Source of the DNA: a virus
Length of the DNA: 64,000 nt
Strand: one strand, 5' to 3'
IMG/VR virus record: IMGVR_UViG_3300042290_000327
Location: 56,716 to 120,715 of that record
Below, piece after piece: positions 1 through 64,000 of the stretch. Position 1 is the first letter of the stretch; the number at the start of each line of letters is the position of its first letter. The notes under the pieces were generated by a model. The model was given only the letters and a program-made list of their open reading frames with translations. It did no database searches and had not been told where the DNA came from. Position numbers and translations under genes: made by a program.

Positions 1-46
1 AAAGCACTAACTGAATATCAGAACACTTTAATCAATCTATAAACAG

Positions 47-181
47 ATGGGTAAGATCCATTTACAGGACTTAGATCGGCTAGAGGAAGAATCTCGTCCT
101 TACCAGCCTATCAAGACCAATAGGAAGAAAAAAGTAAGTCCTATTTATAAAAAGGATAGCGACCAGTTGGATCGAAACTAA
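47..181 (+). CDS. small hypothetical protein (44 aa, not in ORF track)
   Basis: Manual translation MGKIHLQDLDRLEEESRPYQPIKTNRKKKVSPIYKKDSDQLDRN; ATG follows an upstream stop. Confidence 0.5.
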   Translation: MGKIHLQDLDRLEEESRPYQPIKTNRKKKVSPIYKKDSDQLDRN

Positions 182-201
182 ATTATTCTTATATTTAAGC
201 T

Positions 202-543
202 ATGAAAGAACTACTTTTAAAAGAAATCCAAAACGTAATTGCTGAAGCTACTAAGGTAAACTTCAAGGGTAAGCAGTTTGTACTTAAAGTAGACGTTAAC
301 GAAGATCCTAACAAAAAAGGAATTAAAGTGCAGTTTATCCCTGCCGATATGTCTCCTATCAATCCTACCGAGCAGAATGAGATTGCTATGGCATTGAGTG
401 ATAAACTCGACTCAGGCTTGAAGCAATTCGGTATGCAGGTAGAGCGGGACAGGCAGCTCAAGGACAAGTCAGTGATTGGCTTCTTTATTTACATCGAGTA
501 TGTAGACAAAATTATTCGGCAGGCATTAGGAACTCAAGCTTAA
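202..543 (+). CDS. hypothetical protein with MKELLLKE leader
   Basis: 113-aa ORF; preceded by TATTTATA (142) and an early-type promoter (166-198). Confidence 0.75.
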   Translation: MKELLLKEIQNVIAEATKVNFKGKQFVLKVDVNEDPNKKGIKVQFIPADMSPINPTEQNEIAMALSDKLDSGLKQFGMQVERDRQLKDKSVIGFFIYIEYVDKIIRQALGTQA

Positions 544-557
544 TTTAGTTTACTTTT

Positions 558-713
558 ATGAAGAAATTTTCTTTCTACAGTCTTACAGATAGTAGCCAGG
601 AGGTGATTGGGTCTACCCGAGCATTTACCCGATTAGCAGCAGCAAAAAACTTTGCCGAAAGAAAGCATTTATCGCTTAAAAATTTTCTAAGTATATTTAG
701 CGTCACAAGATGA
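558..713 (+). CDS. small hypothetical protein (51 aa, not in ORF track)
   Basis: MKKFSFYSLTDSSQEVIGSTRAFTRLAAAKNFAERKHLSLKNFLSIFSVTR; its stop overlaps the next ATG (ATGA). Confidence 0.65.
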   Translation: MKKFSFYSLTDSSQEVIGSTRAFTRLAAAKNFAERKHLSLKNFLSIFSVTR

Positions 714-1114
714 AGCCTAAAGAAATGCTTAGACAAATACTCAAGGATGTTATACCTTTGAAGTACAGAATTAAAGAGGTACCCCGAAACAGAGAAGCTA
801 TGACTAAAGAATTATTTATCGAGATAGTCAAGCTTTTAAAAGAGATTGACGACAGGACCAACTTCGTAGCATCGGAGATTGGAATGGATACAACCCAGTA
901 CGAGGATAAGTTCTTCAGGGTTATTGAGAATCTTATGCGGATTGCCTTCAACAGGGAGCAGGTATTCTTAATTGAGCTTTACTTAAATGAGATCGACTAC
1001 AACGACAAAGAGGAGTGGGATGGTAACATCTCAGTAACTGTTGAGAAGAAAGAGCAAAAGATTGCTTTCCGTACCCCGGAGGATGTCTGGGAAGCTATTC
1101 AAAAGTTTAAGTAA
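710..1114 (+). CDS. hypothetical protein
   Basis: 134-aa ORF, translationally coupled to the upstream ORF. Confidence 0.75.
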   Translation: MKPKEMLRQILKDVIPLKYRIKEVPRNREAMTKELFIEIVKLLKEIDDRTNFVASEIGMDTTQYEDKFFRVIENLMRIAFNREQVFLIELYLNEIDYNDKEEWDGNISVTVEKKEQKIAFRTPEDVWEAIQKFK

Positions 1115-1167
1115 AAAGTTGGAGACTAGTTGACTAGTTACTATCTTTAGTTAAATAAAAATAGAAT

Positions 1168-1557
1168 ATGAATAAAAGGTTTTGTAGTGTGTGTGGGGAT
1201 GAGATTAATCCCCTGCGTGTAAAAGCTCTCCCGGAGACTAAGACTTGTATTAACCACTCTACTGTGGGTGCTAAGAGAGGTCGGATTTTGACTTTAGGAG
1301 AGGGTGATCATACCTATAATGAGATTGAAATTTTAGATGAGGAGGTATACCGCCGAGTAGTAGCTTTGGAGTTTGGTGTTGATCGTTTAGCTGAAGAGAT
1401 GCCTGAGATCCAGAACTACGATGCGACTATGGTTTCTGACGATACCCGAGCCCTGAGAGAGAAAGCTGAGAAGGTGCTTGAGGATGAGGAAGACTCCAAG
1501 CTCCTTGAAGATCCTGAAGAGGTGATCGAGGAATCAGAAGAAGAAGAAGAGGAATAG
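1168..1557 (+). CDS. DksA/TraR-type zinc-finger protein with acidic tail
   Basis: CSVCGDEINPLRVKALPETKTCINH matches the C4-type DksA/TraR finger (CxxC..I...R..A.P....CxxC/H); own promoter at 1118. Confidence 0.65.
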   Translation: MNKRFCSVCGDEINPLRVKALPETKTCINHSTVGAKRGRILTLGEGDHTYNEIEILDEEVYRRVVALEFGVDRLAEEMPEIQNYDATMVSDDTRALREKAEKVLEDEEDSKLLEDPEEVIEESEEEEEE

Positions 1558-2204
1558 TGGAGGAGAAGAAGAAAGGGCGTCCTAGTAAGATTTTGCTAAG
1601 GGAGGATATCGAGCGAGCAGTTAAGATGACTAAGTCAAATAAAGCTGCAGCTCGGTACCTCCACTGCTCTTTCCCTCACTACAGAAAGTATGCTGTCCTG
1701 TATACTAATCAGGATGGTGTGACTCTCTTTGAAGCTCATAAGAATCAGGCTGGGGTAGGGATACCTAAATTTCTAACAGGTAGGGCTACTCAAGCCCCTC
1801 TAGAGCAGATCCTGGACGGAACCTTTCCTGTTGAGCATTTCAAGCCTGCGAAGATTAAAGCAGCTTTGATATCAGAAGGTTACTTAGCTGAGAGTTGCAA
1901 GAGGTGTGACTTCGGTGAGAGCAGGCTCTTAGATGGAAAGATTCCTTTGATTTTGACTTTCAAAGATAAGAATAAGCACAACTACCACCGGGATAACATC
2001 GAACTACTCTGTTACAACTGCTGCTTTCTCTATGCTGCTTCTCCTATTTCTGACGATCAGGTAGAGCAGATGGAGGATTACATTGAGATTCAGGTTAAGA
2101 ATTTTGACTGGGAGATAGATCAATCTCATATTGACCATCTGAAAGAGCTGGGGCTGTGGGAGGACAATAAGAAGCCCGGTGATGAGTTTATATCCCGGGC
2201 ATGA
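1557..2204 (+). CDS. HNH-like zinc-binding protein with possible N-terminal HTH
   Basis: CKRC...KDKNKHNYHRDNIELLCYNC resembles the HNH core (first His apparently replaced); N-terminal SNKAAARYLHCS looks HTH-like. Confidence 0.6.
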   Translation: MEEKKKGRPSKILLREDIERAVKMTKSNKAAARYLHCSFPHYRKYAVLYTNQDGVTLFEAHKNQAGVGIPKFLTGRATQAPLEQILDGTFPVEHFKPAKIKAALISEGYLAESCKRCDFGESRLLDGKIPLILTFKDKNKHNYHRDNIELLCYNCCFLYAASPISDDQVEQMEDYIEIQVKNFDWEIDQSHIDHLKELGLWEDNKKPGDEFISRA

Positions 2205-2422
2205 AAGTACCTAAGAAGAGACAGCGTCCCCAGCTCGACAGCGAGAAGAACAAGCAGTATCTTCTTAGCAAACATGCTGATAAGCTTTTAGAGCAGGATC
2301 AGAAGAATAAAAAGTTATCTGAAAAGTTGCTTAGAGGGGATATATTTACTATCTTTATCGAAGAAGAAAAAAATAAAGGTTATGAGCGAGAAGAGAGGAC
2401 TGACGGAGAAGATCAAGTTTGA
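2201..2422 (+). CDS. hypothetical protein
   Basis: ATGA overlap with the upstream stop; its 3' half overlaps the promoter of the next gene. Confidence 0.45.
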   Translation: MKVPKKRQRPQLDSEKNKQYLLSKHADKLLEQDQKNKKLSEKLLRGDIFTIFIEEEKNKGYEREERTDGEDQV

Positions 2423-2666
2423 GTTTAATACTGCTGGGGTATTAGAGATTCAGTATAATACCGGGACCTGGGGTAGAGTTACTGCGATTACTTTCCGGGC
2501 TTATGACGGACCTCGCCGGATTACCGAGCCTCAGTTTACTCAGAAGTCTAACCCTCATGTACCTATGAGGACCTATTTATACGAAGGACCTGTGTACTAC
2601 TACGGCTCTAATAAGGAGGCTGTTAAGCAGAATAATCATACTGTTCGTAATTTGTATAACAGCTAA
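2382..2666 (+). CDS. hypothetical protein
   Basis: Promoter at 2326 and aaataaaggttATG leader. Confidence 0.8.
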   Translation: MSEKRGLTEKIKFEFNTAGVLEIQYNTGTWGRVTAITFRAYDGPRRITEPQFTQKSNPHVPMRTYLYEGPVYYYGSNKEAVKQNNHTVRNLYNS

Positions 2667-2675
2667 TCAATTTAT

Positions 2676-2984
2676 ATGAGACAGTTTGTATTCGAAAACC
2701 CGCAAGAATTTAGTACTTTCTTTTCAGGAAAGAACGTAAAGATTACTAATGCTATCACCGCCGGCATCAGAGTAGCTGTCAAGGCTAGGAAGAAACACGC
2801 TGACTTATTTGAGGTTAGCTTCGAAGGAGGAGATACTGCGTACGATATCAGTTTGCCATCTACCGAATGGCCGCAGGCTTTGGCTAAATGTTTAGAGTTC
2901 TACGAGGAGTCTCAGCTCTACGATGATGCCATCGATACTTACCAGCTTATCAAGCAACTCTCAAATGAAAGAGATCTTATCTAA
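2676..2984 (+). CDS. hypothetical protein with C-terminal UVR-like helical motif
   Basis: ORF; LEFYEESQLYDDA resembles the UvrB/C-type E.YE.A motif. Confidence 0.7.
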   Translation: MRQFVFENPQEFSTFFSGKNVKITNAITAGIRVAVKARKKHADLFEVSFEGGDTAYDISLPSTEWPQALAKCLEFYEESQLYDDAIDTYQLIKQLSNERDLI

Positions 2985-3198
2985 GACCCGGCTAGACGGC
3001 TCTACTATCACCTATTTCATGTCCGATGATAAGAGGACTGTTACATCTGAACTATCTTACCCCAGGTCATTCAGGAATACCTATGAGGAGTTAGAGCATA
3101 GAAATGAAGGACTACCTAAGACCAAGCGTCAGTACATGACTGATGAAGGTAAGGTGGTAGGGTATCTTACTGCAAAAAAGTTAGGAATTATTACTTAG
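2965..3198 (+). CDS. hypothetical protein (start moved to MKEILSK)
   Basis: In-frame ATG at 2965 reduces the overlap with the upstream gene. Confidence 0.6.
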   Translation: MKEILSKTRLDGSTITYFMSDDKRTVTSELSYPRSFRNTYEELEHRNEGLPKTKRQYMTDEGKVVGYLTAKKLGIIT

Positions 3199-3258
3199 GT
3201 TAGTTGGATCTAATCAAGTTAGTTCCTATCTTTAAGTATAATTAAAAACAAAATGGTT

Positions 3259-4080
3259 ATGATGATTTCAGATAGCAAGCAAGACCGCGTAATGTCAATA
3301 GAAGATTTAAAGAAGGTAGTACCTTTTGCCTTCATTGATAAACCTACCCGAGAGGTATCAGATAAGTACGTTCACGTACCTACTAGCCGGGTGATAGAAG
3401 ACTTAATGAGTATGGGTTGGGAGCCAGTCCAGGCAGCTCAGCGCCGAGGAAGAGCCGGGAAGGTTTCGATCTTCTCCAAGCATATGATCAAGTTCCAGAA
3501 TCCTAATTTAGTTATCAAAGGTGCTCAAGGTGATGATGTATTTCCTCAGATCATTCTTACTAACTCTCATGATGGAACTCAGTCGTTTAAGTTCATGATG
3601 GGGCTATATCGCCTTGTCTGTAGCAATGGACTGGTAGTTGCTGATGAGCAGTTTGCTAACTTCAAGATCCGGCATATGGGATATAGCTTTGAAGACCTTC
3701 AGAAGCTTATCGAGACTGCAGTAGTAGCGCTACCTAAGAAGGTAGAGGTTATCAATATGATGAAGGAAGTACAGATGACGGAGGTGCAGCAGAAAGACTT
3801 CGCTATGAAGGCTTACTTGCTTCGACGTGGTATCGAGATGAGCGATGAAGTTCAGGTAGAGGATGAGGTGTTAGAGGGTATTCTTTCTAGCCGCCGGACC
3901 CAAGACCAGGGCGATGATCTGTGGCTGACCTTTAATCGCATCCAAGAAGCTATCACCCAAGGAGGATTCAAAGGAGCTTTGAACGGAGCTAAGGTACGTC
4001 AGGTGCGTAAGATTAGGTCGTTTGAGAAAGATCTTAAGATCAATCAGGACTTATTCCAGCTAGCGTTACAGTATGCGTAA
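3259..4080 (+). CDS. DUF932/DUF945-family protein
   Basis: ILTNSHDGTQSFKFMMGLYRLVCSNGLVV and LWLTFNRIQE motifs; start taken from the ggttATG leader after the promoter at 3203. Confidence 0.85.
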   Translation: MMISDSKQDRVMSIEDLKKVVPFAFIDKPTREVSDKYVHVPTSRVIEDLMSMGWEPVQAAQRRGRAGKVSIFSKHMIKFQNPNLVIKGAQGDDVFPQIILTNSHDGTQSFKFMMGLYRLVCSNGLVVADEQFANFKIRHMGYSFEDLQKLIETAVVALPKKVEVINMMKEVQMTEVQQKDFAMKAYLLRRGIEMSDEVQVEDEVLEGILSSRRTQDQGDDLWLTFNRIQEAITQGGFKGALNGAKVRQVRKIRSFEKDLKINQDLFQLALQYA

Positions 4081-4237
4081 GATAAGAGATAAGAAAGCCA
4101 CCGCACCTGTCCGTTTCGAGAGAGACGGGCAGCTGTGGGAGGTAGTCTACAAGACAGCCGATATGGCTTATGCCGTTAAGCTCAATAAGAAAGGCTCTCC
4201 GGTTGGTATCATTGAAAGGTTTTATGAGCAGGTCTAG
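4073..4237 (+). CDS. small hypothetical protein (54 aa, not in ORF track)
   Basis: MRKIRDKKATAPVRFERDGQLWEVVYKTADMAYAVKLNKKGSPVGIIERFYEQV; overlaps the DUF932 stop. Confidence 0.6.
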   Translation: MRKIRDKKATAPVRFERDGQLWEVVYKTADMAYAVKLNKKGSPVGIIERFYEQV

Positions 4238-4372
4238 GGCAGGGAGGCCGAGGGGCGAGCGGAGGGGCGTTTCCCTCTCTCGCACCGAAGGTGCCACGCG
4301 CATTCTCATCAAAAGCCCTACCGGGCTTGGAAAAATTTAGATAAAAGGATTAATAAAAAACAAATAAGAGTT

Positions 4373-4606
4373 ATGGAGTACGGAAGTATAAGATGGAGGC
4401 CGTGGGTGTGTCTGCTAAAAGATGATGAAGGTATCACGGATGTTAAGAGGTTTGATAACTTCCAGGACATGCTACAGTGGAGGTTAGAGAACATAAGGAA
4501 GGGTTTGAATGCCGTCTCTATGACAGAAGAATACTACCTCGGTCTTGAGACCGATGAACATGCGGAGTGGTGGAAGAGTGTTAAACAGTTAATTGCATCT
4601 TTATGA
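4373..4606 (+). CDS. hypothetical protein
   Basis: A-rich leader ending gttATG. Confidence 0.7.
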   Translation: MEYGSIRWRPWVCLLKDDEGITDVKRFDNFQDMLQWRLENIRKGLNAVSMTEEYYLGLETDEHAEWWKSVKQLIASL

Positions 4607-4737
4607 GTAAGAGAATACCTTTAGACCAGGACCCTGCATTCCGGGACCTTAATTGGGACCTTCCTTTGAATAAGGATTGGGATGGCACGTTACAAGACGG
4701 ACTAGAAAATGAAGAGTGGGATGATGAAGAAGAGTGA
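4603..4737 (+). CDS. small acidic protein (44 aa, not in ORF track)
   Basis: MSKRIPLDQDPAFRDLNWDLPLNKDWDGTLQDGLENEEWDDEEE; ATGA coupling. Confidence 0.6.
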   Translation: MSKRIPLDQDPAFRDLNWDLPLNKDWDGTLQDGLENEEWDDEEE

Positions 4738-4906
4738 ACAGGAGTGGGATCATTACTCGGGAATACCTTCACCGTTAGCCTACCAGAAAAGAGAGCTAGA
4801 AAAGAAGCTAGAGAGGGAGTACGATGATGATGATTCTCAGGATGATGATAGAGAGTATAACCCCGGTAAGAGGACTTACAGTGATAGCCTTGAGGATGAA
4901 GAATAA
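4721..4906 (+). CDS. small acidic hypothetical protein
   Basis: EWDHYSGIPSPLAY followed by an acidic tail; start uncertain (4709 or 4721). Confidence 0.55.
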   Translation: MMKKSEQEWDHYSGIPSPLAYQKRELEKKLEREYDDDDSQDDDREYNPGKRTYSDSLEDEE

Positions 4907-5174
4907 CTTTTTATACAAAGTACTTATGAAAGACGGCAAGAGTAAAGGACAATGGCAGGACTGGGATAAGGCATATGCAAAGACTAGGTCGGTGATATGG
5001 AGCTGTAACAAGGAAGAGCATCTGGAGGCAGGACTGAGGATGGTGATAAACTATGAGAGACTAATGCAAAACTTCGGCCCTACTTCGGTACAAGGCCGGA
5101 GGATTGGAGCCGGGACAGTTGATGATCTCCTTTCTCTCATTAGGTTAAAACGTAAGATGATTAGGAGAGGATGA
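4896..5174 (+). CDS. hypothetical protein (start moved to MKNNFLYK)
   Basis: In-frame ATG next to the upstream stop. Confidence 0.6.
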   Translation: MKNNFLYKVLMKDGKSKGQWQDWDKAYAKTRSVIWSCNKEEHLEAGLRMVINYERLMQNFGPTSVQGRRIGAGTVDDLLSLIRLKRKMIRRG

Positions 5175-5184
5175 TGAAGGGAGT

Positions 5185-5655
5185 AAACCGTAGCGTATAT
5201 AAAGATATTTGTATAGAGTGATATAAAGATATTAAGATATAAATTATGTATAAACTTAAAGCAAAGAGTGAAGTTAAAGCAAAGCTTTAATAGCTAGTAC
5301 CTGCCTCCCTCCCTTGCAACTTTTCTTCTATAGAAAATTATTATTTTTCAAACCTTAAAGTAAAGCTTTAAGTATTCAGTAAACCGTAGATAAAACCGTA
5401 GACTAGTAAACCGTATGCAGAAAACCGTCCATGCAATCATCAGTGCTTTAACCGGCAGAAAACCGTACCTACTAGGTAACCGTCCAGAGGAAACCGTACA
5501 AGGTAACCGTAGGGAGAAAATCGTAGAGAGTACCGTACAGCCGTCTGTAAGGCTGGTTATAAACCTGGAGACTGGAACAGTTAAAGTAAAGCTTTAAGGT
5601 TTTAGAAAACCGTACGGAGGTAACCGTCTGGTAAACCGTAGGGAAAAAACCGTCC
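5185..5655. repeat. AACCGT(A/C) direct-repeat array with AT-rich tract; origin or genome-end candidate
   Basis: 13 exact AACCGT at 5186, 5382, 5394, 5409, 5423, 5461, 5478, 5492, 5505, 5608, 5622, 5634, 5648 plus degenerate copies; mostly 12-17 bp apart. Confidence 0.85.
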
Positions 5656-6094
5656 TGAAAGTTGTCTCCTGCTCTAAGGGTTCGTATCTTTAGATGAAAG
5701 AAAAAGGTTATGACAAAGTTGGTAAAAGATTTGAGCGGGATAGCGCTAGTGGTGATGCTGCTAGTAGGAGGAGTTTTTGGCTGGGTCTACTCCCTAGCTA
5801 CTTTACTGTCCAGTAGAGAGGACCTGCCCGGGGTACTAAAGGCTAGCTTCAGAGGAAGCCTTATAGGAGTAGTAGCGCTAATCTACTTAGGGGTAACATA
5901 CCCAGACGCCTCTTCGGATATGTGGCTGGTGATCGCCCCGGGCTTCTGTGCTTCGGTCTGGTATCTGCTAGGGCCGGAGTTAGATAAAAAGCTAAAGGCA
6001 GGTATAGGTCTAGCCATAGCAGTAGGTGTACTAGCCTACATGGTGACTGCAGTCTAGACTTCAAGCAAAGCTTTAAGTTAAAGTAAAGCTTTAA
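5274..6094. repeat. repeated interrupted palindrome TTAAAG-YAAAG-CTTTAA
   Basis: Copies at 5274, 5355, 5581, 6060 (one mismatch) and 6078. Confidence 0.85.
5710..6057 (+). CDS. small multi-pass membrane protein
   Basis: About four hydrophobic segments; own promoter at 5661 and aaaggttATG leader. Confidence 0.7.
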   Translation: MTKLVKDLSGIALVVMLLVGGVFGWVYSLATLLSSREDLPGVLKASFRGSLIGVVALIYLGVTYPDASSDMWLVIAPGFCASVWYLLGPELDKKLKAGIGLAIAVGVLAYMVTAV

Positions 6095-6162
6095 GGTTTG
6101 AGTATAAGGTACCGGCCCGTCTACTCTTCCGCCTCTCTTCCAAGGGCAGGCCCGTCAACCAT

Positions 6163-6198
6163 CCTAAATGTACGAAAAAATCTTTTAGTGACAAACTT
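6163..6198 (-). promoter_or_regulatory. leftward early-type promoter with no downstream ORF
   Basis: Minus strand reads AGTTTG-N19-TACATTTAGG; back-to-back with the + promoter at 6205. Confidence 0.6.
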
Positions 6199-6263
6199 TA
6201 TTTTAGTTGGATTGAAAATAGTTTGTACCTATCTTTAGGTATAATTAAAAACAAACAACGGTT

Positions 6264-6419
6264 ATGTATTCATTAGATTGTAGCTATTTTAAAGCAGAAT
6301 TTGAAACATTAGAGGAATTAATAGAGTCTGTCATAATTAATGGAATGGATCCGAGTTATGAGGTAACATTTAATGGAGAAGGTACAGGAGAACAAATATT
6401 TGATTTGATTCAGATTTGA
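6264..6419 (+). CDS. small acidic early protein (51 aa, not in ORF track)
   Basis: MYSLDCSYFKAEFETLEELIESVIINGMDPSYEVTFNGEGTGEQIFDLIQI; ATG ends the repeat. Confidence 0.8.
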   Translation: MYSLDCSYFKAEFETLEELIESVIINGMDPSYEVTFNGEGTGEQIFDLIQI

Positions 6420-6477
6420 TTTGGTTACCCAAAATATAGTTCGTATATTTAGGTATAATTAAAAACAAACAACGGTT

Positions 6478-6888
6478 ATGAATAAGTTAGTAAACAATAT
6501 TGCAAATAGGGATCTTCAGGTCTTCCATAAAGAATCTACCGATATGTGCGGTAAGGGAAAATATCGGGTGATTGTAAAGTGTCAGGCCGGATTTATGACT
6601 ACCAGTACTACTGAGGCGGAATCAGCCATTGAGGTCTTTCGTCGGTATAAGTTAAAATCAGTCCATTCTATCGCTAAGGTTATAAATGATGACTTTGATT
6701 CAACGGTCTATGCCCGGGTAGGGAAGAAGATCTGGATTTCAGAAGGTCTACTAGTTGAGATTAAGGTGGGGGATATCAATCAGGATCTCTATAAGACTGC
6801 TTTGTATAGTCAGTATCAGTATAAGTCCGTCAATGCGAATTCATGGGAAAGCTACGCCTACCAGATGAATGAGGAGGTTGCTGCTTAA
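6478..6888 (+). CDS. early hypothetical protein
   Basis: Cassette ORF behind the promoter repeat. Confidence 0.85.
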   Translation: MNKLVNNIANRDLQVFHKESTDMCGKGKYRVIVKCQAGFMTTSTTEAESAIEVFRRYKLKSVHSIAKVINDDFDSTVYARVGKKIWISEGLLVEIKVGDINQDLYKTALYSQYQYKSVNANSWESYAYQMNEEVAA

Positions 6889-6963
6889 AAAAAAAGTTTA
6901 GGAGGGGGTTGGTTTAACTAACCTTCCTTCTTATCTTTAGGTATAATTAAAAAACAAACGGTT

Positions 6964-7158
6964 ATGGAATCAGTAGAAGTTAAAAATCAGACTATCAATT
7001 ATACTATCAAATTTGGTGGTAATATATATAACCTCTTCTATTACGAAGATTTAATGTCCTATTCAGAGGAATTGACTGAGGCAGTCTCAGGGTTACCGGT
7101 ATTAGATGAAGATGAATATGAGGAGGTAATGAATTTCTTTGCGGATAATCGCAAATGA
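6964..7158 (+). CDS. small acidic early protein
   Basis: Cassette ORF. Confidence 0.85.
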   Translation: MESVEVKNQTINYTIKFGGNIYNLFYYEDLMSYSEELTEAVSGLPVLDEDEYEEVMNFFADNRK

Positions 7159-7313
7159 GAATGAGTACTCAGTACCGGGTACAGGTGTATATGCAGGGTC
7201 CGGGTTATACTAACACATACCTGGTTAATAAAAAAGACTGTACAGTAGGTCTGTACATCAATGCTTACACTCCTGAAGGGGCGATAGAGAGGTACAGAAA
7301 GTTTATGAAGTAG
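7155..7313 (+). CDS. small early protein (52 aa, not in ORF track)
   Basis: MRMSTQYRVQVYMQGPGYTNTYLVNKKDCTVGLYINAYTPEGAIERYRKFMK; ATGA-coupled and fills the gap to the next repeat. Confidence 0.65.
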   Translation: MRMSTQYRVQVYMQGPGYTNTYLVNKKDCTVGLYINAYTPEGAIERYRKFMK

Positions 7314-7367
7314 TTGCTTAATTGAAATTTAGTTCGTATATTTAGATACAAATTAAAAATAAAGGTT

Positions 7368-7640
7368 ATGAAAGGCTTAGGAAGTAGTTTCAAATTTAAA
7401 ATCGGTGATAACTTAGTAACTTATGGGGGTGAGGAAGAAGTTATAGTATTAGGTGTAAAACCTAATTTAAAGGAAGCTTTAACAAATACTGAAGATCCTA
7501 TTACAGTTGAATTACTTCAGCGAGATTTAGATGAAAATTGTATAAATAAGGAAGATGAAGACAAACCATTTTATTTAGTAAAATCAGAATCCTTCCCAGG
7601 AAATAAATACTATGTAGAATCTGAATTAGAAGGAAAGTAG
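7368..7640 (+). CDS. early hypothetical protein, possibly SH3/HspQ-like beta fold
   Basis: KFKIGD...V.LGV....PFYLV....YYVESEL pattern; cassette ORF. Confidence 0.8.
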   Translation: MKGLGSSFKFKIGDNLVTYGGEEEVIVLGVKPNLKEALTNTEDPITVELLQRDLDENCINKEDEDKPFYLVKSESFPGNKYYVESELEGK

Positions 7641-7715
7641 TATGAAATAAAATAAAGGTAGTTGCTTAATTGAAATATCGTTCGTATATTTAGATACAAA
7701 TTAAAAATAAAGGTT

Positions 7716-7958
7716 ATGAATATAAAGTTAAAAGATAATGTATTTGGATTCACTTGGAATTATGAAACAGGTGAAGTAGAAGAAGTATTTACTGAGCAGC
7801 TTACTGCAAAGGAAATCCAGTTGATGGGCCGTGTTATGGGAAAAGATATCTGTTTGATACTAGAAGATGCTGATATCGAATTGGTGTTTGGTGAAGATAT
7901 CGAAACCCGGGACGACTTAGAGGAGATGGAATTAGCAGAAGTATTGGAATTTGTTTAA
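7716..7958 (+). CDS. small acidic early protein
   Basis: Cassette ORF, very D/E rich. Confidence 0.85.
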   Translation: MNIKLKDNVFGFTWNYETGEVEEVFTEQLTAKEIQLMGRVMGKDICLILEDADIELVFGEDIETRDDLEEMELAEVLEFV

Positions 7959-8033
7959 TAAAAGTTAGTTAGGGGGTTGGTTATACTGACCCTCTTTCTT
8001 ATCTTTAGGTATAATTAAAAACAAACAAAGGTT

Positions 8034-8180
8034 ATGAAGACAGTAGTAGACTACTTAGACACCCTCCCTAAATCTGTAATAGCTTCTTTTGAGGAAGATT
8101 ATGGAATAAATGGATGGGATTTGCTAATGAGTAGCACAATAGAAGAAGCAAAAGATTTATTGGAGCAATATATAAAATAA
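8034..8180 (+). CDS. small early protein (48 aa, not in ORF track)
   Basis: MKTVVDYLDTLPKSVIASFEEDYGINGWDLLMSSTIEEAKDLLEQYIK. Confidence 0.8.
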   Translation: MKTVVDYLDTLPKSVIASFEEDYGINGWDLLMSSTIEEAKDLLEQYIK

Positions 8181-8249
8181 ATTTTAGGGGAGGAAGTTGG
8201 TTCCTCCCTTTTTATTTACTATATTTAGGTATAATTAAAAACAACGGTT

Positions 8250-8360
8250 ATGGATGTACGTGATGTACTTGCTCAAAATGAATTTGGAATGGACTACGAC
8301 CAGCTAGGTCCAGGTGAGAAGGAATGGGTGAATGATGAAATTGATAACCTCCCCAGTTAG
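8250..8360 (+). CDS. small acidic early protein (36 aa, not in ORF track)
   Basis: MDVRDVLAQNEFGMDYDQLGPGEKEWVNDEIDNLPS. Confidence 0.8.
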   Translation: MDVRDVLAQNEFGMDYDQLGPGEKEWVNDEIDNLPS

Positions 8361-8420
8361 TAGTAGTATCCTACCAGTATAGTTCGTATCTTTAGGTATA
8401 ATTAAAAACAAACAAAGGTT

Positions 8421-8567
8421 ATGGAAATTAAAACAATAAGAGAGTTAAAAGAAACTTTACAGTTTAATCTAATTACTTACTTAGATGGACATGATGATAA
8501 AGTCCTTGATACTATTTGTAAAATAGTAATTGATACAGTCAATAATTACGAAGTAAATAAAAAATAA
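8421..8567 (+). CDS. small early protein (48 aa, not in ORF track)
   Basis: MEIKTIRELKETLQFNLITYLDGHDDKVLDTICKIVIDTVNNYEVNKK. Confidence 0.8.
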   Translation: MEIKTIRELKETLQFNLITYLDGHDDKVLDTICKIVIDTVNNYEVNKK

Positions 8568-8572
8568 AGGTT

Positions 8573-8740
8573 ATGGCAAATATGAGTTACTGTCGATTCG
8601 AGAATACGTATAGCGATCTTTTAGATTGTTTAGCGAATATTTCAGATGTAGCTGGAAATGAAAGAGATGAACGATATAGGATTCGTTTGATTCAGCTTCT
8701 AAAAGAAAATAAAGATTTGATTGAGGAGTTGGAAGATTAG
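8573..8740 (+). CDS. small early protein of the MSYCRFENT type (55 aa, not in ORF track)
   Basis: MANMSYCRFENTYSDLLDCLANISDVAGNERDERYRIRLIQLLKENKDLIEELED; aaataaaggttATG leader. Confidence 0.8.
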   Translation: MANMSYCRFENTYSDLLDCLANISDVAGNERDERYRIRLIQLLKENKDLIEELED

Positions 8741-8785
8741 AATATAGTTCGTATCTTTAGATATAATTAAAAACAAACAAAGGTT

Positions 8786-8989
8786 ATGGAAATACTAAAA
8801 ACAACCACGGAGGTTCAAAAGGTAATCGAGACAATTGTTCAAGACGGCTCAAGCGTTTACATTGTAAAAGATTACTACCAGGCAGATAGCGATAAGATTA
8901 TTGATACGGTAATAACCACAAAAGATGGTTACGCGGTCGATGACCCTGCTGAATTCGAGTCTATTATCGAATTCCTCGAAGAAAATTAA
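8786..8989 (+). CDS. small acidic early protein
   Basis: Cassette ORF. Confidence 0.85.
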   Translation: MEILKTTTEVQKVIETIVQDGSSVYIVKDYYQADSDKIIDTVITTKDGYAVDDPAEFESIIEFLEEN

Positions 8990-9054
8990 AATAAAAGTTG
9001 GTTCGTGTTAACTTAGTTCGTATATTTAGGTATAATTAAAAACAAACAAAGGTT

Positions 9055-9555
9055 ATGAAAGCAAATGAATTAAATGAAGGGGTTTACGAAGTATTAACTC
9101 GCATTACTTACGCCCGAAAAGTGAATAGTTTTAGCGAATCTACTGCTAGCATGTTTATACATCTGTCAGATGAAACCAAAGCGGCTATAAAATCCTTCCC
9201 GGTTTTGGATTTCGATGATGATGTTGATTTGATGGATATTTTTACTCTTGATGGAGATCAGCAGTTTTATGTATTTCATAATACGACTACCGATGGATAT
9301 TTCTTAGTTGATACCCAGGGCTATAATTACCCCCGGTATATCACCCGACTATGGGGTTTCATGAATGAACAAACCGATGATCAAATCGATGATACATTCC
9401 TGCGAATGGATGGGCTGGTTCGAATTGCTGATGTTGCGATTTTAAGATCTGTGGTTAAGAGTTTGGCTTTTGATTTGCAGGAAGAAGGATTTGATAGAGC
9501 AGATATCATCAATTTCATCGATGCTCAAATCCACGGAGCACTTTTTGAAAAATAG
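9055..9555 (+). CDS. early hypothetical protein
   Basis: Cassette ORF; FLVDTQGYNYPRY motif. Confidence 0.85.
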   Translation: MKANELNEGVYEVLTRITYARKVNSFSESTASMFIHLSDETKAAIKSFPVLDFDDDVDLMDIFTLDGDQQFYVFHNTTTDGYFLVDTQGYNYPRYITRLWGFMNEQTDDQIDDTFLRMDGLVRIADVAILRSVVKSLAFDLQEEGFDRADIINFIDAQIHGALFEK

Positions 9556-9612
9556 TTGTCTCCTAAGATCTTAGTTCGTATATTTAGGTATAATTAAAAA
9601 CAAACAAAGGTT

Positions 9613-9804
9613 ATGAAAGATAATAAAGTTATAGTAGATACAGTAATTGATTTGCTAATTGATATCGATTGTGATGGCGAAACGATGGAGTTTATCCTTC
9701 ATAAAGTAGGAATGGAATATCAGATGCTAAGGCAGTTGATATTAAGTATGCCTTTAGAGCAGGTAGAATATCTTTTGGAAGAACGAAAAGGGTTGGTTAG
9801 TTAA
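9613..9804 (+). CDS. small early protein
   Basis: Cassette ORF; IDCDGETMEFIL. Confidence 0.85.
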   Translation: MKDNKVIVDTVIDLLIDIDCDGETMEFILHKVGMEYQMLRQLILSMPLEQVEYLLEERKGLVS

Positions 9805-9849
9805 AAGTTAGTTCGTATATTTAGGTATAATTAAAAACAAACAAAGGTT

Positions 9850-10602
9850 ATGATAAATGAAATTCAAGATCCCAATCAGCTTACTCTCGGTATTGAAAAC
9901 CAAGTATTGACTGTTGAGCAAATAGCGCGAGTAGAAGCATTCAAAGAGCGATTGACTAAGAGTAATGAAAATACTAAAGCTTCTTTGCTCCGTAAGCAGG
10001 CTCTACTGCTAGAAAATGGCTTTATCGAAGGTAAGGATTTTAGCTTCTCTATGGAGGAGGTAAATGAAGACGCAGATGTTAATGCCAATGGCTGGAATGA
10101 TAATGAGGTGATAGTTACTGTAGATGTTCGGCGGGTTAATGGTAAGTGTGTGCTACTCTACGATCGTTATGAAGCTACTTCTGATATGATTGTTCAGTCG
10201 ATAGCAGGTTTTAGTGTCGAGCTAAATAAAGTAGAGTGCCATACTATTAACGGTAATGGCCGGTGGGTTACCTTCCGGAAGCTGAAAGAGAACTTAGCTG
10301 AAAAGAACTCAAGTGCTCAATGGGAGATGAGTTCTGCTCGAAATAATAAGTCAGTGCTTAGCTATACTGCTGAAAAGTATCGGAAGCTTGCTCCTGGGGC
10401 TGAAGTGACGGTGAGCCGTGAAGGTGCGTCTAGTGGCCGTAGGTACTACTCCTTCGATACTGTGACTGTGAAGTTTCAAAATGGAAATCTATTAGTTGTT
10501 GCGCCCAGAAGGAATAATGATGAGGAGTTAGTTCATCGCTTTATCGATGTAACGACTGCTAATAAGAGTGCTGAAGAGCTAGTCCAGTACCTCGGTAAAT
10601 GA
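9850..10602 (+). CDS. early hypothetical protein
   Basis: 250-aa cassette ORF. Confidence 0.85.
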   Translation: MINEIQDPNQLTLGIENQVLTVEQIARVEAFKERLTKSNENTKASLLRKQALLLENGFIEGKDFSFSMEEVNEDADVNANGWNDNEVIVTVDVRRVNGKCVLLYDRYEATSDMIVQSIAGFSVELNKVECHTINGNGRWVTFRKLKENLAEKNSSAQWEMSSARNNKSVLSYTAEKYRKLAPGAEVTVSREGASSGRRYYSFDTVTVKFQNGNLLVVAPRRNNDEELVHRFIDVTTANKSAEELVQYLGK

Positions 10603-10766
10603 AGACTAAGCTAAAGAGGGTATCAGCTGAGCTGGCGGAGAACCTAAGGAAGTGGGAGCCGGATTTACTCCGGCCCTACTCCGCCGAGAGGAAGCAAGGA
10701 CCTAAGTACTTTACCTCCATCAAGCAGAAAGATGGATGGGATGAGATAAGCTACTATATAGATTAG
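10599..10766 (+). CDS. small early protein (55 aa, not in ORF track)
   Basis: MKTKLKRVSAELAENLRKWEPDLLRPYSAERKQGPKYFTSIKQKDGWDEISYYID; ATGA-coupled. Confidence 0.6.
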   Translation: MKTKLKRVSAELAENLRKWEPDLLRPYSAERKQGPKYFTSIKQKDGWDEISYYID

Positions 10767-10913
10767 ATAAGTTAGCCTCCTGGGTAGGGCGCTAATACAC
10801 CCAGGGTTTGTTTGTCTGGGTTGAGGTCCTTCGGGATCTCTTCCTGGTTACAATAGTTGCCTCCAGAGGATTTAGTTCGTATATTTAGGTATAATTAAAA
10901 ACAAATAAAAGTT

Positions 10914-11096
10914 ATGTCATCAGTTACAGAAAACGCACTTAGGGAAATCGCTTCAGCTTACGCCCAGGCAGTAGGTGTCCTAGAAGCTAGTATTAAGATC
11001 ACACTCGAGAGAGGTGCTAGCCTATCTACCCAGGAGAGGGAAGACCTACTAAAGAGAGGTCTAGAGAAATCTAAGGAGATAATCGATAACGCATAA
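10914..11096 (+). CDS. small early protein
   Basis: Cassette ORF. Confidence 0.8.
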   Translation: MSSVTENALREIASAYAQAVGVLEASIKITLERGASLSTQEREDLLKRGLEKSKEIIDNA

Positions 11097-11156
11097 GGGT
11101 TGGTCCTTCGGGACCTTCTTCTTATCTTTAAGTATAATTAAAAACAAACAACGGTT

Positions 11157-11378
11157 ATGAAAAGTAAAAAAGGTACAGTAAGTCCAATTATGGAAGTCGT
11201 TCTAATCAATGCTCTAAAGCTATGGCAGTCAAGCTTCATTCAGGAGCTAGATCAAATGAAGGCAGAGGGTAAGCGTCCAATGTTTCATCCTAACTGGACC
11301 TCGCTCATGATGCAGGACTTCGGTATCGAGTTCGGGATTGAGGAGCTTAAAAATACTCAACCCATCTTAGGGGATTAA
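11157..11378 (+). CDS. small early protein
   Basis: Cassette ORF. Confidence 0.8.
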   Translation: MKSKKGTVSPIMEVVLINALKLWQSSFIQELDQMKAEGKRPMFHPNWTSLMMQDFGIEFGIEELKNTQPILGD

Positions 11379-11497
11379 GAGTACTCCTGGGTTCAGTTTG
11401 TCTTCGCGACCAGCCCAGGATACTCTCCCCTATTAAGAGTTGGCCCTTCGGGGCCTTCTTCTTATCTTTAGATATAATAAACAAACAAACAAAGGTT

Positions 11498-11767
11498 ATG
11501 AAAGCAAAAGAAATCAAAGCAATGATGACGGCTCTTAAGAGTAAGGGCATAATGGTATCAGGTACAGCATCAGAGTTCTACGGTGCTAAGGCTTCTAATG
11601 AGGGTATATGGGTGGCTGCTGAGTATACCCCCAGTCTATTTGACTACTATAGCGAGGTGTGGGGTGATACATTCGGTGTAGAGCCTAAGCTGAATCAGAT
11701 GGTGGAAGATAACGGCTGGTACTTTGAATGGCATGACGCCGGTACGATGATGGTCTGGGAGGCCTGA
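11498..11767 (+). CDS. early hypothetical protein
   Basis: Cassette ORF; GWYFEWHDAGT motif. Confidence 0.85.
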   Translation: MKAKEIKAMMTALKSKGIMVSGTASEFYGAKASNEGIWVAAEYTPSLFDYYSEVWGDTFGVEPKLNQMVEDNGWYFEWHDAGTMMVWEA

Positions 11768-11782
11768 AATTAGAAACTAGGT

Positions 11783-11808
11783 AGGGGCCTTCGGGCCTCT
11801 TTTTTTTT
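11783..11808 (+). terminator. intrinsic terminator closing the early array
   Basis: aggggcc-TTCG-ggcctct followed by a T-run. Confidence 0.85.
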
Positions 11809-11811
11809 CCC

Positions 11812-11852
11812 GGAGGTCGGATGGAGGTCAAGGGTAGGTCAGGGCTAGGTCA
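11812..11852. repeat. four AGGTC repeats phased at exactly 11 bp
   Basis: AGGTC at 11814, 11825, 11836 and 11847. Confidence 0.75.
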
Positions 11853-12015
11853 CTGTTACTGCACTGTGCGATAACCATGCTAGTATATTTCACTATACGG
11901 TTTTCTCGACGGTATTCTCCAGCTAGTTAAAATAATGCATCGCTGATAGATTTTAAGGTATACTAATATATATTTATATATAGTAAATAAGGGTACAAGT
12001 ACTTCAACGGGTTAA

Positions 12016-12294
12016 TTAATTAGATTTAGTTGAGGTAAGATCCTTCAACTCCCTTTTTGTTTTTTCTTCAAGCTTATCCACCCTACTGTCAACATGACGG
12101 TAGACTGCCTCCAGGTCCCGCCTTATAGCGTTATCCTGTTCATTACTAAATTCGTATAACCTTTGCTCAGCCTTCTCAAAATTCGATACTTCTTTGATAA
12201 GGTTTTTAATTGCCATGTAATTCATAAACGTAACCGCAACTACTACCGAAGTAATAACAGCACCTACACCTAAAAGAAATGATATTGTTTCCAT
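12016..12294 (-). CDS. membrane-anchored coiled-coil protein; the only credible minus-strand gene
   Basis: N-terminal hydrophobic helix; own minus-strand promoter GTTG-N20-TATATTAAA at 12376-12344. Confidence 0.8.
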   Translation of the reverse strand: METISFLLGVGAVITSVVVAVTFMNYMAIKNLIKEVSNFEKAEQRLYEFSNEQDNAIRRDLEAVYRHVDSRVDKLEEKTKRELKDLTSTKSN

Positions 12295-12484
12295 ATTATA
12301 TATTTTATATATGTCAAAGCACTTGTAGCACCCTTACTACGGTTTTAATATAAGAACTTTTGGGGGTAAAACCAACTATTGACGGGAAAATTTTCCGGAA
12401 AAAAATTCTACTATACAGTTGCCTATATAAGTATATCTTTATATATTTAATATTATAGGAGAATCTCTATTTATATAAAAAACT

Positions 12485-12895
12485 ATGAAACTCATCTCTG
12501 CTTTACTCCAGGAATCTATCTCGGGTCTTTTTACCAACAGTATTAAGGACTTTGGCAATGATGAATATAATGTTTTTGCTACAGGCTACAGGATGTTAGG
12601 TGGGGAGATTACCTCCGGTGATGGTTTTTTGCAGGGATCTCGTGAGAATATGATAGATTTTAAGTTTACACCCAGTATCGTATCACCGGATTACGGTCAT
12701 TTTGCTTTTGATAACGTATCTTTACTTAATTACATCAAGACTAAGTTGATGGATACGGATTTGCGTAGGAAGATGGGGAAGGAATTCAATATTGCACCCG
12801 TTGCTAAGGATTTCGAGAGACAGATCCTTATAGCAGCCGGTAATAGCGCCGTTGATATCGTCTCAAGACTAGGCCGGCATAAGAAGGTGAACTAA
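12485..12895 (+). CDS. hypothetical protein with CTS-like leader MKLISALLQES
   Basis: TATTTATA at 12468; leader nearly identical to that of the ORF at 30590. Confidence 0.75.
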   Translation: MKLISALLQESISGLFTNSIKDFGNDEYNVFATGYRMLGGEITSGDGFLQGSRENMIDFKFTPSIVSPDYGHFAFDNVSLLNYIKTKLMDTDLRRKMGKEFNIAPVAKDFERQILIAAGNSAVDIVSRLGRHKKVN

Positions 12896-13329
12896 TGAAA
12901 CCTCTATCCCCTACCCTGTTTGAGCTCTTTGACTACGATGATCAGAACGATCTCCGGCAGGAAGGCTTGACGGGTGCGGTTTTGGATTACACCCAGCACC
13001 CGTACATCATCTTCGGGACCTTCATTCGGTCGGTTGAAAACTTCTATATCATCTGCCAGACATACCGCAATACATACGGGGAGAAATTTGATAAAATTGA
13101 GGAGCGCTTAAAGCACCAGTACTTTAATAGAGTGTACGGGTTCCTAGAAAGGTTCGATGAGACGCAATTGGAACACATAATTGAGGCCCGGCAGTTCACC
13201 GACTCAGAGATACTCTATGCAGTCAAGTCCGTGCTAGATTTTTATGAGTCTATAGAAGATTACAGAAAATGTGATAGGCTATGGAAAATACTTCTGCTAA
13301 CGGTAGGAGAAAAAGTTGGTAGAACCTAA
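12895..13329 (+). CDS. hypothetical protein with C-terminal UVR-like motif
   Basis: FYESIEDYRKC; TAATG coupling. Confidence 0.75.
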   Translation: MKPLSPTLFELFDYDDQNDLRQEGLTGAVLDYTQHPYIIFGTFIRSVENFYIICQTYRNTYGEKFDKIEERLKHQYFNRVYGFLERFDETQLEHIIEARQFTDSEILYAVKSVLDFYESIEDYRKCDRLWKILLLTVGEKVGRT

Positions 13330-13369
13330 ATACTTTCTTATCTTTAAGTATCAATAAAAAATAAAGGTT

Positions 13370-13561
13370 ATGTTTGGTATTATTATTTTATACTTGTTAA
13401 TAGGAGTTACGTTTAACTACCTGTGGGATGTTACTATCTCATATACCGGTTCGGAAGAGAATCGCTTCACTGTCAAAGAACGGCTTATTGTGTCTATGAT
13501 CTGGCCTGTGGCTTTAGGGTTTGGTCTAGCAACGTTTATAGCCGCTCTCTTTAAAAAATAA
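13370..13561 (+). CDS. small membrane protein
   Basis: Two hydrophobic segments (YLLIG...IWP); promoter at 13315. Confidence 0.75.
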   Translation: MFGIIILYLLIGVTFNYLWDVTISYTGSEENRFTVKERLIVSMIWPVALGFGLATFIAALFKK

Positions 13562-13564
13562 GTT

Positions 13565-14194
13565 ATGTCTTTAAAGAAGTTATCCTTTGACGAGGCTTTG
13601 GAGTTAGAATCCGAATCTCTTATTACTATCTACGATTTTCATCCTGATGCTACTGAGCTCCAGTACCACGCTCGGGCCAAGGAATGGTTCCAGAATTACT
13701 CTGATGTCCGGTTTAAATTCCGTCAGCATTCACCGTCCGAAGTCTCTAATATGTTAAACTGTGATTACCGCATTGATGTCCCGTTACCTTTTGAGCCTGA
13801 GACTAACACCCACGCCTGGAAATTCCTTTATGCCAAGTTAACTGAAGACCTTGTCAAGTTCAAGCAGTATCATTCTAAGGGCAGCTTTGTCTATGTTTTA
13901 ACCAATCCCGCCTATCCGGACTATGTCAAGATCGGTAAGGCTGTTAATCCTTTACGGAGAGTGGAGCAGATCAACGGACCCGGTGTTGTTTCGGAATGGT
14001 CACTTCGGTACTCATTACCGGTAGAGAATGACTATATGATAGAGCATTCCGTTCATGAGTATCTTGTCAATCACCGGCAGTCCACCGACCAGGGTTCCTC
14101 AAGAGAGTTTTTTAACGTAACCCTAGACCGTGCCATCGAAGTAATTGAGATGATGGGGGAAAGAACCAAGACCGGTGCCGGGATATACTATTAG
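13565..14194 (+). CDS. T5orf172/GIY-YIG-domain protein
   Basis: FVYVLTNPAYPDYVKIG...RR...E..VH...REFF. Confidence 0.8.
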   Translation: MSLKKLSFDEALELESESLITIYDFHPDATELQYHARAKEWFQNYSDVRFKFRQHSPSEVSNMLNCDYRIDVPLPFEPETNTHAWKFLYAKLTEDLVKFKQYHSKGSFVYVLTNPAYPDYVKIGKAVNPLRRVEQINGPGVVSEWSLRYSLPVENDYMIEHSVHEYLVNHRQSTDQGSSREFFNVTLDRAIEVIEMMGERTKTGAGIYY

Positions 14195-14402
14195 TAGGGA
14201 TTTGCGGGTCGACTTGGTGCGCGGCGCGGCGCGTGTTAAAACCTTTTTTCTAAACCAGTTGTTTCGCATTGATCTAGTTCGTATATTAAAAACGAAGGGG
14301 AAGAGAAAAAGGGAGAAGGGAAATATACTTAATATATTATAATATACTAGATATAGATAATATAAATTAATAATATATTTTAATAATAATTAGTAAGCAG
14401 AT

Positions 14403-14585
14403 ATGAAAAATAAAACTATATACCAAGACAAGATAAGTCGACTTGAATCTCAAATTAGGAAGATCGAGCACAACGTTGCAACACTTAATCGTGATGCAGC
14501 TTACGTAGAACTTGATAAAGCAAGAGAGATTCTTAGAGATATGCAAAGTATGGTTAACCGAGAAGAAGAATATTTTAAATCCTAA
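14403..14585 (+). CDS. small coiled-coil protein
   Basis: ORF downstream of the promoter at 14258. Confidence 0.7.
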   Translation: MKNKTIYQDKISRLESQIRKIEHNVATLNRDAAYVELDKAREILRDMQSMVNREEEYFKS

Positions 14586-14587
14586 CT

Positions 14588-15325
14588 ATGATACTTACAC
14601 CCGAACAGGTAGAAGCTAATTGGACCCGTCATCTTCAATATATTGAGGACTATATCACCGGAGACCGTAAGGAAAAACTTAAAAGTACCTATCAAGCACT
14701 AGCAGACCACATGGTCCTTGCTCCTGCCTCCTCTAAAACATGGTATCACAACGCTTTCCCCGGTGGATACATCGAGCATGTCAATAGAGTTGTTGAATTA
14801 TCGCTAAGGACTATGAAGTTCTGGGGTGTTTCCGGTGCAGAAATCGATTTTACCGAAGAAGAACTTGTTTTTGCTGCTCTAAACCACGATTTAGGTAAGA
14901 TCGGTGACGGAGAACAGGATGGTTACCTACCTCAAACCGATAATTGGAGGAGAGATAAGCTAAAAGAGGAGTATTCTATCAATACTTCCCTAGATTTTAT
15001 GCTTATTCAAGACCGATCCCTATATCTCCTCCAGAAATACGGTATTTCCATGTCTCAGAAAGAGTATTTAGGTATCAGACTACATGATGGCATCTTCGAT
15101 GATGCAAATAAAGCGTATTTCTTCAATCATAACCCGGATTCTAGGTTCAAAACCAACATAGTCTTCGTTCTACACCAGGCCGATTTCATGGCTTCTAAGA
15201 TAGAATACGATAGATGGTTGAAAACAGGGGGTAAAACAGCTCCTAACAACGAAAAACTTAAGACTTCTACAGGAAAAACTGTTAAATCTTCAGAAGGCCT
15301 CAGTAATTTACTTAAAAATATATAA
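14588..15325 (+). CDS. HD-domain phosphohydrolase (YhaM-like HD domain)
   Basis: APAS...HNAFPGGYIEH, HDLGKIG, HDG and HQAD motifs. Confidence 0.85.
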   Translation: MILTPEQVEANWTRHLQYIEDYITGDRKEKLKSTYQALADHMVLAPASSKTWYHNAFPGGYIEHVNRVVELSLRTMKFWGVSGAEIDFTEEELVFAALNHDLGKIGDGEQDGYLPQTDNWRRDKLKEEYSINTSLDFMLIQDRSLYLLQKYGISMSQKEYLGIRLHDGIFDDANKAYFFNHNPDSRFKTNIVFVLHQADFMASKIEYDRWLKTGGKTAPNNEKLKTSTGKTVKSSEGLSNLLKNI

Positions 15326-15328
15326 AAA

Positions 15329-15598
15329 ATGTTGGTTTTAATCATTTTATTAGCTATATTAGTGGGAGTCCTCGGGTTCTCTACATGGAATCTCCTTAAA
15401 AAACTAGAGAAACTAGAGGATACCGTTCAAAATCAACAGAAATACGTTGAGGATATCTCCAATGTTCTCGAGGATTCAAGCAAAAGGTTACGTGAAATCG
15501 ACAGTAAGGGGAGCTTTAGCTCCGATGACGAGGTGGGTTTCTTCTTTGAAAACTTAAAACAAATACAGAGTGTCCTCGATGCCTACATCCTTAAGTAA
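15329..15598 (+). CDS. membrane-anchored coiled-coil protein
   Basis: N-terminal TM segment, then heptads and DDEVGFFF. Confidence 0.75.
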   Translation: MLVLIILLAILVGVLGFSTWNLLKKLEKLEDTVQNQQKYVEDISNVLEDSSKRLREIDSKGSFSSDDEVGFFFENLKQIQSVLDAYILK

Positions 15599-15601
15599 TA
15601 C

Positions 15602-16303
15602 ATGGGCAGAAAGAAAAGTGATACTAACTATTTCACGCAAGACACCGAAGACGCAATTGTAGCGTACAATAACTCGAAAGATGTAACCTTTCGTCAGAAG
15701 ATTTTCACGGATAAAATCTATTATCCGTTCTACAAACTAGTAGAAAACATTATTCACACCTTTAGATTCTACTACACCGATGTGGAAGACCTAGAGGACT
15801 TAAAGCACGAGGTTATCTCCCTACTTATTGAGGAGAAGATACATATGTTTGATTCAACCCGTGGTGCGAAAGCATACTCTTACTTCGGGACTATCGTCAA
15901 AAGGCATCTTATTAACTATAACAATAAGAATTATAAGCGTTTAAAGTCTCTAGCACCGGTTGAAGACTTTAACGGCACCTATGACTTAGATACAGCCGAT
16001 GTAAGACCTTACGCATTTACACTCAGGCAGATCTTTGACATATATATCGAGAGGACTTATGATAAGTTAGATGACCTTTTTCCTAAAGAGTCCGACCGCA
16101 AGGTCGCTGATGCGATACTCATTCTCTTTAAGAAGCGTTATGATTTAGATATCTTCAAGAAGAAGGCTTTATATATTTATATCCGAGAGATGACAGGTAC
16201 CGAGACTCCGTACCTCACCAAAGTCATCAACGTACTCAAGACAGAATTCTACCAACTATACAACGGACTAGAAGAACAAGGATTAATTGATCTAAAAAAC
16301 TAA
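15602..16303 (+). CDS. putative late-transcription sigma factor (T4 gp55-like)
   Basis: NYFT...KLVENII...FDSTRGAKAYSYFGTIVKR resembles the sigma region-2 F.P...NPFAYFTQ motif of gp55. Confidence 0.6.
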   Translation: MGRKKSDTNYFTQDTEDAIVAYNNSKDVTFRQKIFTDKIYYPFYKLVENIIHTFRFYYTDVEDLEDLKHEVISLLIEEKIHMFDSTRGAKAYSYFGTIVKRHLINYNNKNYKRLKSLAPVEDFNGTYDLDTADVRPYAFTLRQIFDIYIERTYDKLDDLFPKESDRKVADAILILFKKRYDLDIFKKKALYIYIREMTGTETPYLTKVINVLKTEFYQLYNGLEEQGLIDLKN

Positions 16304-16327
16304 CCTTTCTATTTATAAAGAAAAGGC

Positions 16328-16666
16328 ATGGCACTAGACAAGACTTTGTTTAAGGATAAGACTTTCTCCGACGTCTTAGAAGAGATATATAATAACTCAA
16401 AAAAGAAGGATAAGCAGATCACCGCTCTAATTGGAGAGCTTAAGCCGCTGGTTGAAAATATCGGTGACGCTACCCTAGTAGTCCCTATGATCGCTAACTA
16501 CCTAGAGATAGGAGTTAAGAACGATGAAATGCTAGTAAAGATGCTCACCATAGTCCAGAGGATGGACAACGCTAAATCATCAGGCGATACTGCAGGGTTT
16601 GAGTTAGGTGCTGAAGAACTTGCACAGATTCTAGACCAGGCCAATGCCCTGGCACAGGAGAAGTAA
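16328..16666 (+). CDS. helical hypothetical protein, first gene of the late baseplate operon
   Basis: TATTTATA at 16310. Confidence 0.75.
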   Translation: MALDKTLFKDKTFSDVLEEIYNNSKKKDKQITALIGELKPLVENIGDATLVVPMIANYLEIGVKNDEMLVKMLTIVQRMDNAKSSGDTAGFELGAEELAQILDQANALAQEK

Positions 16667-17775
16667 TGGTTGATACTAGAAATAGCTTAGGCTTATTCGT
16701 TAGGTCAGCAAACCCAGCAGTAGCTAGAGGATCTAAACAAGCTTTCCAAGCCGGGAGAGTTGTAAAAGTTAACCTCGATCCAAACTTTCCCGATTTAGTA
16801 GGAAGCGTACATTATAAGATTCTCGGAAAAGTAACTGACAATCTACCCGCCGAGCAGTACCCCATCGCTTTTCCTCTCCAGTCTCATATCAGACACCTGC
16901 CGCTAGTTAACGAAATCGTACTTTTAGTTTCAGCAGCATCAAAAAATCTAGATAGTTTAGCTATTAGTAAAACGGTCTACTACTTAGATGTAGTAAATAT
17001 ATGGAACTCTCCTCATTTTACTGGCTTCCCCGAAGACACATCTTCCGACCCCAAGCTCGGGGAGTACTTTGAGGAAAAAGTAGATATAAATCCAATGCTA
17101 CCATACGAAGGAGATGTCATACTAGAAGGTAGAAACGGGCAATCACTTAGACTCTCTCAGACAGTACCTAATCTCACGCCCTGGGGAGGTACAGTGAAAG
17201 GAGACCCTATAACCATTCTGAGTAACGGACAGGTAGCAACTACAAACGGGTTTGAGTTTATTACTGAAAATATAAACGAGGATTTTAGTTCAATATATTT
17301 AACTTCAACTCAAACAATCCCCTTAGTAGAGAGCAGCGTTAACAGAAAATCATACTCTCAAAAACCAACTGAGACTAAAGCCTACAAAGGTAACCAGGTA
17401 CTGCTTAGTAGCGGTAGAATTTACCTAAACGCCTCTACTGACCACATACTACTATCCTCCCCTCTATCAATAGGACTATCAGGAGATACGATTAACATCG
17501 ATTCCACTAGCACCACTATTATTGAGGCAAATAAAATTGAGCTAGGGAAAAACGCTCAAGAACCTGTACTCCTCGGGAGTAGAACTACCGCACTACTTGA
17601 AGATCTACTCAATCAACTCTTATCTTTATCAATTGATTTGCAAGCTGCAATCTCTCTACCAACCGGAGGGCCGATAGTTCAGCTACAGAAAGCAGGAGTT
17701 GATATGGCAAGTAAAGTAAGCACGCTGAAAGGGCAGCTTGAAGGTTTAAAGTCGAAAAAAACCTTTACAAAGTAA
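16666..17775 (+). CDS. baseplate hub/spike protein (gp5/gpV-like)
   Basis: N-terminal OB-fold pattern (GRVVKV...PLVNEIV), EGDVILEGR.GQS.R, beta-rich C-terminus, KIELG...EPVLLG. Confidence 0.7.
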   Translation: MVDTRNSLGLFVRSANPAVARGSKQAFQAGRVVKVNLDPNFPDLVGSVHYKILGKVTDNLPAEQYPIAFPLQSHIRHLPLVNEIVLLVSAASKNLDSLAISKTVYYLDVVNIWNSPHFTGFPEDTSSDPKLGEYFEEKVDINPMLPYEGDVILEGRNGQSLRLSQTVPNLTPWGGTVKGDPITILSNGQVATTNGFEFITENINEDFSSIYLTSTQTIPLVESSVNRKSYSQKPTETKAYKGNQVLLSSGRIYLNASTDHILLSSPLSIGLSGDTINIDSTSTTIIEANKIELGKNAQEPVLLGSRTTALLEDLLNQLLSLSIDLQAAISLPTGGPIVQLQKAGVDMASKVSTLKGQLEGLKSKKTFTK

Positions 17776-18539
17776 TGGCACTACAGGGTTTATTTGGAGT
17801 ACTTCTAAGCCAGCGTGCTAAGCTAGAGCAGACCGTCATCTCACAGCTCAGTGTTTTATTAGAGCCCTATCAAGAGTTTTTAGATTCTACAAAGGACCCT
17901 GAAAGCCTTAGACAATTCTGTCCCACACCAGAACAGCTCCTGATACTGATAGCAACCAAAGATAACATAGAGAGCTCAGTAATAGCATTACAGCGGAGAG
18001 TCACTTCCCTACAGACCATCTTACAGCGAGTGCAGGTAGTTTTGATAGCTATACCTCCGATTATCACTATTATAAAAGCCCTACCCACTCCTAATCAGTT
18101 TACTACTACAGGCTTTGTTCTCACCCTTGGTGATAGACTGGAGAAGGTAAAAGAGCTCTCGCAAAAATACCGTGGAGAGGTTGCTGCAGGAACCTTCGTA
18201 CTATCTACGATTAACAGCACCTTTGCTACGATTCTAGGACTATTGCAGAGCTTAGATAGAATAATCGAGATTTGTGCCCCCAACCTTGTTAGTGAAAATG
18301 AAGAAATTAGAGCACTCTCTCAATCCCTTAATCAATCCATCACCCAGTTTAACAATTCCTACAAAGAGTATAAAATAGAGATAAGGATAGTGGATAGGCA
18401 AGCCGTAGCTCCGCAGCGCTACGCAGTAGCTATCGACCGGTTAGGGGTAGTGGTGCTAGAGGGTAGACCGTCCTTTAGCTCATCAACACAAGTACTTGTA
18501 GATGAAATTAAGTTTAGAATTGATCAACTAATTATCTAA
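17775..18539 (+). CDS. putative structural protein
   Basis: Coupled ORF in the baseplate operon. Confidence 0.7.
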   Translation: MALQGLFGVLLSQRAKLEQTVISQLSVLLEPYQEFLDSTKDPESLRQFCPTPEQLLILIATKDNIESSVIALQRRVTSLQTILQRVQVVLIAIPPIITIIKALPTPNQFTTTGFVLTLGDRLEKVKELSQKYRGEVAAGTFVLSTINSTFATILGLLQSLDRIIEICAPNLVSENEEIRALSQSLNQSITQFNNSYKEYKIEIRIVDRQAVAPQRYAVAIDRLGVVVLEGRPSFSSSTQVLVDEIKFRIDQLII

Positions 18540-18553
18540 ATCTATTTATAATT

Positions 18554-19027
18554 ATGAAAGCCAGTGAATTTAAAGAAATAATTAAAGAGGCAGTAAGAGA
18601 AGCTATTCAAGAGGAGTTAAAAACCATCCTCTCTGAAGCAGTGCATACCCCTAAGTCCTCAGTCTCTAGTCCTGCTTTTGAGAGCGTTTACCAAGCACCC
18701 AAGCAGCAACCCTTGCAGTTTACAAGCGGTAATCCGCTTATGGAAGCACTTAATATGACAAGCAGAGCCATGACTTCTGAAGACTACCAGAGCGGTAATA
18801 CTCAGTCACCGAGCACCGTTAGAGCTAATATGTCTGAGATGTTTGCAGGTAGTTCTTACTCCGCCAAACCGACTTACAAACCAGTCTCTGAAGACCCCAG
18901 GGCAGTAGCATCAGCAATCGCTGCAGCACCTAAAGTAGGATTAGATCTCTCTCAGTTGGGTTTTGTTAACAAAGCAGCCGCTATCGTAAAGCTAGCTGAT
19001 AAGAAGAGCCAACCATATGGCTTTTAA
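18554..19027 (+). CDS. hypothetical protein with IIKEAVRE leader
   Basis: TATTTATA at 18543; repeated IxE/LxE sites. Confidence 0.75.
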   Translation: MKASEFKEIIKEAVREAIQEELKTILSEAVHTPKSSVSSPAFESVYQAPKQQPLQFTSGNPLMEALNMTSRAMTSEDYQSGNTQSPSTVRANMSEMFAGSSYSAKPTYKPVSEDPRAVASAIAAAPKVGLDLSQLGFVNKAAAIVKLADKKSQPYGF

Positions 19028-19427
19028 CGTACGTAGGATTAACCCACTCGATCTACAGCCTAGAAAAGCTGTAGGAGTAGCTCTCCCCTTCCAGGGCAGA
19101 GCTGTTTTTAACTCTACCTACACCACTAAAGATGCCACCAGGACAAATTTAATAAATTTCTTTTTAACAGGGCAGAATGAGAGAGTTTTTAATCCTAGAT
19201 TTGGATCTGGAATTAGAAATTTACTTTTTGAAAACTTAACTCAAGAGAGTATTGATATTGCTACCGAGAATATTACGCAAGGCTTGCAGATATATTTCCC
19301 GCAGGTCGAGATAAGGAATTTGCAATTAGTTCCAATTTACGATGAAAACCTTGTAAACTTTGAGCTAAAATACGCTATTAGAGAGACGGGAATAACTGAC
19401 GAGCTTACAATAAATTTTGAACTATAA
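19017..19427 (+). CDS. baseplate wedge / sheath initiator (gp25-like)
   Basis: NLINFFLT..NERVFNPRFGSGIRNLLFE. Confidence 0.85.
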   Translation: MAFNVRRINPLDLQPRKAVGVALPFQGRAVFNSTYTTKDATRTNLINFFLTGQNERVFNPRFGSGIRNLLFENLTQESIDIATENITQGLQIYFPQVEIRNLQLVPIYDENLVNFELKYAIRETGITDELTINFEL

Positions 19428-21256
19428 TGGCAGAGGAAAGAGACATAAAGTACATTAACAAGTCGTTTAGTAGCTTCAAACAAGAGCTAATAAACTACAC
19501 TAAGAATTACTTCCCAGACACATACAACGATTTCTCACCAACTTCGCCCGGTACGATGTTTATAGAGATGGCTGCTTACGTAGGAGATGTACTAGCCTTC
19601 TACCAAGACACCCAGCTACAAGAAACCTACCTACAGTACGCCCAGGAAAGTAAGAACCTTTACGCACTCGCATATGCGATGGGATACCGTCCAAAAGTAA
19701 GCACAGCATCACAAGTGATTCTAGATGTTTACCAAACTGTACCTGCTAAGCTAGTAGGAGGCCAGCAAGTACCTAATTACGACCAAGCTCTAACAGTACT
19801 AGGCAACACACAACTTCAGTCAACTACAGGGTCTCCTGTAAAGTTTTTAATTGAGGATACAGTAAACTTCGGATTTTCAAGCTCCTACGATCCAACTGAA
19901 GTTAGTATCGACTCATCAACCGGCAATACGATTAATCTTTTTCTACTAAAAAAACAAGTAAAAGCTATCTCTGCAGAAGTAAAGACCCTAACCCTGCCAG
20001 TAGGTGCGCCTGAGAAGTTTAAGACTGTAAATATAACTGATGATAATATCTTAGGTGTTTTAGACATCGTGGAGACCGGGAATACCAGATGGTACGAAGT
20101 ACCTTATCTAGGTCAAGATACTACATTTGTAGAGCAGACGAATCTAAGCTCCGACGCCAGCACCACACCCTACAGCTTGCAGGTACAAAAAGTACCTCGA
20201 AGATTTGTTACCAGGTTTACGTCTACAGGCACTCTTCAGGTACAGTTCGGAGCAGGTACATCAGGACAGAGCGACTCCATAATAACACCAGACCCTACTA
20301 ATGTAGGCTTAGGAGATCAGATTATAGGTGTGTCAAAAATCGACACCGCCTATGATCCCTCCAACTTTATGTATACTGGAGCTTACGGATTAGCACCCGC
20401 AAACACAACTCTTACCATCAGATATCTTACAGGCGGTGGTGTTGAAGCTAACGTACCTTCAGATACCATCACAACTATACTAGCCTCCTCAGTAACAGCA
20501 ACTGTGACAGGTTCAGCAAATAGTCTCCTTTTTACAAATCCTAATCCTGCAGACGGTGGTAGGGATGGAGATACTTCTGAAGAAATCAGGCAAAACTCAC
20601 TTAGAAGTTTTAACGAACAGTTAAGAACAGTAACAAGAGATGATTATGCTATCCGCGCTCTTTCAATGCCTCCTAAATTTGGTACAGTAGCTAAAACTTA
20701 TGTAACACAAGATCAGCTAACGAGTAGTAATTCTACGACTGATAGCATAATTGACAGTAATCCTCTTTCCCTATCTCTTTACATCCTATCATACGATGGG
20801 AATAAAAAACTCGCTACATCTAGCGCTACTTTAAAGTCCAATTTAAAGACTTACTTAGGTCAGTATAAGATGATTACGGATGCAGTTAATATAAAAGATG
20901 CTTTTATAGTGAATATAGGAATTACTTACGAGATTATAGTATTACCTAATTTTGCAGGAAGAGATGTACTATTTAACTGCACCAAAGTTCTTAAAGATTT
21001 TTTTGCAATAGAAAAATGGAATATTAACCAAAGCATCAACCTATCTAGTCTCTTCCCGTTACTAGACAGAGTCAAAGGAGTCCAAACAGTCCAGAGTATA
21101 CAAGTCACTAACAAGGTTGGAGGTAGCTACTCTCAGTACGGATACGATATCAAAGGAGCAACCAGAAACAATACCGTTTATCCCTCCTACGATCCCTGCA
21201 TCTTTGAAGTAAAATTCCCAGACACCGATATAATCGGACGAGTAACTTCATTATAG
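19427..21256 (+). CDS. baseplate wedge subunit (T4 gp6 / baseplate J-like)
   Basis: YFPDTYNDF...GTMFIEMAAYVGDVL; GGRDGDT.EEIR...RTVTRDDY. Confidence 0.9.
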   Translation: MAEERDIKYINKSFSSFKQELINYTKNYFPDTYNDFSPTSPGTMFIEMAAYVGDVLAFYQDTQLQETYLQYAQESKNLYALAYAMGYRPKVSTASQVILDVYQTVPAKLVGGQQVPNYDQALTVLGNTQLQSTTGSPVKFLIEDTVNFGFSSSYDPTEVSIDSSTGNTINLFLLKKQVKAISAEVKTLTLPVGAPEKFKTVNITDDNILGVLDIVETGNTRWYEVPYLGQDTTFVEQTNLSSDASTTPYSLQVQKVPRRFVTRFTSTGTLQVQFGAGTSGQSDSIITPDPTNVGLGDQIIGVSKIDTAYDPSNFMYTGAYGLAPANTTLTIRYLTGGGVEANVPSDTITTILASSVTATVTGSANSLLFTNPNPADGGRDGDTSEEIRQNSLRSFNEQLRTVTRDDYAIRALSMPPKFGTVAKTYVTQDQLTSSNSTTDSIIDSNPLSLSLYILSYDGNKKLATSSATLKSNLKTYLGQYKMITDAVNIKDAFIVNIGITYEIIVLPNFAGRDVLFNCTKVLKDFFAIEKWNINQSINLSSLFPLLDRVKGVQTVQSIQVTNKVGGSYSQYGYDIKGATRNNTVYPSYDPCIFEVKFPDTDIIGRVTSL

Positions 21257-21273
21257 GGTATTTATTATAAACT

Positions 21274-22440
21274 ATGGCAATCTATAGAATTTTTCCCGAC
21301 AAAACAGCAACTCTCTATTCAAGGTACCCGCTTTTCAATACCGGTCTTGATGAGATAATGGAAGTAGACTCCTACTTCGTAGGAGATATCGGGTATGTAG
21401 CTAGAACTGTCATAGCATTTAATACCCAGGAGCAGAAAGATTTAATCAACAACGAGATATCTTCTTCTCTTGCAACTAAAGGACTTAATCTTCTTAATTT
21501 CTCTTCTTCATTAAGAGCATATTTAGCTGAAGGTAAAGAAGTTCCTATCGAGTATAAAGTAGAAGCTTATCCTCTGTTTGATAGCTGGGCTAGAGGAACC
21601 GGAAAGTTTGGCGATGTTCCTTATGCAACTGATGGAGTAACTTGGACCCTAACCAACCCCCCTACCAGCTGGACTAACCCTCCAGCAGCCAATACCACAG
21701 CTTCGTATTCCGGAAGCGGAGCTGTAGAGGGAGGACTATGGTACACCGGCTCCAACGGGATTAGCTTATATCATTCCCAAACCCATACCGTCAACTCTAC
21801 CCACGACCTAGATATAGACGTTACTAATTCAGTAAAGCTACACTACTCTCATTCAATAGGTCAGACCCAATACGGTCTACCAAACAACGGTTTTATATTA
21901 AAGCTTACCGGAAGCTTAGAGTTTGGAACCGGGAGTTTAGTGTTTCAAACCAGTAGGAATATGTTCCTAAAGTACTTTTCCGCCACCACCCATACCATCT
22001 ACCCGCCCGCTTTAGAGTTTAAATGGGACGATACTGTTAGGAGTACCACCTTAACTCAAGTCACGGATGATAACCCCGTCATCACTTTGAGCAATAATAA
22101 AGGCAACTACACTAACGAAGGTAAGCAAAGATTCAGACTAAGTGTAAGGCCGAAGTACCCCACTAGAACCTTTGCAACTAGCTCAAGCTACCTAACAAAT
22201 TATGTTCTTCCCGCCACTTCGTACTGGGGCCTTAGAGATGAGAACACTGAAGAGATGGTAATAGATTTCGATACTACATTTACTAAAATTAGCGCTGATA
22301 ATACCGGCAACTACTTTGATGTATATATGAGCGGCATTCAGCCTGAACGTCACTACAGGGTCCTTATTAAGACTGAGATCAGCGGTACTACTACTATAAA
22401 TGATGGCTCAAATACTTTTAAAGTTGTAAGAAATGGCTGA
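21274..22440 (+). CDS. virion structural protein (DNRLRE-like domain possible)
   Basis: ATLYS..P..NTGLDE, W..GTG, NNGFILK and YPPALEFKWDD; TATTTATT at 21259. Confidence 0.65.
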   Translation: MAIYRIFPDKTATLYSRYPLFNTGLDEIMEVDSYFVGDIGYVARTVIAFNTQEQKDLINNEISSSLATKGLNLLNFSSSLRAYLAEGKEVPIEYKVEAYPLFDSWARGTGKFGDVPYATDGVTWTLTNPPTSWTNPPAANTTASYSGSGAVEGGLWYTGSNGISLYHSQTHTVNSTHDLDIDVTNSVKLHYSHSIGQTQYGLPNNGFILKLTGSLEFGTGSLVFQTSRNMFLKYFSATTHTIYPPALEFKWDDTVRSTTLTQVTDDNPVITLSNNKGNYTNEGKQRFRLSVRPKYPTRTFATSSSYLTNYVLPATSYWGLRDENTEEMVIDFDTTFTKISADNTGNYFDVYMSGIQPERHYRVLIKTEISGTTTINDGSNTFKVVRNG

Positions 22441-22786
22441 AGAAGTACGTCTAAGTAGGACTGTTTTAGATCGCAATAAATTTAACGCAGTCGTTGACAG
22501 GTCTTTCAAAACCTTTGTAGAACCAGTTCCTGAACAGGATCCAGACACAGTACAAGAACTGTTTAGACTTTACGATAAGTTATTCTTTACTATTCCCATA
22601 AGGGGAGAAACCAACTCCCACGAACACCTAGTAAAGAGAAGCTCAGAAGTATACTCTTCTGAGGATAAGTCAGCTGAAATTCAACCCTTACTAGACGAGA
22701 TTGCACAACTCCGTCAGGAGCTTTTAGAAAGCAGTACTGAAATAGTAAAACTTAGTGCACAGGCAGTTCAACAATCAGAAGTCTAA
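22433..22786 (+). CDS. hypothetical structural protein
   Basis: Coupled ORF with C-terminal coiled coil. Confidence 0.7.
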   Translation: MAEEVRLSRTVLDRNKFNAVVDRSFKTFVEPVPEQDPDTVQELFRLYDKLFFTIPIRGETNSHEHLVKRSSEVYSSEDKSAEIQPLLDEIAQLRQELLESSTEIVKLSAQAVQQSEV

Positions 22787-25335
22787 TGGCAGAAACTACA
22801 TACATATTAACTGAAGAAGTTCCAAATGTAGAAGGAATTAACAGCTACTCAGCCGAAGATACAGGGTTAGTAGATCAGTATATTATTAATTCTGAGTTTA
22901 ACTCTACAACTGACCTTATCGAGCTATCGATATACGCTCAAGACAACACCCTACTCCAGTTAATCCCAAACTACACCGGGTATAAAGAGCTAGGTAACTC
23001 AGCAAGCGCAGGTAAGGAAGGAACTAGCGTTCTCTATATTGACCCTATTCAAGATAGTCAAACTCTAGGTTACAACCAAGGAGGAGTCTCTTTACTCTAC
23101 AACTTCTTAAGAAACATCTCAGATGTAAGCCTATTCATTTCAGAAATTTCTCCCGATAGAACGGAAATAAAAGCTAAGACTCTAGAAGAAGTCCCCGAGC
23201 TGTTGCTTGCTATAGCTGAGCTTCAAAAAAAGCTAAATACATCAACCTACTTTTACGACTTTAGGTTAAATTTTTTAAACGGCACCCTTTTAATAGGGAT
23301 AAATGTAAATGTAGATAGCGATAGAAACATCGTAATAAAGCTCTACGAACCCCTGCCAGCTTCAATTAACACTAAAGTAAACTTTAGATTAGTAGAAGTA
23401 GTAAGCGATAGTGTAAATTACAGTATTGAAGCTGTAACGCAGCCGGATGCAGAAGTATTCCCCATACTGAGAGGTCCCAACTTCACATCAGAACTTGATG
23501 GACAATCAGCTCAACCAACTGAATTTCTAGATTATAATCAACTATATCTCTTTCCAGTTACTAGTAGTTACTACAGGTTATTAAATCAAGTAAGTCAGAG
23601 CGGAGCCGAAATTAATATTGACTATGCTGACTACAATAACTTCGTTCACTTCTCCTCAGCTCAAGAGAGGTTAAACAATTTTGCATATAAACTTGAATTA
23701 ATACAAACTTACACTAGTGCATCTAACGCAATCAGTACAGCACTCAGCACAACCGCATCCCTAGCTTCCTCTACAAGCGTAACGTTCTACCAAAACTTAG
23801 TTAAGGGCGTAATAGAGAAATTTGATGGGTACGATAACTACCTATTTTTTGAAAGCTCTAGCTCTACTTGGCCAAAATCAGGAAGCACCTTACCGTACGT
23901 AAACTTTCCAGTTAGCAACGCCACAGCGATTAACTGGTTTAATTCACAGTCACTAGTCGCCTCACTTTATGATGAGGTAAATCAGAGTAGCCTAGTCTAC
24001 ACGGTTCCTGAATTTATTAGACAAGACACTTCTAATGCTCCGTATTCATTATTCTTAAATATGCTGGGACAGCATTTTGATAGCTTATGGGTATATGCTA
24101 GAGCTGTAACCGATAAGTACAATGCTGATAATAGAATAGACTACGGGATATCAAAAGACCTAATAGGGGAGGTACTGAAGAGCTTTGGAGTTAAACTTTA
24201 TAGCTCAAATTTTTCAATCGCTAATTTAAGCTCGCTATTCTTAGGTGAGTTTTACGATAGCGGATCCGAGCAGATAAGTTCATTTGTAACTGCATCAAAC
24301 CTCCCCACACCCGATAGAGATCTGCTTGCAGAGACTTACAAAAGAATCTACCACAACTTACCTTACCTTATTAAATCAAAAGGTACTGAAAGAGGTTTAA
24401 GAGCCCTTATCAATTGTTTCGGTATTCCAAGTGGGTCACTTCAAGTAAGAACTTACGGAGGTGTAAATACTCTAACCCCCACCCCCTACTTCGGACCTAC
24501 TGCACTGACCGGCAGTAATATCAGGCTAGACAACACCGGAAGCATTACCTCAGGAAACACTCTATCATACTATTCTACAATTCAGCAAAACAGTAAGAAG
24601 TATACTCAAGATCTAAACATCGTAGAGGTAGGATTCTCTCCCGCTTACAATTTAGATAATTTTATAAGCAGCAGTATAACTTCGAGCTTTGATTTAGATC
24701 AATACATTGGTGACCCTAGGTACCTATACCAACCCGGATATAATAACGATACGTACGGAAATTTAAACAGAGTAGCAGAAACAATACTCTCAGGCTCTTC
24801 AGCCTACGACGTACGTGACTTCGTGAGGTTAATAAAATTCTTCGATAATCAACTTTTTAAGATGGTTAAAGATTTTGTACCTGCCCGGGATATCACATCC
24901 TCGGGTATAATTATAAAACCTCATATCCTAAACAGAAGCAAGGTAAAATCCGTGCAATCCTCAGGAACAAGACCTGAATACACAGGTTCGATAGATACTG
25001 CATTTATCACAGGATCAAACGGAGGAGTGCTAGCTGACTACAGCACCGCCCACAGTCAAAGTCTGCGAACTCCATCAGGGCTATTAGTAAAGGTCTTTAA
25101 TGCTAATGAAGAGACTATCAACGGTGAATTAGGGGGATCAAATTTAAGATTATATACCGGTAGTTTAAATCCCAATAATCCGTTTAAAAAGTTAGAACAG
25201 CCCCTTTTAACTTTTGATATTATTAACACAACCAGCCCAACATCATTAGCGGGCAGTATTCCAGCTGGAGATATTTATATCTGGATTGAATCTAACACAA
25301 TCCTCTCAGAAGAACCGCCAGCTCCCCCAGCCTAA
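22786..25335 (+). CDS. large baseplate protein (gp7 / P2 gpI-like domain)
   Basis: YKRIYHNLPYLIKSKGTERGLRALINCFGIP. Confidence 0.7.
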   Translation: MAETTYILTEEVPNVEGINSYSAEDTGLVDQYIINSEFNSTTDLIELSIYAQDNTLLQLIPNYTGYKELGNSASAGKEGTSVLYIDPIQDSQTLGYNQGGVSLLYNFLRNISDVSLFISEISPDRTEIKAKTLEEVPELLLAIAELQKKLNTSTYFYDFRLNFLNGTLLIGINVNVDSDRNIVIKLYEPLPASINTKVNFRLVEVVSDSVNYSIEAVTQPDAEVFPILRGPNFTSELDGQSAQPTEFLDYNQLYLFPVTSSYYRLLNQVSQSGAEINIDYADYNNFVHFSSAQERLNNFAYKLELIQTYTSASNAISTALSTTASLASSTSVTFYQNLVKGVIEKFDGYDNYLFFESSSSTWPKSGSTLPYVNFPVSNATAINWFNSQSLVASLYDEVNQSSLVYTVPEFIRQDTSNAPYSLFLNMLGQHFDSLWVYARAVTDKYNADNRIDYGISKDLIGEVLKSFGVKLYSSNFSIANLSSLFLGEFYDSGSEQISSFVTASNLPTPDRDLLAETYKRIYHNLPYLIKSKGTERGLRALINCFGIPSGSLQVRTYGGVNTLTPTPYFGPTALTGSNIRLDNTGSITSGNTLSYYSTIQQNSKKYTQDLNIVEVGFSPAYNLDNFISSSITSSFDLDQYIGDPRYLYQPGYNNDTYGNLNRVAETILSGSSAYDVRDFVRLIKFFDNQLFKMVKDFVPARDITSSGIIIKPHILNRSKVKSVQSSGTRPEYTGSIDTAFITGSNGGVLADYSTAHSQSLRTPSGLLVKVFNANEETINGELGGSNLRLYTGSLNPNNPFKKLEQPLLTFDIINTTSPTSLAGSIPAGDIYIWIESNTILSEEPPAPPA

Positions 25336-25354
25336 GCATAAAGAGTAAACATAA

Positions 25355-27247
25355 ATGCCTGCTATAGAAACATATTTTACCGTTCGGAAACTTAGGATTA
25401 GTAAAACTAGTGCTAACGGAGTTGATATTACAAGACAACTCGAGAACGTTGAAGAAATTATTATACCCCACACCAGTGCTGTAGGTAATACTCCGTCCGC
25501 CACTCTTACCTATACAATTTTTGGAAGGCAGGAACTAAGCGACTCCTACATCTTTGACGTAACAGTCGGTGGCAATAATATTTCCGGATCAGATCAAACT
25601 GTAGTTAGTACTATCTTTGAACCTTTTACTTCGGAAAACTTTGATAACTCTGACTTTAACGCCCTCTTCAACAACGCCGTTACCCCAGCTAACACCGCTA
25701 ACGTTCAAAAAGTTGATTATTCTACCAATCCAAACATTCCTGTAAACATAGTTGCAATAAGAAACAATATAGCCGAGCGAGCGGACGTTCAAGAACTCCT
25801 CCACACAAGCCCGGGTCTAATCAGCGGCCGGTACGGAGGTAAGCAGCTAACTGGACAGTTCATTAATGAATTTAGAAACGGGGATAAGTCTTATGGTAAA
25901 ACCCCAGTTATCGAGCACACCACCCCCTACTTCTGTATATTTGACTACATATCCGGCTTCTCACCCGAGCACAACAAAGCCAACGCTATTGTAATATCTT
26001 ACATTGTAGACGAATTAGGAAACCTAACAACCCCCGACTCACCCACCGCCCTGCCGATCTTACAGCAAGGATTCCCTTCAGACTCTAAGTTTGAGATATC
26101 AATACAATCTTCAGCCATAGGAGGAACAGAGGCAAAGTTACTGGGGATGAACGAAGTTTTACGGTCAGGAGTAAGGGTTGAACCTATACTCTACAGCTAT
26201 ACAGCCTCCCAGTATCTAAAGCCAGCATACTCCGCCTCACACCAGCTTGAGTTCGATGTTGATGATAGTCTTCAGACATACGATGCCGCAGCATCAGGAT
26301 CAGGTACTCAATCTCCATCAACCTCATACCCGGTTACAACTGCCGTTACTTTTTCACTCGAAAGTAAAGACGACCTAAGTAATTACAACACAGGCACCTC
26401 TAGGTATTCATTTTCTCAAGATACTCAACAGCCGGTAAAATTCTCAGCTTATATTGAACATGAAGGAACTGCCTACGATACCGGCTACGGATTCGTAGCA
26501 GCACAAGTGAATTATAGGATAGAGGTTAGCAGTGACGGAACTTTTAATTCAAACACGATATCTACTTTAGCAGCGCAGACAGCTACCTACACTTCTAGCA
26601 CACCGTCTGGAGATATCGATCTTCAAAGCAACTTTAGTAATTTTAATAGCGGATCGGTAGTCCGGGTAGTAGTACAGCCTAGAGATTCAAACCTAGACAC
26701 CCTACAACTATTTGGAAGATCTTTCCAAGCAACTAGTTTTGCATCCGGATCAACGTTTGTAGCTCAATCAGATAACGGACAAGGATTCTTCTTCGCTACA
26801 GGAAGTGCTGCAACCAATACTACCTTAACCGCCAGTATTAGTCTTTCTTCAAAATATGATAATTTATATATTGGAATAAGAAACGCAACTGCAGCAAACC
26901 AAGGATTCAACACAGTAACCCTTCCTTTTACGGTCCAGCCCGGTGACGAAATTAAATTTAATAACGATGAAGCTAGAACTTTTCTAGTAACAGCCGTACA
27001 GGAACCCTCACAGAACACCGAACAGCTTCTTTATATAACTTTAGACTCTAAACCAAATAAAGCAGCCAACAAGGACTTCTTTGCCATTCGCAGGTACATC
27101 CCCTCCAGTAATATGATATTAATGAAAACTGACAGAGTAAGAGGAACTCAGAGTAACGGAATATTATTCCCTGAATACCCTTCTGCTAGACTAAAAGCAA
27201 ACTACGAAAGAATAATCTCCGACCTTAAAAACAAAGGTATTTTATAA
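25355..27247 (+). CDS. virion structural protein
   Basis: 630-aa S/T-rich ORF in the baseplate operon. Confidence 0.7.
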   Translation: MPAIETYFTVRKLRISKTSANGVDITRQLENVEEIIIPHTSAVGNTPSATLTYTIFGRQELSDSYIFDVTVGGNNISGSDQTVVSTIFEPFTSENFDNSDFNALFNNAVTPANTANVQKVDYSTNPNIPVNIVAIRNNIAERADVQELLHTSPGLISGRYGGKQLTGQFINEFRNGDKSYGKTPVIEHTTPYFCIFDYISGFSPEHNKANAIVISYIVDELGNLTTPDSPTALPILQQGFPSDSKFEISIQSSAIGGTEAKLLGMNEVLRSGVRVEPILYSYTASQYLKPAYSASHQLEFDVDDSLQTYDAAASGSGTQSPSTSYPVTTAVTFSLESKDDLSNYNTGTSRYSFSQDTQQPVKFSAYIEHEGTAYDTGYGFVAAQVNYRIEVSSDGTFNSNTISTLAAQTATYTSSTPSGDIDLQSNFSNFNSGSVVRVVVQPRDSNLDTLQLFGRSFQATSFASGSTFVAQSDNGQGFFFATGSAATNTTLTASISLSSKYDNLYIGIRNATAANQGFNTVTLPFTVQPGDEIKFNNDEARTFLVTAVQEPSQNTEQLLYITLDSKPNKAANKDFFAIRRYIPSSNMILMKTDRVRGTQSNGILFPEYPSARLKANYERIISDLKNKGIL

Positions 27248-27279
27248 AAGACATATTTATTAGTATAAACCACTAAAAC

Positions 27280-27936
27280 ATGGCATATTTAAACAACTCT
27301 GTAGTAACAGTAGATGCTATCCTAACCAAGAAAGGTAGAGAGCTTCTAGCAAGAGGCGATGGATCGTTCAGGATCACGCAATTCGCTCTATCTGACGATG
27401 AAATCGACTACACCCTTTACAATGTAACTCATCCTTCAGGATCCTCGTATTACGGCGAGGCTATAGAGAATATGCCGCTACTTGAAGCATTCCCGGATGA
27501 GACTCAAATTATGAAGTATAAGCTCGTGACTCTTCCTAGAGGTACAGCTCGTCTACCGGTCCTCAACATTGGCTACTCTACGATTACGCTAAAGCAAGGA
27601 GCCTCTCTAGCAATTACTCCTCAGACTCTTAATTTCTTAGGAGCTAATCAAACCTTTGAACCAAGTGGCTACACAGCCACTATTGCAGACGTAAGAGTTC
27701 TTGCAACATTTAACGGAGTAGGTATTAATACTGAAGAAGCAAACAGGTTGAACACCACCACGACTCTCGGTACTAATGTATCTAAGACAGTGATCGGTAC
27801 TTCAATTAATCTCTCAGCTACAACAGTTAATACATTGTTTGGCACTACTACTCAACTACAGACTACCCTCACGTTAATAGGTAGAGATTCTGGAGCAAGA
27901 CTTACCATTCCAGTAACCATCACTAAATCAAACTAA
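27280..27936 (+). CDS. baseplate/tail-collar structural protein
   Basis: AILTKKGRELLA...ITQFALSD resembles the N-terminus of tail-collar fibre proteins. Confidence 0.65.
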   Translation: MAYLNNSVVTVDAILTKKGRELLARGDGSFRITQFALSDDEIDYTLYNVTHPSGSSYYGEAIENMPLLEAFPDETQIMKYKLVTLPRGTARLPVLNIGYSTITLKQGASLAITPQTLNFLGANQTFEPSGYTATIADVRVLATFNGVGINTEEANRLNTTTTLGTNVSKTVIGTSINLSATTVNTLFGTTTQLQTTLTLIGRDSGARLTIPVTITKSN

Positions 27937-27942
27937 TAAGAT

Positions 27943-28971
27943 ATGTCATTTAAGAGATTCGAAGCTGACGATTTAGTAGTAAGCGCTGAGCCAGTATCAG
28001 CTCCAGTTTGGAGTACAAACACTCCAATACTTTCAACTTTTTTCACCTCCTCAACCCAACCCACCTCCACCTCCGGGAACTACTACCTAGATATTTATCA
28101 GACCGGATCACAGCTCAACGGCTCAGAAGTACAGTTAGCAATAGCTTATGGTGACGCTGCTGGCCTAGGAACCGCACCCTATAACAGCGCAGTTCCGGGC
28201 TACTCCCCAACCAAAACAGTCTACGGGCAATACCGGACATTGGTATTAGGTGATGAAGAGAGCTCATTTAAGTTCGGAGGTAGTATTACCAGCGACTACT
28301 TCTACGCAATCAGTATCGACAGAGATAGGTATAGAGAATCCCTATTACCAGGAACCTTCAACCTAACGCTTACTAATGGCGCAAACACCCTTAAGCTTAC
28401 TGACAACAGTGCAGCTACATCTACTATTCAATTCAATGATGCAGGAAGAGTTTTTGAAGTAGTAAGCGGATCAAACGGAACTCCCACTACAGTGGTAAAC
28501 TCAACAGGCTTTACATTAGCATCAGGATCTTACGGATTTTTCTTACCAGATATCGGTACGATACTTTTGAGCGGTTTAGCATTAAGCGGATCAGCAGCTC
28601 AAGGCGGAATCGGACTATCGATCAATAGAGGAACCACAGCCCCAGCCGTCACCGCTACTAACATGGCCAAGCTCTACGATGCTATTAAGGCAGGAGCAGC
28701 ATTCCAGCTTAATTACCGAGAGACAGTATCTTCACAGTTTGTATTTACAAGGGTAAGAAACAGTGAGTTTAACTACTCCACTAACCCCTCTTACGTCACC
28801 GGGTCAGGAGATCTAAGGATCAGTAATATGGTAAACGCACCTCAGAGCTACATCACTTCAGTTGGTATGTACAATGACAACAACGAACTGCTAGCGGTTG
28901 CAAAGCTATCAAGACCCCTACTAAAGGACTTCACTAAAGAAGCATTAATTAGAATCAAGCTTGATTTCTAA
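27943..28971 (+). CDS. baseplate/tail-collar structural protein (paralogue 1)
   Basis: C-terminal YITSVGMYNDNNELLAVAKLSRP. Confidence 0.7.
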   Translation: MSFKRFEADDLVVSAEPVSAPVWSTNTPILSTFFTSSTQPTSTSGNYYLDIYQTGSQLNGSEVQLAIAYGDAAGLGTAPYNSAVPGYSPTKTVYGQYRTLVLGDEESSFKFGGSITSDYFYAISIDRDRYRESLLPGTFNLTLTNGANTLKLTDNSAATSTIQFNDAGRVFEVVSGSNGTPTTVVNSTGFTLASGSYGFFLPDIGTILLSGLALSGSAAQGGIGLSINRGTTAPAVTATNMAKLYDAIKAGAAFQLNYRETVSSQFVFTRVRNSEFNYSTNPSYVTGSGDLRISNMVNAPQSYITSVGMYNDNNELLAVAKLSRPLLKDFTKEALIRIKLDF

Positions 28972-28975
28972 ATGA

Positions 28976-30136
28976 ATGAGTGCATTTATACGACTAAACA
29001 AGCAGGATGCATTCGTAGTACCTTATACTGCGCATAAATCATTTTCCTTACCGTACTTCAGCGACAGCGGGAGTGCAGGTGTAGAGTTCTATATCGGAAC
29101 TAGGGATAGAACATCCCTTTTCTCTTCGTCATCCTTAAAGACACAAAATCAATACTCTAGCTTAGTATTTGATTCTATAAATCATCTATATTATTCGAAT
29201 TTCAGTTCTTCAGTCGAAAGCGGTAGTTTTGAAAATTACAACCAATCTACTCTGTTCTACTCCCGGAGCCTGACTCTCACCGACAGCACAGACATCTTTG
29301 TAGTAGATATTCGAAGGGATAGATTCGGAGAAGCAATCAAGCCTTCAAGCTTCACTCTTATAACAGGTTCGATAACTATCGCCGACGACGGAGAAGGGAA
29401 TTTGCAAATTGCAACCGACACCACGTTAACAATCCCGGTACTAACCTTCTATTCTGAATCAGCCCAGTTTGTAAGTTTTGACGGCTCCGCTCAAATCACC
29501 TTAGATCCAACTACCCCTCCTGCACAGTATACATTTGCCTCAGCGTCATGGCAAGGATCAGCAATCAAAAGCCCTTTCTACTTGGTAAGTTCTACCCAGA
29601 TACAAGAGATTGATAGCCGAGGGATTATCTATGATGCAACTACAGGAGTAATGACAACTGATAGCTCAGTTTATGAGTTTGCTGATCCAACAACTGACAT
29701 AGGGCCAGTAGAGATACTTTTTGTTTCAAGCTCTAATGTAGATTATACTATAGGGGGAGGTACTAACGTAGGTAATATTTTCTACCCGCACGGGGTAGGC
29801 GTTATCAGCAAAACCGATCAACTAGTATCCTTGTTAAAAAATTCTGTTGGTTACGGTACTAATGTAAACTGGCAAGCCTCCCACACCATCTTCCAGCATC
29901 AGTACCGCTGCCGGGTGAATGAAAGTAGTTTAAACTACTCTCAGAACCCTTCCATCAAATCAGGCAGCAACGGAGAAACTTACAACTTCGCAACCGGGAG
30001 CTACTTCCAGCCCTACATCACAACGGTAGGACTTTACAACGATTCAAACGAACTCATAGCAGTAGCTAAGCTAGGTCAACCGATACCTAAATCCAGGTAC
30101 ACGGATATGACTTTTGTTATCGCACTAGATATTTAA
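28976..30136 (+). CDS. baseplate/tail-collar structural protein (paralogue 2)
   Basis: C-terminal YITTVGLYNDSNELIAVAKLGQP; shares NYSxNPS with paralogue 1. Confidence 0.7.
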   Translation: MSAFIRLNKQDAFVVPYTAHKSFSLPYFSDSGSAGVEFYIGTRDRTSLFSSSSLKTQNQYSSLVFDSINHLYYSNFSSSVESGSFENYNQSTLFYSRSLTLTDSTDIFVVDIRRDRFGEAIKPSSFTLITGSITIADDGEGNLQIATDTTLTIPVLTFYSESAQFVSFDGSAQITLDPTTPPAQYTFASASWQGSAIKSPFYLVSSTQIQEIDSRGIIYDATTGVMTTDSSVYEFADPTTDIGPVEILFVSSSNVDYTIGGGTNVGNIFYPHGVGVISKTDQLVSLLKNSVGYGTNVNWQASHTIFQHQYRCRVNESSLNYSQNPSIKSGSNGETYNFATGSYFQPYITTVGLYNDSNELIAVAKLGQPIPKSRYTDMTFVIALDI

Positions 30137-30140
30137 TATC

Positions 30141-30593
30141 ATGACAGAACCTACCTGGACTTACAAGGGTAGGATGATCACTAAAATTTCCGATATGCCG
30201 GAAGGCACTTACGGATTTATCTACCAGATCACCCACACCCCTACCAACAAAAAATATATCGGCAAGAAAGTCATGTACTTTACCCGGAAGGTTAAGCTCA
30301 CCAAAAAAGAGATCGCCGAACAGACTGGCCCTGGCCGCAAGCCTATCACCAAATTAGTCACCAAAGAAAGTGACTGGGCTAGTTACTACGGATCCAACAA
30401 AGAGTTCTTATCTTTAACCAGAACCTTCCCTAAAGAAGAGTTCCATAAAGAGATTCTAGAGCTTGCTACCGGTAAAAAGATGCTTACCTACTATGAGTGT
30501 AAATATTTATTTAAATACGGTGCCATTGAGAATAACGAGTTATACTACAACGATAACATATTAGGTAAATTCTACAGGAAAGATTTTATATGA
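30141..30593 (+). CDS. GIY-YIG (Seg-like) endonuclease-family protein
   Basis: YGFIYQIT...KKYIGKK...YYGS...KEIL...YN. Confidence 0.8.
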   Translation: MTEPTWTYKGRMITKISDMPEGTYGFIYQITHTPTNKKYIGKKVMYFTRKVKLTKKEIAEQTGPGRKPITKLVTKESDWASYYGSNKEFLSLTRTFPKEEFHKEILELATGKKMLTYYECKYLFKYGAIENNELYYNDNILGKFYRKDFI

Positions 30594-31129
30594 AACTAAT
30601 CCAAGCACTTCTTACTGAGAGCACTTACTCTAAAATTAAAGATGCTTTTAAAGCAGCTGGAGCTACTGATGTAGGAGTAGGATCTCAAGGGGTTGTTTAT
30701 AGTGCACCCAAACCTGTACCGGAATTAGAGTACGAACCTAGAGAAGGGTACCTTGTAAAAATCACCCAGGATGACATCGAAATGGAGGCTATGATTAAAG
30801 CCCAGGGTAAAAAATTTAAATACCTGGCAAACATCGGTAAGGCAGTAAAGATGGAAAAAGGAGGCTGGTACCAAATCGAAAACCTACAGCCGGTCTCTCA
30901 AGAATACTCTGAGGAAATTGAGAAGAACGTTCATATATTAGATCAGTTCTTTAGCGAAGGAGATAAGAGCCTGCTTTCAGACCTATCCCCGTACCTGCAG
31001 AAGGTCTTTATCGGTGCAAGGCAGGAGCTGGTTCAAACCGGCATTGATCCTGAAGAAGTTGATATGTTCGGAGATGACAACAACGTAATGGCAACCGCCG
31101 ATGGTGATATAAAGCTTATCGACTATTAA
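30590..31129 (+). CDS. minimal protein-kinase-like protein with CTS-like leader
   Basis: GVGSQGVVY Gly loop, VKI lysine, D(MFGDD)NNVM catalytic loop, KLIDY. Confidence 0.65.
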   Translation: MKLIQALLTESTYSKIKDAFKAAGATDVGVGSQGVVYSAPKPVPELEYEPREGYLVKITQDDIEMEAMIKAQGKKFKYLANIGKAVKMEKGGWYQIENLQPVSQEYSEEIEKNVHILDQFFSEGDKSLLSDLSPYLQKVFIGARQELVQTGIDPEEVDMFGDDNNVMATADGDIKLIDY

Positions 31130-31186
31130 GTTGGTTACAAGCGGTTTCGTTCTTATATTAAGGTTATAACTATGTAATGCCTCCGC

Positions 31187-32110
31187 ATGGAGAATCCTAT
31201 ACTGCTAAGCGCAATCGAGAACGTACTGGGGAAATCTAATAAGAGGGCCCGGGATAACTATGCATTTAGTTGTCCGTTCTGCAACCATCGCAAACCCAAG
31301 CTTGAGATCAAGCTGAGTACTAACGAGAAGGGGGAGAATCCGTGGGAGTGCTGGGTTTGTAGTGCTAGAGGTAGGACTGTTAAGTCTCTGCTAAGGCAGA
31401 TGAAGCTTGGTAAGGATGAAGCTAACCAGGTCTTAAGACTTGTCAGGAAAGGAGAGACAGCTGACTACGAAGTCACGTTTGTAGAACTTCCTAAAGAGTT
31501 TCAGGCATTGACTACCGCCACCCGGACTTCCGTTATTGCAAACAAGATCAGGAACTACCTCTACAATAGAGGTCTTACCGAGAACGACTTTTTAAAATAT
31601 AACATCGGCTACTGCACCACCGGAGATTATGCTGGAAGAATCATCGTACCTTCATACGATGAAAATAATCAGCTAAACTTTTTCGTTGGCAGGACCTTTG
31701 AGAATAATTATTTTAAGTACAAGAATCCTCCCGCATCCAAGGATGTGATAGGATTTGAGAATTTAATTAACTGGGACCAGCCCGTCATCTTAGTTGAAGG
31801 AGTCTTCGATGCCATGGCTGTTAAACGTAATGCTGTCCCGATCCTAGGTAAGTCCTTATCTAAGAGTTTAATGTTAAAATTAGTGTCAAACAAGGTTCAA
31901 GACATTTATATAGCATTGGATAAAGATGCTTTAAAAAGTGCGCTACGGTACTCTGAGCAATTCCTTGCTATGGGTAAACGAGTGTTCCTTGTTGACATGA
32001 TCGATAAAGATCCTTCACAGATGGGTTTTACTACTTTCACCCACCATATTCAACAGTCCCAGGAGCTGACTTTCAGTGACCTCCTCCGACACAAATTAGC
32101 TTTCGTATGA
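31187..32110 (+). CDS. DNA primase (Zn-binding + TOPRIM)
   Basis: CPFC/CWVC; EGVFDA; ALDKDA; early-type promoter at 31130. Confidence 0.9.
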   Translation: MENPILLSAIENVLGKSNKRARDNYAFSCPFCNHRKPKLEIKLSTNEKGENPWECWVCSARGRTVKSLLRQMKLGKDEANQVLRLVRKGETADYEVTFVELPKEFQALTTATRTSVIANKIRNYLYNRGLTENDFLKYNIGYCTTGDYAGRIIVPSYDENNQLNFFVGRTFENNYFKYKNPPASKDVIGFENLINWDQPVILVEGVFDAMAVKRNAVPILGKSLSKSLMLKLVSNKVQDIYIALDKDALKSALRYSEQFLAMGKRVFLVDMIDKDPSQMGFTTFTHHIQQSQELTFSDLLRHKLAFV

Positions 32111-32889
32111 TTTATCCAGGTTCCAATTTTCTTTTAGAGCATAAGCAAAAACGCATTCAGTTCGACGGAGAGCTAAAGCAGATCACTCTGCCGGACCGCC
32201 GGGTTTACAGAAGAGGCGAAGGCATTTATTACCCCTCCGTTACTACGATCCTGCAGTACATGCCCAAAAATAAGTTCTTTGAGCAGTGGATTAAGGACGT
32301 AGGGCATAATGCCGATCTCATCATGAGAAGGGCAGGTGAAGAAGGGACGGCAGTCCACAATGCAGCCGAGGAGCTGATCAAAGGCGGGGAAGTCCAGTGG
32401 ATGGATGATTACGGCAAGGCTAAGTACTCGCTGCTGGTATGGCAGATGATCAATAAGTTCGTTGAAGCTTGGAAGGCCATGGACCCTGACGTCATTGCTA
32501 CCGAAGAATTTACCTTCTCAGACGTCCATAAGTATGCCGGTACTGCTGATATCATTGCCAAGATCGGTGATGAGGTTTGGTTGCTGGATATTAAGACTTC
32601 TAATTCTTTGCATAAGTCTCACGAGTTACAGCTATCGGCTTACGCCAAGGCCTGGGAAGAGATGTACGGGCAGAAGATCGACCGGACAGGTATTATCTGG
32701 CTAAAATCAACTAAGAGAACTGCCTCTAGCAAGGACGGAGCATTCCAGGGTAAGGGATGGGAGCTTAAAGTAGTTGATAACATCGATGAGAACTTTGAAC
32801 TATTCCAACTCATCTATAAACTCTACCTTTTAGAGCATCCTGCCGATGAACCATCCTTTCAGACATATCCTTTATCGGTAAAGTTGTAA
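32107..32889 (+). CDS. PD-(D/E)XK exonuclease (Cas4/RecB-like)
   Basis: YPSVTTIL, GTAVH, YAGTAD, DIKTS and QLSAY motifs. Confidence 0.85.
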   Translation: MIYPGSNFLLEHKQKRIQFDGELKQITLPDRRVYRRGEGIYYPSVTTILQYMPKNKFFEQWIKDVGHNADLIMRRAGEEGTAVHNAAEELIKGGEVQWMDDYGKAKYSLLVWQMINKFVEAWKAMDPDVIATEEFTFSDVHKYAGTADIIAKIGDEVWLLDIKTSNSLHKSHELQLSAYAKAWEEMYGQKIDRTGIIWLKSTKRTASSKDGAFQGKGWELKVVDNIDENFELFQLIYKLYLLEHPADEPSFQTYPLSVKL

Positions 32890-32935
32890 GCTATTTATAA
32901 AGAGCCTATCTTTAGGTAGATAAATAGTAAAAAAA

Positions 32936-33847
32936 ATGGGAGGAAACGTATTTGGAACTACAGATAAGATTAACAGGGAGGATATCAAACCTACCCTGCT
33001 TAACTTTTTAAAAGAATTCAAAAGGTTATTCCCCGCAGCCGAACCGCACTTCAGGCAGATGCAGACCCTAGGCTCTGCCGGCAAGAAAGAGGTATCTGGA
33101 GATATCGATTTAGCGATCTCAGACCAAAGCTTTGATAAGATCCAGGACTGGGGTTTAGATCAGAAGCACGTTCAGGAGCTCTTTGAACTTTTTAAGAAGA
33201 GATCTAGGACAGCCTCTGAAGACCAGCTTATGAAAAGAGCAGTGATCGTAGCTATTGCCGAAAAAATCCAAGAGTCTGATACCAACCTTGCTGTTGATGT
33301 AAAAGGATCTTCCGCAGGAGCGCTATTCCTCCAAGCCCCTCAGTTCAACGAGGCAGGAGAGCAATTAGAGAAGAACGTTCAGATTGATATAAACGTAGGA
33401 GATATAGACTGGCTTAAGTTCGCTTATTATTCTAGCGTTTATTCCGGTAACGTTAAGGGCCTGCATAGGACCCAGCTCCTGGTAGCTTTATTTGCTAACA
33501 AAGGATATATCTTCTCCCATAACTACGGAGTTAAGAACAAAGACACCCAGGAAGTAGAAGCTAAAACTCCTGCCCAGGCCATCGAGCTACTAAACAAACT
33601 CTACGGCGCTGATTTCAGCAATGAGATATTAGAGAACTATTTTAGCATCATTGAATCCCTTAAGAAGAACTTAAGTGAGCAGGACCTTAACAGAGTCTAC
33701 GACATCTACCTTAAGATACTTGACAGCACCCGGGCCGATATCCCGGAAGATCTTCAGGATTACTGGATCGCCAGCCAGGAGAGGTTACAGCTAAAGGGTA
33801 AATTCTTACCCGAGGATTCAAATCTTATAAAGTACCAGATTAAATGA
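32936..33847 (+). CDS. Pol-beta-superfamily nucleotidyltransferase
   Basis: LGSAGKKEVSGDIDL (GS..DxD) and VQIDI third Asp. Confidence 0.75.
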   Translation: MGGNVFGTTDKINREDIKPTLLNFLKEFKRLFPAAEPHFRQMQTLGSAGKKEVSGDIDLAISDQSFDKIQDWGLDQKHVQELFELFKKRSRTASEDQLMKRAVIVAIAEKIQESDTNLAVDVKGSSAGALFLQAPQFNEAGEQLEKNVQIDINVGDIDWLKFAYYSSVYSGNVKGLHRTQLLVALFANKGYIFSHNYGVKNKDTQEVEAKTPAQAIELLNKLYGADFSNEILENYFSIIESLKKNLSEQDLNRVYDIYLKILDSTRADIPEDLQDYWIASQERLQLKGKFLPEDSNLIKYQIK

Positions 33848-36687
33848 GCGGTGTAGCAGGAGGAAATAGAATCAAGAGACAGAACGTCCAGGATACGTTT
33901 AACGATTTTACTGAGAAGGTACTCAGTAAGATCCCGGGCTATAAAGTCTCTAGTCTTTCCGGGAGCGTGAAAGCAGGTTCAAAGCCTGACTTCGGTGACC
34001 TAGACATTATCGCTACCTTTGAGTATGATGATAAGAAAGTAGCCAAGCAGGCGATCATCGATACGGTATCAAAGATGCCGGACTCCTTGATTATACCTTT
34101 TAAGAGCGAGAGGTATGCCGGTAAAAGATTCTACAATTCAGGAGAGATCATCTCAGTACTGTATCCTATCAAAGGAGCACCCGGTGAATCTATTCAGGTA
34201 GATATCATGGTATCGCTTTCAGAAGTAGAGCATCAGTTTAAGAACTCATTCCTAGACCTACCCGCAGAAGTGCAGGGTTTGATCTTAGGATTAGTTAAGA
34301 CTGCGCTGCTGGAGCAGGATCCGGCCGAAGTATTTGCCCGTCTGGGAATCAAGAACGTACCGCCTTTAGAAGCAAATCAGGAATATGAATTCAACCTCTC
34401 TAGTGTAAATTTAACCCTTAGAAAAGTAACTCTGGATAACTTTAAAGAAGTAGCTAGAGAAGAGATTTGGAAATCCAATAACTGGGAGGATATTAAAAAC
34501 CTTCTTAAGGACTTTGATTTAAGCCAGCCTTTTGAAAAACTTTTAGACCAGGTCACAAGCTCGCTAAAAAATCCTAGAAGCAAGAACCGCGTAGCGGGAA
34601 TCTTCCGCTCAATGGTATCGGTTAAGTCCGGGGAAGTAGGTACTCCTAAAGGAGATAATAAAGAGAAGGCTTTAGCGGCCGTTGCTCAAACGCTAACTGA
34701 AGCAGAAGGAACTGTGATCGGACTTTATGGGGGCGGCTTTAAGCCACCTCACCGCGGTCACTTCCACATCGCTAAAGAGCTAGGCAAGGATGTAGATTTA
34801 ATTAAGATTTACATCGGTGGTAGGATCAGAGAAGGAGAAATAATCACAGCTCAGCAGTCAAAAGAGATCTGGGAGGTATATGCAAAGTACTTAGGTAAGC
34901 CTACCGAGATTGAAATCGCTCCGATCACACCTATCCTTTCAATCTACCAGGAGATCGAAGCTAACCCAAAGCAAGACTACGTAGTAGGTTCTTCTAGCGA
35001 TCCGGGAGATGCAGGTAAATTTAAAGCTTTACAGCTCAACAAAGACAATTTCTACGATAAAGCAAAATTAAAAATTGTGTCAACGATCAACGAAGAAAAA
35101 CTATCTGCTACCACAGTCAGAACAGATGCCGACTACCTAAAAACAGGTCAATGGATGCCTGAAGAACTTTCAGCAGACGATAAAAAAGTAGTACTCGGAA
35201 TTTTAAAAGCAACTCCTGAGTACAAAATGGCTGAAGCCATCGATGATGTATTTAGTAACTTCCTAGGAGAAAGCAAAAAAGAAAAAGCTGAAAAGCAAGA
35301 AGAGACTTCGGAAGTTAGTATGGGTACCCCCGTCACCCCGATCTCGGTCGTCCCATCGGTAGTCCGTCAAAGGATGCAAGACCTTACGGTTTACTTTCGG
35401 GATTTAGCCCCGGATGATGTCATCGTTGATTTCAACGGTCAGTCGATCGTCATTACCCCGATGATCTACAACAAGGCTGAACCGACAGGACCTGCTGACT
35501 TTACACCCCAGCAAAAACCCATCAACGAATTAGGAACGTACTTCAACTACGTACCGTATATCGCCGGGATACTGGAGCATATGATAACTAAAGGTATGAA
35601 GGTAGTCCCGCTACCGGAGATCAAAACCAGACAAGATGAAGAAAACGCTGCTAAGACTTTTGGTAAGACTGCTACGTATGATCCTGGTAAGAAAGAAGTC
35701 GTGCTGTATGTGACAGGCCGTCACCCCAAAGACGTCATGAGGTCTTTTTGTCATGAGATGATTCATCATATGCAGAATCTAGAAGGACGTCTGCCGATGA
35801 TTGCTACCACCAACACCCAGGAGGATTCAGCGTTAAACGAGATTGAAAAAGAGGCACATTTTAAAGGAAGTATGCTTATGAGGGAGTATGAGGATTCGAT
35901 CAAAAATCAAGATACCCTAGAAGAAGGTACTAAATACCGCTCCATCGTTGCTGATGTTAGACAGGCTGTTAACGATGCTTTAAACGTTTTAATATCGGGT
36001 AAAAAGCTAAAAGGGTATAACCTTAAGACCTTAAGAGAACCTAAGAAGAAAGACGTTGAAACTGCCAAGGAATACGGGATGTCTCCTTTAGGAGTTATGC
36101 TATCAACTGAATACCAGACCGCTTACCTGGGCAAGTTCACAAGCCAGAGTGAGAAAGGTACAAGAACAGAAGACGGTAAACCGATCACTGTAGAAGTTAA
36201 CCTAAAGTTTGCTCAATCTAATGAGGTCAAGCCCGGGGAGTACTACATCGACGGAGAAGCTTCATCAGAAGACGGAGAACTAGATATTATTCTAGCGTTT
36301 AATCCCGGTGACGGTGCTAGCATCCTTCAAAAGATCCAATCTACTTTGACCGATCTTATCCGTCATGAGACCGAACACCTTACCCAGTCCGGAGCTCAGC
36401 TCCAGCCCACCAAATGGATGAGGGGTGACCTAGCCATGCGCAAGAGGATCAGACAGAATCCAGAGACATTCTACAAGTACTTCATGCTACCTAAAGAAGT
36501 GGATGCAAACATCCAAGGACTTTACATGAAAGCAAACTACGACAAGACTGACTTTCAGTCAACTGTCGATCAGTACTTAGATAGCCTGGTTGATACCGGG
36601 GTAATATCGATAGAGAAGAGGAAAGAAGTCTACGATAAGTTTAAAGCCCGGATCCCTCAGATCGGAGGCATACCAAATCTTAACTAA
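33844..36687 (+). CDS. multidomain fusion: Pol-beta NTase + HxGH (cytidylyltransferase/NMNAT-like) domain + two HExxH domains
   Basis: SGSVKAGSKPDFGDLDI/IQVDI; GGFKPPHRGH...LSATTVR; HEMIHH (nt 35752); HETEH (nt 36364). Confidence 0.75.
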   Translation: MSGVAGGNRIKRQNVQDTFNDFTEKVLSKIPGYKVSSLSGSVKAGSKPDFGDLDIIATFEYDDKKVAKQAIIDTVSKMPDSLIIPFKSERYAGKRFYNSGEIISVLYPIKGAPGESIQVDIMVSLSEVEHQFKNSFLDLPAEVQGLILGLVKTALLEQDPAEVFARLGIKNVPPLEANQEYEFNLSSVNLTLRKVTLDNFKEVAREEIWKSNNWEDIKNLLKDFDLSQPFEKLLDQVTSSLKNPRSKNRVAGIFRSMVSVKSGEVGTPKGDNKEKALAAVAQTLTEAEGTVIGLYGGGFKPPHRGHFHIAKELGKDVDLIKIYIGGRIREGEIITAQQSKEIWEVYAKYLGKPTEIEIAPITPILSIYQEIEANPKQDYVVGSSSDPGDAGKFKALQLNKDNFYDKAKLKIVSTINEEKLSATTVRTDADYLKTGQWMPEELSADDKKVVLGILKATPEYKMAEAIDDVFSNFLGESKKEKAEKQEETSEVSMGTPVTPISVVPSVVRQRMQDLTVYFRDLAPDDVIVDFNGQSIVITPMIYNKAEPTGPADFTPQQKPINELGTYFNYVPYIAGILEHMITKGMKVVPLPEIKTRQDEENAAKTFGKTATYDPGKKEVVLYVTGRHPKDVMRSFCHEMIHHMQNLEGRLPMIATTNTQEDSALNEIEKEAHFKGSMLMREYEDSIKNQDTLEEGTKYRSIVADVRQAVNDALNVLISGKKLKGYNLKTLREPKKKDVETAKEYGMSPLGVMLSTEYQTAYLGKFTSQSEKGTRTEDGKPITVEVNLKFAQSNEVKPGEYYIDGEASSEDGELDIILAFNPGDGASILQKIQSTLTDLIRHETEHLTQSGAQLQPTKWMRGDLAMRKRIRQNPETFYKYFMLPKEVDANIQGLYMKANYDKTDFQSTVDQYLDSLVDTGVISIEKRKEVYDKFKARIPQIGGIPNLN

Positions 36688-36689
36688 AG

Positions 36690-37250
36690 ATGGGAATATT
36701 AGCAGATTTACTACTTACTGAAGAAGAGCAGAATCCAAAACCTAAAGGCAAGCTCTACTGTGATATGGACGGAGTGCTGACAGACTTCGATCAGAGGTTT
36801 GATCACTACTTTGAAATGCTTCCAGCCGAGTATGAAGAACGGAGAGGCAAGGCAGGGTTCTGGAGTGCCATCGCCCCGATCGGGCAGATCTTCTGGGAAG
36901 GAATGGAATGGACCCCTTACGGGAAAGTTTTATGGAAGCACATCCAGGATTTTAACCCTACTTTACTTACCGCTCCTTCATCCGAGCAATCATCCAGAGA
37001 CGGGAAAGTCGAGTGGGCGAATAGAGAACTTGATCCTATCCCTCCTATCATCTTTAGACAAGCTAAAGAAAAGCACCTAGAATGCTCCGGACCCGATGAC
37101 ATCTTGATCGATGACCGGGAAGATACTATCGAGAGATGGAAAGATGCCGGAGGAATAGGAATTTATCACCCCAAGAACGGGGATCCCACCTTAATTATCA
37201 GAAGATTAGAAACACTAGGTTATGTCAAGCCATCTAAAGAAGGAATTTGA
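36690..37250 (+). CDS. HAD-family 5'(3')-deoxyribonucleotidase-like protein
   Basis: YCDMDGVLTDF, LLTAP, K..W and LIDDR motifs. Confidence 0.85.
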   Translation: MGILADLLLTEEEQNPKPKGKLYCDMDGVLTDFDQRFDHYFEMLPAEYEERRGKAGFWSAIAPIGQIFWEGMEWTPYGKVLWKHIQDFNPTLLTAPSSEQSSRDGKVEWANRELDPIPPIIFRQAKEKHLECSGPDDILIDDREDTIERWKDAGGIGIYHPKNGDPTLIIRRLETLGYVKPSKEGI

Positions 37251-37794
37251 TGAGAGGGCTGTAAACAGAGCCCGGAACCTCATCACTAAAAATTTTAACA
37301 GCCGGACCATGGTCGGTTTAGGGTACGAGAAGGTAAAGCAAAAGCATACCGAGGGCGAAACCTGGCTAGAAGATGGTAGGACCTGGACCATTAAAAACGG
37401 TGTTAGACAGAATGTCACCAAACTCGACGGTGCTAAGAAGCTAGCTCAGACCCCGCTCATCTGCCCTAAATGCAGCGGTTCTATGAACCATCACCTGGCT
37501 AAAAAAATGTATAAGATCCACGGCTTTTGCTTTGATTGTACCATCGATATGGAGGCAGGTCTTAGACGAGCCGGGTTATACCAGGAGTATGAAAAGCAGA
37601 TGATGCAAGGCAACATGCAGGGCTGGGCTGAGGGTCTGCAGCAATGGATGATCGAGCAGCTAGGAGAGTCAATCTCCTTCGTTACCGAGGACGGTACAGT
37701 AGAGGACTGGGGAAACAATCCTGCCCGGCAAAAAGCCGAAATCATCAAGAACGTCAATCAATATCTTGACCACCTGAAGAAGCACCTGGAGTAA
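37222..37794 (+). CDS. zinc-finger hypothetical protein
   Basis: CPKC...CFDC. Confidence 0.7.
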   Translation: MSSHLKKEFDERAVNRARNLITKNFNSRTMVGLGYEKVKQKHTEGETWLEDGRTWTIKNGVRQNVTKLDGAKKLAQTPLICPKCSGSMNHHLAKKMYKIHGFCFDCTIDMEAGLRRAGLYQEYEKQMMQGNMQGWAEGLQQWMIEQLGESISFVTEDGTVEDWGNNPARQKAEIIKNVNQYLDHLKKHLE

Positions 37795-37814
37795 CTATTT
37801 ATAAAGAAACTTGA

Positions 37815-38744
37815 ATGATTTTAACTGAGTCAAAAGTTACGACAGTACTAACGGAAGGTCTTCGCTACCATTTGCAGACCGGCAATCCTTTATACGAGAA
37901 TATTTACCGTCCAGGGTCAGAGGAATACTTCAACACTATTCGTCAGGCACGTCTGCTTATGAACGAAGGTCTGCTACAGAATCTATGTCTAGAAGATATG
38001 GAGCTTTTGTTTGAAACCCAGGTAGGTGAGTATGCAGAATTCGAAGGTAAAAAAGTACCTTTAGACTTCCCGATGCTAGAGGAGATTACTTTTGTAATCC
38101 CCGACGCTGAAGCAACCTGGCTTCAAGCCTCTACAAATCCTCAGATCTTTAAGATGGGAGAACAGCAGTGGAAAAAGCTTTCTGATATATCCAAAGCGTC
38201 CGGAGGATTCGGATATACTGCAAAGTACTCCGACATCGACCCCGTTATGGAAGATCCGGCAACAGGTGAGCTAGTTACTTTTACTGACAGTGATCAGGTC
38301 CAGATGCCCGTAGTCCTGAAGTACCAGGAGGCAGGAGTAGTAAAGTACGAGATCGTAGTAGGAGAAGATATCCTTCACAGCCTGATTGACTCAGGTACCA
38401 ATCCCGACCCCGATATCTGGGTTGTGGACATTACAAGCGAGGCACTAGCCGAGGCTAAGTACCAGGGCAAGGAAGTAGCTTTGAATAAACCTAAAAGAGG
38501 AGGACCTAAGAAGTTCTTCGTTTACACCCGCAACCCTAAGACCGGCAAAACTATCAAAGTTAACTTCGGAGGCACTACAGGACTGACCGCTAAGATCAAC
38601 AATCCTGAAGCACGCCGTAACTTTGCCAGCCGTCACAACTGCGATCAGAAAAACGATAAAACCAAGCCCGGGTACTGGTCTTGCAGACTCCCAAGGTACG
38701 CCAAGTTGATTGGACTTAAATCAAGCTTTGGTGGTTTCTGGTGA
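37815..38744 (+). CDS. modular head-internal protein candidate with basic C-terminal domain
   Basis: TATTTATA at 37796; LTE/LEE/LAE junctions; C-terminal KKFFVY...VNFG...RRNFASRHNC...YWSC. Confidence 0.7.
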   Translation: MILTESKVTTVLTEGLRYHLQTGNPLYENIYRPGSEEYFNTIRQARLLMNEGLLQNLCLEDMELLFETQVGEYAEFEGKKVPLDFPMLEEITFVIPDAEATWLQASTNPQIFKMGEQQWKKLSDISKASGGFGYTAKYSDIDPVMEDPATGELVTFTDSDQVQMPVVLKYQEAGVVKYEIVVGEDILHSLIDSGTNPDPDIWVVDITSEALAEAKYQGKEVALNKPKRGGPKKFFVYTRNPKTGKTIKVNFGGTTGLTAKINNPEARRNFASRHNCDQKNDKTKPGYWSCRLPRYAKLIGLKSSFGGFW

Positions 38745-38745
38745 T

Positions 38746-39225
38746 ATGATTAAGTTAATAGATCTTATAAAAGAAATAGGAGACTCAAGTTCTCAACCAT
38801 ATAAATTTGATTTTTATGGTGATTATGATGTTATGAGAGTTTATGGATTTTATACTGAAAATTATCCATATACTGTAGAATTACAATATGATGATTTAGA
38901 TTTCTATGACGAGGATACAACTAACGTATTAGGAGTAAGATTCTATGTCTCAGATGAAGATGAACCGGATTTGGAACGAGATGATATTGTAACAAATAAA
39001 GGTGAACTGTTTAGAGTTATGGCAACTGTAACAGCTATTATTAAAAAAGATATTCAAAATCACCCTGAAATTGATACTATAACATTCACCCCATCAAAAA
39101 AAGAAGGTGAAACTGCAAATGTATCTAGATTAAACCTTTACACACGGTATATTAAATATGAATTCCCTAATGCTATTGTAAAACCATATGGTACTAGTGG
39201 TGGTGTAATAGTAAAACTCAAATGA
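38746..39225 (+). CDS. hypothetical protein with leader MIKLIDLIKE (start moved from 38710)
   Basis: ATG 2 nt after the upstream stop; TNKGELFRVMATV...RLNLY; visibly AT-richer than its neighbours. Confidence 0.75.
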   Translation: MIKLIDLIKEIGDSSSQPYKFDFYGDYDVMRVYGFYTENYPYTVELQYDDLDFYDEDTTNVLGVRFYVSDEDEPDLERDDIVTNKGELFRVMATVTAIIKKDIQNHPEIDTITFTPSKKEGETANVSRLNLYTRYIKYEFPNAIVKPYGTSGGVIVKLK

Positions 39226-39506
39226 GACCCTACACTGATCTAGAAGTTACAGACAAATACATCATCCGAGAATTTACCGAAAACATTGACCCAATAGAGT
39301 TAATGTGGCATAGGGACGACGAAGATCGTACTGTAGAACCACTCTGCCCTAGTGATTGGCAGTTCCAAAGAGACAATGAAATGCCCATCCTTCTTAAAGA
39401 GGGTGAAAGGATATTTATTAAGAAACACGAGTGGCATCGGGTCATTAAAGGTTCTGGTCATTTACTTATAAAAATTTTTAAACATGGCAAAGAAAAAGCA
39501 TACTGA
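39222..39506 (+). CDS. cupin-like protein
   Basis: WHRDDEDR...W.FQ...G..IFI...WHRVIKG. Confidence 0.65.
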   Translation: MRPYTDLEVTDKYIIREFTENIDPIELMWHRDDEDRTVEPLCPSDWQFQRDNEMPILLKEGERIFIKKHEWHRVIKGSGHLLIKIFKHGKEKAY

Positions 39507-39747
39507 TAACGAGATTATCGAAGAACTAGTAGCTGTAGCTACCCCGGAGATAACCCCGGAAATCGAATTGACTCCTGTAATTGAAGCAGCTCCTGTAGCT
39601 GTTACTGCCCCGGTTCTTACCCCAGGAGAGTACTACCAGGGAAAAAAGATTGAGAGATACGTCTCCAACCTAGGAAAGAAGGCCGTTGCAATCATCGAGG
39701 GAAAAAGAGTTAAAGTACTCAAAGCGGACGTCGTCAAAGTCAAGTAA
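39484..39747 (+). CDS. hypothetical protein
   Basis: Coupled ORF. Confidence 0.65.
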   Translation: MAKKKHTDNEIIEELVAVATPEITPEIELTPVIEAAPVAVTAPVLTPGEYYQGKKIERYVSNLGKKAVAIIEGKRVKVLKADVVKVK

Positions 39748-39890
39748 TGGCTAAGATCAAGTCTCAAGCAGTATCAACATTTCAAGACAGGCCGAAGGTC
39801 AGCAGACCGGGGGTACATTCTAAGACCAAGACTTCAGTTCTTAAAACCAGCAAGAACTATACCAAGAAGTACCGTGGCCAAGGTAAGTAA
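39747..39890 (+). CDS. small basic protein ending KKYRGQGK (47 aa, not in ORF track)
   Basis: MAKIKSQAVSTFQDRPKVSRPGVHSKTKTSVLKTSKNYTKKYRGQGK; TAATG coupling. Confidence 0.75.
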   Translation: MAKIKSQAVSTFQDRPKVSRPGVHSKTKTSVLKTSKNYTKKYRGQGK

Positions 39891-39897
39891 ATCTGCT

Positions 39898-40071
39898 ATG
39901 CACGCTTTCATGCGTGAGCTACTCCTAGAGGTAATCAAGGAGAAACCCGGACTATGGGCTAACATTAGAGCACAAAGAGCAAGGGGTGAAAAACCATCTC
40001 ACCCTAACTCCAAGGCTTACAAAGATGCTGTTAAGGCTGGAAAAGAGATTCTTAAAAAAGAAAAGAAATGA
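39898..40071 (+). CDS. small basic protein (start moved from 39874)
   Basis: MHAFMRELLLEVIKEKPGLWANI... Confidence 0.65.
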   Translation: MHAFMRELLLEVIKEKPGLWANIRAQRARGEKPSHPNSKAYKDAVKAGKEILKKEKK

Positions 40072-40289
40072 AACTAATAGACCTCCTCTTAGAAGCCAGC
40101 AACCCGGAGGACAAAGTTACTCTGGATATTCCCCTATTCATCAGACTTCTGGAGTACGCGAGAGAAGATGCCCAAGCAGACGTAGACCTACACTTTATAG
40201 CCGATAACGCTATCAGACTCTCCACAGAAGGTGAAACTCTAACAATGGATCATTACGATCAAATCGTCAAGCAAGATGAAGCTAAGTAA
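40068..40289 (+). CDS. small protein with leader MKLIDLLLEA
   Basis: DIPLFIRLLEYARED motif. Confidence 0.75.
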   Translation: MKLIDLLLEASNPEDKVTLDIPLFIRLLEYAREDAQADVDLHFIADNAIRLSTEGETLTMDHYDQIVKQDEAK

Positions 40290-40689
40290 ACTTATCAGCG
40301 AAGCGGAGGTTAAATGTCCTCCCGCAACCCAAGACATCGACCTCAATCTTGAGAACAGACAGAAAGCTATTGACGAATACGGATACGGCCCTGCTGACCC
40401 TTCCCAAAAGAACGAAAAGTTCTGGAAGAAGAAGATGGATATGTGGCAGGTCGATACAGCTGAAGAGCTTAAGAATATGGTATGCGGTACTTGTGCTGCT
40501 TTCGATATCACGACCAAGACCCTAGACTGTATCGCCAAGGGCATCGGATCGGACATGGGTACGGAAGATCCTTACGATGTGATTGATGCCGGTGAGCTAG
40601 GATACTGCAGATTTCTAAAGTTTAAATGCGCAGCCTCTAGAACTTGCGATGCTTGGGTGGTAGGAGGACCGATCAAAGATAAGGAATAA
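40276..40689 (+). CDS. Cys-rich HiPIP-like protein with leader MKLSKLISEA
   Basis: CGTC...GYC-x12-CDAW spacing resembles high-potential iron-sulfur proteins. Confidence 0.55.
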   Translation: MKLSKLISEAEVKCPPATQDIDLNLENRQKAIDEYGYGPADPSQKNEKFWKKKMDMWQVDTAEELKNMVCGTCAAFDITTKTLDCIAKGIGSDMGTEDPYDVIDAGELGYCRFLKFKCAASRTCDAWVVGGPIKDKE

Positions 40690-41156
40690 TGCAAGACCAG
40701 CTCCAGGAGTGGATAAAGTATATCCAGGAGCCTGGCAAGCTTGGCAACGGTCCAATCTGTCCTTATGCCGCTAAAGCAGTCAAAGAGAAGAGAGTAGATA
40801 TAACTGCTCTAACAAACATAGAAGATTTAGAACTGCTAATCGACCGGGTAGATACTACCGAATTCGATGTAAGCATTTTCTATTTTAAGCAGTACACAGA
40901 TTTTACTATAGAGGAGTTGGAGCAGAAGATAAAAGAACTTAACTTTATGTTTAAAGCTAAAGATAAAGTAATCTTAGACAACGATCCTCGCAATCCATTT
41001 ACAGTAAACGGTCATCGAACAACCTTTAATGGGTGTTATTTATATGTAATACAGTCACTCAGTGACCTAACACAGGCGTCTAATAGATTAAAAACAGGAG
41101 ATTACTATTCATACTGGACTCAGGCACAGTATGATGAAGTAGTAGGATGGAGATGA
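40689..41156 (+). CDS. hypothetical protein (CPYA motif, DUF1415-like)
   Basis: W..Y...LG..PICPYA.KA. Confidence 0.6.
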   Translation: MQDQLQEWIKYIQEPGKLGNGPICPYAAKAVKEKRVDITALTNIEDLELLIDRVDTTEFDVSIFYFKQYTDFTIEELEQKIKELNFMFKAKDKVILDNDPRNPFTVNGHRTTFNGCYLYVIQSLSDLTQASNRLKTGDYYSYWTQAQYDEVVGWR

Positions 41157-41365
41157 AAAATACAGAATTCGCAAACCTAATACAGGAACTAGCAGCCGAA
41201 GTGCTGGCAGAAGGAATTCACGATCCTATGAATCCAGGCATCCTCAAAAAGAGGCTAGGTAAGCTTTCATGTACAAAAGTAAGAGCGGCTAGGGGTAAAC
41301 TTAAAGACAAAGGCACTACGTATGCAAAAGCCCTGCAGAGGTACCTTAACTATCACTGTCAGTGA
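41153..41365 (+). CDS. small basic protein with LxE leader
   Basis: LIQELAAEVLAEG followed by PGILK...C...NYHC. Confidence 0.65.
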   Translation: MKNTEFANLIQELAAEVLAEGIHDPMNPGILKKRLGKLSCTKVRAARGKLKDKGTTYAKALQRYLNYHCQ

Positions 41366-41391
41366 TCTATTTATAAAGAAAAAACCTTACC

Positions 41392-41616
41392 ATGTCTAAA
41401 GTAACTTTCAACGGAGGCCTTTACCTAACAGGTACTTCCCCAGTATCAGGTAGCTGGAGAGCAATCACCTCAGTATCCTCAAGCACTGTAGTTCAATCTG
41501 TTACGTTTGCAGATGGCAGTACAGCCGCAAACCTACCGCTAGCAGCTGGTCTAAACCTAGATGTAAAGATCAGAGAAATCAAACTATCAGCAGGAGGAGC
41601 TTTCTTAGCTAAATAA
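41392..41616 (+). CDS. small beta-rich structural protein
   Basis: TATTTATA at 41368. Confidence 0.7.
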   Translation: MSKVTFNGGLYLTGTSPVSGSWRAITSVSSSTVVQSVTFADGSTAANLPLAAGLNLDVKIREIKLSAGGAFLAK

Positions 41617-41617
41617 T

Positions 41618-42688
41618 ATGAAGCTGCAGGAAAGCGACTTAGGGGACCTTATTCTTCATGCGACTAACTCGGAAACCGTTGAAGATTTTCTAAAAAAAGT
41701 AAAAGACGATAAACTAATAAGCAATCTCTCCACTAAAGAACTTAAAGATTTTTATAAGGAAAATAGAAATGTAGCTAAAAAAAAATCAAAGATGAATAAA
41801 GAAGCTATTTTAAAAGCCATTAAAGAAGTACTGACTGAAAAGAAAGCTACATATTGCGGAAGATGCGGACATACTCACGTCAAAGGAACCCCTTGCCCAA
41901 GACCTTTCAAAGAAGGGTTATCAACTTACGGCGATGATGCCTATTTCGTAGCACCAAACAAAGGAAAGATGAAAAAAGAAGATATTTTAAAAGCTATTAA
42001 AGAAGTGTTAACTGAAGTTGAGGTCACTGTAATAAGTGATCCAGAATCAAAAAAACGGGCAAAAGAAGCAGCAATGAGAGCTGGTGTAGCAAACCCTGAC
42101 TTTTTAAAGCAAATTGATAATGCTCAAAAAGGAGACACAATTACAGCCGAAGAAGCTATGATTCCTTCAGATGATCGAGTTAGTTATCTTGAAATTGCAT
42201 TAGGGCGTGTTTGGAATATGGGTCGTGGCAATAATAAGATTGATTTAAACTCAATGGCTCAAGAATTAGTTAACGATATGTTTGCTGAATCGTTAGATGA
42301 AGATTTAGACCTAGGACATGAGGATCACGAACCGCATATGATTAAATCAGAGCTTTACCAGATCGCAAAATACGCTATCGAGCTTTATAAGATGGTAGAC
42401 CAGTTTGACAGTGAGGCTGAAGTTGATTTTCCAGCCTGGTGGCAGTCTAAAATCACAAAAGCAAACTCAATGGTTAGCAGCGCCAAGCACTACCTTGAAT
42501 TTGAACTAGCTAAACCTGCAATGGATCAGGCTTTGGCAGAAGAAAAAAAAGCTAAAGAACTAGACCCGGTCGGTCATGAAGATGAAGATATCGACAACGA
42601 CGGCAAAGTAGACAAGACTGATAAGTACCTCAAAGGTAGAAGAGTTAAGATCGGCGCAGCAATCGCCCAGCATTCTAAGAAGAAATGA
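41618..42688 (+). CDS. modular head-internal protein candidate (duplicated ILKAIKEVLTE, Zn knuckle, EF-hand-like tail)
   Basis: MNKEAILKAIKEVLTE / MKKEDILKAIKEVLTE; CGRCGHTH; DEDIDNDGKVDKTDKYL. Confidence 0.7.
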   Translation: MKLQESDLGDLILHATNSETVEDFLKKVKDDKLISNLSTKELKDFYKENRNVAKKKSKMNKEAILKAIKEVLTEKKATYCGRCGHTHVKGTPCPRPFKEGLSTYGDDAYFVAPNKGKMKKEDILKAIKEVLTEVEVTVISDPESKKRAKEAAMRAGVANPDFLKQIDNAQKGDTITAEEAMIPSDDRVSYLEIALGRVWNMGRGNNKIDLNSMAQELVNDMFAESLDEDLDLGHEDHEPHMIKSELYQIAKYAIELYKMVDQFDSEAEVDFPAWWQSKITKANSMVSSAKHYLEFELAKPAMDQALAEEKKAKELDPVGHEDEDIDNDGKVDKTDKYLKGRRVKIGAAIAQHSKKK

Positions 42689-43254
42689 AACTAAATAAGC
42701 TTAAAGATATAATTCAAGAGGCATACTTTGAGGTGCTTATTGAGGCTGCCCAGCCCCCGGTCCAAGGACCGAAGAGGGACCAAACAGACCCTACATTGAA
42801 TATTCTCGGTAAGTTTCCTACCCTCCAAAAGACTCTCACCCACCTCCTAACCCCTCAGTACATGCAATTTGTAGAGAAGGTAGGATGGATGTCCCCTAAA
42901 CCCTCTACGTTCAAGGTAGAGTTTAAGTCCGGACAAGATATGGTCTTAAAGTGGATGGGTAAGAATTTTGAAGCCAATATCGAGGGCAAGCGCTACTACC
43001 TAGCCAACCTACCGGAGTACCAGCAGGCACTCGACAAGATCGGCATCATTCTCTCTCACGGTCCAATCCAGACAGGAATGGATGCATTAGGAGGAGAAGA
43101 GGGAGCAGGAGGAGATGTATTCGCAGGAGCAGGAGCACCTGAACCGGCTGCTGATGCCGGTGCTGATGCCGGTGCTGAAGCAGGAGCCGAGACAGGAGCA
43201 GAAACCCCCGCAACTACCCCCGGAGCTGGAGAGGACGTATTCGCAGGACTATAA
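42685..43254 (+). CDS. hypothetical protein with IIQE/LIE leader and G/A/E-rich tail
   Basis: Coupled ORF. Confidence 0.75.
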   Translation: MKLNKLKDIIQEAYFEVLIEAAQPPVQGPKRDQTDPTLNILGKFPTLQKTLTHLLTPQYMQFVEKVGWMSPKPSTFKVEFKSGQDMVLKWMGKNFEANIEGKRYYLANLPEYQQALDKIGIILSHGPIQTGMDALGGEEGAGGDVFAGAGAPEPAADAGADAGAEAGAETGAETPATTPGAGEDVFAGL

Positions 43255-44309
43255 TGGATTTAGTCGACAAGATAATCAAGGAATGGTCTTGGAGATGTGC
43301 TAAGGGTTATCCGCAGTTGGACTCTGAGGAAGATCTTCGTATCTTAGAAGGATTATTTAAAATTAACCTTACTGAAGCATCTTTGAGAACCAATACTGAA
43401 ATAGTAAAAGAAGAGGAGGAATCTGAAATCACCGTAGATGCTCTTATGGATCTCCTTAAGACTCGCAAAGACGATCTGCCTGCTGAATTCGTTAAGAATC
43501 TATACACTCAGATACAGGGCAAAGGTCAAGGAATATCTTCAAAAATATCTGAAATACTTACCGAAAAAGGTATGGAGGAAAGTAAGTACCTAGTACTAAC
43601 AACTGCCCAGAGATTGAATGCTGAAGAAAAACTTCTTAAATTTCTTGAATCCGACTCCATGCCCGGCCTTAGTGATTTAAGAGCTAGTGCTGGAGGCAGT
43701 TTAGTTGATTTCTTTGTAAAGCAGACAAACCTACCTACGGAGCTGGTACAGCCAATAGTTGACTTCTCTTCTATCCGTACAAGCAAAGGAGTTGGCAAAG
43801 GTGAGTACGGCCTGGCTCTCTTTATGAAAGACGGGGTTAAAAGATCAGTAGGAGACGTAGATGTTGAAGGAGTTAGTATAGAAATTAAAGCTGACTCAGC
43901 TAGATTAGGAGAGCGTCACGGTAACTTAAAGCAGTTAATTGAATCCTTAGAACAGATAACGCAAATCCCGGAAGCAGTTAACCTCGCCAAGTACCTCGAA
44001 CAGATCGGTAAAGCTAATTTAGACCCTGCAACTTTGACAAAGGTCAGAGAGGCGGTGAATAGAGAATTCCAAGACGCTTTTGCAGGATCTGATTTTGCCA
44101 ATATAGGTGAAATTCGCAACACGCTTTACGGATGGTATGTTGATAACTTCTACGCAACTGAACCCAGTGATTTAATTTTACTTTACATGCAAGGGAATTA
44201 TAAGATATACTCCCGTGAAGAATTCAAAGCCGCAGTACTATCAGGTGATATCAAATTTAAGAACGACTTTACCAAAAGCAACAAAGCCCCTCAGCTACTA
44301 GGATTCTAA
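43254..44309 (+). CDS. putative PD-(D/E)XK (restriction-like) nuclease with N-terminal leader module
   Basis: GVGKGEY...GDVDVEGVSIEIKA; N-terminal IIKEWSWRCAKGYP...NLTEA. Confidence 0.55.
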   Translation: MDLVDKIIKEWSWRCAKGYPQLDSEEDLRILEGLFKINLTEASLRTNTEIVKEEEESEITVDALMDLLKTRKDDLPAEFVKNLYTQIQGKGQGISSKISEILTEKGMEESKYLVLTTAQRLNAEEKLLKFLESDSMPGLSDLRASAGGSLVDFFVKQTNLPTELVQPIVDFSSIRTSKGVGKGEYGLALFMKDGVKRSVGDVDVEGVSIEIKADSARLGERHGNLKQLIESLEQITQIPEAVNLAKYLEQIGKANLDPATLTKVREAVNREFQDAFAGSDFANIGEIRNTLYGWYVDNFYATEPSDLILLYMQGNYKIYSREEFKAAVLSGDIKFKNDFTKSNKAPQLLGF

Positions 44310-44317
44310 TCTAAGCT

Positions 44318-44659
44318 ATGAACAAATTACAATCAATTATCACAGTTATTGCAGTTGCACTAGCAATCCTTATGTTCACAGGTTTACTAAACCCTTACAA
44401 GAAAAAGTACTTGACTGAATTGAAGGCAGTAAGAGAGGCATCTGAAGCAAGAGAAGATTCTTTGAAGACGGTCGTTTTCTCTTTAGAGAATGAGGCACTA
44501 AGACTTCAAAACAGAGCCGACTCTACCCTCAAAGCATTAGAAGGAGAAGAAACAAAACGTAAAAAAGAAAGAGATGAATTCAATAAAAGGATGGCTGAGC
44601 TTAGCAAGCTTTCTACTGCTGAGCTTGCCCGCTATTTCGCAGAGCGTTATAGTCGTTAA
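44318..44659 (+). CDS. i-spanin-like membrane-anchored coiled coil
   Basis: N-terminal TM segment plus coiled coil; overlaps the next gene. Confidence 0.55.
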   Translation: MNKLQSIITVIAVALAILMFTGLLNPYKKKYLTELKAVREASEAREDSLKTVVFSLENEALRLQNRADSTLKALEGEETKRKKERDEFNKRMAELSKLSTAELARYFAERYSR

Positions 44660-44993
44660 TAAAGATACTTTAGTTTGCCTACCGGAGACGGTTACAAGAA
44701 AAGTAATTGCTGACCTGCAGGCAGGTGACCTTTGCAAGATCGAGCTTGAGAGCTGGATCAGAGAAGCTAAAGGGCTTAGAGATGTCATAGATATTCAGAA
44801 AGAGCAGATCGTTAAGAAAGACGGTATTACTAAAGCTCTCTATGAAACTATTACTGAAAAAGGGATTCAGCTAGAGACAAGAGAGAAAGAAATTGCAGTG
44901 TTGAAGGCCGGCAAAGCCGCCAACTACTGGAAAGGGTTATTAACCGGACTAGGGACGGGCGCTGCCCTGGTACTAGGACTGACGGTATTATGA
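44574..44993 (+). CDS. spanin partner-like secreted protein
   Basis: Signal peptide (SFLLLSLPAISQ), coiled coil and C-terminal hydrophobic tail. Confidence 0.5.
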   Translation: MNSIKGWLSLASFLLLSLPAISQSVIVVNKDTLVCLPETVTRKVIADLQAGDLCKIELESWIREAKGLRDVIDIQKEQIVKKDGITKALYETITEKGIQLETREKEIAVLKAGKAANYWKGLLTGLGTGAALVLGLTVL

Positions 44994-46570
44994 GCGAACA
45001 GCCGCTGAATGTAAAACAGTTAGTAATACAAGAATACGCCAAGTGTGCCCAAGACCCGGCATACTTTATGCGTAAGTATTGCTACATCCAGCATCCCCAG
45101 AGAGGCAGGATTCTTTTCAATCTATACCCTTTCCAGGATAAGGTCCTGCATCTGTTCAAAGATAATCAATTTCTGATTACTTTAAAATCTAGGCAGCTTG
45201 GGATCTCAACCCTAGCATCAGGGTATGCGCTGTGGTTGATGATCTTCCATAAGGACAAGAACATCCTCGCATTAGCAACCACCCAGGCCACAGCCCGGAA
45301 CCTAGTCACCAAGGTACAGTTTATGTACGAGCAGCTTCCGAGCTGGTTGCGGCTTAAGTCCTTAGAGAAAAACAAACTTTCTTTACGGCTTGTAAACGGA
45401 TCAAGGATCGCTGCTAAATCATCGAACTCCGATGCTGCTAGATCTGAGGCTGTATCGCTACTGATTATTGACGAAGCTGCGTTTATCGATAACATCGATG
45501 AGACTTTCGCTGCTGCACAGCAGACCCTAGCAACAGGAGGACAGTGTATGGCTTTATCTACCCCGAACGGTGTAGGGAACTGGTTTCATCAGACCTGGGC
45601 TAAAGCAGAGATGTCAGAGAATTCTTTCATACCCATACGTCTGCCCTGGACCGTGCATCCGGAAAGAACCCAGGCCTGGAGAGACTTACAGGATAACGAC
45701 CTAGGACCTAGGATGGCAGCACAGGAATGTGACTGTGACTTCCTTTCTTCAGGAGAAACAGTCTTTGAGCCTGAGTACCTCTCCTTCTACGAGCAGACCT
45801 ACCGCAAGGACCCCAACGAGAGAAGAGGAGTAGATAGCAATTTATGGATCTGGGAGTACCCTGATTACACTAAGTCTTATATGGTTGTGGCTGACGTAGC
45901 AAGAGGGGACGGAGCCGACTACAGCACCTTTCATATCATCGATATCGAAGCGGCTACGCAAATCGGTGAATATAGGAGCAAGGTATCTCCCCGTGACTTC
46001 GGAAACATATTAGTGGGCATAGCCTCAGAATATAACAACGCCTTGCTAGTGATTGAAAACGCATCCATGGGATGGGCTACCATCGAGCAGGTCCTAGACC
46101 GGGAATACCCCAACCTATACTACTCCTCTAGATCAGACCAGGATACGGTCGAGAGCTATATGAATAAGTATGAGAAAGGGAATTTAGTCCCAGGCTTTAC
46201 CATGTCTATGAAGACCCGTCCTCTAGTAATCGCTAAGATGATGGAATACATCAGAGATAAATCAGTCACTATTCAGTCCAAGAGACTGCTAGAGGAGATG
46301 AGAGTCTTTGTATGGAAAAACGGCAAAGCTCAAGCACAGAGCGGTTATAACGACGATCTCATAATCGCTTTTGCTACTGCGCTATACGTCCGAGATACAG
46401 CCCTAAGACTCCGCCAGCAAGGTATGGACCTGGCTAGAGCCCAGTTATCTTCCTTCTCAAGCCTAAATACCCGCCAGGCTCCTGTGTATAATGTTGGAGA
46501 TATGAAAAATAATCCGTATACTATGGATACTCCGCACGGAAAAGAGGATTTAACCTGGTTACTCCGTTAG
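44990..46570 (+). CDS. terL: terminase large subunit (T4 gp17-like)
   Basis: LYPFQ Q-motif, KSRQLGIST, IIDEAAF, STPNG, QECDCDF, DVARGDGADYS, NDD. Confidence 0.95.
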   Translation: MSEQPLNVKQLVIQEYAKCAQDPAYFMRKYCYIQHPQRGRILFNLYPFQDKVLHLFKDNQFLITLKSRQLGISTLASGYALWLMIFHKDKNILALATTQATARNLVTKVQFMYEQLPSWLRLKSLEKNKLSLRLVNGSRIAAKSSNSDAARSEAVSLLIIDEAAFIDNIDETFAAAQQTLATGGQCMALSTPNGVGNWFHQTWAKAEMSENSFIPIRLPWTVHPERTQAWRDLQDNDLGPRMAAQECDCDFLSSGETVFEPEYLSFYEQTYRKDPNERRGVDSNLWIWEYPDYTKSYMVVADVARGDGADYSTFHIIDIEAATQIGEYRSKVSPRDFGNILVGIASEYNNALLVIENASMGWATIEQVLDREYPNLYYSSRSDQDTVESYMNKYEKGNLVPGFTMSMKTRPLVIAKMMEYIRDKSVTIQSKRLLEEMRVFVWKNGKAQAQSGYNDDLIIAFATALYVRDTALRLRQQGMDLARAQLSSFSSLNTRQAPVYNVGDMKNNPYTMDTPHGKEDLTWLLR

Positions 46571-46597
46571 GACTATTTATACTTAAACAGCTTTTGA

Positions 46598-48475
46598 ATG
46601 GCTAACACTTCTTTATTTAGTAGACTACAGAGACTTTTCTCCACAGACGTCGTAATACGTAACGTTGGTGGGAATCAGTTAAAGATAGCAGACGTAAACC
46701 ACATCCAGAGTACTGGACGTTACGAGACCAATTCATTGGTTGACCGCTTCTCTAGACTTTACATCTACAATAACAAAAATATCTTCAACCCAAACCTTAA
46801 CTATCAAACGTTAAGGATTCAGCTCTACTCCGATTACGAGGCAATGGATACTGATCCGATCATCGCTTCAGCCCTTGATATTATCGCTGACGAGTCTTGC
46901 CTGAGAAATGATATGGGTGACATCTTGACGATAAAAACCTCGGATGAGAACGTAAAGAAGATTCTCAACAACTTATTCTACGACGTTTTAAACATTGAGT
47001 TTAACTTATGGTCATGGGCTAGGAATATGTGTAAGTATGGGGACTTCTTCCTTAAGCTAGAGATTGCTGAGACGTTCGGAGTTTACAACGTCCTCCCTTA
47101 TACCGTCTATAGCATGGTTCGTCACGAGAGCCAGGACCCTAAAGCCCCAGCTAAGGTCACCTTCTCAATCGATCCTGACGGTATCGCTTCATCGACCGAC
47201 CCTAATTACATCCCCAGACACAAAGACAAAATCATCCAGTTAGACAACTACGAAGTAGCACACTTCCGTCTTCTGTCTGATACTAACTTCCTACCCTACG
47301 GCAGGTCTTATCTAGAGCCAGCCCGGAAGGTATTCAAGCAGCTCATCCTTATGGAGGATGCAATGCTTATCCACAGGATCATGAGAGCTCCTGAGAAGAG
47401 GACCTTCTACATCAACGTCGGTAACGTACCCCCTAACGAGGTGGAGCAGTTCATGCAGAAGACCATCAACCAGATGAAGAAGACCCCGTACGTAGATCCG
47501 CAAACCGGACAGTACAATCTTCGCTTTAACATGCAGAATATGATCGAGGATTTCTATATCCCGGTCCGTGGAGGTGATACTTCAACCAGAATCGATACGA
47601 CCAAGGGACTAGAGTATGACGGAACCAACGACGTCTCTTACCTAAGAGATAAGATGTTTGCTGCCCTTAAGATACCCAAGGCATACTTCGGTTACGAAGG
47701 AGACTTGCAGGGCAAGGCAACTCTTGCTGCCGAGGATATTCGCTTTGCTAGAACAGTAGAGAGAATCCAGCGCATCCTAGAATCAGAGCTGACTAAGATT
47801 GCTCTTATACACCTTTACACCCAGGGGTACAAAGGAGAGAGTCTTACTAACTTTGAACTAAAGCTAACAACTCCTTCTATCATCTACGAACAGGAGAAGG
47901 TAGCTCTACTCAAAGAAAAGATTGATCTAGCAACTCAGATGATGAGCAGTGCTTTATTCTCATCAGACTATATCTACGAAAATATCTTCAACCTATCCGA
48001 AGATCAGTACAACGAGATGCGTGATTTGATTAGAGAGGATAAGAAGAGAACCTTCCGGACCACTCAAATTGAAAACGAAGGTAATGATCCTGTCAAGTCA
48101 GGGATATCCTACGGCACACCTCACGACCTAGCCACTATGTACGGTAGGAAGGGTGTCGACGGACAGAAAGTACCCACCGGCTATGATGAGCTTGTAGGAG
48201 AAACTAATCCCGAGGGCAGACCAAGAACAAATATGTCCATCTACGGCACCCAGAACGATCCCCTAGGGAGAGACAGACTAGGTACCCACGATATGAAGGG
48301 CGGTTATGAATCACAGAACGATAAACTTAAAGAGGGTAGTCTAGCAACTAAATCAGTGTTCTTTCAAAATCAGGATTTATTCAAAGAGCGTAAAAAACTA
48401 ATCTTTGAACAAGATCATACTGCAGAAACTAGTACTTTACTAGATGAAAGCAATATTAAGGATTTAGAGAAGTAA
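46598..48475 (+). CDS. portal protein (T4 gp20-like)
   Basis: YEAMD..P.IASALDIIADE; LMEDAMLIHRIMRAPEKRTFYINVGN; EDFYIP.RG; ALKIPK. Confidence 0.95.
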   Translation: MANTSLFSRLQRLFSTDVVIRNVGGNQLKIADVNHIQSTGRYETNSLVDRFSRLYIYNNKNIFNPNLNYQTLRIQLYSDYEAMDTDPIIASALDIIADESCLRNDMGDILTIKTSDENVKKILNNLFYDVLNIEFNLWSWARNMCKYGDFFLKLEIAETFGVYNVLPYTVYSMVRHESQDPKAPAKVTFSIDPDGIASSTDPNYIPRHKDKIIQLDNYEVAHFRLLSDTNFLPYGRSYLEPARKVFKQLILMEDAMLIHRIMRAPEKRTFYINVGNVPPNEVEQFMQKTINQMKKTPYVDPQTGQYNLRFNMQNMIEDFYIPVRGGDTSTRIDTTKGLEYDGTNDVSYLRDKMFAALKIPKAYFGYEGDLQGKATLAAEDIRFARTVERIQRILESELTKIALIHLYTQGYKGESLTNFELKLTTPSIIYEQEKVALLKEKIDLATQMMSSALFSSDYIYENIFNLSEDQYNEMRDLIREDKKRTFRTTQIENEGNDPVKSGISYGTPHDLATMYGRKGVDGQKVPTGYDELVGETNPEGRPRTNMSIYGTQNDPLGRDRLGTHDMKGGYESQNDKLKEGSLATKSVFFQNQDLFKERKKLIFEQDHTAETSTLLDESNIKDLEK

Positions 48476-48506
48476 CATATATTTATATCAGTAGACTTAC
48501 ATACTC

Positions 48507-49361
48507 ATGAAAATTAAGCATTCGAAGTATAAAAACACAGGCCTTATTTTTGAGCTGTTGGTGAAGCAAATTGCTGCCGACACTCTATCGAGGAAAGACT
48601 CCCCGGCCGTGAAGGTACTCAAGAAGTTCTACACAGGTAAAACATCGCTAGTTAGAGAGTTCAAGCTTTACGAATACATCCTTAAGAACAAAGGAGTATC
48701 CCAGCCCAAAGCCGACACCATCGTCTCCACTATCATCGAGATCTCAAACAAGTTAGATAGAACAGCTATCAAGAAGCAGAAGTACGATCTTATCAAAGAG
48801 ATCAAAGAGTCTTACGACCTAGAGGAGTTCTTCTCAATGAAGGTCCGGGACTACAAGCCGCTGGCTGCTCTGTACTGCTTGATGGAGACTCAAAGCTCTG
48901 AAGATCTTGCCGATCCTAAGTTCATCGTCGATAACAGAGTTACTATTCTAGAGCACTTGACTGCTAAGAAGCAAAACGAAGACGATGTTAAGGATGCGAT
49001 GATCGAAGAGTTTTCAAAGTACGATAAGGATTTAAGATTACTTACTTACAAGATTCTCCTGGAGAAGTTTAACGGAGAGTATGAAAATTTCCTACCTCAG
49101 CAGAAAGATATCCTTAGAGAGTTTATCACCGCTTCTGAGTCACAGGTCAAGCTTAGGAATATGATCAACGAGGAGCTAGAGAAAATTTCTATAGAAGTTA
49201 ATGCTCTTACCCCTAAGGTCAAAGACGAGATTATTAAGATCAAGATCGACGAAGTTCAAAAGCTTATCAAGCCTTTGGATAAGAAGACCCGGATTGATGA
49301 CAATCACATCGTCAATCTCCTTCAGTACTATGAACTTGTTAACGAGCTAAAGACTTTATGA
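48507..49361 (+). CDS. head-module protein (prohead core candidate)
   Basis: Lies between portal and protease; TATTTATA at 48480. Confidence 0.7.
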   Translation: MKIKHSKYKNTGLIFELLVKQIAADTLSRKDSPAVKVLKKFYTGKTSLVREFKLYEYILKNKGVSQPKADTIVSTIIEISNKLDRTAIKKQKYDLIKEIKESYDLEEFFSMKVRDYKPLAALYCLMETQSSEDLADPKFIVDNRVTILEHLTAKKQNEDDVKDAMIEEFSKYDKDLRLLTYKILLEKFNGEYENFLPQQKDILREFITASESQVKLRNMINEELEKISIEVNALTPKVKDEIIKIKIDEVQKLIKPLDKKTRIDDNHIVNLLQYYELVNELKTL

Positions 49362-49576
49362 AAAAGCATAAATTCACCGAGCTCCTCAGAGAACTTATCC
49401 TAGACCGGCTCAGCGAGATGAACGTCACCGGAGCGATAGGAGCGCCCCAAACCCCTTACGCTTTTTCGAAAGGGAAAAAAGACAACAGAGCCGTCACCGC
49501 AATGAAGAGCTTTGGTTACACTAAGACAGAGAGACCAAAGAGACCTTCCAACACTAAATTGTTTGATTTCAGATGA
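49358..49576 (+). CDS. small head-module protein
   Basis: LLRE/LSE leader followed by TGAIGAPQTPYAF. Confidence 0.7.
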   Translation: MKKHKFTELLRELILDRLSEMNVTGAIGAPQTPYAFSKGKKDNRAVTAMKSFGYTKTERPKRPSNTKLFDFR

Positions 49577-50880
49577 AAACACTACAAGAAAAATATAATG
49601 CTATTTTAGAAGGAAACTTCTCTAAAGTACAATTCGTAAGAGATGCTAGACTAGCACACTCTAACCTCATTACCCAATTCAACAGCTTTGCAGACACCGT
49701 CGCTATCCTTAAGAACAAGGGGATGGTGGTAGAGGCTAAGAAAGCTGAAGTAACAGCTTACAAGAAGCCAGAAGTAGATCCTATCGACATGGTTGCACCG
49801 GATCTTTTGGATCACGGTATTGAAGCCGAGCTTCATGCTGCAGGCATCACCGGTACTCCTTCAGAAGAAGAGTACGCAAAAGCAAAAGAGAAAGCTGCTA
49901 AAGAGCTTATCAAAGATCCTCTTTGCTACAAGAACGCCCAGACCATGACCGAACCCGGTGAGAAGATGGAGAAAGCAAAGCTAAGTGAAGAGACTGCTCT
50001 AGACAGGGTTGAGAGAAACGCTTCTAGCAAAGTTCAAGATAAGCTAGGAGATATTGCTGATACAGTAGCTGAGAAACCAGCCTCCGTAGGAGCAGCTTTT
50101 AGAAAAAAAGTGCTTGCAAATCCTACACACTACGTTAAGATGTCTGCTCACGAACTTAAAAAAGAGTTTAACAAGTTTAAGCTTGAAGAGGGGTACGAAG
50201 ATGAAGAGGAAGGATCTGGTTATTCGTACGAGTATAAAGAAGGTGACGGTGCATCTGAAAAGGAAATACAAGGAAATATAGACCACTATAAGAAAAATCC
50301 TTTGATTTGGAAAATGCAGGCAAAAAAAGATTTTGAAAATATGGCAGCTGGTGAGTCGGCTGATACAAAAACTGAACACTATCCAGAGTGGAAGAAGGAA
50401 GATTTTGAGAAAGTACTTAAAGCCCTTGCAGAGAGTCCAAACATGAGTGAAGATGACGTTAACGAACCCGGTATCGATCCTCGAAGAACCACCACTACTG
50501 ATTACGATTCATCTGCGAAACAAAAAGAAGACGGCACTTACGATATTTCAGGAACGATGAATGTACCCCGGCTCGAAGAAGGCGACGGTGCACCGGAGGA
50601 GGAACTTGAAAAACACATTATGGAGTTTGATATCTATAAAAATTCGTTAAAGAATAGTGGTAAACACGCTTATAATACAAAATTAAAAGATTTTAAAGAT
50701 CTTGCAGCTGGTAAATTAGGTGATATAAAAGACCAGCTCTTTCCCTCGTGGAAGAAAGAAGATTTCGCTAAAATAATTAAAGACCTTCCAGGTCCTTTTC
50801 TACTAGAATCTAACTCGCAGCAAGAAACCCAGCTCAAAGAAGCAGTAAAGTCTTTAATTAAGAAGACTCTAGAATCATAA
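49573..50880 (+). CDS. head-internal polyprotein candidate with duplicated modules
   Basis: MKTLQE start; two EGDGA...DF...AAG...P.WKKEDF repeats; LSE/LEE/LLE/LKE junctions. Confidence 0.75.
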   Translation: MKTLQEKYNAILEGNFSKVQFVRDARLAHSNLITQFNSFADTVAILKNKGMVVEAKKAEVTAYKKPEVDPIDMVAPDLLDHGIEAELHAAGITGTPSEEEYAKAKEKAAKELIKDPLCYKNAQTMTEPGEKMEKAKLSEETALDRVERNASSKVQDKLGDIADTVAEKPASVGAAFRKKVLANPTHYVKMSAHELKKEFNKFKLEEGYEDEEEGSGYSYEYKEGDGASEKEIQGNIDHYKKNPLIWKMQAKKDFENMAAGESADTKTEHYPEWKKEDFEKVLKALAESPNMSEDDVNEPGIDPRRTTTTDYDSSAKQKEDGTYDISGTMNVPRLEEGDGAPEEELEKHIMEFDIYKNSLKNSGKHAYNTKLKDFKDLAAGKLGDIKDQLFPSWKKEDFAKIIKDLPGPFLLESNSQQETQLKEAVKSLIKKTLES

Positions 50881-50882
50881 TC

Positions 50883-51461
50883 ATGGCAAATCTCTTAATT
50901 GAATATACCCCTTTCCGTCCTACGATCACCGAGTCCGTAAAAAGACCCGGTATCTTCGAGGTTGTGGGTGTTATGCAGAGAGCCAATGCCAAGAACCAAA
51001 ACGGAAGGATCTACGAAAAAGACATCCTTGCAAGAGAGGTCAAGAAGTACATGGAAGCTTTCGTTAAGGTGGGTAATGCATACGGGGAGTTAGATCACCC
51101 GGAATCACCTATCGTCTCACTAAAAAATGCTTCCCACGTGGTGAAGGATCTTTGGTGGGATGGAGATAACCTAATGGGTAAGGTTGAGTTACTGAACACC
51201 CCAGCTGGCAACATCGTGAAAGAAATCATCAAGGGCGGTCATACGATCGGTATCTCTTCAAGAGGCACAGGCTCAGTCCAGCCCATCGGTGAGAATACCT
51301 TAATGGTGAAGGACGACTTCGAACTTGTGTGTTGGGATTTCGTATCGAATCCCTCCACTCACGGAGCATTTTTAAACCCCGTCTCCTTAAATGAGGTAAA
51401 GCAGGTAGTAGATCCTTACGCCCGGCTTCACAACATCATAGGTGACATTCTTAGAGCGTAA
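50883..51461 (+). CDS. prohead core protease (T4 gp21-like)
   Basis: NQNGRIY, GELDHP, GISSRGTGS and DFVSNPS motifs. Confidence 0.95.
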   Translation: MANLLIEYTPFRPTITESVKRPGIFEVVGVMQRANAKNQNGRIYEKDILAREVKKYMEAFVKVGNAYGELDHPESPIVSLKNASHVVKDLWWDGDNLMGKVELLNTPAGNIVKEIIKGGHTIGISSRGTGSVQPIGENTLMVKDDFELVCWDFVSNPSTHGAFLNPVSLNEVKQVVDPYARLHNIIGDILRA

Positions 51462-51481
51462 AAGTAAAAAATAAAAAAAAA

Positions 51482-51775
51482 ATGAACAATTTCGATTTAA
51501 AAAAATTCTTAGTAGAGAACAAACTCACTACTAACTCTAAGGCGCTAAGTGTAAACGAAGCGGCCGAAATGAAAGACGGGGAATACATGGTTGACGGAAA
51601 ACAGGTAAACTTTGATTCTATTGAACTAGGTAAAGACGACTTTGGAAACGGACTAGAGTGGTTCATCGATAAGGCCACCTTTGTTGACGGAACCGAACTA
51701 ACCCCAGATCAGCTAGAAGAGCTAACCGACCTATACTACCCTAACGGTAGACACGTATCCATGGAGGATATGTAA
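51482..51775 (+). CDS. hypothetical protein with leader MNNFDLKKFLVEN
   Basis: ATFVDGTELTPDQLEEL. Confidence 0.75.
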   Translation: MNNFDLKKFLVENKLTTNSKALSVNEAAEMKDGEYMVDGKQVNFDSIELGKDDFGNGLEWFIDKATFVDGTELTPDQLEELTDLYYPNGRHVSMEDM

Positions 51776-51817
51776 ACTAAGGGAATACCCTAAACATTAA
51801 TTTTAATTATATTTGTT

Positions 51818-51991
51818 ATGACATCACAAGAGTTATTCGAAAAAATTGATACTTTGTATCAAGAGTTTGTAATCAATCACGGTAAAGAAACTAAGGCTGC
51901 CAAGGCAAGAGCCCGAAAGTCTTTAGGAGAGCTTAAGAAGCTCGTGACTGAATACAGAAAAGTTTCTACAGCCGAAAGCAAGGCCAAGTAA
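51818..51991 (+). CDS. histone H1-like (Hc1-family) protein (57 aa, not in ORF track)
   Basis: MTSQELFEKIDTLYQEFVINHGKETKAAKARARKSLGELKKLVTEYRKVSTAESKAK; KAA..RARK...EL.K...E.RK.S pattern. Confidence 0.75.
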   Translation: MTSQELFEKIDTLYQEFVINHGKETKAAKARARKSLGELKKLVTEYRKVSTAESKAK

Positions 51992-52113
51992 TGGCAGGGT
52001 CAGCTAAAAAAAGAAAAGCGGCATTTAAGCCCTTAAGTCGGAGCACCAAGCTCAAATTTAAGAAAAGAATGCTAGCCAATCTTAAGACCTTAGCTAGGCT
52101 AGAGACTAAATAA
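51991..52113 (+). CDS. small basic protein (40 aa, not in ORF track)
   Basis: MAGSAKKRKAAFKPLSRSTKLKFKKRMLANLKTLARLETK; TAATG coupling. Confidence 0.6.
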   Translation: MAGSAKKRKAAFKPLSRSTKLKFKKRMLANLKTLARLETK

Positions 52114-52142
52114 ATTTTCCCCTAGGGCGCTACCTTTGGGAG

Positions 52143-52168
52143 CCCCGGTCGAAAGACTGGGGTTTTTT
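52143..52168 (+). terminator. intrinsic terminator
   Basis: ccccggtc-GAAA-gactgggg followed by TTTTTT. Confidence 0.85.
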
Positions 52169-52290
52169 GTTTTTATAACTTATTTGTATTTATATAAGAA
52201 TATATCGTGAATGATACGATATTTAAAGTAAAAAAAATTACTATTACGCCCCACAAAATATAATGGGTGTACAAATCCAAAGTTAACATT

Positions 52291-53667
52291 ATGGCTAACA
52301 AAGATTTATTTAAGCAGGCTATCGCCGACGCTAAATCAATTCGTGAAGCTGCTATCGCTAACGCAAAACTTGCTTTGGAAGAGTCTCTTACTCCTCAACT
52401 TAAAGAGCTTTTAGCTCAACGTCTCACAGAGATGGAAGAAGAGGATGCACCCACCACCGTTATTTCTGAAGAAGAAGTAGCTGAGGAGGTTCAAGAAGAG
52501 ACCCTTGAAGAAGCAATCGGAGCGGAAGAGGAGCACTCAGAAGAAGGTGAAGTAGAAGGAGATGAAGCCGGCGAAGAAGCTGAGGTTGATTCTGAAGAAT
52601 CAGAAGACGAGGCTGAAGAAGAGGTAGGAGAGATGAGTGTTGAAGACCTTAAGGACTTGATCCGGGACGTACTTATGCAAGTAATGGGCGACCAGGAACA
52701 AGGAGAAGAGGACGAATTAGAAGCCGACGCTATGGACATGACGGGAGATGATATGACAGCTGTAACTGATACAGAAATCAATATCGACGAACTTATGGCC
52801 GAGCTAGCGACTCTTAACAACCCCCAGGGACTTACAGCACACGGTAACGTTGCAGAAGTAGAAGAAGCAGCTGATCCTCTTAGAGAATCAGCAATTGCCG
52901 AACTAAAGAAGCATATGAAGCCCGGAACTATGGAAGGTATGAGAACATATGCTGAAGCAAAAGGCATGGACGTTCATGAAGTCCTAGGAAAGATGGTTGA
53001 ATACGGAACTACCGCTGAAGTTAAGAAAGTCGCTGAACTGATGGGAGTTGCTGAAGCCTTGGGCGAAGCTGCTTACCACAGAATAATGGAAAGACTAACT
53101 TCCGAGATGAAGCACGCTCCAGAAATGGAAGAGAACGTCATGGCAGATCTAGCTATTTTCTCAGCTCAAAACCCAGAGCAAGTAATGGCAGCTATTTTAG
53201 CAGCTGTTCCCGCTCTTGCTGCTGCCGGAATGGGAGTTGAAAAGATCGTTCAAAAAATCAGAGGCGGAGCAAAAGACGCAGCGAAAGCTGGCGAAGAAGC
53301 TCCTACTGCCGACGACCTTATGGAAGCTCTATCAACCATCGAAACTCTTCGAAACGATTTAAACGAGACTAACTTGCTTAACGCTAAGTTACTCTACGTC
53401 AATAAAGTTTTTAAAGCCAGCAACCTATCTGAATCGCAGAAAGCCAGCGTCATTGCTGCTTTTGATAAAGCCGAGACAGTGAAGGAAGTGAAGCTAGTAT
53501 ACGAAACAGTTAGTGAAAATGTTTCTTCTGTAGGTAAGAAAGAAGTAGTGAGGGAAGCCAAGGGCTTTGCCTCTGCTGCTGCAGGAATCTCTACCAAACC
53601 AGGAGTAATCACAGAAACTAACCAGGCTGTATTGCGTATGCAAAAACTTGCAGGAATTATTAAATAA
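52291..53667 (+). CDS. prohead scaffolding/core protein (start moved to MANKDLF)
   Basis: Acidic coiled coil immediately upstream of the capsid gene; many LxE sites; C-terminal RMQKLAGI. Confidence 0.85.
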   Translation: MANKDLFKQAIADAKSIREAAIANAKLALEESLTPQLKELLAQRLTEMEEEDAPTTVISEEEVAEEVQEETLEEAIGAEEEHSEEGEVEGDEAGEEAEVDSEESEDEAEEEVGEMSVEDLKDLIRDVLMQVMGDQEQGEEDELEADAMDMTGDDMTAVTDTEINIDELMAELATLNNPQGLTAHGNVAEVEEAADPLRESAIAELKKHMKPGTMEGMRTYAEAKGMDVHEVLGKMVEYGTTAEVKKVAELMGVAEALGEAAYHRIMERLTSEMKHAPEMEENVMADLAIFSAQNPEQVMAAILAAVPALAAAGMGVEKIVQKIRGGAKDAAKAGEEAPTADDLMEALSTIETLRNDLNETNLLNAKLLYVNKVFKASNLSESQKASVIAAFDKAETVKEVKLVYETVSENVSSVGKKEVVREAKGFASAAAGISTKPGVITETNQAVLRMQKLAGIIK

Positions 53668-53684
53668 CATATAAAAATTTCAAA

Positions 53685-55271
53685 ATGGAATTAAACACTC
53701 TTTTAAACGAATCAGCTCAAGGCTTTAAGTCTTTGCAAGCTGACGCCGGTAGACTCGCTGACAAGTGGTCTGCAACCGGTCTTCTTGAGGGTCTATCAAA
53801 CGACATCGACAAGAACAACATGGCTATGGTGCTTGAAAACCAAGCCAAGCAAATCATCAAGGAAGCTAACGCTACCGGAGGCGGTGCCATCGGTACTGCT
53901 ACAGGTAATGCTGAGCAGTGGGCTGGTGTAGCTTTGCCACTTGTAAGAAAGGTATTCGCTCAAATCGCTGCTAAAGATTTCGTATCTGTACAGCCTATGA
54001 ACCTTCCTTCAGGTCTGGTTTTCTACCTTGACTTTAAGTACGGTAACAATGCTAACGGCTTTACTGCCGACAGCAATATGTACGGTAACGTATCAACTGC
54101 CAACAGCAAAATCGGCGTTGACACTGAAGTAGCTGGAGGCCTTTACGGTGCCGGTCGCTTTGGATACACCATCAACTCAGCTTCTTTAGCTATCACTCAG
54201 TCTACTGGTGCTGCTACTTCAGCTTCTATCGCTTATCAAGACGGCATTCTGCCTGCTTCATACAAGACTGTAACTGTTAGTATGAGTGGTCTTTCTGCTG
54301 ATCTAAAAGGTGCAAGAGCTTTCCGCCTGATTTCTGGTTCAACCGACGTAACTACTAACCCAGAACTTACTACTGTATCTGGTAACAACGTTATCTTCGT
54401 AGTATCTGGTTCTGCCCTTACCGTAACTGCCGAGATCACAGGATCAGTTATGTACCACAAGCAGCCTACTGACAACACGAGAGGTGACTTCGAATTCACT
54501 GGCGGTGCTGGAGACACTACTCCTGCTATCCCAGAGATCAACGTATCCCTAGCTTCTGAAGCTATTGTTGCTAAGACTCGTAAGTTGAAGGCTCAATGGT
54601 CACCAGAATTCGCTCAGGACTTGAACGCTTACCACAGCATCGACGCTGAGGCCGAGTTGACTTCAATGCTTTCTGAGTACATTTCTATGGAGATCGATCT
54701 CGAGCTTCTTGACATGCTTATCCAAGACGCAGTTACTACTGAGCGTTGGTCAGCTGAGAACAACAAGATTTGGAACGGTACTAACTGGACCACTTCTACT
54801 TCAGATTTCTACAACACACAAGGTCAGTGGTTCCAAACCCTCGGTACTAAAGTACAGAAGGTATCCAACAAGATCCACCAGAAGACTTTGCGTGGAGGTG
54901 CTAACTTCCTAGTAGTTTCTCCAACTGTTGCAACTATCCTCGAGTCAATCCCAGGATATGCTGCTGACACAGACGGCGACAAAATGGATTTTGCAATGGG
55001 CGTTCAGAAAGTAGGTCAACTTAACAGCCGCTACCGCGTCTACAAGAACCCATACATGACTGAAAACGTAATCCTTATGGGCTACAGAGGTTCACAGTTC
55101 CTAGAGACAGGAGCCGTTTACGCTCCTTACATTCCTCTTATGATGACACCTTTGGTGTACGATCCACAGAACTTCTCACCAGTGAAAGGTATCATGACTC
55201 GTTACGCTAAGAAGATGGTTCGTCCAGAATTCTACGGTAAGATCTTCGTCTCTGACGTAGCTACTATCTAA
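53685..55271 (+). CDS. major capsid protein (T4 gp23-like)
   Basis: LLEG, LENQ, PLVRKV, VQPMNLPSGLVF, AKTRKLKA.WS.E.AQDL, YAPYIPL, KGIMTRY. Confidence 0.97.
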   Translation: MELNTLLNESAQGFKSLQADAGRLADKWSATGLLEGLSNDIDKNNMAMVLENQAKQIIKEANATGGGAIGTATGNAEQWAGVALPLVRKVFAQIAAKDFVSVQPMNLPSGLVFYLDFKYGNNANGFTADSNMYGNVSTANSKIGVDTEVAGGLYGAGRFGYTINSASLAITQSTGAATSASIAYQDGILPASYKTVTVSMSGLSADLKGARAFRLISGSTDVTTNPELTTVSGNNVIFVVSGSALTVTAEITGSVMYHKQPTDNTRGDFEFTGGAGDTTPAIPEINVSLASEAIVAKTRKLKAQWSPEFAQDLNAYHSIDAEAELTSMLSEYISMEIDLELLDMLIQDAVTTERWSAENNKIWNGTNWTTSTSDFYNTQGQWFQTLGTKVQKVSNKIHQKTLRGGANFLVVSPTVATILESIPGYAADTDGDKMDFAMGVQKVGQLNSRYRVYKNPYMTENVILMGYRGSQFLETGAVYAPYIPLMMTPLVYDPQNFSPVKGIMTRYAKKMVRPEFYGKIFVSDVATI

Positions 55272-55296
55272 TAGAATCTTAGTAAGATGATATAGA

Positions 55297-55320
55297 GAGG
55301 GGCCTTCGGGCCCCTTTTTT
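55297..55320 (+). terminator. intrinsic terminator after the capsid gene
   Basis: aggggcc-TTCG-ggcccct followed by a T-run. Confidence 0.9.
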
Positions 55321-55357
55321 ATTTCTATTTATTGACATATTAACTAACGTTACGTGC

Positions 55358-56044
55358 ATGTCCTCAAATCATCATGAAGACGAAGTCTTCAAAGCAAAGA
55401 GACGTCCAAAGAATCCTATCAAGTTTAACATCACGTTAAACGAAGAGCAGAAGGCCGCCAAAGAAGTAATTCTAAGTAACCCCGTAACAGTATTAAGAGG
55501 TATGGCCGGTAGCGGTAAGACCTTGGTGGCTGTACAGACGGCGTTAGACCTGCTCTTTACCGGACAGGTGGAGAAGATTATCATCACCCGGCCTACGGTC
55601 TCTAAAGAAGATATCGGTTTTCTACCCGGTGATATCAGAGAAAAGATGGACCCGTGGCTTGCCCCGATCTACCACAACCTATACCTGCTATACGATAAGG
55701 TGAAAGTCGACCGTGAGGTAGAAGATGGAAGGATAGAGATTCTACCCTTTGCGTTTATGAGAGGTAGGACATTTATCAATGCATTTGTGATTGTAGATGA
55801 AGCCCAGAACGTAACCCACACCCAGATGGAGATGGTGCTAGGAAGACTAGGTAAGAACAGCTGGATGTCCATATGCGGGGATCTAGCCCAGATCGACCTC
55901 AAGACCAAAAAAGAGACAGGTCTTTCATTTTTAACCCGGGTCGAAGAGCAGGTTAAGGGCGTACGTGTTGTTACACTTAAACAGAACCACAGACACCCAA
56001 TCGTTGAGCCGATCTTAAAGGTATACGAGACCTTTAGAGATTGA
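55358..56044 (+). CDS. phoH: PhoH-like ATPase
   Basis: GMAGSGKT, ITRP, GFLPG, MRGRTF, DEAQN, GDLAQIDL. Confidence 0.95.
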   Translation: MSSNHHEDEVFKAKRRPKNPIKFNITLNEEQKAAKEVILSNPVTVLRGMAGSGKTLVAVQTALDLLFTGQVEKIIITRPTVSKEDIGFLPGDIREKMDPWLAPIYHNLYLLYDKVKVDREVEDGRIEILPFAFMRGRTFINAFVIVDEAQNVTHTQMEMVLGRLGKNSWMSICGDLAQIDLKTKKETGLSFLTRVEEQVKGVRVVTLKQNHRHPIVEPILKVYETFRD

Positions 56045-56077
56045 ACTGTCACTGCTATTTATATTTAAACTGTAGAC

Positions 56078-57220
56078 ATGGCAGATATTCAGATTTGGAA
56101 CGGAACTTCTAACTTTTCAGCTGGTCAAACTCCATTCGGTTTCTACGACACCGATACTGAGTTTGTTACTGATGCTAACAGAGTTGCTAAGTTCTGTGGC
56201 CAGAGACTAGGCTACCCTTTGATGGATGTAGAGCTGCAGTCAGGATCATTCTTTGCCTGCTTTGAAGAAGCAGTAACAACTTACGGCAACGAAGTATTCC
56301 AGTATAAAGTTAGAGAGAACTACCTCTCGATGGAAGGAGCCTCAAAAGCAGGAAGCTTTAACAATACTTTGATCCAGCCAACCTTAGGAAGGGTGATGGA
56401 GATCACTGAAAACTACGGAACTGAAGCAGGAGTAGGAGGAAACGTAACTAAGTACACCGGTTCGCTTTACGTCTCGGGCGGGGTACAGGTTTATGACTTA
56501 GATCAATGGGCTACAGCTCAAGGAATCACCGGAGGAATAGAGATTAGAAGAGTTTTCTTCGAAGCACCACCAGCAATCCTGCGTTACTTTGATCCTTACG
56601 CCGGTACGGGCACAGGCATCCAATCACTTATGGATGCATTTGACTTCGGATCATACTCTCCCGGTATTAACTTCCTGTTAATGCCCGCATACTACGATCT
56701 TTTAAAGGTTCAAGCTATTGAACTTAATGATCAGATCAGAAGATCAGCTTACACATTTGAACTTATCAACAATAAGCTAAGACTCTTCCCGGTCCCCAAG
56801 ACGGACGGCTATATGATGTTCGAATATTTTAAGACAGATGATAGAAGAGCTGCAGTTTCCGGCTCCGGGGCTAACCTGATTACCAATATAGGGGAAGTTC
56901 CTTACGGTAACCCTACTTATGAAGGCATCAATTCAGTAGGCAGACAGTGGATATACAAATATACCTTAGCTCTATCTAAAGAATTGCTAGGATATATCCG
57001 GGGAAAGTACCAGCAAATCCCAGTTCCGGGGTCAAACACTGCTTTAAACCAGGCTGACCTGCTTTCGGATGCAAGGACAGAAAAAACCGAACTACTTACC
57101 CAGCTCAGAGATATGCTTGAGCAAACCTCCAGACGCAATCAGTTAGAGAGAAAGGCCAACGAAAGTGAATTTATTAAAACAACACTTCAGAGTGTGCCGC
57201 TAACTATTTTTGTAGGATGA
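56078..57220 (+). CDS. neck protein (gp13-like adaptor)
   Basis: RLGYPLMDVEL; WIYKYTLAL.KELLG..RGKY. Confidence 0.75.
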   Translation: MADIQIWNGTSNFSAGQTPFGFYDTDTEFVTDANRVAKFCGQRLGYPLMDVELQSGSFFACFEEAVTTYGNEVFQYKVRENYLSMEGASKAGSFNNTLIQPTLGRVMEITENYGTEAGVGGNVTKYTGSLYVSGGVQVYDLDQWATAQGITGGIEIRRVFFEAPPAILRYFDPYAGTGTGIQSLMDAFDFGSYSPGINFLLMPAYYDLLKVQAIELNDQIRRSAYTFELINNKLRLFPVPKTDGYMMFEYFKTDDRRAAVSGSGANLITNIGEVPYGNPTYEGINSVGRQWIYKYTLALSKELLGYIRGKYQQIPVPGSNTALNQADLLSDARTEKTELLTQLRDMLEQTSRRNQLERKANESEFIKTTLQSVPLTIFVG

Positions 57221-57531
57221 TACTGCTAGAAGAACTTTTAAGTGAGGTAGAATTCAGGATGTACAAGACTTATGTCTATGTAGAGTTCAATCCTGATACC
57301 GACATTACTACCATCGCCCAGCTAATCAGAAGCGTAGACAAGGTCGCAGTCGTGAATAACAAATCTAATAAGGAGGATGACAGACCAAGGGGTCTGCTAT
57401 TGATAAAAATTATCACCACTAAGCCAGCCCTTGAGACCTTCCAGGAATTACAAAGAGCTGCAATGACTACAATCCCTGACCTAAAAAAATTCCAATTCTC
57501 TGAACGTCACATCGAGCAATCTGAGATATGA
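57217..57531 (+). CDS. hypothetical protein with leader MILLEELLSE
   Basis: Coupled ORF. Confidence 0.7.
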   Translation: MILLEELLSEVEFRMYKTYVYVEFNPDTDITTIAQLIRSVDKVAVVNNKSNKEDDRPRGLLLIKIITTKPALETFQELQRAAMTTIPDLKKFQFSERHIEQSEI

Positions 57532-58013
57532 GTTTATTCGGCAGTCAAAACGATTTTAAACTGATCCGGAAAATGAACCGGGCCCTGCTTAGAGACATCA
57601 TCCAGCAGGAAGCAGTTTACTATAAAATTTCATTAGAGGATACCCAGTCCAATATCTACGGAGAATCTCTTCATAAGACTTTCTTACCGCCTGTTCTTAT
57701 CAATTGCCTACTAACGACCTCAGATCAGACAGCTACCGCAGATGAATTCGGTCCTGATATTCAGAGAACTCTTTCATTTGCTTTTCTGAGAGACGATCTA
57801 GTGGACGCAAGCCTGGTACCGGAGATCGGAGATATTATAATGCTATATGAGAACTACTACGAAGTAGATCTTGTAAAAGAAAATCAGTACTTCTTCGGTA
57901 AGGACGATTCTTACAACTACGGAAGAGGGGATAAGCACGGAGAGAGTATTTCAATAATCTGTGAGACTCATCTAACAAGAGCCGACAAGCTCGGAATACT
58001 ACCGACTAGATAA
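57528..58013 (+). CDS. head-closure/neck protein (gp14-like)
   Basis: NIYGES, FG, PEIGDII...YYEV. Confidence 0.7.
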   Translation: MSLFGSQNDFKLIRKMNRALLRDIIQQEAVYYKISLEDTQSNIYGESLHKTFLPPVLINCLLTTSDQTATADEFGPDIQRTLSFAFLRDDLVDASLVPEIGDIIMLYENYYEVDLVKENQYFFGKDDSYNYGRGDKHGESISIICETHLTRADKLGILPTR

Positions 58014-59266
58014 TGGCACAGCAGAAATCCAACAAACCTATTCCTAAAACTCAGTCCGAACTGACTAGGGAGCAGATCACTCCCTATGATGGACGAGGAT
58101 TAGCTCCTGCTTCTAATAAGCAGAGCCGTGCGAACCAAATTTCTCTAAAAGACGATACGGTAAAGCTACCGATAATCGGGTTAAAAGATATTGATGAGGC
58201 TATCGTATTCTATTTTAAGAATGTAATAAAGCCATCGGTAATTCAAAACGGCGCTAAGATTGACGTACCGGTACTCTACGGATCACCTGAGAGATGGTCT
58301 TCAGTCCAGAAAGACGGCTTCTACAGAGACAAAGACGGAAAACTGCAAGTACCTCTTATCATGTTCAAGAAAAGTAACATCGAGAAGAATAGGAACCTAG
58401 GCAATAAGTTAGACGGTAACGAGGTTAACAACTTTGTGATTTATCAGAAAAAGTATTCAAAGAGAAATATATACGACAGGTTTTCACTCCTTGGGAACAG
58501 GAATCCTTCTGAAGAACTTTACGGAGTAGTCATTCCTGACTATGTTACGGTAACTTACCAGTGCGTTGTTTTCACCGACTACGTCGAGCAGTGTGATAAA
58601 CTCATTGAGGCTTTGAACTTTGCTTCGGACTCATACTGGGGGGATAAAGACCGGTACAGGTTCCGGGCTATGATCGATTCTTTTACTCCTACTATTGAGA
58701 TGGTCCAGGGCCAAGACCGAGGAGTAAAAGCTACTTTTAGCATTAAGTTAAATGGATATATAATTACAGATACGTATAATAGAGATAAGGCTAACCTTAA
58801 GAAATTTTACTCTAAATCCCAGCTCCTCTTTAGTGCTGAGACTGTAACCGATGTTAATGGAACACAGGTACAGTCTACGTCTTTTGAAAATAAAGGAGCA
58901 GTAAGATTCTACGATGGTCAGCTTAATGCACCTCAAATAATAACACAAATCGTAGCCGGTATGACAGCAGAAGAAATAGTGTACGTTTCGCTAAGAAATG
59001 CAACGATAGCGAATTCTAAATCCGGCAGTACTGCTACATTTACTAATAGAACGATTGTAACACCTCCAAGCGGATTTGCTGCAATTACAACTAAGGATTT
59101 TGAAGTTTATATTAACGGTAGAAGAGTGCCAGATTCTCAAATCACCTCAGTCACTCAAGTAGGTGCTGATATTGACGTATTACTTGATGTTGCAGGATTC
59201 TTTGAACAAGCTGGTGCAGTTTTACAGACAGTAGATGAAGTTTTACTTATAGGAAAGTTTAATTAA
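58013..59266 (+). CDS. tail terminator / sheath stabiliser (gp15-like) with C-terminal extension
   Basis: VPVLYGSPERW, PLIMF, PDYVTVTY. Confidence 0.7.
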   Translation: MAQQKSNKPIPKTQSELTREQITPYDGRGLAPASNKQSRANQISLKDDTVKLPIIGLKDIDEAIVFYFKNVIKPSVIQNGAKIDVPVLYGSPERWSSVQKDGFYRDKDGKLQVPLIMFKKSNIEKNRNLGNKLDGNEVNNFVIYQKKYSKRNIYDRFSLLGNRNPSEELYGVVIPDYVTVTYQCVVFTDYVEQCDKLIEALNFASDSYWGDKDRYRFRAMIDSFTPTIEMVQGQDRGVKATFSIKLNGYIITDTYNRDKANLKKFYSKSQLLFSAETVTDVNGTQVQSTSFENKGAVRFYDGQLNAPQIITQIVAGMTAEEIVYVSLRNATIANSKSGSTATFTNRTIVTPPSGFAAITTKDFEVYINGRRVPDSQITSVTQVGADIDVLLDVAGFFEQAGAVLQTVDEVLLIGKFN

Positions 59267-59267
59267 A

Positions 59268-59522
59268 ATGTCAAGGATAGGCCTAAGAGAATTAGATCCA
59301 TCAGGATCGTTAAATATAACAGGATCCTTCTCAGTTCAAGGGCAAACCGTACTGTATCAAACTGCAGTAAGCCAGAGTGCCTTGATAGTCTCAGGAGCTA
59401 TAGAGATCGTAAAAGCACAGATTCAATCCCAAGTAGTTTCAGCCAGCCTAACAATTCAGAACCTAGGCACCCTTGCAGATCGAAGCAGTAATGCTAATTT
59501 AGATTTAGGAGGTTTTTATTGA
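59268..59522 (+). CDS. small structural protein ending DLGGFY
   Basis: SGS/TGS-rich ORF. Confidence 0.65.
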   Translation: MSRIGLRELDPSGSLNITGSFSVQGQTVLYQTAVSQSALIVSGAIEIVKAQIQSQVVSASLTIQNLGTLADRSSNANLDLGGFY

Positions 59523-59555
59523 TATTTATATTAAGACTCAAACAGCACCACAAAA

Positions 59556-61535
59556 ATGGCACAAAAAATATTATTACGTAGAGGCGGTATAGGAAACATT
59601 GGCAGCACCATCGCTGTAACGAAGGGTGAACTAATCTTTGCTTCAGGAAGTTCTGGCGGAGTAGAGAACATAGTTTTCATTGCTAATGCAGACGGCAACA
59701 ATACCTTCACTCCTGTAAGCAGATTAGCCCAAGGTACTGCAGCAGCAAACTCGTTTAACTCTACACTAAACGGAACACCTTACTACAAGACTGACTCCCA
59801 GGCTCTCTTCATTCTTAATAATGCCGGCAGTACTGCATTAGACCTTTCAGGTAACTTAGAGGGTACTACTATCTCTAGCATCACTGCTACGGGTTCATTC
59901 AGCGGATCATTTACAGGCAACGGTTCAGGATTAACGAACCTCTCTCTAGCCAGCATCACCGCACCGGGCAGTACCACTGAAGTACTTTTTAACAACGCAG
60001 GAGCTATCGCAGCAACAAGTAACTTAAAAGTTACTGGAACAGCTTTAGATGCTACGACTTTAAATATTAATACAACCGGAAACATTACCGGTTCTAATTT
60101 AAAGCTAACCGGCAACGCTGAGATTAGCGGTAACGTAGTAATCGGAGGTAACATTACAGTAGGTGATGCCAATACCGACTTTATTAGCTTTGGAGGAGAG
60201 ATATCTTCTTCAATTGTACCGGACATTGATAGTGCATTTGACCTGGGTAGTACTTCAAAAAGGTGGTTAAATATCTTCGGAGATAACGTAAGCGGGTCTA
60301 CAGCTGTATTTGCAACAGGTATATCCTCTTCAGGATATCTCTATGCAGCAGGAGCTCTAGATATAGACGGCAACGCTACTATTGCAGGAACTCTAGCTGT
60401 AGCTACGGGAATCTCTTCCTCAACGTATCTTTACGCCGGAGGCAACCTAGACGTAGAAGGAACTTCAACATTAACAGGAAATACAACGGTAGGAGCTACA
60501 CTAACCGTTACTACAGGAGTTTCTTCTTCGGGATATCTCTACGCTGGTGGCAACCTAGATGTAGATGGTAATACAGACCTAACAGGCACCCTTACAGTAG
60601 GAGGTCAAACAAACCTAAACGGAAATATTAACTTAGGAGATGCTGCAACAGATGTTATAGCATTCAAGGCCGATGTAAGTTCAAGTATTATTCCTTCTGT
60701 TAATGCCACCTTTAACATCGGTGGACCCTCAGATAAATGGTTACAGGGATACTTCGTAAGCGCCTCTATCGATAGCTTATTAGTCGGCGGAGTTAACCCA
60801 ATGGCAATGACTCTTGACGACGTCATGAACAATGGTAATACTACCAACAATGATTTTGTCTTAAACAATAACGGTAACCAGTCCATCACCCACACCGGTG
60901 CTACTGGCAACCTATCGATATCTTCTCAAAACGGTAGCACCTTAATCGAAGGCACAACGTTTGCAGGCAACAACGTAACCATCCCCGGCAACCTCACGGT
61001 ACAGGGTACGACTACGACGATCGATTCAACTACTGTCAACATCGGTGATAACATCATCGTTCTGAATGCTGTAGGAACAGTAGCTGACGGAGGTATACAG
61101 GTAGTAGATACAACAGGAACTGCCGGAACCGGTTCACTCCTTTGGAACGCTACTTCAGACTACTGGTATGCAGGGGTAAGCGGATCAACTCATTACAGGC
61201 TAACTACTTACGATAACGCTTCTCCTGCTGCTAACAGCATTCAGAAAGTAGACAGTAACGGAAGGTTAGTAGCATCATTAATAACCGACAACGGAAGTAT
61301 TGTAACTGTAGCAGGAGCTATCAGCGGTAGTACAATCACTGCTTCTACAGGATTTGTAGCAACCGGATTAACAGGAGTTATTGATACTTCTTCTAGAGTA
61401 ATCTTTAGAGACGGATCAAACAGATTAGGAGCTCTTGCAAACACAGACTCAGCTATAGAAGTATCAACACTAGTTGGATATAAAGCTGACGGAACTTTCG
61501 TAGCAACTTCGGTAATCGACGGAGGAACGTTCTAA
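59556..61535 (+). CDS. tail fibre / whisker-like protein
   Basis: MAQKILLRRG N-terminus, beta-helix-like repeats (GISSSGYLYA.G.LD.DG), GNLTVQGTTTTIDST, C-terminal IDGGTF. Confidence 0.8.
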   Translation: MAQKILLRRGGIGNIGSTIAVTKGELIFASGSSGGVENIVFIANADGNNTFTPVSRLAQGTAAANSFNSTLNGTPYYKTDSQALFILNNAGSTALDLSGNLEGTTISSITATGSFSGSFTGNGSGLTNLSLASITAPGSTTEVLFNNAGAIAATSNLKVTGTALDATTLNINTTGNITGSNLKLTGNAEISGNVVIGGNITVGDANTDFISFGGEISSSIVPDIDSAFDLGSTSKRWLNIFGDNVSGSTAVFATGISSSGYLYAAGALDIDGNATIAGTLAVATGISSSTYLYAGGNLDVEGTSTLTGNTTVGATLTVTTGVSSSGYLYAGGNLDVDGNTDLTGTLTVGGQTNLNGNINLGDAATDVIAFKADVSSSIIPSVNATFNIGGPSDKWLQGYFVSASIDSLLVGGVNPMAMTLDDVMNNGNTTNNDFVLNNNGNQSITHTGATGNLSISSQNGSTLIEGTTFAGNNVTIPGNLTVQGTTTTIDSTTVNIGDNIIVLNAVGTVADGGIQVVDTTGTAGTGSLLWNATSDYWYAGVSGSTHYRLTTYDNASPAANSIQKVDSNGRLVASLITDNGSIVTVAGAISGSTITASTGFVATGLTGVIDTSSRVIFRDGSNRLGALANTDSAIEVSTLVGYKADGTFVATSVIDGGTF

Positions 61536-61555
61536 AGAAACTTATTATAGATTAA

Positions 61556-61579
61556 GAGAGCCGGCAACAGCCGGCTTTC
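61556..61579 (+). terminator. probable terminator hairpin
   Basis: gagagccggc-aaca-gccggctttc. Confidence 0.65.
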
Positions 61580-61641
61580 CTATTTATAAGAGTCTATATA
61601 GACATTTGCAGGTAAATACCCTTTAAAGAAGTTCCATCTCT

Positions 61642-62196
61642 ATGGCCCAGAACATAAAACTGAAAAGATCTTCAGTATCAGGCAAAGTCCCTACCACCGC
61701 CCAGCTAGAGCCCGGTGAAATAGCCATCAACACCGCCGACGGTAAGCTATACTTTGAAAGAGACGATTCCAGCATCCAGACCATCGTCACTACTAATGCA
61801 CTAATCACCGGTAGCTTAAATATTAACGGATCAGTAAATGTATCCGGAAGTTTAATAGCTTCAGGAAGCTTAACCGTTAGAGGAAGCGCTGCGGTAGTAC
61901 AGGAGGGTATTTTAGTATCCGGTACGACTACCCTTACCGTTAAATCCATTAGTACAGGTTCATATGAAGGAGCCTTCTTAGACTACTTAATTGTAAGTGG
62001 AAGCAACAAAAGAGCCGGCACTCTGACCTCGGTCTGGACCGTTTCGGATATCGAATGGAAGGATGTCTCTACCCTAGATTTAGGGAGTACTGAAGGTGCA
62101 GAATTCACTCCGACTCTTGCCGGATCTAATGCTAACATAGTCTTAGCAGTACCGGCCGGAACCTGGACAGTAAAGGGTCACCTAAGATATATGTAA
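61642..62196 (+). CDS. fibre-associated protein
   Basis: IKLKRSSVSGKVPT...L.PGEIAINTADGKLYF, typical of T4-type fibre N-termini. Confidence 0.75.
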   Translation: MAQNIKLKRSSVSGKVPTTAQLEPGEIAINTADGKLYFERDDSSIQTIVTTNALITGSLNINGSVNVSGSLIASGSLTVRGSAAVVQEGILVSGTTTLTVKSISTGSYEGAFLDYLIVSGSNKRAGTLTSVWTVSDIEWKDVSTLDLGSTEGAEFTPTLAGSNANIVLAVPAGTWTVKGHLRYM

Positions 62197-62251
62197 CATA
62201 TTTATATGAACAATAACAACCGTCCTTTGGATAGAGAAAAAGGAGTAAACT

Positions 62252-64000
62252 ATGGCTAATAATAAGTTTGTTGCCCGGAACGGCATCCTATCGAAAGATG
62301 ACTCGGTAATTTCCGGTAGCCTAGCTATCTCAGGAAGTCTTTCAGTCAGTATTGTCCCGGTTGATAACGCCTTAACTAGCTTCTTAGTACTAGCCGCAGA
62401 CGGAACAGTTAAGACTCGGTCAACTGGAGCACAAGGTATTCAAGGTATTCAAGGTACCCAAGGTACCCAAGGCACACAAGGTACGACAGGTACTCAAGGT
62501 ACTCAAGGAATTCAAGGTATAACAGGCACCCAAGGTATTCAAGGAAGACAAGGTACCACTGGTACTCAAGGTATAACAGGTACCCAAGGTATTCAAGGAA
62601 CTCAAGGTACTACTGGTACTCAAGGCACAACGGGTGCTCAAGGTATTCAAGGTATCCAAGGTATTACTGGTACTCAAGGTACTCAAGGAATTCAAGGGAC
62701 CCAAGGTACAACAGGTACCCAAGGAATCCAAGGCATAACAGGTACCCAAGGTATTCAAGGAAGACAGGGTATAACAGGTACTCAAGGTACTACTGGTACT
62801 CAAGGTATTCAAGGTACCCAAGGTACTCAAGGTACTATCGGAACTCAAGGTATTCAAGGTACCCAAGGTACTCAAGGTACTATCGGAACTCAAGGTACTA
62901 CTGGTACTCAAGGTATCCAAGGTATTCAAGGTACTACCGGAACTCAAGGTACTACTGGTACTCAAGGTATCCAAGGTATTCAAGGTACTACCGGAACTCA
63001 AGGCACTACTGGTACTCAAGGTACAACAGGTACCCAAGGTATACAAGGTATAACTGGTACTCAAGGTATCCAAGGCATAACAGGTACCCAAGGTATTCAA
63101 GGAAGACAGGGTATAACAGGTACTCAAGGTACTACCGGAACTCAAGGCATTCAAGGTACTCAAGGTATTCAAGGTATTCAAGGGACTCAAGGTATTACTG
63201 GTAATCAAGGCACAACAGGTACCCAAGGTACTACCGGAACTCAAGGTACCCAAGGTACAACAGGTACTCAAGGTATCACCGGTACCCAAGGAATTCAAGG
63301 AAGACAAGGTATAACCGGAACTCAAGGCACTACCGGAACTCAAGGTATCCAAGGTATAACTGGTACTCAAGGTATTACTGGTACCCAAGGGACTACCGGA
63401 ACTCAAGGTACAACAGGTACTCAAGGTATCCAAGGTACTCAAGGTATCCAAGGTACTCAAGGTATCCAAGGACCTGGATTTACTACAATTACTAATTTCT
63501 CTAGTAGCAGGGTTCTAACTTCAACAGGTGCTAATACAGCCAACGCTGAGGTTAACTTAACTTTTGACGGCAGTATTTTAAGAGTAACAGGAAGTGAAAT
63601 TATAAAAGGCGGAGCTAACGTTCTGCTAGTTCAAGGTTCAGGATCTACAGCAAATACAACAGTTTTTGCCGTAGACGGAAACAGTGGCAGGTTATTCGAA
63701 ATTACTGATGATCTAACAGGAGATATCTTTACAGTCTCAGATATATCAGGTACACCATTCCTTAACGTAGATGCAAGCGGTAATATCGAAGCAGGTATTT
63801 CCGGATCAACTACTACCGTCTCAGGAAGTTTAAAGCTTGAGACTCCTCTCACAGATAATGCATTAACAGATTTTCTTGTAAGAGCTTCAGACGGTACACT
63901 AAAGACTAGAACTTCAGGAGCACAGGGTATTCAAGGTACTCAAGGAACTACTGGAACTCAAGGAACTACCGGAACTCAAGGTATCCAAGGCATAACAGGT
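62252..64000 (+). CDS. collagen-like tail fibre (partial, runs off the window; missing from ORF track)
   Basis: ATG at 62252, MANNKFVARNG...; open frame with G-X-Y repeats; TATTTATA at 62199. Confidence 0.9.
   Translation, partial: MANNKFVARNGILSKDDSVISGSLAISGSLSVSIVPVDNALTSFLVLAADGTVKTRSTGAQGIQGIQGTQGTQGTQGTTGTQGTQGIQGITGTQGIQGRQGTTGTQGITGTQGIQGTQGTTGTQGTTGAQGIQGIQGITGTQGTQGIQGTQGTTGTQGIQGITGTQGIQGRQGITGTQGTTGTQGIQGTQGTQGTIGTQGIQGTQGTQGTIGTQGTTGTQGIQGIQGTTGTQGTTGTQGIQGIQGTTGTQGTTGTQGTTGTQGIQGITGTQGIQGITGTQGIQGRQGITGTQGTTGTQGIQGTQGIQGIQGTQGITGNQGTTGTQGTTGTQGTQGTTGTQGITGTQGIQGRQGITGTQGTTGTQGIQGITGTQGITGTQGTTGTQGTTGTQGIQGTQGIQGTQGIQGPGFTTITNFSSSRVLTSTGANTANAEVNLTFDGSILRVTGSEIIKGGANVLLVQGSGSTANTTVFAVDGNSGRLFEITDDLTGDIFTVSDISGTPFLNVDASGNIEAGISGSTTTVSGSLKLETPLTDNALTDFLVRASDGTLKTRTSGAQGIQGTQGTTGTQGTTGTQGIQGITG
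62426..63469 (+). repeat. 9-bp tandem repeats encoding about 116 G-(T/I)-(Q/T) collagen triplets
   Basis: ggtactcaa/ggtattcaa/ggtactact units; a second tract starts at 63917. Confidence 0.95.

Follow-up and report, generated by a model that had tools for sequence, protein, structure and literature searches.

Head-targeting leaders in described systems

Phage T4 directs several proteins into its head by means of a short N-terminal capsid-targeting sequence (CTS). This sequence is carried by IPI, IPII, IPIII and Alt, and the protease gp21 cuts after (L/I)-x-E (PMC3012670, PMC5694885, PMC9026906). Related arrangements occur in the giant phages phiKZ, 201phi2-1 and SPN3US, where a diverged gp21-like protease processes many head-internal proteins, cutting after Glu. 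Diverged paralogs there can have identical N-termini, and the propeptides are thought to direct proteins into the prohead (PMC5694885). The giant-phage sites read S/A/G-x-E, and the propeptides are mostly longer than 100 residues, whereas the leaders described here are 5-25 residues long and end in L/I-x-E, which is the T4 pattern. Phage P1 Dar and other head-packaged anti-restriction proteins offer another parallel in that accessory proteins reside in the head and are delivered with the DNA. We know of no shared cleavable L/I-x-E leader for these proteins. Encapsulins provide a functional analogy, since unrelated enzymes enter their HK97-fold shell by virtue of a short terminal peptide alone. 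That peptide is usually at the C-terminus and is not cleaved off by a protease, and the encapsulin shell neither contains DNA nor injects anything. The analogy is closest for the reuse of a scaffold C-terminal motif as a leader in Flavobacterium phage immuto.

The DNA analyzed here (the window, 64,000 nucleotides of one viral record) comes from a phage that is distantly T4-like and of the Flavobacterium-phage type. Its nearest named relative is immuto, for which the literature matches listed include no virion study. As in T4, the leaders are short, N-terminal sequences of 10-20 aa ending in Phi-x-Glu, they precede otherwise unrelated and poorly conserved proteins, and they leave the same statistical signature. 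The phage also shares with T4 a gp21-family S77 protease and the head-gene order portal, small core genes, protease, scaffold, capsid. Unlike in T4, the majority of the tagged genes form a cluster that lies between the tail-fibre genes and the terminase genes. The preliminary description had proposed a library of head-packaged, injected effectors. Judged from the sequence, the short leaders are probably T4-type capsid-targeting propeptides (probability roughly 0.6), and about 15-20 unrelated proteins would most likely be tagged for capsid loading and for tag removal by the head protease.

A Glu-specific motif at the N-termini of unrelated proteins

All 16 N-termini quoted in the preliminary description read as given, at the positions named there. 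The motif criterion was [LI]-x-E with Glu at residues 5-13, applied to the 161 genes of the whole genome predicted by our own ORF caller. The motif was present in 37 genes, compared with expectations of 17.7 from internal windows (368/3353), 19.9 +/- 3.7 when residues 2-15 were shuffled inside each protein and 21.6 +/- 3.7 from column shuffles. Neither shuffling test attained the observed count (0/2000 in each). The chance rate is about 11-13% of genes and the excess about 15-19 genes. When 14 x 14 residue classes were compared at 4 spacings, (L/I)-x-E was the top outlier having substantial counts (z 4.7).

With corrected starts for two genes, the motif occurs in 19 of 35 genes between 30590 and 57531 and in 19 of 126 elsewhere (Fisher odds ratio 6.7, p = 6e-6, for a region picked post hoc in the preliminary description). 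Chance accounts for about 4-5 of these 19 matches. As had been claimed, early cassette and baseplate genes are not enriched: the small-ORF cassette (1-12400) has 6/31 and the baseplate and fibre block (12401-30589) 4/22, and the part of the genome upstream of the window has 7/68.

The motif Glu is most frequent at residues 6-20, where it makes up 6.9, 6.3 and 4.0% of residues (background 1-2%), and [LI]xD has no N-terminal peak in the same profile. Similarly, [LI][LI]xE is enriched 3.8-fold within the first 25 residues relative to the remainder of the proteins, whereas the ratio for [LI][LI]xD is 1.0. This preference for Glu agrees with the reported finding that Asp at position 10 of the T4 CTS blocks processing (PMC9026906). 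BLASTP among 22 tagged proteins matched 0 of 231 pairs at E <= 0.01, and the bodies are therefore unrelated. An N-terminal, Glu-specific leader motif common to unrelated proteins is real.

In T4, the positive control, 45 of 270 genes have the motif (32.5 +/- 4.7 expected), including 10 of 12 checked gp21-substrate or head-internal proteins (ipII, ipIII, alt, 67, 68, 21, 22, 24, inh and 2); ipI and gp23 were the two of these 12 that failed. Phage T5, a negative control with no S77 protease, shows no excess (18/150 versus 14.2 +/- 3.2, a count reached by 308/2000 shuffles). In immuto, 36 of 207 genes score (24.0 +/- 4.0 expected; 7/2000 shuffles reach the count), with 17/37 in the syntenic block and 19/170 elsewhere. 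For the 18 reciprocal-best pairs whose member in this phage has the motif, 9 immuto partners keep it in the strict window; in the inspected orthologs outside that window, the site has moved or has Val at P3. The T4 excess in this test is 13-17 genes, close to the value here, so the suggestion that this phage goes well beyond T4 was overstated. The excess as a share of genes is only about twice that of T4, and the tagged share is about 10% here versus about 5% in T4.

The head module

Features of the head module are as follows, with a slash after the motif Glu.

48507..49361, + strand: head-module protein, 284 aa, with 13 [LI]xE sites (45.8 per 1000 aa)
49358..49576, + strand: basic protein, 72 aa, leader MKKHKFTELLRE/L (family F2), mature pI 10.3
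49573..50880, + strand: head-module protein, 435 aa, leader MKTLQEKYNAILE/G
50883..51461, + strand: gp21-type prohead serine protease, 192 aa (Pfam PF03420 Peptidase_S77, E=8.9e-32)
51482..51775, + strand: 97-aa protein directly 3' of the protease, F1 leader MNNFDLKKFLVENKLTTNSK...
52291..53667, + strand: acidic scaffold-like protein with 15 [LI]xE sites and the C-terminus ...LRMQKLAGIIK
53685..53864, + strand: predicted propeptide of the major capsid protein, residues 1-60, MELNTLLNE...QIIKE/ANATGG

The protease, correctly recognized as gp21-like in the preliminary description, also matches PHROG 207 (head maturation protease, E=2.9e-50), and its GELDHP His and GISSRG Ser align with T4 gp21. 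It has Phi-x-E sites of its own (LIE7, ITE17/S and a C-terminal SLNE), and Phi-x-E-S precedes a [KR]PG anchor in 116 of 120 protease homologs. The whole capsid gene (53685-55271) matches Pfam Gp23 (E=5.8e-82), and its IIKE60/A aligns with the T4 gp23 cleavage site FLTE65/A.

The scaffold-like gene likely starts at ATG 52291 rather than at GTG 52267. Its site density is 32.8 per 1000 aa, compared with 13.6 genome-wide and 59.5 for T4 gp22. The product of 48507 lies between portal and protease, has a TATTTATA motif 27 nt upstream and matches nothing in Pfam or PHROG; it is a candidate core protein that would be degraded. The basic protein at 49358 occupies the place of T4 gp67/68. The leader at 49573 resembles the T4 IP leader MKTYQEFIAE, and its sites E6 and E13 are both kept in the immuto ortholog.

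Leader families

The leader had been regarded as a single shared sequence. Instead, at least four distinct families (F1-F4) are found on bodies without BLAST similarity, unlike the one leader of T4. F1 is a 24-residue tag, present at 51482. In immuto it precedes 4 proteins whose bodies are unrelated, and in metagenomes it is found on 50 of 53 longer proteins that form 21 body clusters, giving at least 21 metagenomic body types. Column entropy is low through L-x-E and then rises to 3.2-3.9 bits, 47 of 51 sequences place the end of [LIVM]xE at anchored column 20-22, and conservation ceases exactly at L-x-E. A comparison of leader peptides found 18 of 19 residues identical despite 11 differing codons, which indicates selection on the peptide.

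For every family, the head module contains either a member or a similar sequence (51482, 49358 or the scaffold C-terminus). The scaffold C-terminal motif is kept in immuto, reappears there as the N-terminal leader of two proteins, and matches as RMQKLAGIIK the immuto F4 leader.

Tagged enzymes and other tagged proteins

Two predicted cargo proteins resemble enzymes:

30590..31129, + strand: mini protein-kinase-like protein, 179 aa, leader MKLIQALLTE/S (F3)
36690..37250, + strand: 5'(3')-deoxyribonucleotidase (HAD), leader MGILADLLLTE/EEQNPKPKGK preceding the DMDGV motif

Both earlier assignments hold. The kinase-like protein gave 46 Foldseek PDB matches at E<=1e-3, all of them Ser/Thr-type kinases among the matches listed, and conserves the G-rich loop, Lys and Asp/Asn. 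Its AF2 model has a pLDDT of 89.3, with residues 1-9 below 50. The leader is present in P0134, P0141 and P0143 and missing from P0137, P0139 and P0142. The nucleotidase matches PHROG 2643 (E=7e-22) from residue 19, and its AF2 pLDDT is 64 and 74 over the first 20 aa versus 97 in the core. Among the 120 homologs listed, its Phi-x-E extension is kept to about 41% identity and is gone in the most distant. Two T4-like phages, Melnitz and HTVC008M, have the extension, and 6 named phages lack it. The S77-encoding phages Cr30 and RsoM2USA have leaderless nucleotidases, which are compatible with a capsid-propeptide model and add no support to it. The tags are portable peptide modules, located outside the folded domain of both enzymes. 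Each enzyme has 0 internal [LI]xE sites (2.2 expected for the kinase-like protein and 2.4 for the nucleotidase), which fits one cut releasing an intact protein. Eight F3-type tagged proteins, grouped post hoc, together have 6 internal sites versus 12.8 expected by composition. Unlike the T4 internal proteins, the predicted cargo, to which both enzymes belong, is mostly acidic (pI 4.1-5.8 for most predicted mature parts); T4 also has enzyme-type cargo, of which Alt is the one known case.

Other tagged or candidate proteins are these:

202..543, + strand: 113-aa protein, MKELLLKEIQNVIAE/ATKVNFKG, TATTTATA 60 nt upstream
12485..12895, + strand: 136-aa protein, leader MKLISALLQE/S (F3), outside the 30590-57531 region, TATTTATA 17 nt upstream
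18554..19027, + strand: 157-aa protein, MKASEFKEIIKE/AVREAI (F2-like), motif conserved in immuto I81525
37815..38744, + strand: 309-aa protein, leader MILTE/SKVTTVLTE/G, TATTTATA 19 nt upstream
38746..39225, + strand: 159-aa protein, leader MIKLIDLIKE/I (F3)
39484..39747, + strand: 87-aa protein, MAKKKHTDNEIIE/E, weak candidate
40068..40289, + strand: 73-aa protein, leader MKLIDLLLE/A (F3)
40276..40689, + strand: 137-aa protein, leader MKLSKLISE/A
40689..41156, + strand: 155-aa protein, MQDQLQE/WIKYIQE/P, weak candidate (PHROG 10325)
41618..42688, + strand: 356-aa repeat protein, weak leader MKLQE/S
42685..43254, + strand: 189-aa protein, leader MKLNKLKDIIQE/AYFEVL
43254..44309, + strand: 351-aa protein, leader MDLVDKIIKE/W
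57217..57531, + strand: 104-aa protein, leader MILLEELLSE/V

Several of these were compared with immuto. The ortholog of 202 reads QILSE/VTKVNFKG, which places Phi-x-E immediately before the conserved body. The C-terminal part of 37815 is homologous to I101270, whose own leader is MIRLQE, and the leader of 38746 is near-identical to MIKLIDLLTES on I24569; 38746 is an internal ATG, and that ORF could alternatively begin at TTG 38710. No homologs of 12485, 40068 or 40276 were found in immuto. The orthologs of 43254 (KIVIE) and 57217 (LVNE) have Val at P3, making 57217 a weaker case, and the ESM Atlas matches of 43254 are viral hypothetical clusters only. The protein at 42685 aligns from residue 4 to the internal segment 675-792 of the 841-aa immuto I114006, which puts the gene boundary right at the leader. 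The immuto counterpart of that leader is internal and well aligned, with Met at P3, so the leader piece may simply be part of the domain. The gene at 41618 is the upstream half of a protein that is a single 841-aa protein in immuto. The assignment of 18554 is uncertain because it is located in the baseplate module, and its leader could be an ordinary helical N-terminus. The exonuclease at 32107 has no N-terminal extension relative to its PHROG family. Some of the countable leaders are probably due to chance or represent a different type of helix.

Proposed function and alternative explanations

If the leaders are capsid-targeting propeptides, we infer that tagged proteins would be made late, alongside head proteins, and that the hydrophobic, amphipathic portion of the tag would bind the assembling prohead core, with some tags copying terminal segments of scaffold or small core proteins. 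Once the shell had closed, the S77 protease would cut after Phi-(Phi)-x-Glu and free the mature protein inside the head. Core components such as the scaffold and 48507 would be cut up and lost, whereas folded substrates (the kinase-like protein, the nucleotidase and about 10 small proteins) would stay in the virion and enter the host with the DNA. Several points count against such targeting. Most predicted mature parts are acidic, unlike the basic T4 internal proteins, and several tagged genes have replication-type neighbors (primase 31187, exonuclease 32107). Deoxyribonucleotidases normally act in the cytoplasm. The motif is kept in the strict window in only half of the immuto pairs, the 42685 leader is possibly a domain piece, and some region matches are attributable to chance.

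The same acidity, which is also typical of scaffold and core proteins, favors a different fate for genuinely protease-cut, prohead-targeting propeptides: the tagged proteins might be assembly components, either extra core or scaffold parts or prohead-internal enzymes, that are degraded or expelled at maturation. There would then be no injected library. The dense [LI]xE sites of 48507 and the scaffold and the resemblance of tags to scaffold termini point in this direction, as does the reported exit of most T4 core proteins from the head (PMC9026906). This explanation is nevertheless unlikely, given that both enzymes are compact, folded and free of internal sites, and that tagged content is hypervariable among relatives, like the T4 internal proteins. 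A less probable alternative is that the leaders direct proteins to, or mediate their interaction with, a target other than the capsid, such as a shared hub of a replication or nucleotide-metabolism complex, the phage GroEL/GroES or the membrane, or that they act as an N-terminal degron that times turnover, and that they resemble gp21 sites through partial overlap with true head substrates. Tagged genes are indeed interleaved with those for the primase, the exonuclease and the nucleotidase, both GroES and GroEL are phage-encoded, and the tagged proteins outside the head module have no known physical tie to the capsid. However, head-module and remaining tagged proteins have leader families in common, T4 has an excess and T5 has none, and the strict preference for Glu over Asp together with the sharp end of F1 at L-x-E points to a P1-Glu protease.

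Finally, the pattern could reflect chance, composition, or a bias at translation starts or at the nucleotide level, with a few paralogs added; in a host lacking Shine-Dalgarno sequences, such a bias would place AT-rich codons, here those of K, L, I and E, behind the ATG. These residues are frequent at N-termini, the motif has an appreciable chance rate, and some of the listed cases lack conservation in immuto. This explanation is already largely refuted: composition-preserving shuffles never attain the count, the other 126 genes and T5 are unenriched, Asp does not substitute for Glu, synonymous codons vary under a fixed peptide, and the bodies are unrelated.

A promoter-like motif

The sequence TATTTATA occurs 28 times on the + strand and 2 times on the - strand, against about 5 expected by chance. 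Copies are found 11-80 nt ahead of the portal, scaffold and neck genes, among others; the motif precedes structural genes and also several tagged genes, and it may be a late promoter. Instances include:

37796..37803, + strand: TATTTATA
+ strand, further TATTTATA starts: 142, 12468, 16310, 18543, 32892, 41368, 46574, 48480, 52187, 56056, 59523, 61581

Genome Setting

The window is the final 64 kb of one 120.7-kb contig, with nearly every gene on the plus strand. The nearest named relative, Flavobacterium phage vB_FspM_immuto (immuto), is ~69% identical in nucleotide sequence across the scaffold and capsid genes and is syntenic throughout the whole region. Genes are named here by their start coordinates, and the head module has a T4-like order.

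30.6-44.3 kb: block between the tail-fibre genes and the terminase, with a primase, a PD-(D/E)XK exonuclease, a deoxyribonucleotidase and mostly unknown proteins
44990: large terminase
46598: gp20 portal, followed by three unknown genes
48507: site-rich head-module protein, one of these three
50883: gp21-type protease of the S77 family, followed by two small genes
52291: acidic scaffold-like protein
53685: gp23-type capsid protein
55358-56044: PhoH-like ATPase, between the capsid gene and the neck (head-tail adaptor) gene

Enrichment of the N-Terminal Motif

A preliminary description of this DNA reported unrelated proteins that begin with a short leader ending in (L/I)-x-Glu, and all of the N-termini that it quoted are present where it placed them. 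When our own calls of 161 genes were scored for an [LI]-x-E whose Glu falls within residues 5-13, 37 genes matched. The expected number is 17.7 from internal windows of the same proteins, 19.9 +/- 3.7 when residues 2-15 are shuffled within each protein, and 21.6 +/- 3.7 when columns are shuffled. Neither shuffle test reached 37 in 2000 trials (0/2000). Among all residue-class pairs at spacings 0-3, (L/I)-x-E is the top outlier with substantial counts (z 4.7). Relative to the remainder of each protein, the first 25 residues are enriched 3.8-fold for [LI][LI]xE and 7.1-fold for [LI][LI]xE[SAGE], and the ratio for [LI][LI]xD is 1.0. Four of the five [LI]TES occurrences in the proteome are N-terminal.

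The signal is concentrated at 30590-57531, where the same description placed it. Matches occur in 19 of 35 genes of this region, compared with 6/31 in the small-ORF cassette, 4/22 in the baseplate/fibre block and 7/68 in the genome upstream of the window (region vs rest, Fisher p = 6e-6); chance would account for about 4-5 of the 19. Host translation effects are controlled for by the other 126 genes of this genome. Within the region, the motif Glu is concentrated at residues 6-20, with background levels further in, and the Asp version has no such peak. An excerpt of a paper on the T4 capsid targeting sequence (CTS) describes Asp as being rejected at P1, the residue just before the cut (PMC9026906).

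Control Genomes and Comparison with T4

Immuto carries a similar excess (36/207 vs 24.0 +/- 4.0 expected; reached by 7/2000 shuffles), and its matches cluster in the syntenic block (17/37 vs 19/170 elsewhere). Those start codons that were compared agree with the GenBank annotation. The positive control, T4, gives 45/270 vs 32.5 +/- 4.7, reached by 10/2000 shuffles. The scoring T4 genes include ipII, ipIII, alt, 67, 68, 21, 22, 24, inh and gp2, and the missed ones include ipI (site at residue 19) and gp23 (residue 65). Because genes for head-internal proteins and gp21 substrates score, the excess should approximate the number of true head-targeted proteins. Phage T5, which has another type of head protease, shows 18/150 vs 14.2 +/- 3.2 (reached by 308/2000 shuffles) and a ratio of N-terminal to body rates of 1.0.

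By this measure, the suggestion that the tagged set extends well beyond that of T4 is overstated: the excess is 15-19 here and 13-17 in T4, which is more per gene but not far above in number. The leader of T4 internal proteins (IPs), MKTYQEFIAE, is resembled only by that of 49573 (MKTLQEKYNAILE), and the other families have the same pattern with a different sequence. T4 IPs are small and basic, but 13 of the 19 predicted mature parts here have a pI of 4.1-5.8; only those of 49358, 51818, 39484, 202, 18554 and 12485 have pI >= 7.9. In T4 itself, gp61.1 (NC_000866 18966-19130) starts with MKTFKEFIKE, near the IP leader, and gp2, the head-internal DNA end protector (gene 2, NC_000866 76061-76885), starts with MAIFQIINE/S (a slash marks a site).

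Leader Families and Their Portability

The initial observation is confirmed, with more structure than was first seen. Instead of one shared leader there are at least four families, whose bodies lack BLAST similarity within each family. That the leader sits on unrelated proteins holds up, since 0 of 231 body pairs match among the 22 tagged proteins of this phage. Two families have members in the head module (F1, 51482; F2, 49358).

Leader families and their carriers (I-numbers are immuto genes; L001 and L004 are immuto stretches)
Family; leader; carriers
F1; M(N/E)NFDLKKFLVENKLTxNSK; 51482 here and four immuto proteins, 99-333 aa
F2; MKKSQLRQIIKE-like; 49358, 42685, possibly 18554, and four immuto proteins
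F3; M(I)KLIxxLLTES-like; 12485, 30590, 38746, 40068, 40276, and immuto I24569
F4; MKKQILSEQFKRMQxLAGIITES; two immuto proteins, with leaders at L004 25061-25132 and L001 26675-26746 (immuto record positions 25061 and 111675)

Family F1 provides the clearest example of portability. The leaders of 51482 and immuto I118632 are identical at 18/19 residues, of which 11 are encoded by different codons, which excludes both a nucleotide-level signal and recent gene conversion. Among longer proteins that share words with 51482, 50 of 53 matches carry an N-terminal F1 leader under a stricter pattern, and these 50 form 21 body clusters. A Pfam search of 10 F1-tagged metagenomic proteins found a domain in only one (HD). 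When 51 proteins obtained with a looser anchor were aligned on the leader, column entropy was low until L-x-E and 3.2-3.9 bits thereafter, and [LIVM]xE ends at this jump in 47/51. Thus, the F1 module ends exactly at the putative cleavage site. Because the matches were retrieved via the leader, its conservation is partly by construction, but the position of the boundary is not.

A scan of IMG/VR with a degenerate DNA pattern for F3 (MK[LF]I..LLTE) provided no evidence that this family is as portable as F1. Of its 29 loci, 15 belong to the kinase family described below and two to a different body of 76 aa; the other 12 are ORFs of 10-58 aa, probably matched by chance. Tagged proteins overall do not avoid internal sites (34 observed vs 34.7 expected); the F3 subset, a post hoc grouping, has 6 vs 12.8 expected.

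Links to the Protease, Capsid and Scaffold

The proposed gp21-type protease at 50883 is well supported (PF03420, E=8.9e-32, above the curated cut-off), and the T4 gp21 His and Ser motifs align. These residues (85 and 140) we take to be catalytic. A Phi-x-E-S site (Phi, hydrophobic residue) lies close to the protein's own N-terminus in 116/120 close homologs, and a C-terminal-proximal SLNE is present in all. Such own-terminus sites match what is described or suspected for gp21 in the excerpted text of PMC9026906. Alignment of the capsid protein with T4 gp23 and gp24 places the known gp23 site FLTE65/A at QIIKE60/ANATGG here and at QIVSE/AN in immuto. The string 'IIKEA' recurs at the center of several leaders. 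The scaffold-like protein and 48507 contain 15 and 13 [LI]xE sites (32.8 and 45.8 per 1000 aa), compared with 13.6 per 1000 aa genome-wide and 59.5 for T4 gp22.

The C-terminus of the scaffold-like protein (window 53629-53667) reads LRMQKLAGIIK, and that of immuto reads SRWQKLAGIIK. This motif recurs as the leader MKKQILSEQF[KR]RMQ[FK]LAGIITES on the two unrelated F4 proteins of immuto, where it is followed by ITE/S. The match suggests that tags may arise by copying the putative prohead-anchoring part of the scaffold.

Two Tagged Putative Enzymes

Pfam and PHROGs searches gave no function for most tagged proteins, and two with recognizable folds were considered individually. Gene 36690 matches PHROG 2643 (E=7e-22), with the family match running from residue 19 onward, and a set of 35 sequences shows no variation at D25, D27, G28 and V29. 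Its homologs carry precomputed PF06941 assignments, and the Pfam HAD match to 36690 itself is below the cut-off. These similarities identify the predicted protein as an NT5C-type HAD 5'(3')-deoxyribonucleotidase. Among 120 listed homologs, an extension of 17-34 residues that precedes DMDGV and carries Phi-x-E is retained to ~41% identity, and the most distant ones are without it. Of the named phages, three T4-like ones have the extension (immuto, Methylophilales phage Melnitz and Pelagibacter phage HTVC008M), and it is absent from OLIVR1, phiXF1, Cr30, RsoM2USA, Atu_ph07 and Phosso.

Gene 30590 (window 30590-31129) encodes 179 aa, including a kinase-like fold of ~165 residues with relatives in uncultured phages. 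A Pfam search of it returned 0 families. Its AlphaFold model (pLDDT 89.3) gave 46 Foldseek matches in the PDB at E<=1e-3; every match listed is a protein kinase, with TM of 0.37-0.49. The family conserves a glycine-rich loop, Lys, Asp/Asn and a DFG-like Asp, with K70, D158, N165 and D178 invariant. The model thus predicts a protein-kinase-like fold, and the group may represent a minimal phage kinase family. One lead comes from the ESM Atlas, in which the rank-23 cluster has PF27024 (Phage_T7_kinase) on 17% of its members; a search with 43254 found only unnamed viral clusters.

In both proteins the leader is an appendage outside the fold. Residues 1-9 of 30590 are unstructured in the model (pLDDT < 50), and the first 20 residues of 36690 score 64 and 74 vs 97 for the core. 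Homologs of 30590 at ~35-40% identity include some with MKL[IV]xxLLxE and others without it. The related loci retrieved with 30590 or 43254 are all close relatives (82-99% identity) and say nothing about leader conservation. A predicted complex of the protease with the full-length kinase-like protein scored 0.01 against a mark of 0.32, in a run without controls that carries no weight in either direction.

Variable Set of Tagged Genes

Eight tagged genes have no immuto homolog (12485, 12895, 30590, 38746, 39484, 40068, 40276 and 40689), and at these positions immuto carries tagged genes of its own, such as five consecutive ones between the 30141 ortholog and the primase. Where the protein of this phage has the motif, the strict form is retained in 9/18 ortholog pairs; in the other pairs inspected, the site is shifted or Val occupies P3.

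Two genes at window 41618-43254, namely 41618 and 42685, correspond to one 841-aa protein of immuto (114006-116531; L001 29006-31531), and the split falls ~10 residues ahead of the IIQE/A of 42685. This arrangement fits a processing site that has turned into a gene boundary. It fits equally well with the leader of 42685 being a helix that is just an ordinary part of the domain. The 841-aa protein contains repeated modules, a zinc-ribbon-like stretch (CGRCGHTHVKGTPCPRP) and a calcium-site-like stretch (DxDxDGxxD).

A Promoter-Like Motif

The word TATTTATA, in many cases CTATTTATA[AT]A, has 28 copies on the plus strand and two on the minus strand (~5 expected), with starts that include 142, 12468, 16310, 18543, 32892, 37796, 41368, 46574, 48480, 52187, 56056, 59523 and 61581. 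Most copies lie 11-80 nt upstream of the start codons of structural genes, among them the portal, scaffold and neck genes, and copies at this distance also precede two genes further downstream (59556 and 61642) and several tagged genes or their operons. The T4 late-promoter word TATAAATA, of which TATTTATA is the reverse complement, occurs only twice on the plus strand. The position of TATTTATA ahead of both structural and tagged genes fits late co-expression, and the word is a candidate late promoter.

Interpretation and Significance

The sequence evidence favors, with a probability of roughly 0.6, a T4-type system of capsid targeting and gp21-type cleavage in which the portable tags form several families. 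Delivery of most of these proteins into the host, where they would act as effectors, is plausible but less likely than not. A broader proposal, which we advance tentatively and would not yet bet on, is that distant T4-like marine phages use modular N-terminal Phi-x-Glu tags, some of them copied from the head core (scaffold RMQKLAGII), to fill each capsid with a hypervariable set of 15-20 proteins that would enter the host together with the DNA. Among these proteins would be a minimal kinase of the Ser/Thr type, a deoxyribonucleotidase and, in relatives, an HD hydrolase, and the injected proteome of thousands of uncultured phages would become legible from sequence via the tag alone.

Proteins injected with phage DNA act ahead of all phage gene expression, and therefore are prime candidates for counter-defence and host takeover. 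To our knowledge, they have been identified in only a handful of model phages. If the tags function as they do in T4, injected proteins could be listed from sequence across an environmental clade of very large size; the protease has more than 7900 matching proteins at E <= 1e-20. Such tags also would point to unexpected cargo, such as the mini kinase and the nucleotidase, and would provide natural means for loading foreign proteins into non-coli phages. Reuse of the scaffold end suggests how new cargo might be recruited.

Literature searches did not find a virion proteome for this phage group, or a tag set of this kind described outside of T-even and giant phages. Multiple tag families, such enzyme cargo and scaffold-end mimicry likewise were not found described. 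The T4 CTS already has been proposed, in the excerpted part of PMC9026906, as a means of loading varied proteins.

Other Observations

Several additional features of the genome were noted. GroES-like and GroEL-like proteins (98 and 544 aa) are encoded at G000:C1:13671-15598, outside the window, and immuto has them likewise. GC skew is strongly positive (0.15-0.24) across the small-ORF cassette (window 1-12000) and is ~0 or negative afterwards. The otherwise almost empty minus strand holds a 349-aa ORF with a TTG start (window 62420-63469) that was not picked by the codon-usage caller. Outside the window, an ORF of 144 aa that also begins with TTG is surrounded by glycosyltransferase genes (G000:C1:44621-45055); it has DRLITES at residues 16-22 and the top [LI]xE body density in the genome (9 sites).

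Follow-up and report, generated by a model that had tools for sequence, protein, structure and literature searches.

The DNA analysed here (the window; 64,000 nt, read on one strand) belongs to a T4-like phage of aquatic Bacteroidota and carries a block of four coupled genes on the plus strand. The first gene (32936..33847) encodes a stand-alone minimal family-X-like nucleotidyltransferase of 303 aa (p303), the second (33844..36687) a multi-module protein of 947 aa (p947) and the third (36690..37250) a 186-aa NT5C-type 5'(3')-deoxyribonucleotidase of the HAD superfamily. These three open reading frames match the coordinates and motifs given for them in an initial annotation; a fourth coupled ORF, which encodes a 190-aa zinc-ribbon protein (37222..37794), is also a member of the block. 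In p947 the motifs lie at residues 40 (GS..DxD), 117–120 (IQVD, containing the third Asp), 297 (GGFKPPHRGH), 421 (SATTVR), 637 (HEMIHH) and 841 (HETEH). Conservation of the catalytic residues, on which the initial annotation had made its assignments depend, is seen in both families: invariant positions are G40, S41, D52, D54, D120, H303, H306, S421, A422 and R426, together with H637, E638, H641, H642, H841, E842, E844 and H845 of the zincin-like part, among 28 p947 sequences, and G46, S47, D56, D58, Q149 and D151 among 50 p303 sequences (30–52% identity).

Two promoter-like motifs precede the block. A host-type (Bacteroidota −33/−7-like) motif, GTTG-N20-TAtcTTTA, is located at 32883..32914 (+), 53 nt upstream of the first start codon; its general form, GTTG-N20-TAnnTTTA, occurs 23 times in the window (0.69 expected), 36–67 nt upstream of ATG-ORFs and mostly at ∼50–58 nt. 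Nested in its spacer is a late-type candidate, CTATTTATA (32891..32899, +), found in 11 copies in the window (1.35 expected), all on the plus strand and at fixed distances upstream of start codons, including that of the T4-type portal gene. The next copy, at 37795, coincides with the end of the four-gene block. The two motifs pointed out earlier are therefore present and enriched, but the labels 'early' and 'late' attached to them are to be read as tentative.

Residues 1–285 of p947 (33844..34698, +) constitute Ndom, a second minimal family-X-like nucleotidyltransferase paralogous to p303. The AF2 model of p303 (pLDDT 87.1) consists of a palm and thumb (residues ∼9–235), with a helical insert at ∼63–113, and a three-helix tail at the C-terminus. 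In VIA comparisons it matched ASFV PolX (5hr9) with Z 9.3 (164 residues aligned, chain of 176 residues) and Pol beta with Z 9.2, and all eight matches with Z of at least 8 were to family X; Foldseek matched it to Pol mu/lambda (E 2e-4). Ndom matched TdT (Z 11.3), the palm-thumb of Pol beta (Z 11.3/10.9) and ASFV PolX (Z 10.7) in VIA, and Pol lambda/beta (E 2e-6) in Foldseek. At the sequence level, Pfam DNA_pol_B_palm scores above its cut-off in the relatives L070 (26.7 bits) and P0314 (27.5 bits). We conclude that the models of p303 and Ndom both correspond to a family X DNA polymerase reduced to palm and thumb, as in the minimal ASFV PolX, an assignment more specific than the Pol-beta-type fold first proposed. 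The GS..DxD motif and third Asp recognised in both proteins at that time are indeed there and are invariant in relatives, and the suspected paralogy is borne out by hhalign of the p303 family against Ndom (89%, E 2.3e-6, 145 columns), so that by sequence the two are distant paralogues. The statement that GGN opens both proteins holds only approximately: p303 begins MGGNVF, whereas p947 begins MSGVAGGNRI, with GGN at residues 6–8. The DNA-binding 8-kDa and fingers domains are absent from both models and neither protein is basic (pI 5.3 for p303 and 6.7 for Ndom), which counts against nucleic acid as the substrate. The proposed roles as cyclic-oligonucleotide synthases or protein AMPylases found no support, as CD-NTases and cGAS-like receptors matched with Z 4.2–5.6 compared with 8.7–9.3 for family X.

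Ndom is followed in p947 by a HIGH/HxGH-superfamily nucleotidyltransferase (residues 286–470; 34699..35253, +), in whose motifs GGFKPPHRGH and SATTVR the residues H303, H306, S421 and R426 are invariant. Structure comparison recovered the Rossmann-type fold that had been predicted for it, the best VIA matches being NadM NMNAT (2qjt, Z 12.9), M. jannaschii NMNAT (Z 12.8) and PPAT (Z 12.6), and the modelled domain is accordingly NMNAT/PPAT-like in fold. NMNAT and PPAT tie in Z, and an identity as NMNAT is accordingly no more than a candidate. Pfam CTP_transf_like gave 15.2 bits on the domain itself (cut-off 21) and 42.2, 40.8 and 27.4 bits in relatives, and the NCBIfam matches span only ∼40 residues, with 27 bits against a cut-off of 240. 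Nampt was not found in the phage's own record, and of five complete relatives two have it and three lack it; RNA ligase likewise occurs in two of the five. The suggestion that the block restores NAD or tRNA is thus unsupported.

The HEMIHH and HETEH motifs announced for the C-terminal half of p947 are present, with their His and Glu residues invariant in the 28 sequences. The first zincin-like domain (Zn1; residues 505–695; 35356..35928, +) contains HEMIHH at 637–642 and, in the helix after the HExxH helix, a conserved IEKEA that includes E668 and E670. DSSP of the model gives a helix, three strands, the HExxH helix and the Glu-bearing helix, at a pLDDT of only 50–75. Pfam DUF6782, a putative metallopeptidase family, matches Zn1 of relatives weakly (7.2e-4, 0.055 and 0.16), and the Atlas leads, SprT-like and M78, are all below 0.9. 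The second HExxH domain (Zn2; residues 696–947; 35929..36687, +) carries HETEH at 841–845 and an invariant E885 in a later helix of the model, and its likeness to Zn1 is limited to the motif (hhalign E 0.007, probability 5%). Zn1 and Zn2 therefore fit the zincin core only by motif, modelled secondary structure and weak matches.

The HAD protein matches phrog_2643 (5'-3' deoxyribonucleotidase) at 7e-22 and contains a DMDGV motif; its Pfam Hydrolase and NT5C matches are under their cut-offs. It begins with a leader-like sequence, MGILADLLLTE, and [IL]xE occurs by residue 14 in 25 of 27 distinct N-termini of its homologues. This is weak evidence for a leader, as [IL]xE falls within residues 3–14 in 30 of the 75 plus-strand ORFs of the window. 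The zinc-ribbon gene overlaps the HAD gene by 29 nt and is thereby coupled to it. Its product is basic (pI 8.8), matches no family of Pfam, PHROGs, NCBIfam or PADLOC, and falls in viral clusters only in Atlas.

Synteny in relatives, a check proposed with the initial annotation, showed that the gene order of the block is kept in 78 viral loci. Where 5 kb or more of sequence follows p303 (53 loci), Ndom is present in 51, HxGH in 48, Zn1 and the zinc-ribbon gene in 45 each, HAD in 43 and Zn2, which is missing from many relatives, in 32. Divergent loci such as L070, L072 and L073 still have the zinc-ribbon gene adjoining the nucleotidyltransferases. Relatives show the modules in other orders, divided between genes or joined, with linkers hosting splits and insertions: fusions among representatives include p303-like+Ndom, p303-like+HxGH+Zn1, HxGH+p303-like+Ndom and HxGH+Zn1-like+HAD, and in L072 HAD forms one chain with HxGH and a zincin-like stretch. 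That the order is conserved while the modules are freely fused, split and reordered indicates that they work together. Directly upstream of the block lie a primase (55 of 68 loci) and a PD-(D/E)XK exonuclease (58 of 68); in a cultured relative, Flavobacterium phage immuto, the block stands between tail-fibre/spike genes and the terminase, portal, protease and gp23 genes.

The three joints of p947 that had been likened to prohead-protease sites are found where they were placed, LTEAE at residue 284 (nt 34693), LGES at 474 and LEEG at 692 (nt 35917), and all are conserved: [ILVM]-x-E followed by a small residue occurs at the three linkers in 28/28 homologues. At junction 1 (34693..34701, +), L284-T-E286 is followed by Ala, and the homologues have L[TSA]E then [AG]; pLDDT is low at residues 259–273 and 286–289. 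Junction 2 (35263..35271, +; L474-G-E476, then Ser) reads LGE-[SG] or [ILV][KRE]E-[GA] in the homologues, lies in a low-pLDDT stretch (458–503) and is the place of a gene split (L016) and of domain insertions (L007, L017 and L052). Junction 3 (35917..35925, +; L692-E-E694, then Gly) reads [LMI]xE-G (LEEG, MAEG, MSEG, MEEG or IAEG), and lies within residues 677–698 of low pLDDT; the gene is split here in L046, and L007 has 161 aa inserted.

The motif precedes module starts whatever stands upstream. Against a baseline of 0.0178 per position (1.8%), [ILVM]xE precedes GGFKPPH by 8–22 residues in 39 of the 40 distinct contexts in which HxGH is internal, and stands directly before internal p303-like starts in 34 of 43 distinct contexts (Glu at −1 in 37 of 43) and directly before internal Ndom starts in 11/11, counts that come from mutually related sequences and are not independent events. 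It is also kept in fusions that have no zincin domain (P0250, P0269 and L070). LxE is not over-represented in p947 as a whole (8 found, 6.1 expected), and one [IL]xE-[GAS] site (IREG, residue 328) sits within the HxGH domain. Where the modules come first in a gene, the N-terminus is M-GGN.. in 82 distinct proteins and M-SG.AGG in 56. Further relatives have short leaders ending in hxE (hydrophobic-x-Glu) immediately before GGN; in L073, where Zn1 is a separate protein, GS is preceded by a leader of 36 residues, the last three being IKE. Neither p303 nor p947 of the window has an N-terminal leader, which counts against packaging.

A candidate for cutting the junctions is encoded in the window at 50883..51461 (+), a T4 gp21-type prohead core serine protease (Peptidase_S77, 4.5e-33, above cut-off) whose own N-terminus reads MANLLIE and near which lie T4-type portal, terminase and gp23 genes. 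T4 gp21 is described as cleaving after L/I-X-E; internal proteins are loaded by a capsid-targeting leader and, like Alt, are processed and ejected with the DNA (PMC9026906). The proposal of a polyprotein has thus gained comparative support from the three conserved linkers, the motif at module starts and the encoded protease. Judged from these alignments, the multi-module chain is probably cut into separate enzymes, which may possibly be carried in the virion.

The explanation we favour, though we place it slightly short of an even chance, is that the block is a conserved, phage-specific set of enzyme modules whose multi-module proteins are polyproteins, probably cut by the head protease and ejected with the DNA. 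The boundary sites, hydrophobic-x-Glu and then a small residue, match the specificity of T4 gp21, making the phage's own gp21-type protease the likeliest cutter. Gene-first modules begin Met-Gly or Met-Ser at the exact residue that follows Glu in the fused forms, so that the same mature N-terminus would arise by Met removal or by cleavage. Cutting by the head protease would put the enzymes in the prohead and hence deliver them as a kit with the DNA; the late-type motif before the block and its position beside virion genes agree with this. In a second, weaker step, the PolX-like pair may fill gaps or extend nucleic-acid 3' ends in the newly infected cell, most likely on incoming phage DNA, while the adenylyltransferase and nucleotidase would adjust a nucleotide cofactor or pool; the leading cofactor candidate would be NAD, either for the host NAD-dependent ligase or against NAD depletion.

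The same observations fit other explanations to varying degrees. The primase and exonuclease upstream and the host-type promoter motif are equally compatible with a purely cytoplasmic role, and the embedded zincin-like domains could do the processing with no link to the head; in polyvalent proteins, peptidase domains of this kind have been predicted to carry out self-processing (PMC5512222). The block would then be an unpackaged replication and repair module for gap filling of lagging-strand or repair intermediates, nucleotide-pool trimming and supply of NAD to the host ligase, its junctions cut by the zincin-like domains or left uncut. We consider this rather unlikely, but it draws further weight from the missing leaders of p303 and p947, from the failure to find a phage ligase in the phage's own record and from the presence of an NAD ligase in only one of five complete relatives. 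Against it, the junction motif has the specificity of the phage-encoded protease and persists in zincin-free fusions, and it sits poorly with the late-type motif and the location between tail and head genes. Another proposal, NAD-centred counter-defence, would make the HxGH domain a true NMNAT that restores NAD depleted by host defences, with HAD handling mononucleotides and the PolX-like proteins acting on small molecules or proteins. NMNATs are its best fold matches, GGFKPPHxGH yields partial NadD matches, the pI of the PolX-like proteins is acidic to near neutral, the HxGH-HAD fusion of L072 would suit it, and jumbo phages are reported to carry fusions of HIGH-type NMNATs with other domains (PMC7824862). 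PPAT nevertheless fits as well, the equivalog cut-off is never reached, Nampt is no steady companion, a PADLOC search gave no match, and the nucleotidyltransferases match family X including the thumb (Z 8.7–11.3) rather than CD-NTases or minimal NTases (Z ∼4–6); we regard this proposal as improbable.

A repair kit for RNA or tRNA 3' ends, in which the paralogous nucleotidyltransferases rebuild a damaged end stepwise with the help of an end-cleaning phosphatase, seems to us just as improbable. Split CC-adding and A-adding enzymes offer an analogy, the two predicted-active paralogues always occur together, phage nucleotidyltransferases have been described as replacing bases lost from RNA ends (PMC7824862), and the linker of one relative holds a RegB/BECR-like RNase stretch (E 1.2e-3, below cut-off). 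Yet the window has no tRNA genes, RNA ligase is confined to two of the five complete relatives, Pfam gave no match to RlaP or CCA-adding families, and the folds are closer to family X DNA polymerases than to the RNA-specific TUTases and poly(A) polymerases. Least probable of all, and hardly to be expected, is a helper of 7-deazaguanine DNA modification that mends abasic or gapped sites after base exchange or excludes dG nucleotides. Phage immuto swaps every G for fdPreQ1 (PMC10516641), QueC is present in four of five relatives tested, and a deoxynucleotidase with gap-filling-type polymerases would suit such a role; but the 96%-complete relative G003 has the block and no QueC, ∼90 kb separate QueC from the block in both G001 and the immuto record (G006), and the account of the modification in PMC10516641 does not implicate block genes.

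Compared with known systems, p303 and Ndom resemble the cores of ASFV Pol X and of Pol beta, lambda, mu and TdT in having a palm and thumb and no other domains, the ASFV chain aligning with 161 residues of Ndom, and in keeping GS-x8-10-DxD with a third Asp spaced as in family X. They differ in lacking any sequence-level match to solved PolX proteins, in not being basic as the ASFV type is, in the 50-residue helical insert and helical tail of p303, in the strict conservation of their exact N-terminus and in forming an obligate pair tied to a HIGH nucleotidyltransferase, with polymerase activity only predicted. The HxGH domain shares HxGH and S-x-T-x-x-R motifs and the fold with NMNATs (NadD, NadR and NadM), and the immuto homologue of p947 is annotated as NMNAT/NadR, a label that describes one of five modules; unlike in NMNATs, its sequence matches reach only the first 30–40 residues, far under family cut-offs. 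Polyvalent proteins, as described by Iyer, Burroughs, Anand, de Souza and Aravind (2017; PMC5512222), likewise combine unrelated enzyme domains in one chain with at least one zincin-like HExxH domain between or after them, show strong mosaicism among orthologues, are encoded among virion genes and are predicted to be processed into separate units. Their Pol-beta nucleotidyltransferases, however, are minimal versions from conjugative elements, the passages on 'Pol beta' and 'NTase' in that paper name no family X-like domain, and the p947 junctions bear a head-protease motif and would not depend on a zincin domain alone. Whereas T4 internal proteins and Alt lose terminal propeptides (PMC9026906), p947 would be separated internally into whole enzymes, and p303 and p947 have no leader. 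Like T4, this phage encodes a gp21-type protease and has a late-type promoter motif at the locus, and its modules start after L/I-x-E, the same ending as is found on the ∼8–36-residue leaders of many relatives.

The 120.7-kb record that holds the window has an estimated completeness of 74% and encodes a T4-type portal, a gp23-type capsid protein, a large terminase and a gp21-type prohead protease; on this gene content we class the phage as T4-like. Our finding concerns four tightly packed genes on its + strand: an ORF for a 303-aa protein (p303, 32936–33847), the gene of a 947-aa protein (p947, 33844–36687) whose start overlaps the p303 stop, the gene of a 186-aa HAD protein (36690–37250) and that of a 190-aa zinc-ribbon protein (37222–37794). 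The last of these had been omitted from the operon drawn in the initial annotation, all of whose named motifs were found where it had placed them. Among named phages, Flavobacterium phage immuto is the nearest; its gene order is the same and its large protein is 44% identical. Directly upstream of the block lie genes for a GIY-YIG SegE-like endonuclease, a 179-aa protein, a DnaG-type primase and a PD-(D/E)XK exonuclease. The ORF at 30141–30593 matches Pfam SegE_GIY-YIG at 1e-25, yet 'NAD synthetase' is the label of both its PHROG (phrog_447) and its immuto homologue; this seems to be a misannotation, and NAD-centred interpretations of the region could be led astray by it.

Two motifs occupy the 46-nt gap 5′ of p303. 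GTTG-N20-TAnnTTTA is present in 23 copies in the window compared with 0.69 expected, and CTATTTATA in 11 copies compared with 1.35 expected, all of the latter on the + strand. Both types stand at a fixed distance from start codons, one copy of CTATTTATA lies upstream of the portal gene, and the next copy after the gap is found at 37795, at the end of the block. GTTG-N20-TAnnTTTA may represent an early promoter and CTATTTATA a late one.

The fold of the nucleotidyltransferases was assessed on AlphaFold2 models built from family alignments, with a pLDDT of 87.1 for p303 and 69.4 for p947, whose first two domains are well modelled and the others moderately so. Both p303 and the N-terminal domain of p947 (Ndom, residues 1–285) carry the Pol-beta palm signature, consisting of GS, a DxD 8–10 residues further on and a third catalytic Asp. 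The corresponding residues of p303 (G46, S47, D56, D58 and D151) are invariant in 50 sequences; in Ndom, G40, D52, D54 and D120 are invariant in alignments of 25 and 28 sequences, and S41 is invariant in the 28 and nearly so in the 25. Residues 9–235 of the p303 model matched African swine fever virus (ASFV) Pol X with a Z-score of 9.3 (164 residues aligned of the 176-residue chain), Pol beta with 9.2, TdT with 9.0 and Pol lambda with 8.8. All eight matches with Z≥8 were to family X (8.7–9.3), the best other nucleotidyltransferase being TUT1 at 6.9, and Foldseek agreed (E 2e-4). For Ndom (p947 residues 1–230), TdT and the palm-thumb region of Pol beta scored 11.3 and ASFV Pol X 10.7, TUT7 reached 9.4 with the palm alone, and Foldseek returned a family X match at E 2e-6. 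As judged from these predicted models, p303 and Ndom are minimal family-X-like enzymes of palm plus thumb, nearer to family X than to other Pol-beta-fold nucleotidyltransferases, so that the original assignment to the Pol-beta class stands and can be made more specific. The accompanying suggestion of cyclic-oligonucleotide synthases or AMPylases fared otherwise: the fold ranking goes against both readings, and they were set aside.

At the level of sequence, the link of p303 and Ndom to PolX is thin. Pfam DNA_pol_B_palm gave no match in the window proteins; it exceeded its 25-bit cut-off in two relatives (L070, 26.7 bits; P0314, 27.5 bits) and reached E≤0.1 in 7 of 28 diverse members. PDB sequence searches with single sequences and profiles of either family found no polymerase. 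The 8-kDa dRP-lyase and fingers (helix-hairpin-helix) domains are absent, there being no residues before the palm in p303 or Ndom, and the alignments to Pol beta, Pol lambda and TdT begin at their palm. Since ASFV Pol X likewise lacks the 8-kDa and fingers domains, their absence excludes only the canonical cellular form of PolX.

The two enzymes had also been proposed to be paralogous. A BLASTP comparison of p303 with Ndom gave only E 0.62, and hhalign on alignments of little depth E 0.031 at a probability of 1.6%. Deepening the alignments to 144 and 60 sequences raised the probability to 89% (E 2.3e-6) over 145 columns with the three motifs in register, which bears out the proposal, and on this profile comparison we regard the families as paralogues. 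A helical insert of ∼50 residues is present in p303. The prediction of a p303–Ndom complex scored 0.00, a value that carries no weight for or against binding. Just before the first module junction of p947 sits a flexible conserved loop, VSVKSGEVGTPKG (residues 259–273; 34618–34662), which is near-invariant (V260, K261, S262, G263, E264, V265, G266, T267, K269 and G270) yet predicted to be disordered, with pLDDT <50.

The second module of p947 belongs to another class of nucleotidyltransferase. In the predicted model, residues 289–465 matched NMNATs, PPAT and cytidylyltransferases with Z-scores of 12.9–10, the best being two NMNATs (12.9 and 12.8) and PPAT (12.6). HxGH and S-x-T-x-x-R motifs are present, and H303, H306, S421, A422 and R426 are invariant. 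The Pfam CTP_transf_like model scored 15.2 bits on the window protein against a gathering threshold of 21; it scored 42.2 bits in L043, 40.8 in P0241, 27.4 in L075 and 26.0 in P0279, and reached E≤0.1 in 15 of 28 diverse members. We conclude that, on its modelled fold, this region (hereafter HxGH) is a HIGH-superfamily nucleotidyltransferase of Rossmann type. Its substrate class is less sharply indicated: PDB sequence matches fell at E 0.05–1, and the best NCBIfam score, confined to residues 283–322, was 27 bits against a cut-off of 240, so that the NMNAT equivalog level was not reached. Since sequence matches to NMNATs are limited to the first 30–40 residues and lie far under family cut-offs, calling the immuto homologue 'NMNAT/NadR' is a superfamily-level guess.

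Two HExxH domains make up the rest of p947. In Zn1 (residues 505–695), a helix (570–582) and three strands (592–596, 610–613 and 618–622) precede the helix with HEMIHH (628–646) and a further helix (662–687) carrying invariant E668 and E670. Zn2 (696–947) has four strands, a helix with HETEH (821–848) and an invariant E885. The zincin core, as described in PMC5512222, runs from a helix through a sheet of three strands to the HExxH helix and on to a helix that bears a Glu; by predicted secondary structure and invariant residues both domains fit this core, with model confidence across them only 50–75. Matches to DUF6782 in relatives (7.2e-4, 0.055 and 0.16) were all under its cut-off of 27, Peptidase_M91 appeared in 3 of 28 members at E≥0.06, Atlas leads were below 0.9, and the fold lists for whole p947 were occupied by its first two domains. 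An hhalign comparison gave no support for paralogy of Zn1 and Zn2. The HAD protein carries a DMDGV motif and matches phrog_2643 (5′-3′ deoxyribonucleotidase) at 7e-22 over residues 19–173; we class it as an NT5C-type 5′(3′)-deoxyribonucleotidase, an assignment that rests on PHROG because the Pfam NT5C score (14.4 bits) falls below the cut-off of 24.8. In PHROGs, p303, p947 and the zinc-ribbon protein matched no family, and PADLOC gave no match for any of the four proteins.

A scan of viral contigs yielded 78 loci. In 53 of them the sequence extends ≥5 kb downstream of p303, and of these 51 have Ndom, 48 HxGH, 45 Zn1, 45 the zinc-ribbon gene, 43 the HAD gene and 32 Zn2. A score of 'Ndom only' was given to four loci, one of which, L043, has a Pfam CTP_transf_like domain in that same protein. 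The constant core is the three nucleotidyltransferases. An exonuclease gene lies upstream in 58 of 68 loci and a primase gene in 55 of 68. An exhaustive profile search returned 483 representative proteins, many of them fusions in other orders: p303-like with Ndom; p303-like with HxGH and Zn1; HxGH with p303-like and Ndom; and HxGH with a Zn1-like stretch and HAD. One protein of 1549 aa joins most of the modules, and the large gene is split at linker 2 in L016 and at linker 3 in L046. Extra domains of 98–170 residues occur exactly at the three linkers (L007, 8909–12541; L064, 8942–12193; L017, 8911–12147; L052, 980–4219); one insert gave weak RegB_T4/DUF4258 (RNase-like) matches, another a weak YunG-like match with a Cys/His pattern, and one pair has no assignment. 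From their distribution, the modules of the block appear to work together. A 65-aa ORF at 39874–40071 carries GLWANI...NSKAYKDAVKAG, and a very similar 40-residue stretch lies inside linker 3 of the large protein in P0068 and P0089 (alignment A1, columns ∼716–755); being both stand-alone and inserted, this small module is also mobile between forms. Each genome has two PolX-like enzymes, and their families comprise at least 1872 and at least 828 protein clusters. With no relatives in 185,579 cellular genomes scanned with two peptide patterns, the PolX-like family appears to be large and virus-only.

The joints between the p947 modules, LTEA(E), LGES and LEEG (linkers 1–3), had been noted to resemble prohead-protease sites. 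LxE as such is not enriched in p947 (8 occurrences compared with 6.1 expected), and in the first alignment just 6 of 28 homologues showed strict [IL]xE at linker 3. When Met or Val is admitted at the first position and the stretch searched is widened past an alignment gap, all 28 homologues have [ILVM]xE followed by Gly, Ala or Ser at every one of the three linkers. Shuffled proteins show the same pattern. All these counts come from related sequences rather than independent events, but the upstream contexts are diverse. Where a p303-like domain is not the first, Glu precedes GGN[VI]F in 37 of 43 distinct contexts (FLLE-GGNVF in P0259) and [ILVM]xE in 34 of 43; the six without Glu at −1 comprise four of the form ..[IL]-x-E-M-GGN, one with Met and one spurious minus-strand ORF. 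[ILV]xE precedes 11 of 11 internal Ndom starts, and [ILVM]xE lies 8–22 residues upstream of GGFKPPH in 39 of 40 internal contexts, regardless of the upstream domain; across these proteins the motif has a baseline of 0.0178 per position. Since 82 distinct proteins start with M-GGN.. and 56 with M-SG.AGG, without the motif, hydrophobic-x-Glu is not part of the fold. The same N-terminus would arise by Met removal in a stand-alone enzyme or by cleavage after Glu in a fused one. Many relatives have leaders of 8–36 residues that end in the motif directly before a module. Taken together, the sequence patterns support processing of the multi-module proteins at module boundaries.

The window encodes a gp21-type prohead protease (50883–51461; Peptidase_S77, 4.5e-33), and T4 gp21 cleaves after L/I-X-E, the processed Alt and internal proteins being ejected into the host (PMC9026906). 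The simplest case would be that this protease cuts the junctions, which would place the enzymes in the prohead. The window protease starts MANLLIE, with L-I-E at residues 5–7, and T4 gp21 likewise has LIE near its N-terminus (PMC9026906). Prohead placement fits with the late-type motif before the block, with the gene map of immuto, which has the block flanked by tail-fibre genes and head genes, and, by analogy, with an architecture typical of polyvalent proteins. Counting against it is the absence of an N-terminal leader from the p303 (MGGNVF...) and p947 (MSGVAGG...) of the window. The HAD protein starts MGILADLLLTE and a leader-like start is found in 25 of 27 distinct N-termini of its homologues; this is weak evidence of targeting because 30 of 75 window ORFs share the feature (non-overlapping ATG-ORFs of ≥70 aa on the + strand with [IL]-x-E beginning at residues 3–14, often as MKL..LLxE).

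Such N-terminal [IL]-x-E ORFs are densest at 37815–44309, and the share expected from the in-domain density of ∼0.011 per residue is ∼13%. The excess could reflect either many cleavable leaders or a general habit of N-terminal helices in this phage. Unrelated small proteins at 30590–31129 and 12485–12895 have near-identical leaders, MKLIQALLTES and MKLISALLQES, each ending in an L-x-E site.

To the block as a whole we would assign, at somewhat less than an even chance, the role of a processed kit that combines work on nucleic-acid ends or gaps with nucleotide or NAD provisioning and is probably delivered with the virion. A family X fold that includes the thumb, as modelled here, points to 3′ ends or gaps of nucleic acids as the site of action; this part is weakened by pI values of 5.3 (p303) and 6.7 (Ndom) and by the missing DNA-binding domains. 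The main rival, a repair module acting in the cytoplasm, draws on the host-type promoter and the replication-gene neighbours of the block, both of which also argue against prohead placement, as does the consideration that the zincin-like domains could do the cutting themselves. Set against the late-type motif and the virion-gene surroundings in immuto, we regard this rival as rather unlikely. Nampt, the enzyme that would supply NMN to an NMNAT, was not found in the window's own record (74% complete) and occurs in two of five relatives that are ≥93% complete; RNA ligase is found in two of these five and NAD ligase in one, and neither an NAD nor an ATP ligase was found in the own record. None of these candidate pathway partners is constant.

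A bolder and quite improbable reading is that a free N-terminus exposed on the PolX-like enzymes is itself functional, and that a capsid-shipped, protease-activated, two-polymerase repair polyprotein mends the incoming genome. The Gly of GGNVF and the Ser of SGVAGG would be exposed by Met removal or by a head-protease cut after the junction Glu and could serve, for example, as the amine nucleophile for a dRP/AP-lyase step, replacing the missing 8-kDa lyase domain. Base-excision or gap repair could then act on the incoming genome before any phage gene is expressed, in immuto on a genome fully substituted with 7-deazaguanine. Immuto is described as replacing all G by a 7-deazaguanine (PMC10516641), and QueC is encoded in four of five relatives (G001, G002, G004 and G006; loci L080–L083); one nearly complete relative has the block and no QueC. 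QueC was not found in the window's own record, in which, by the layout of G001, its region falls outside the incomplete sequence. The Pfam TGT model detected no TGT/DpdA in this record or in five relatives, and it probably misses the DpdA of this phage type because three of five TGT-negative relatives have QueC.

The kinds of component described here are already known, namely PolX, HIGH nucleotidyltransferases, zincins, polyvalent proteins and gp21-processed internal proteins. 'PolX' and 'family X' are absent from the accessible text of a 2024 polymerase survey of the same phage group (PMC11348598), to the extent of which family X is not counted among phage polymerases, and full-text literature searches yielded no report of a phage PolX. 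With supplements outside the search, we found in print neither a PolX-like pair in tailed phages, nor such a pair fused to a HIGH nucleotidyltransferase, nor head-protease-type sites at every module joint; the architecture lists of polyvalent proteins and the immuto gene tables, which are in those supplements, may bear on novelty. Immuto and its host are both in culture, which makes the question directly resolvable. If the junctions are truly cut by the head protease, the T4 paradigm of capsid-targeted proteins ejected into the host would be extended from removal of a small propeptide to liberation of whole enzymes from a polyprotein, and the polyvalent-protein idea would gain a concrete processing mechanism open to testing. 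The likeness to polyvalent proteins (Iyer et al., 2017) lies in several unrelated catalytic and zincin-like domains per chain, with five modules in p947, in mosaic orthologues, and in a location among virion genes, the window's own head genes being nearby.
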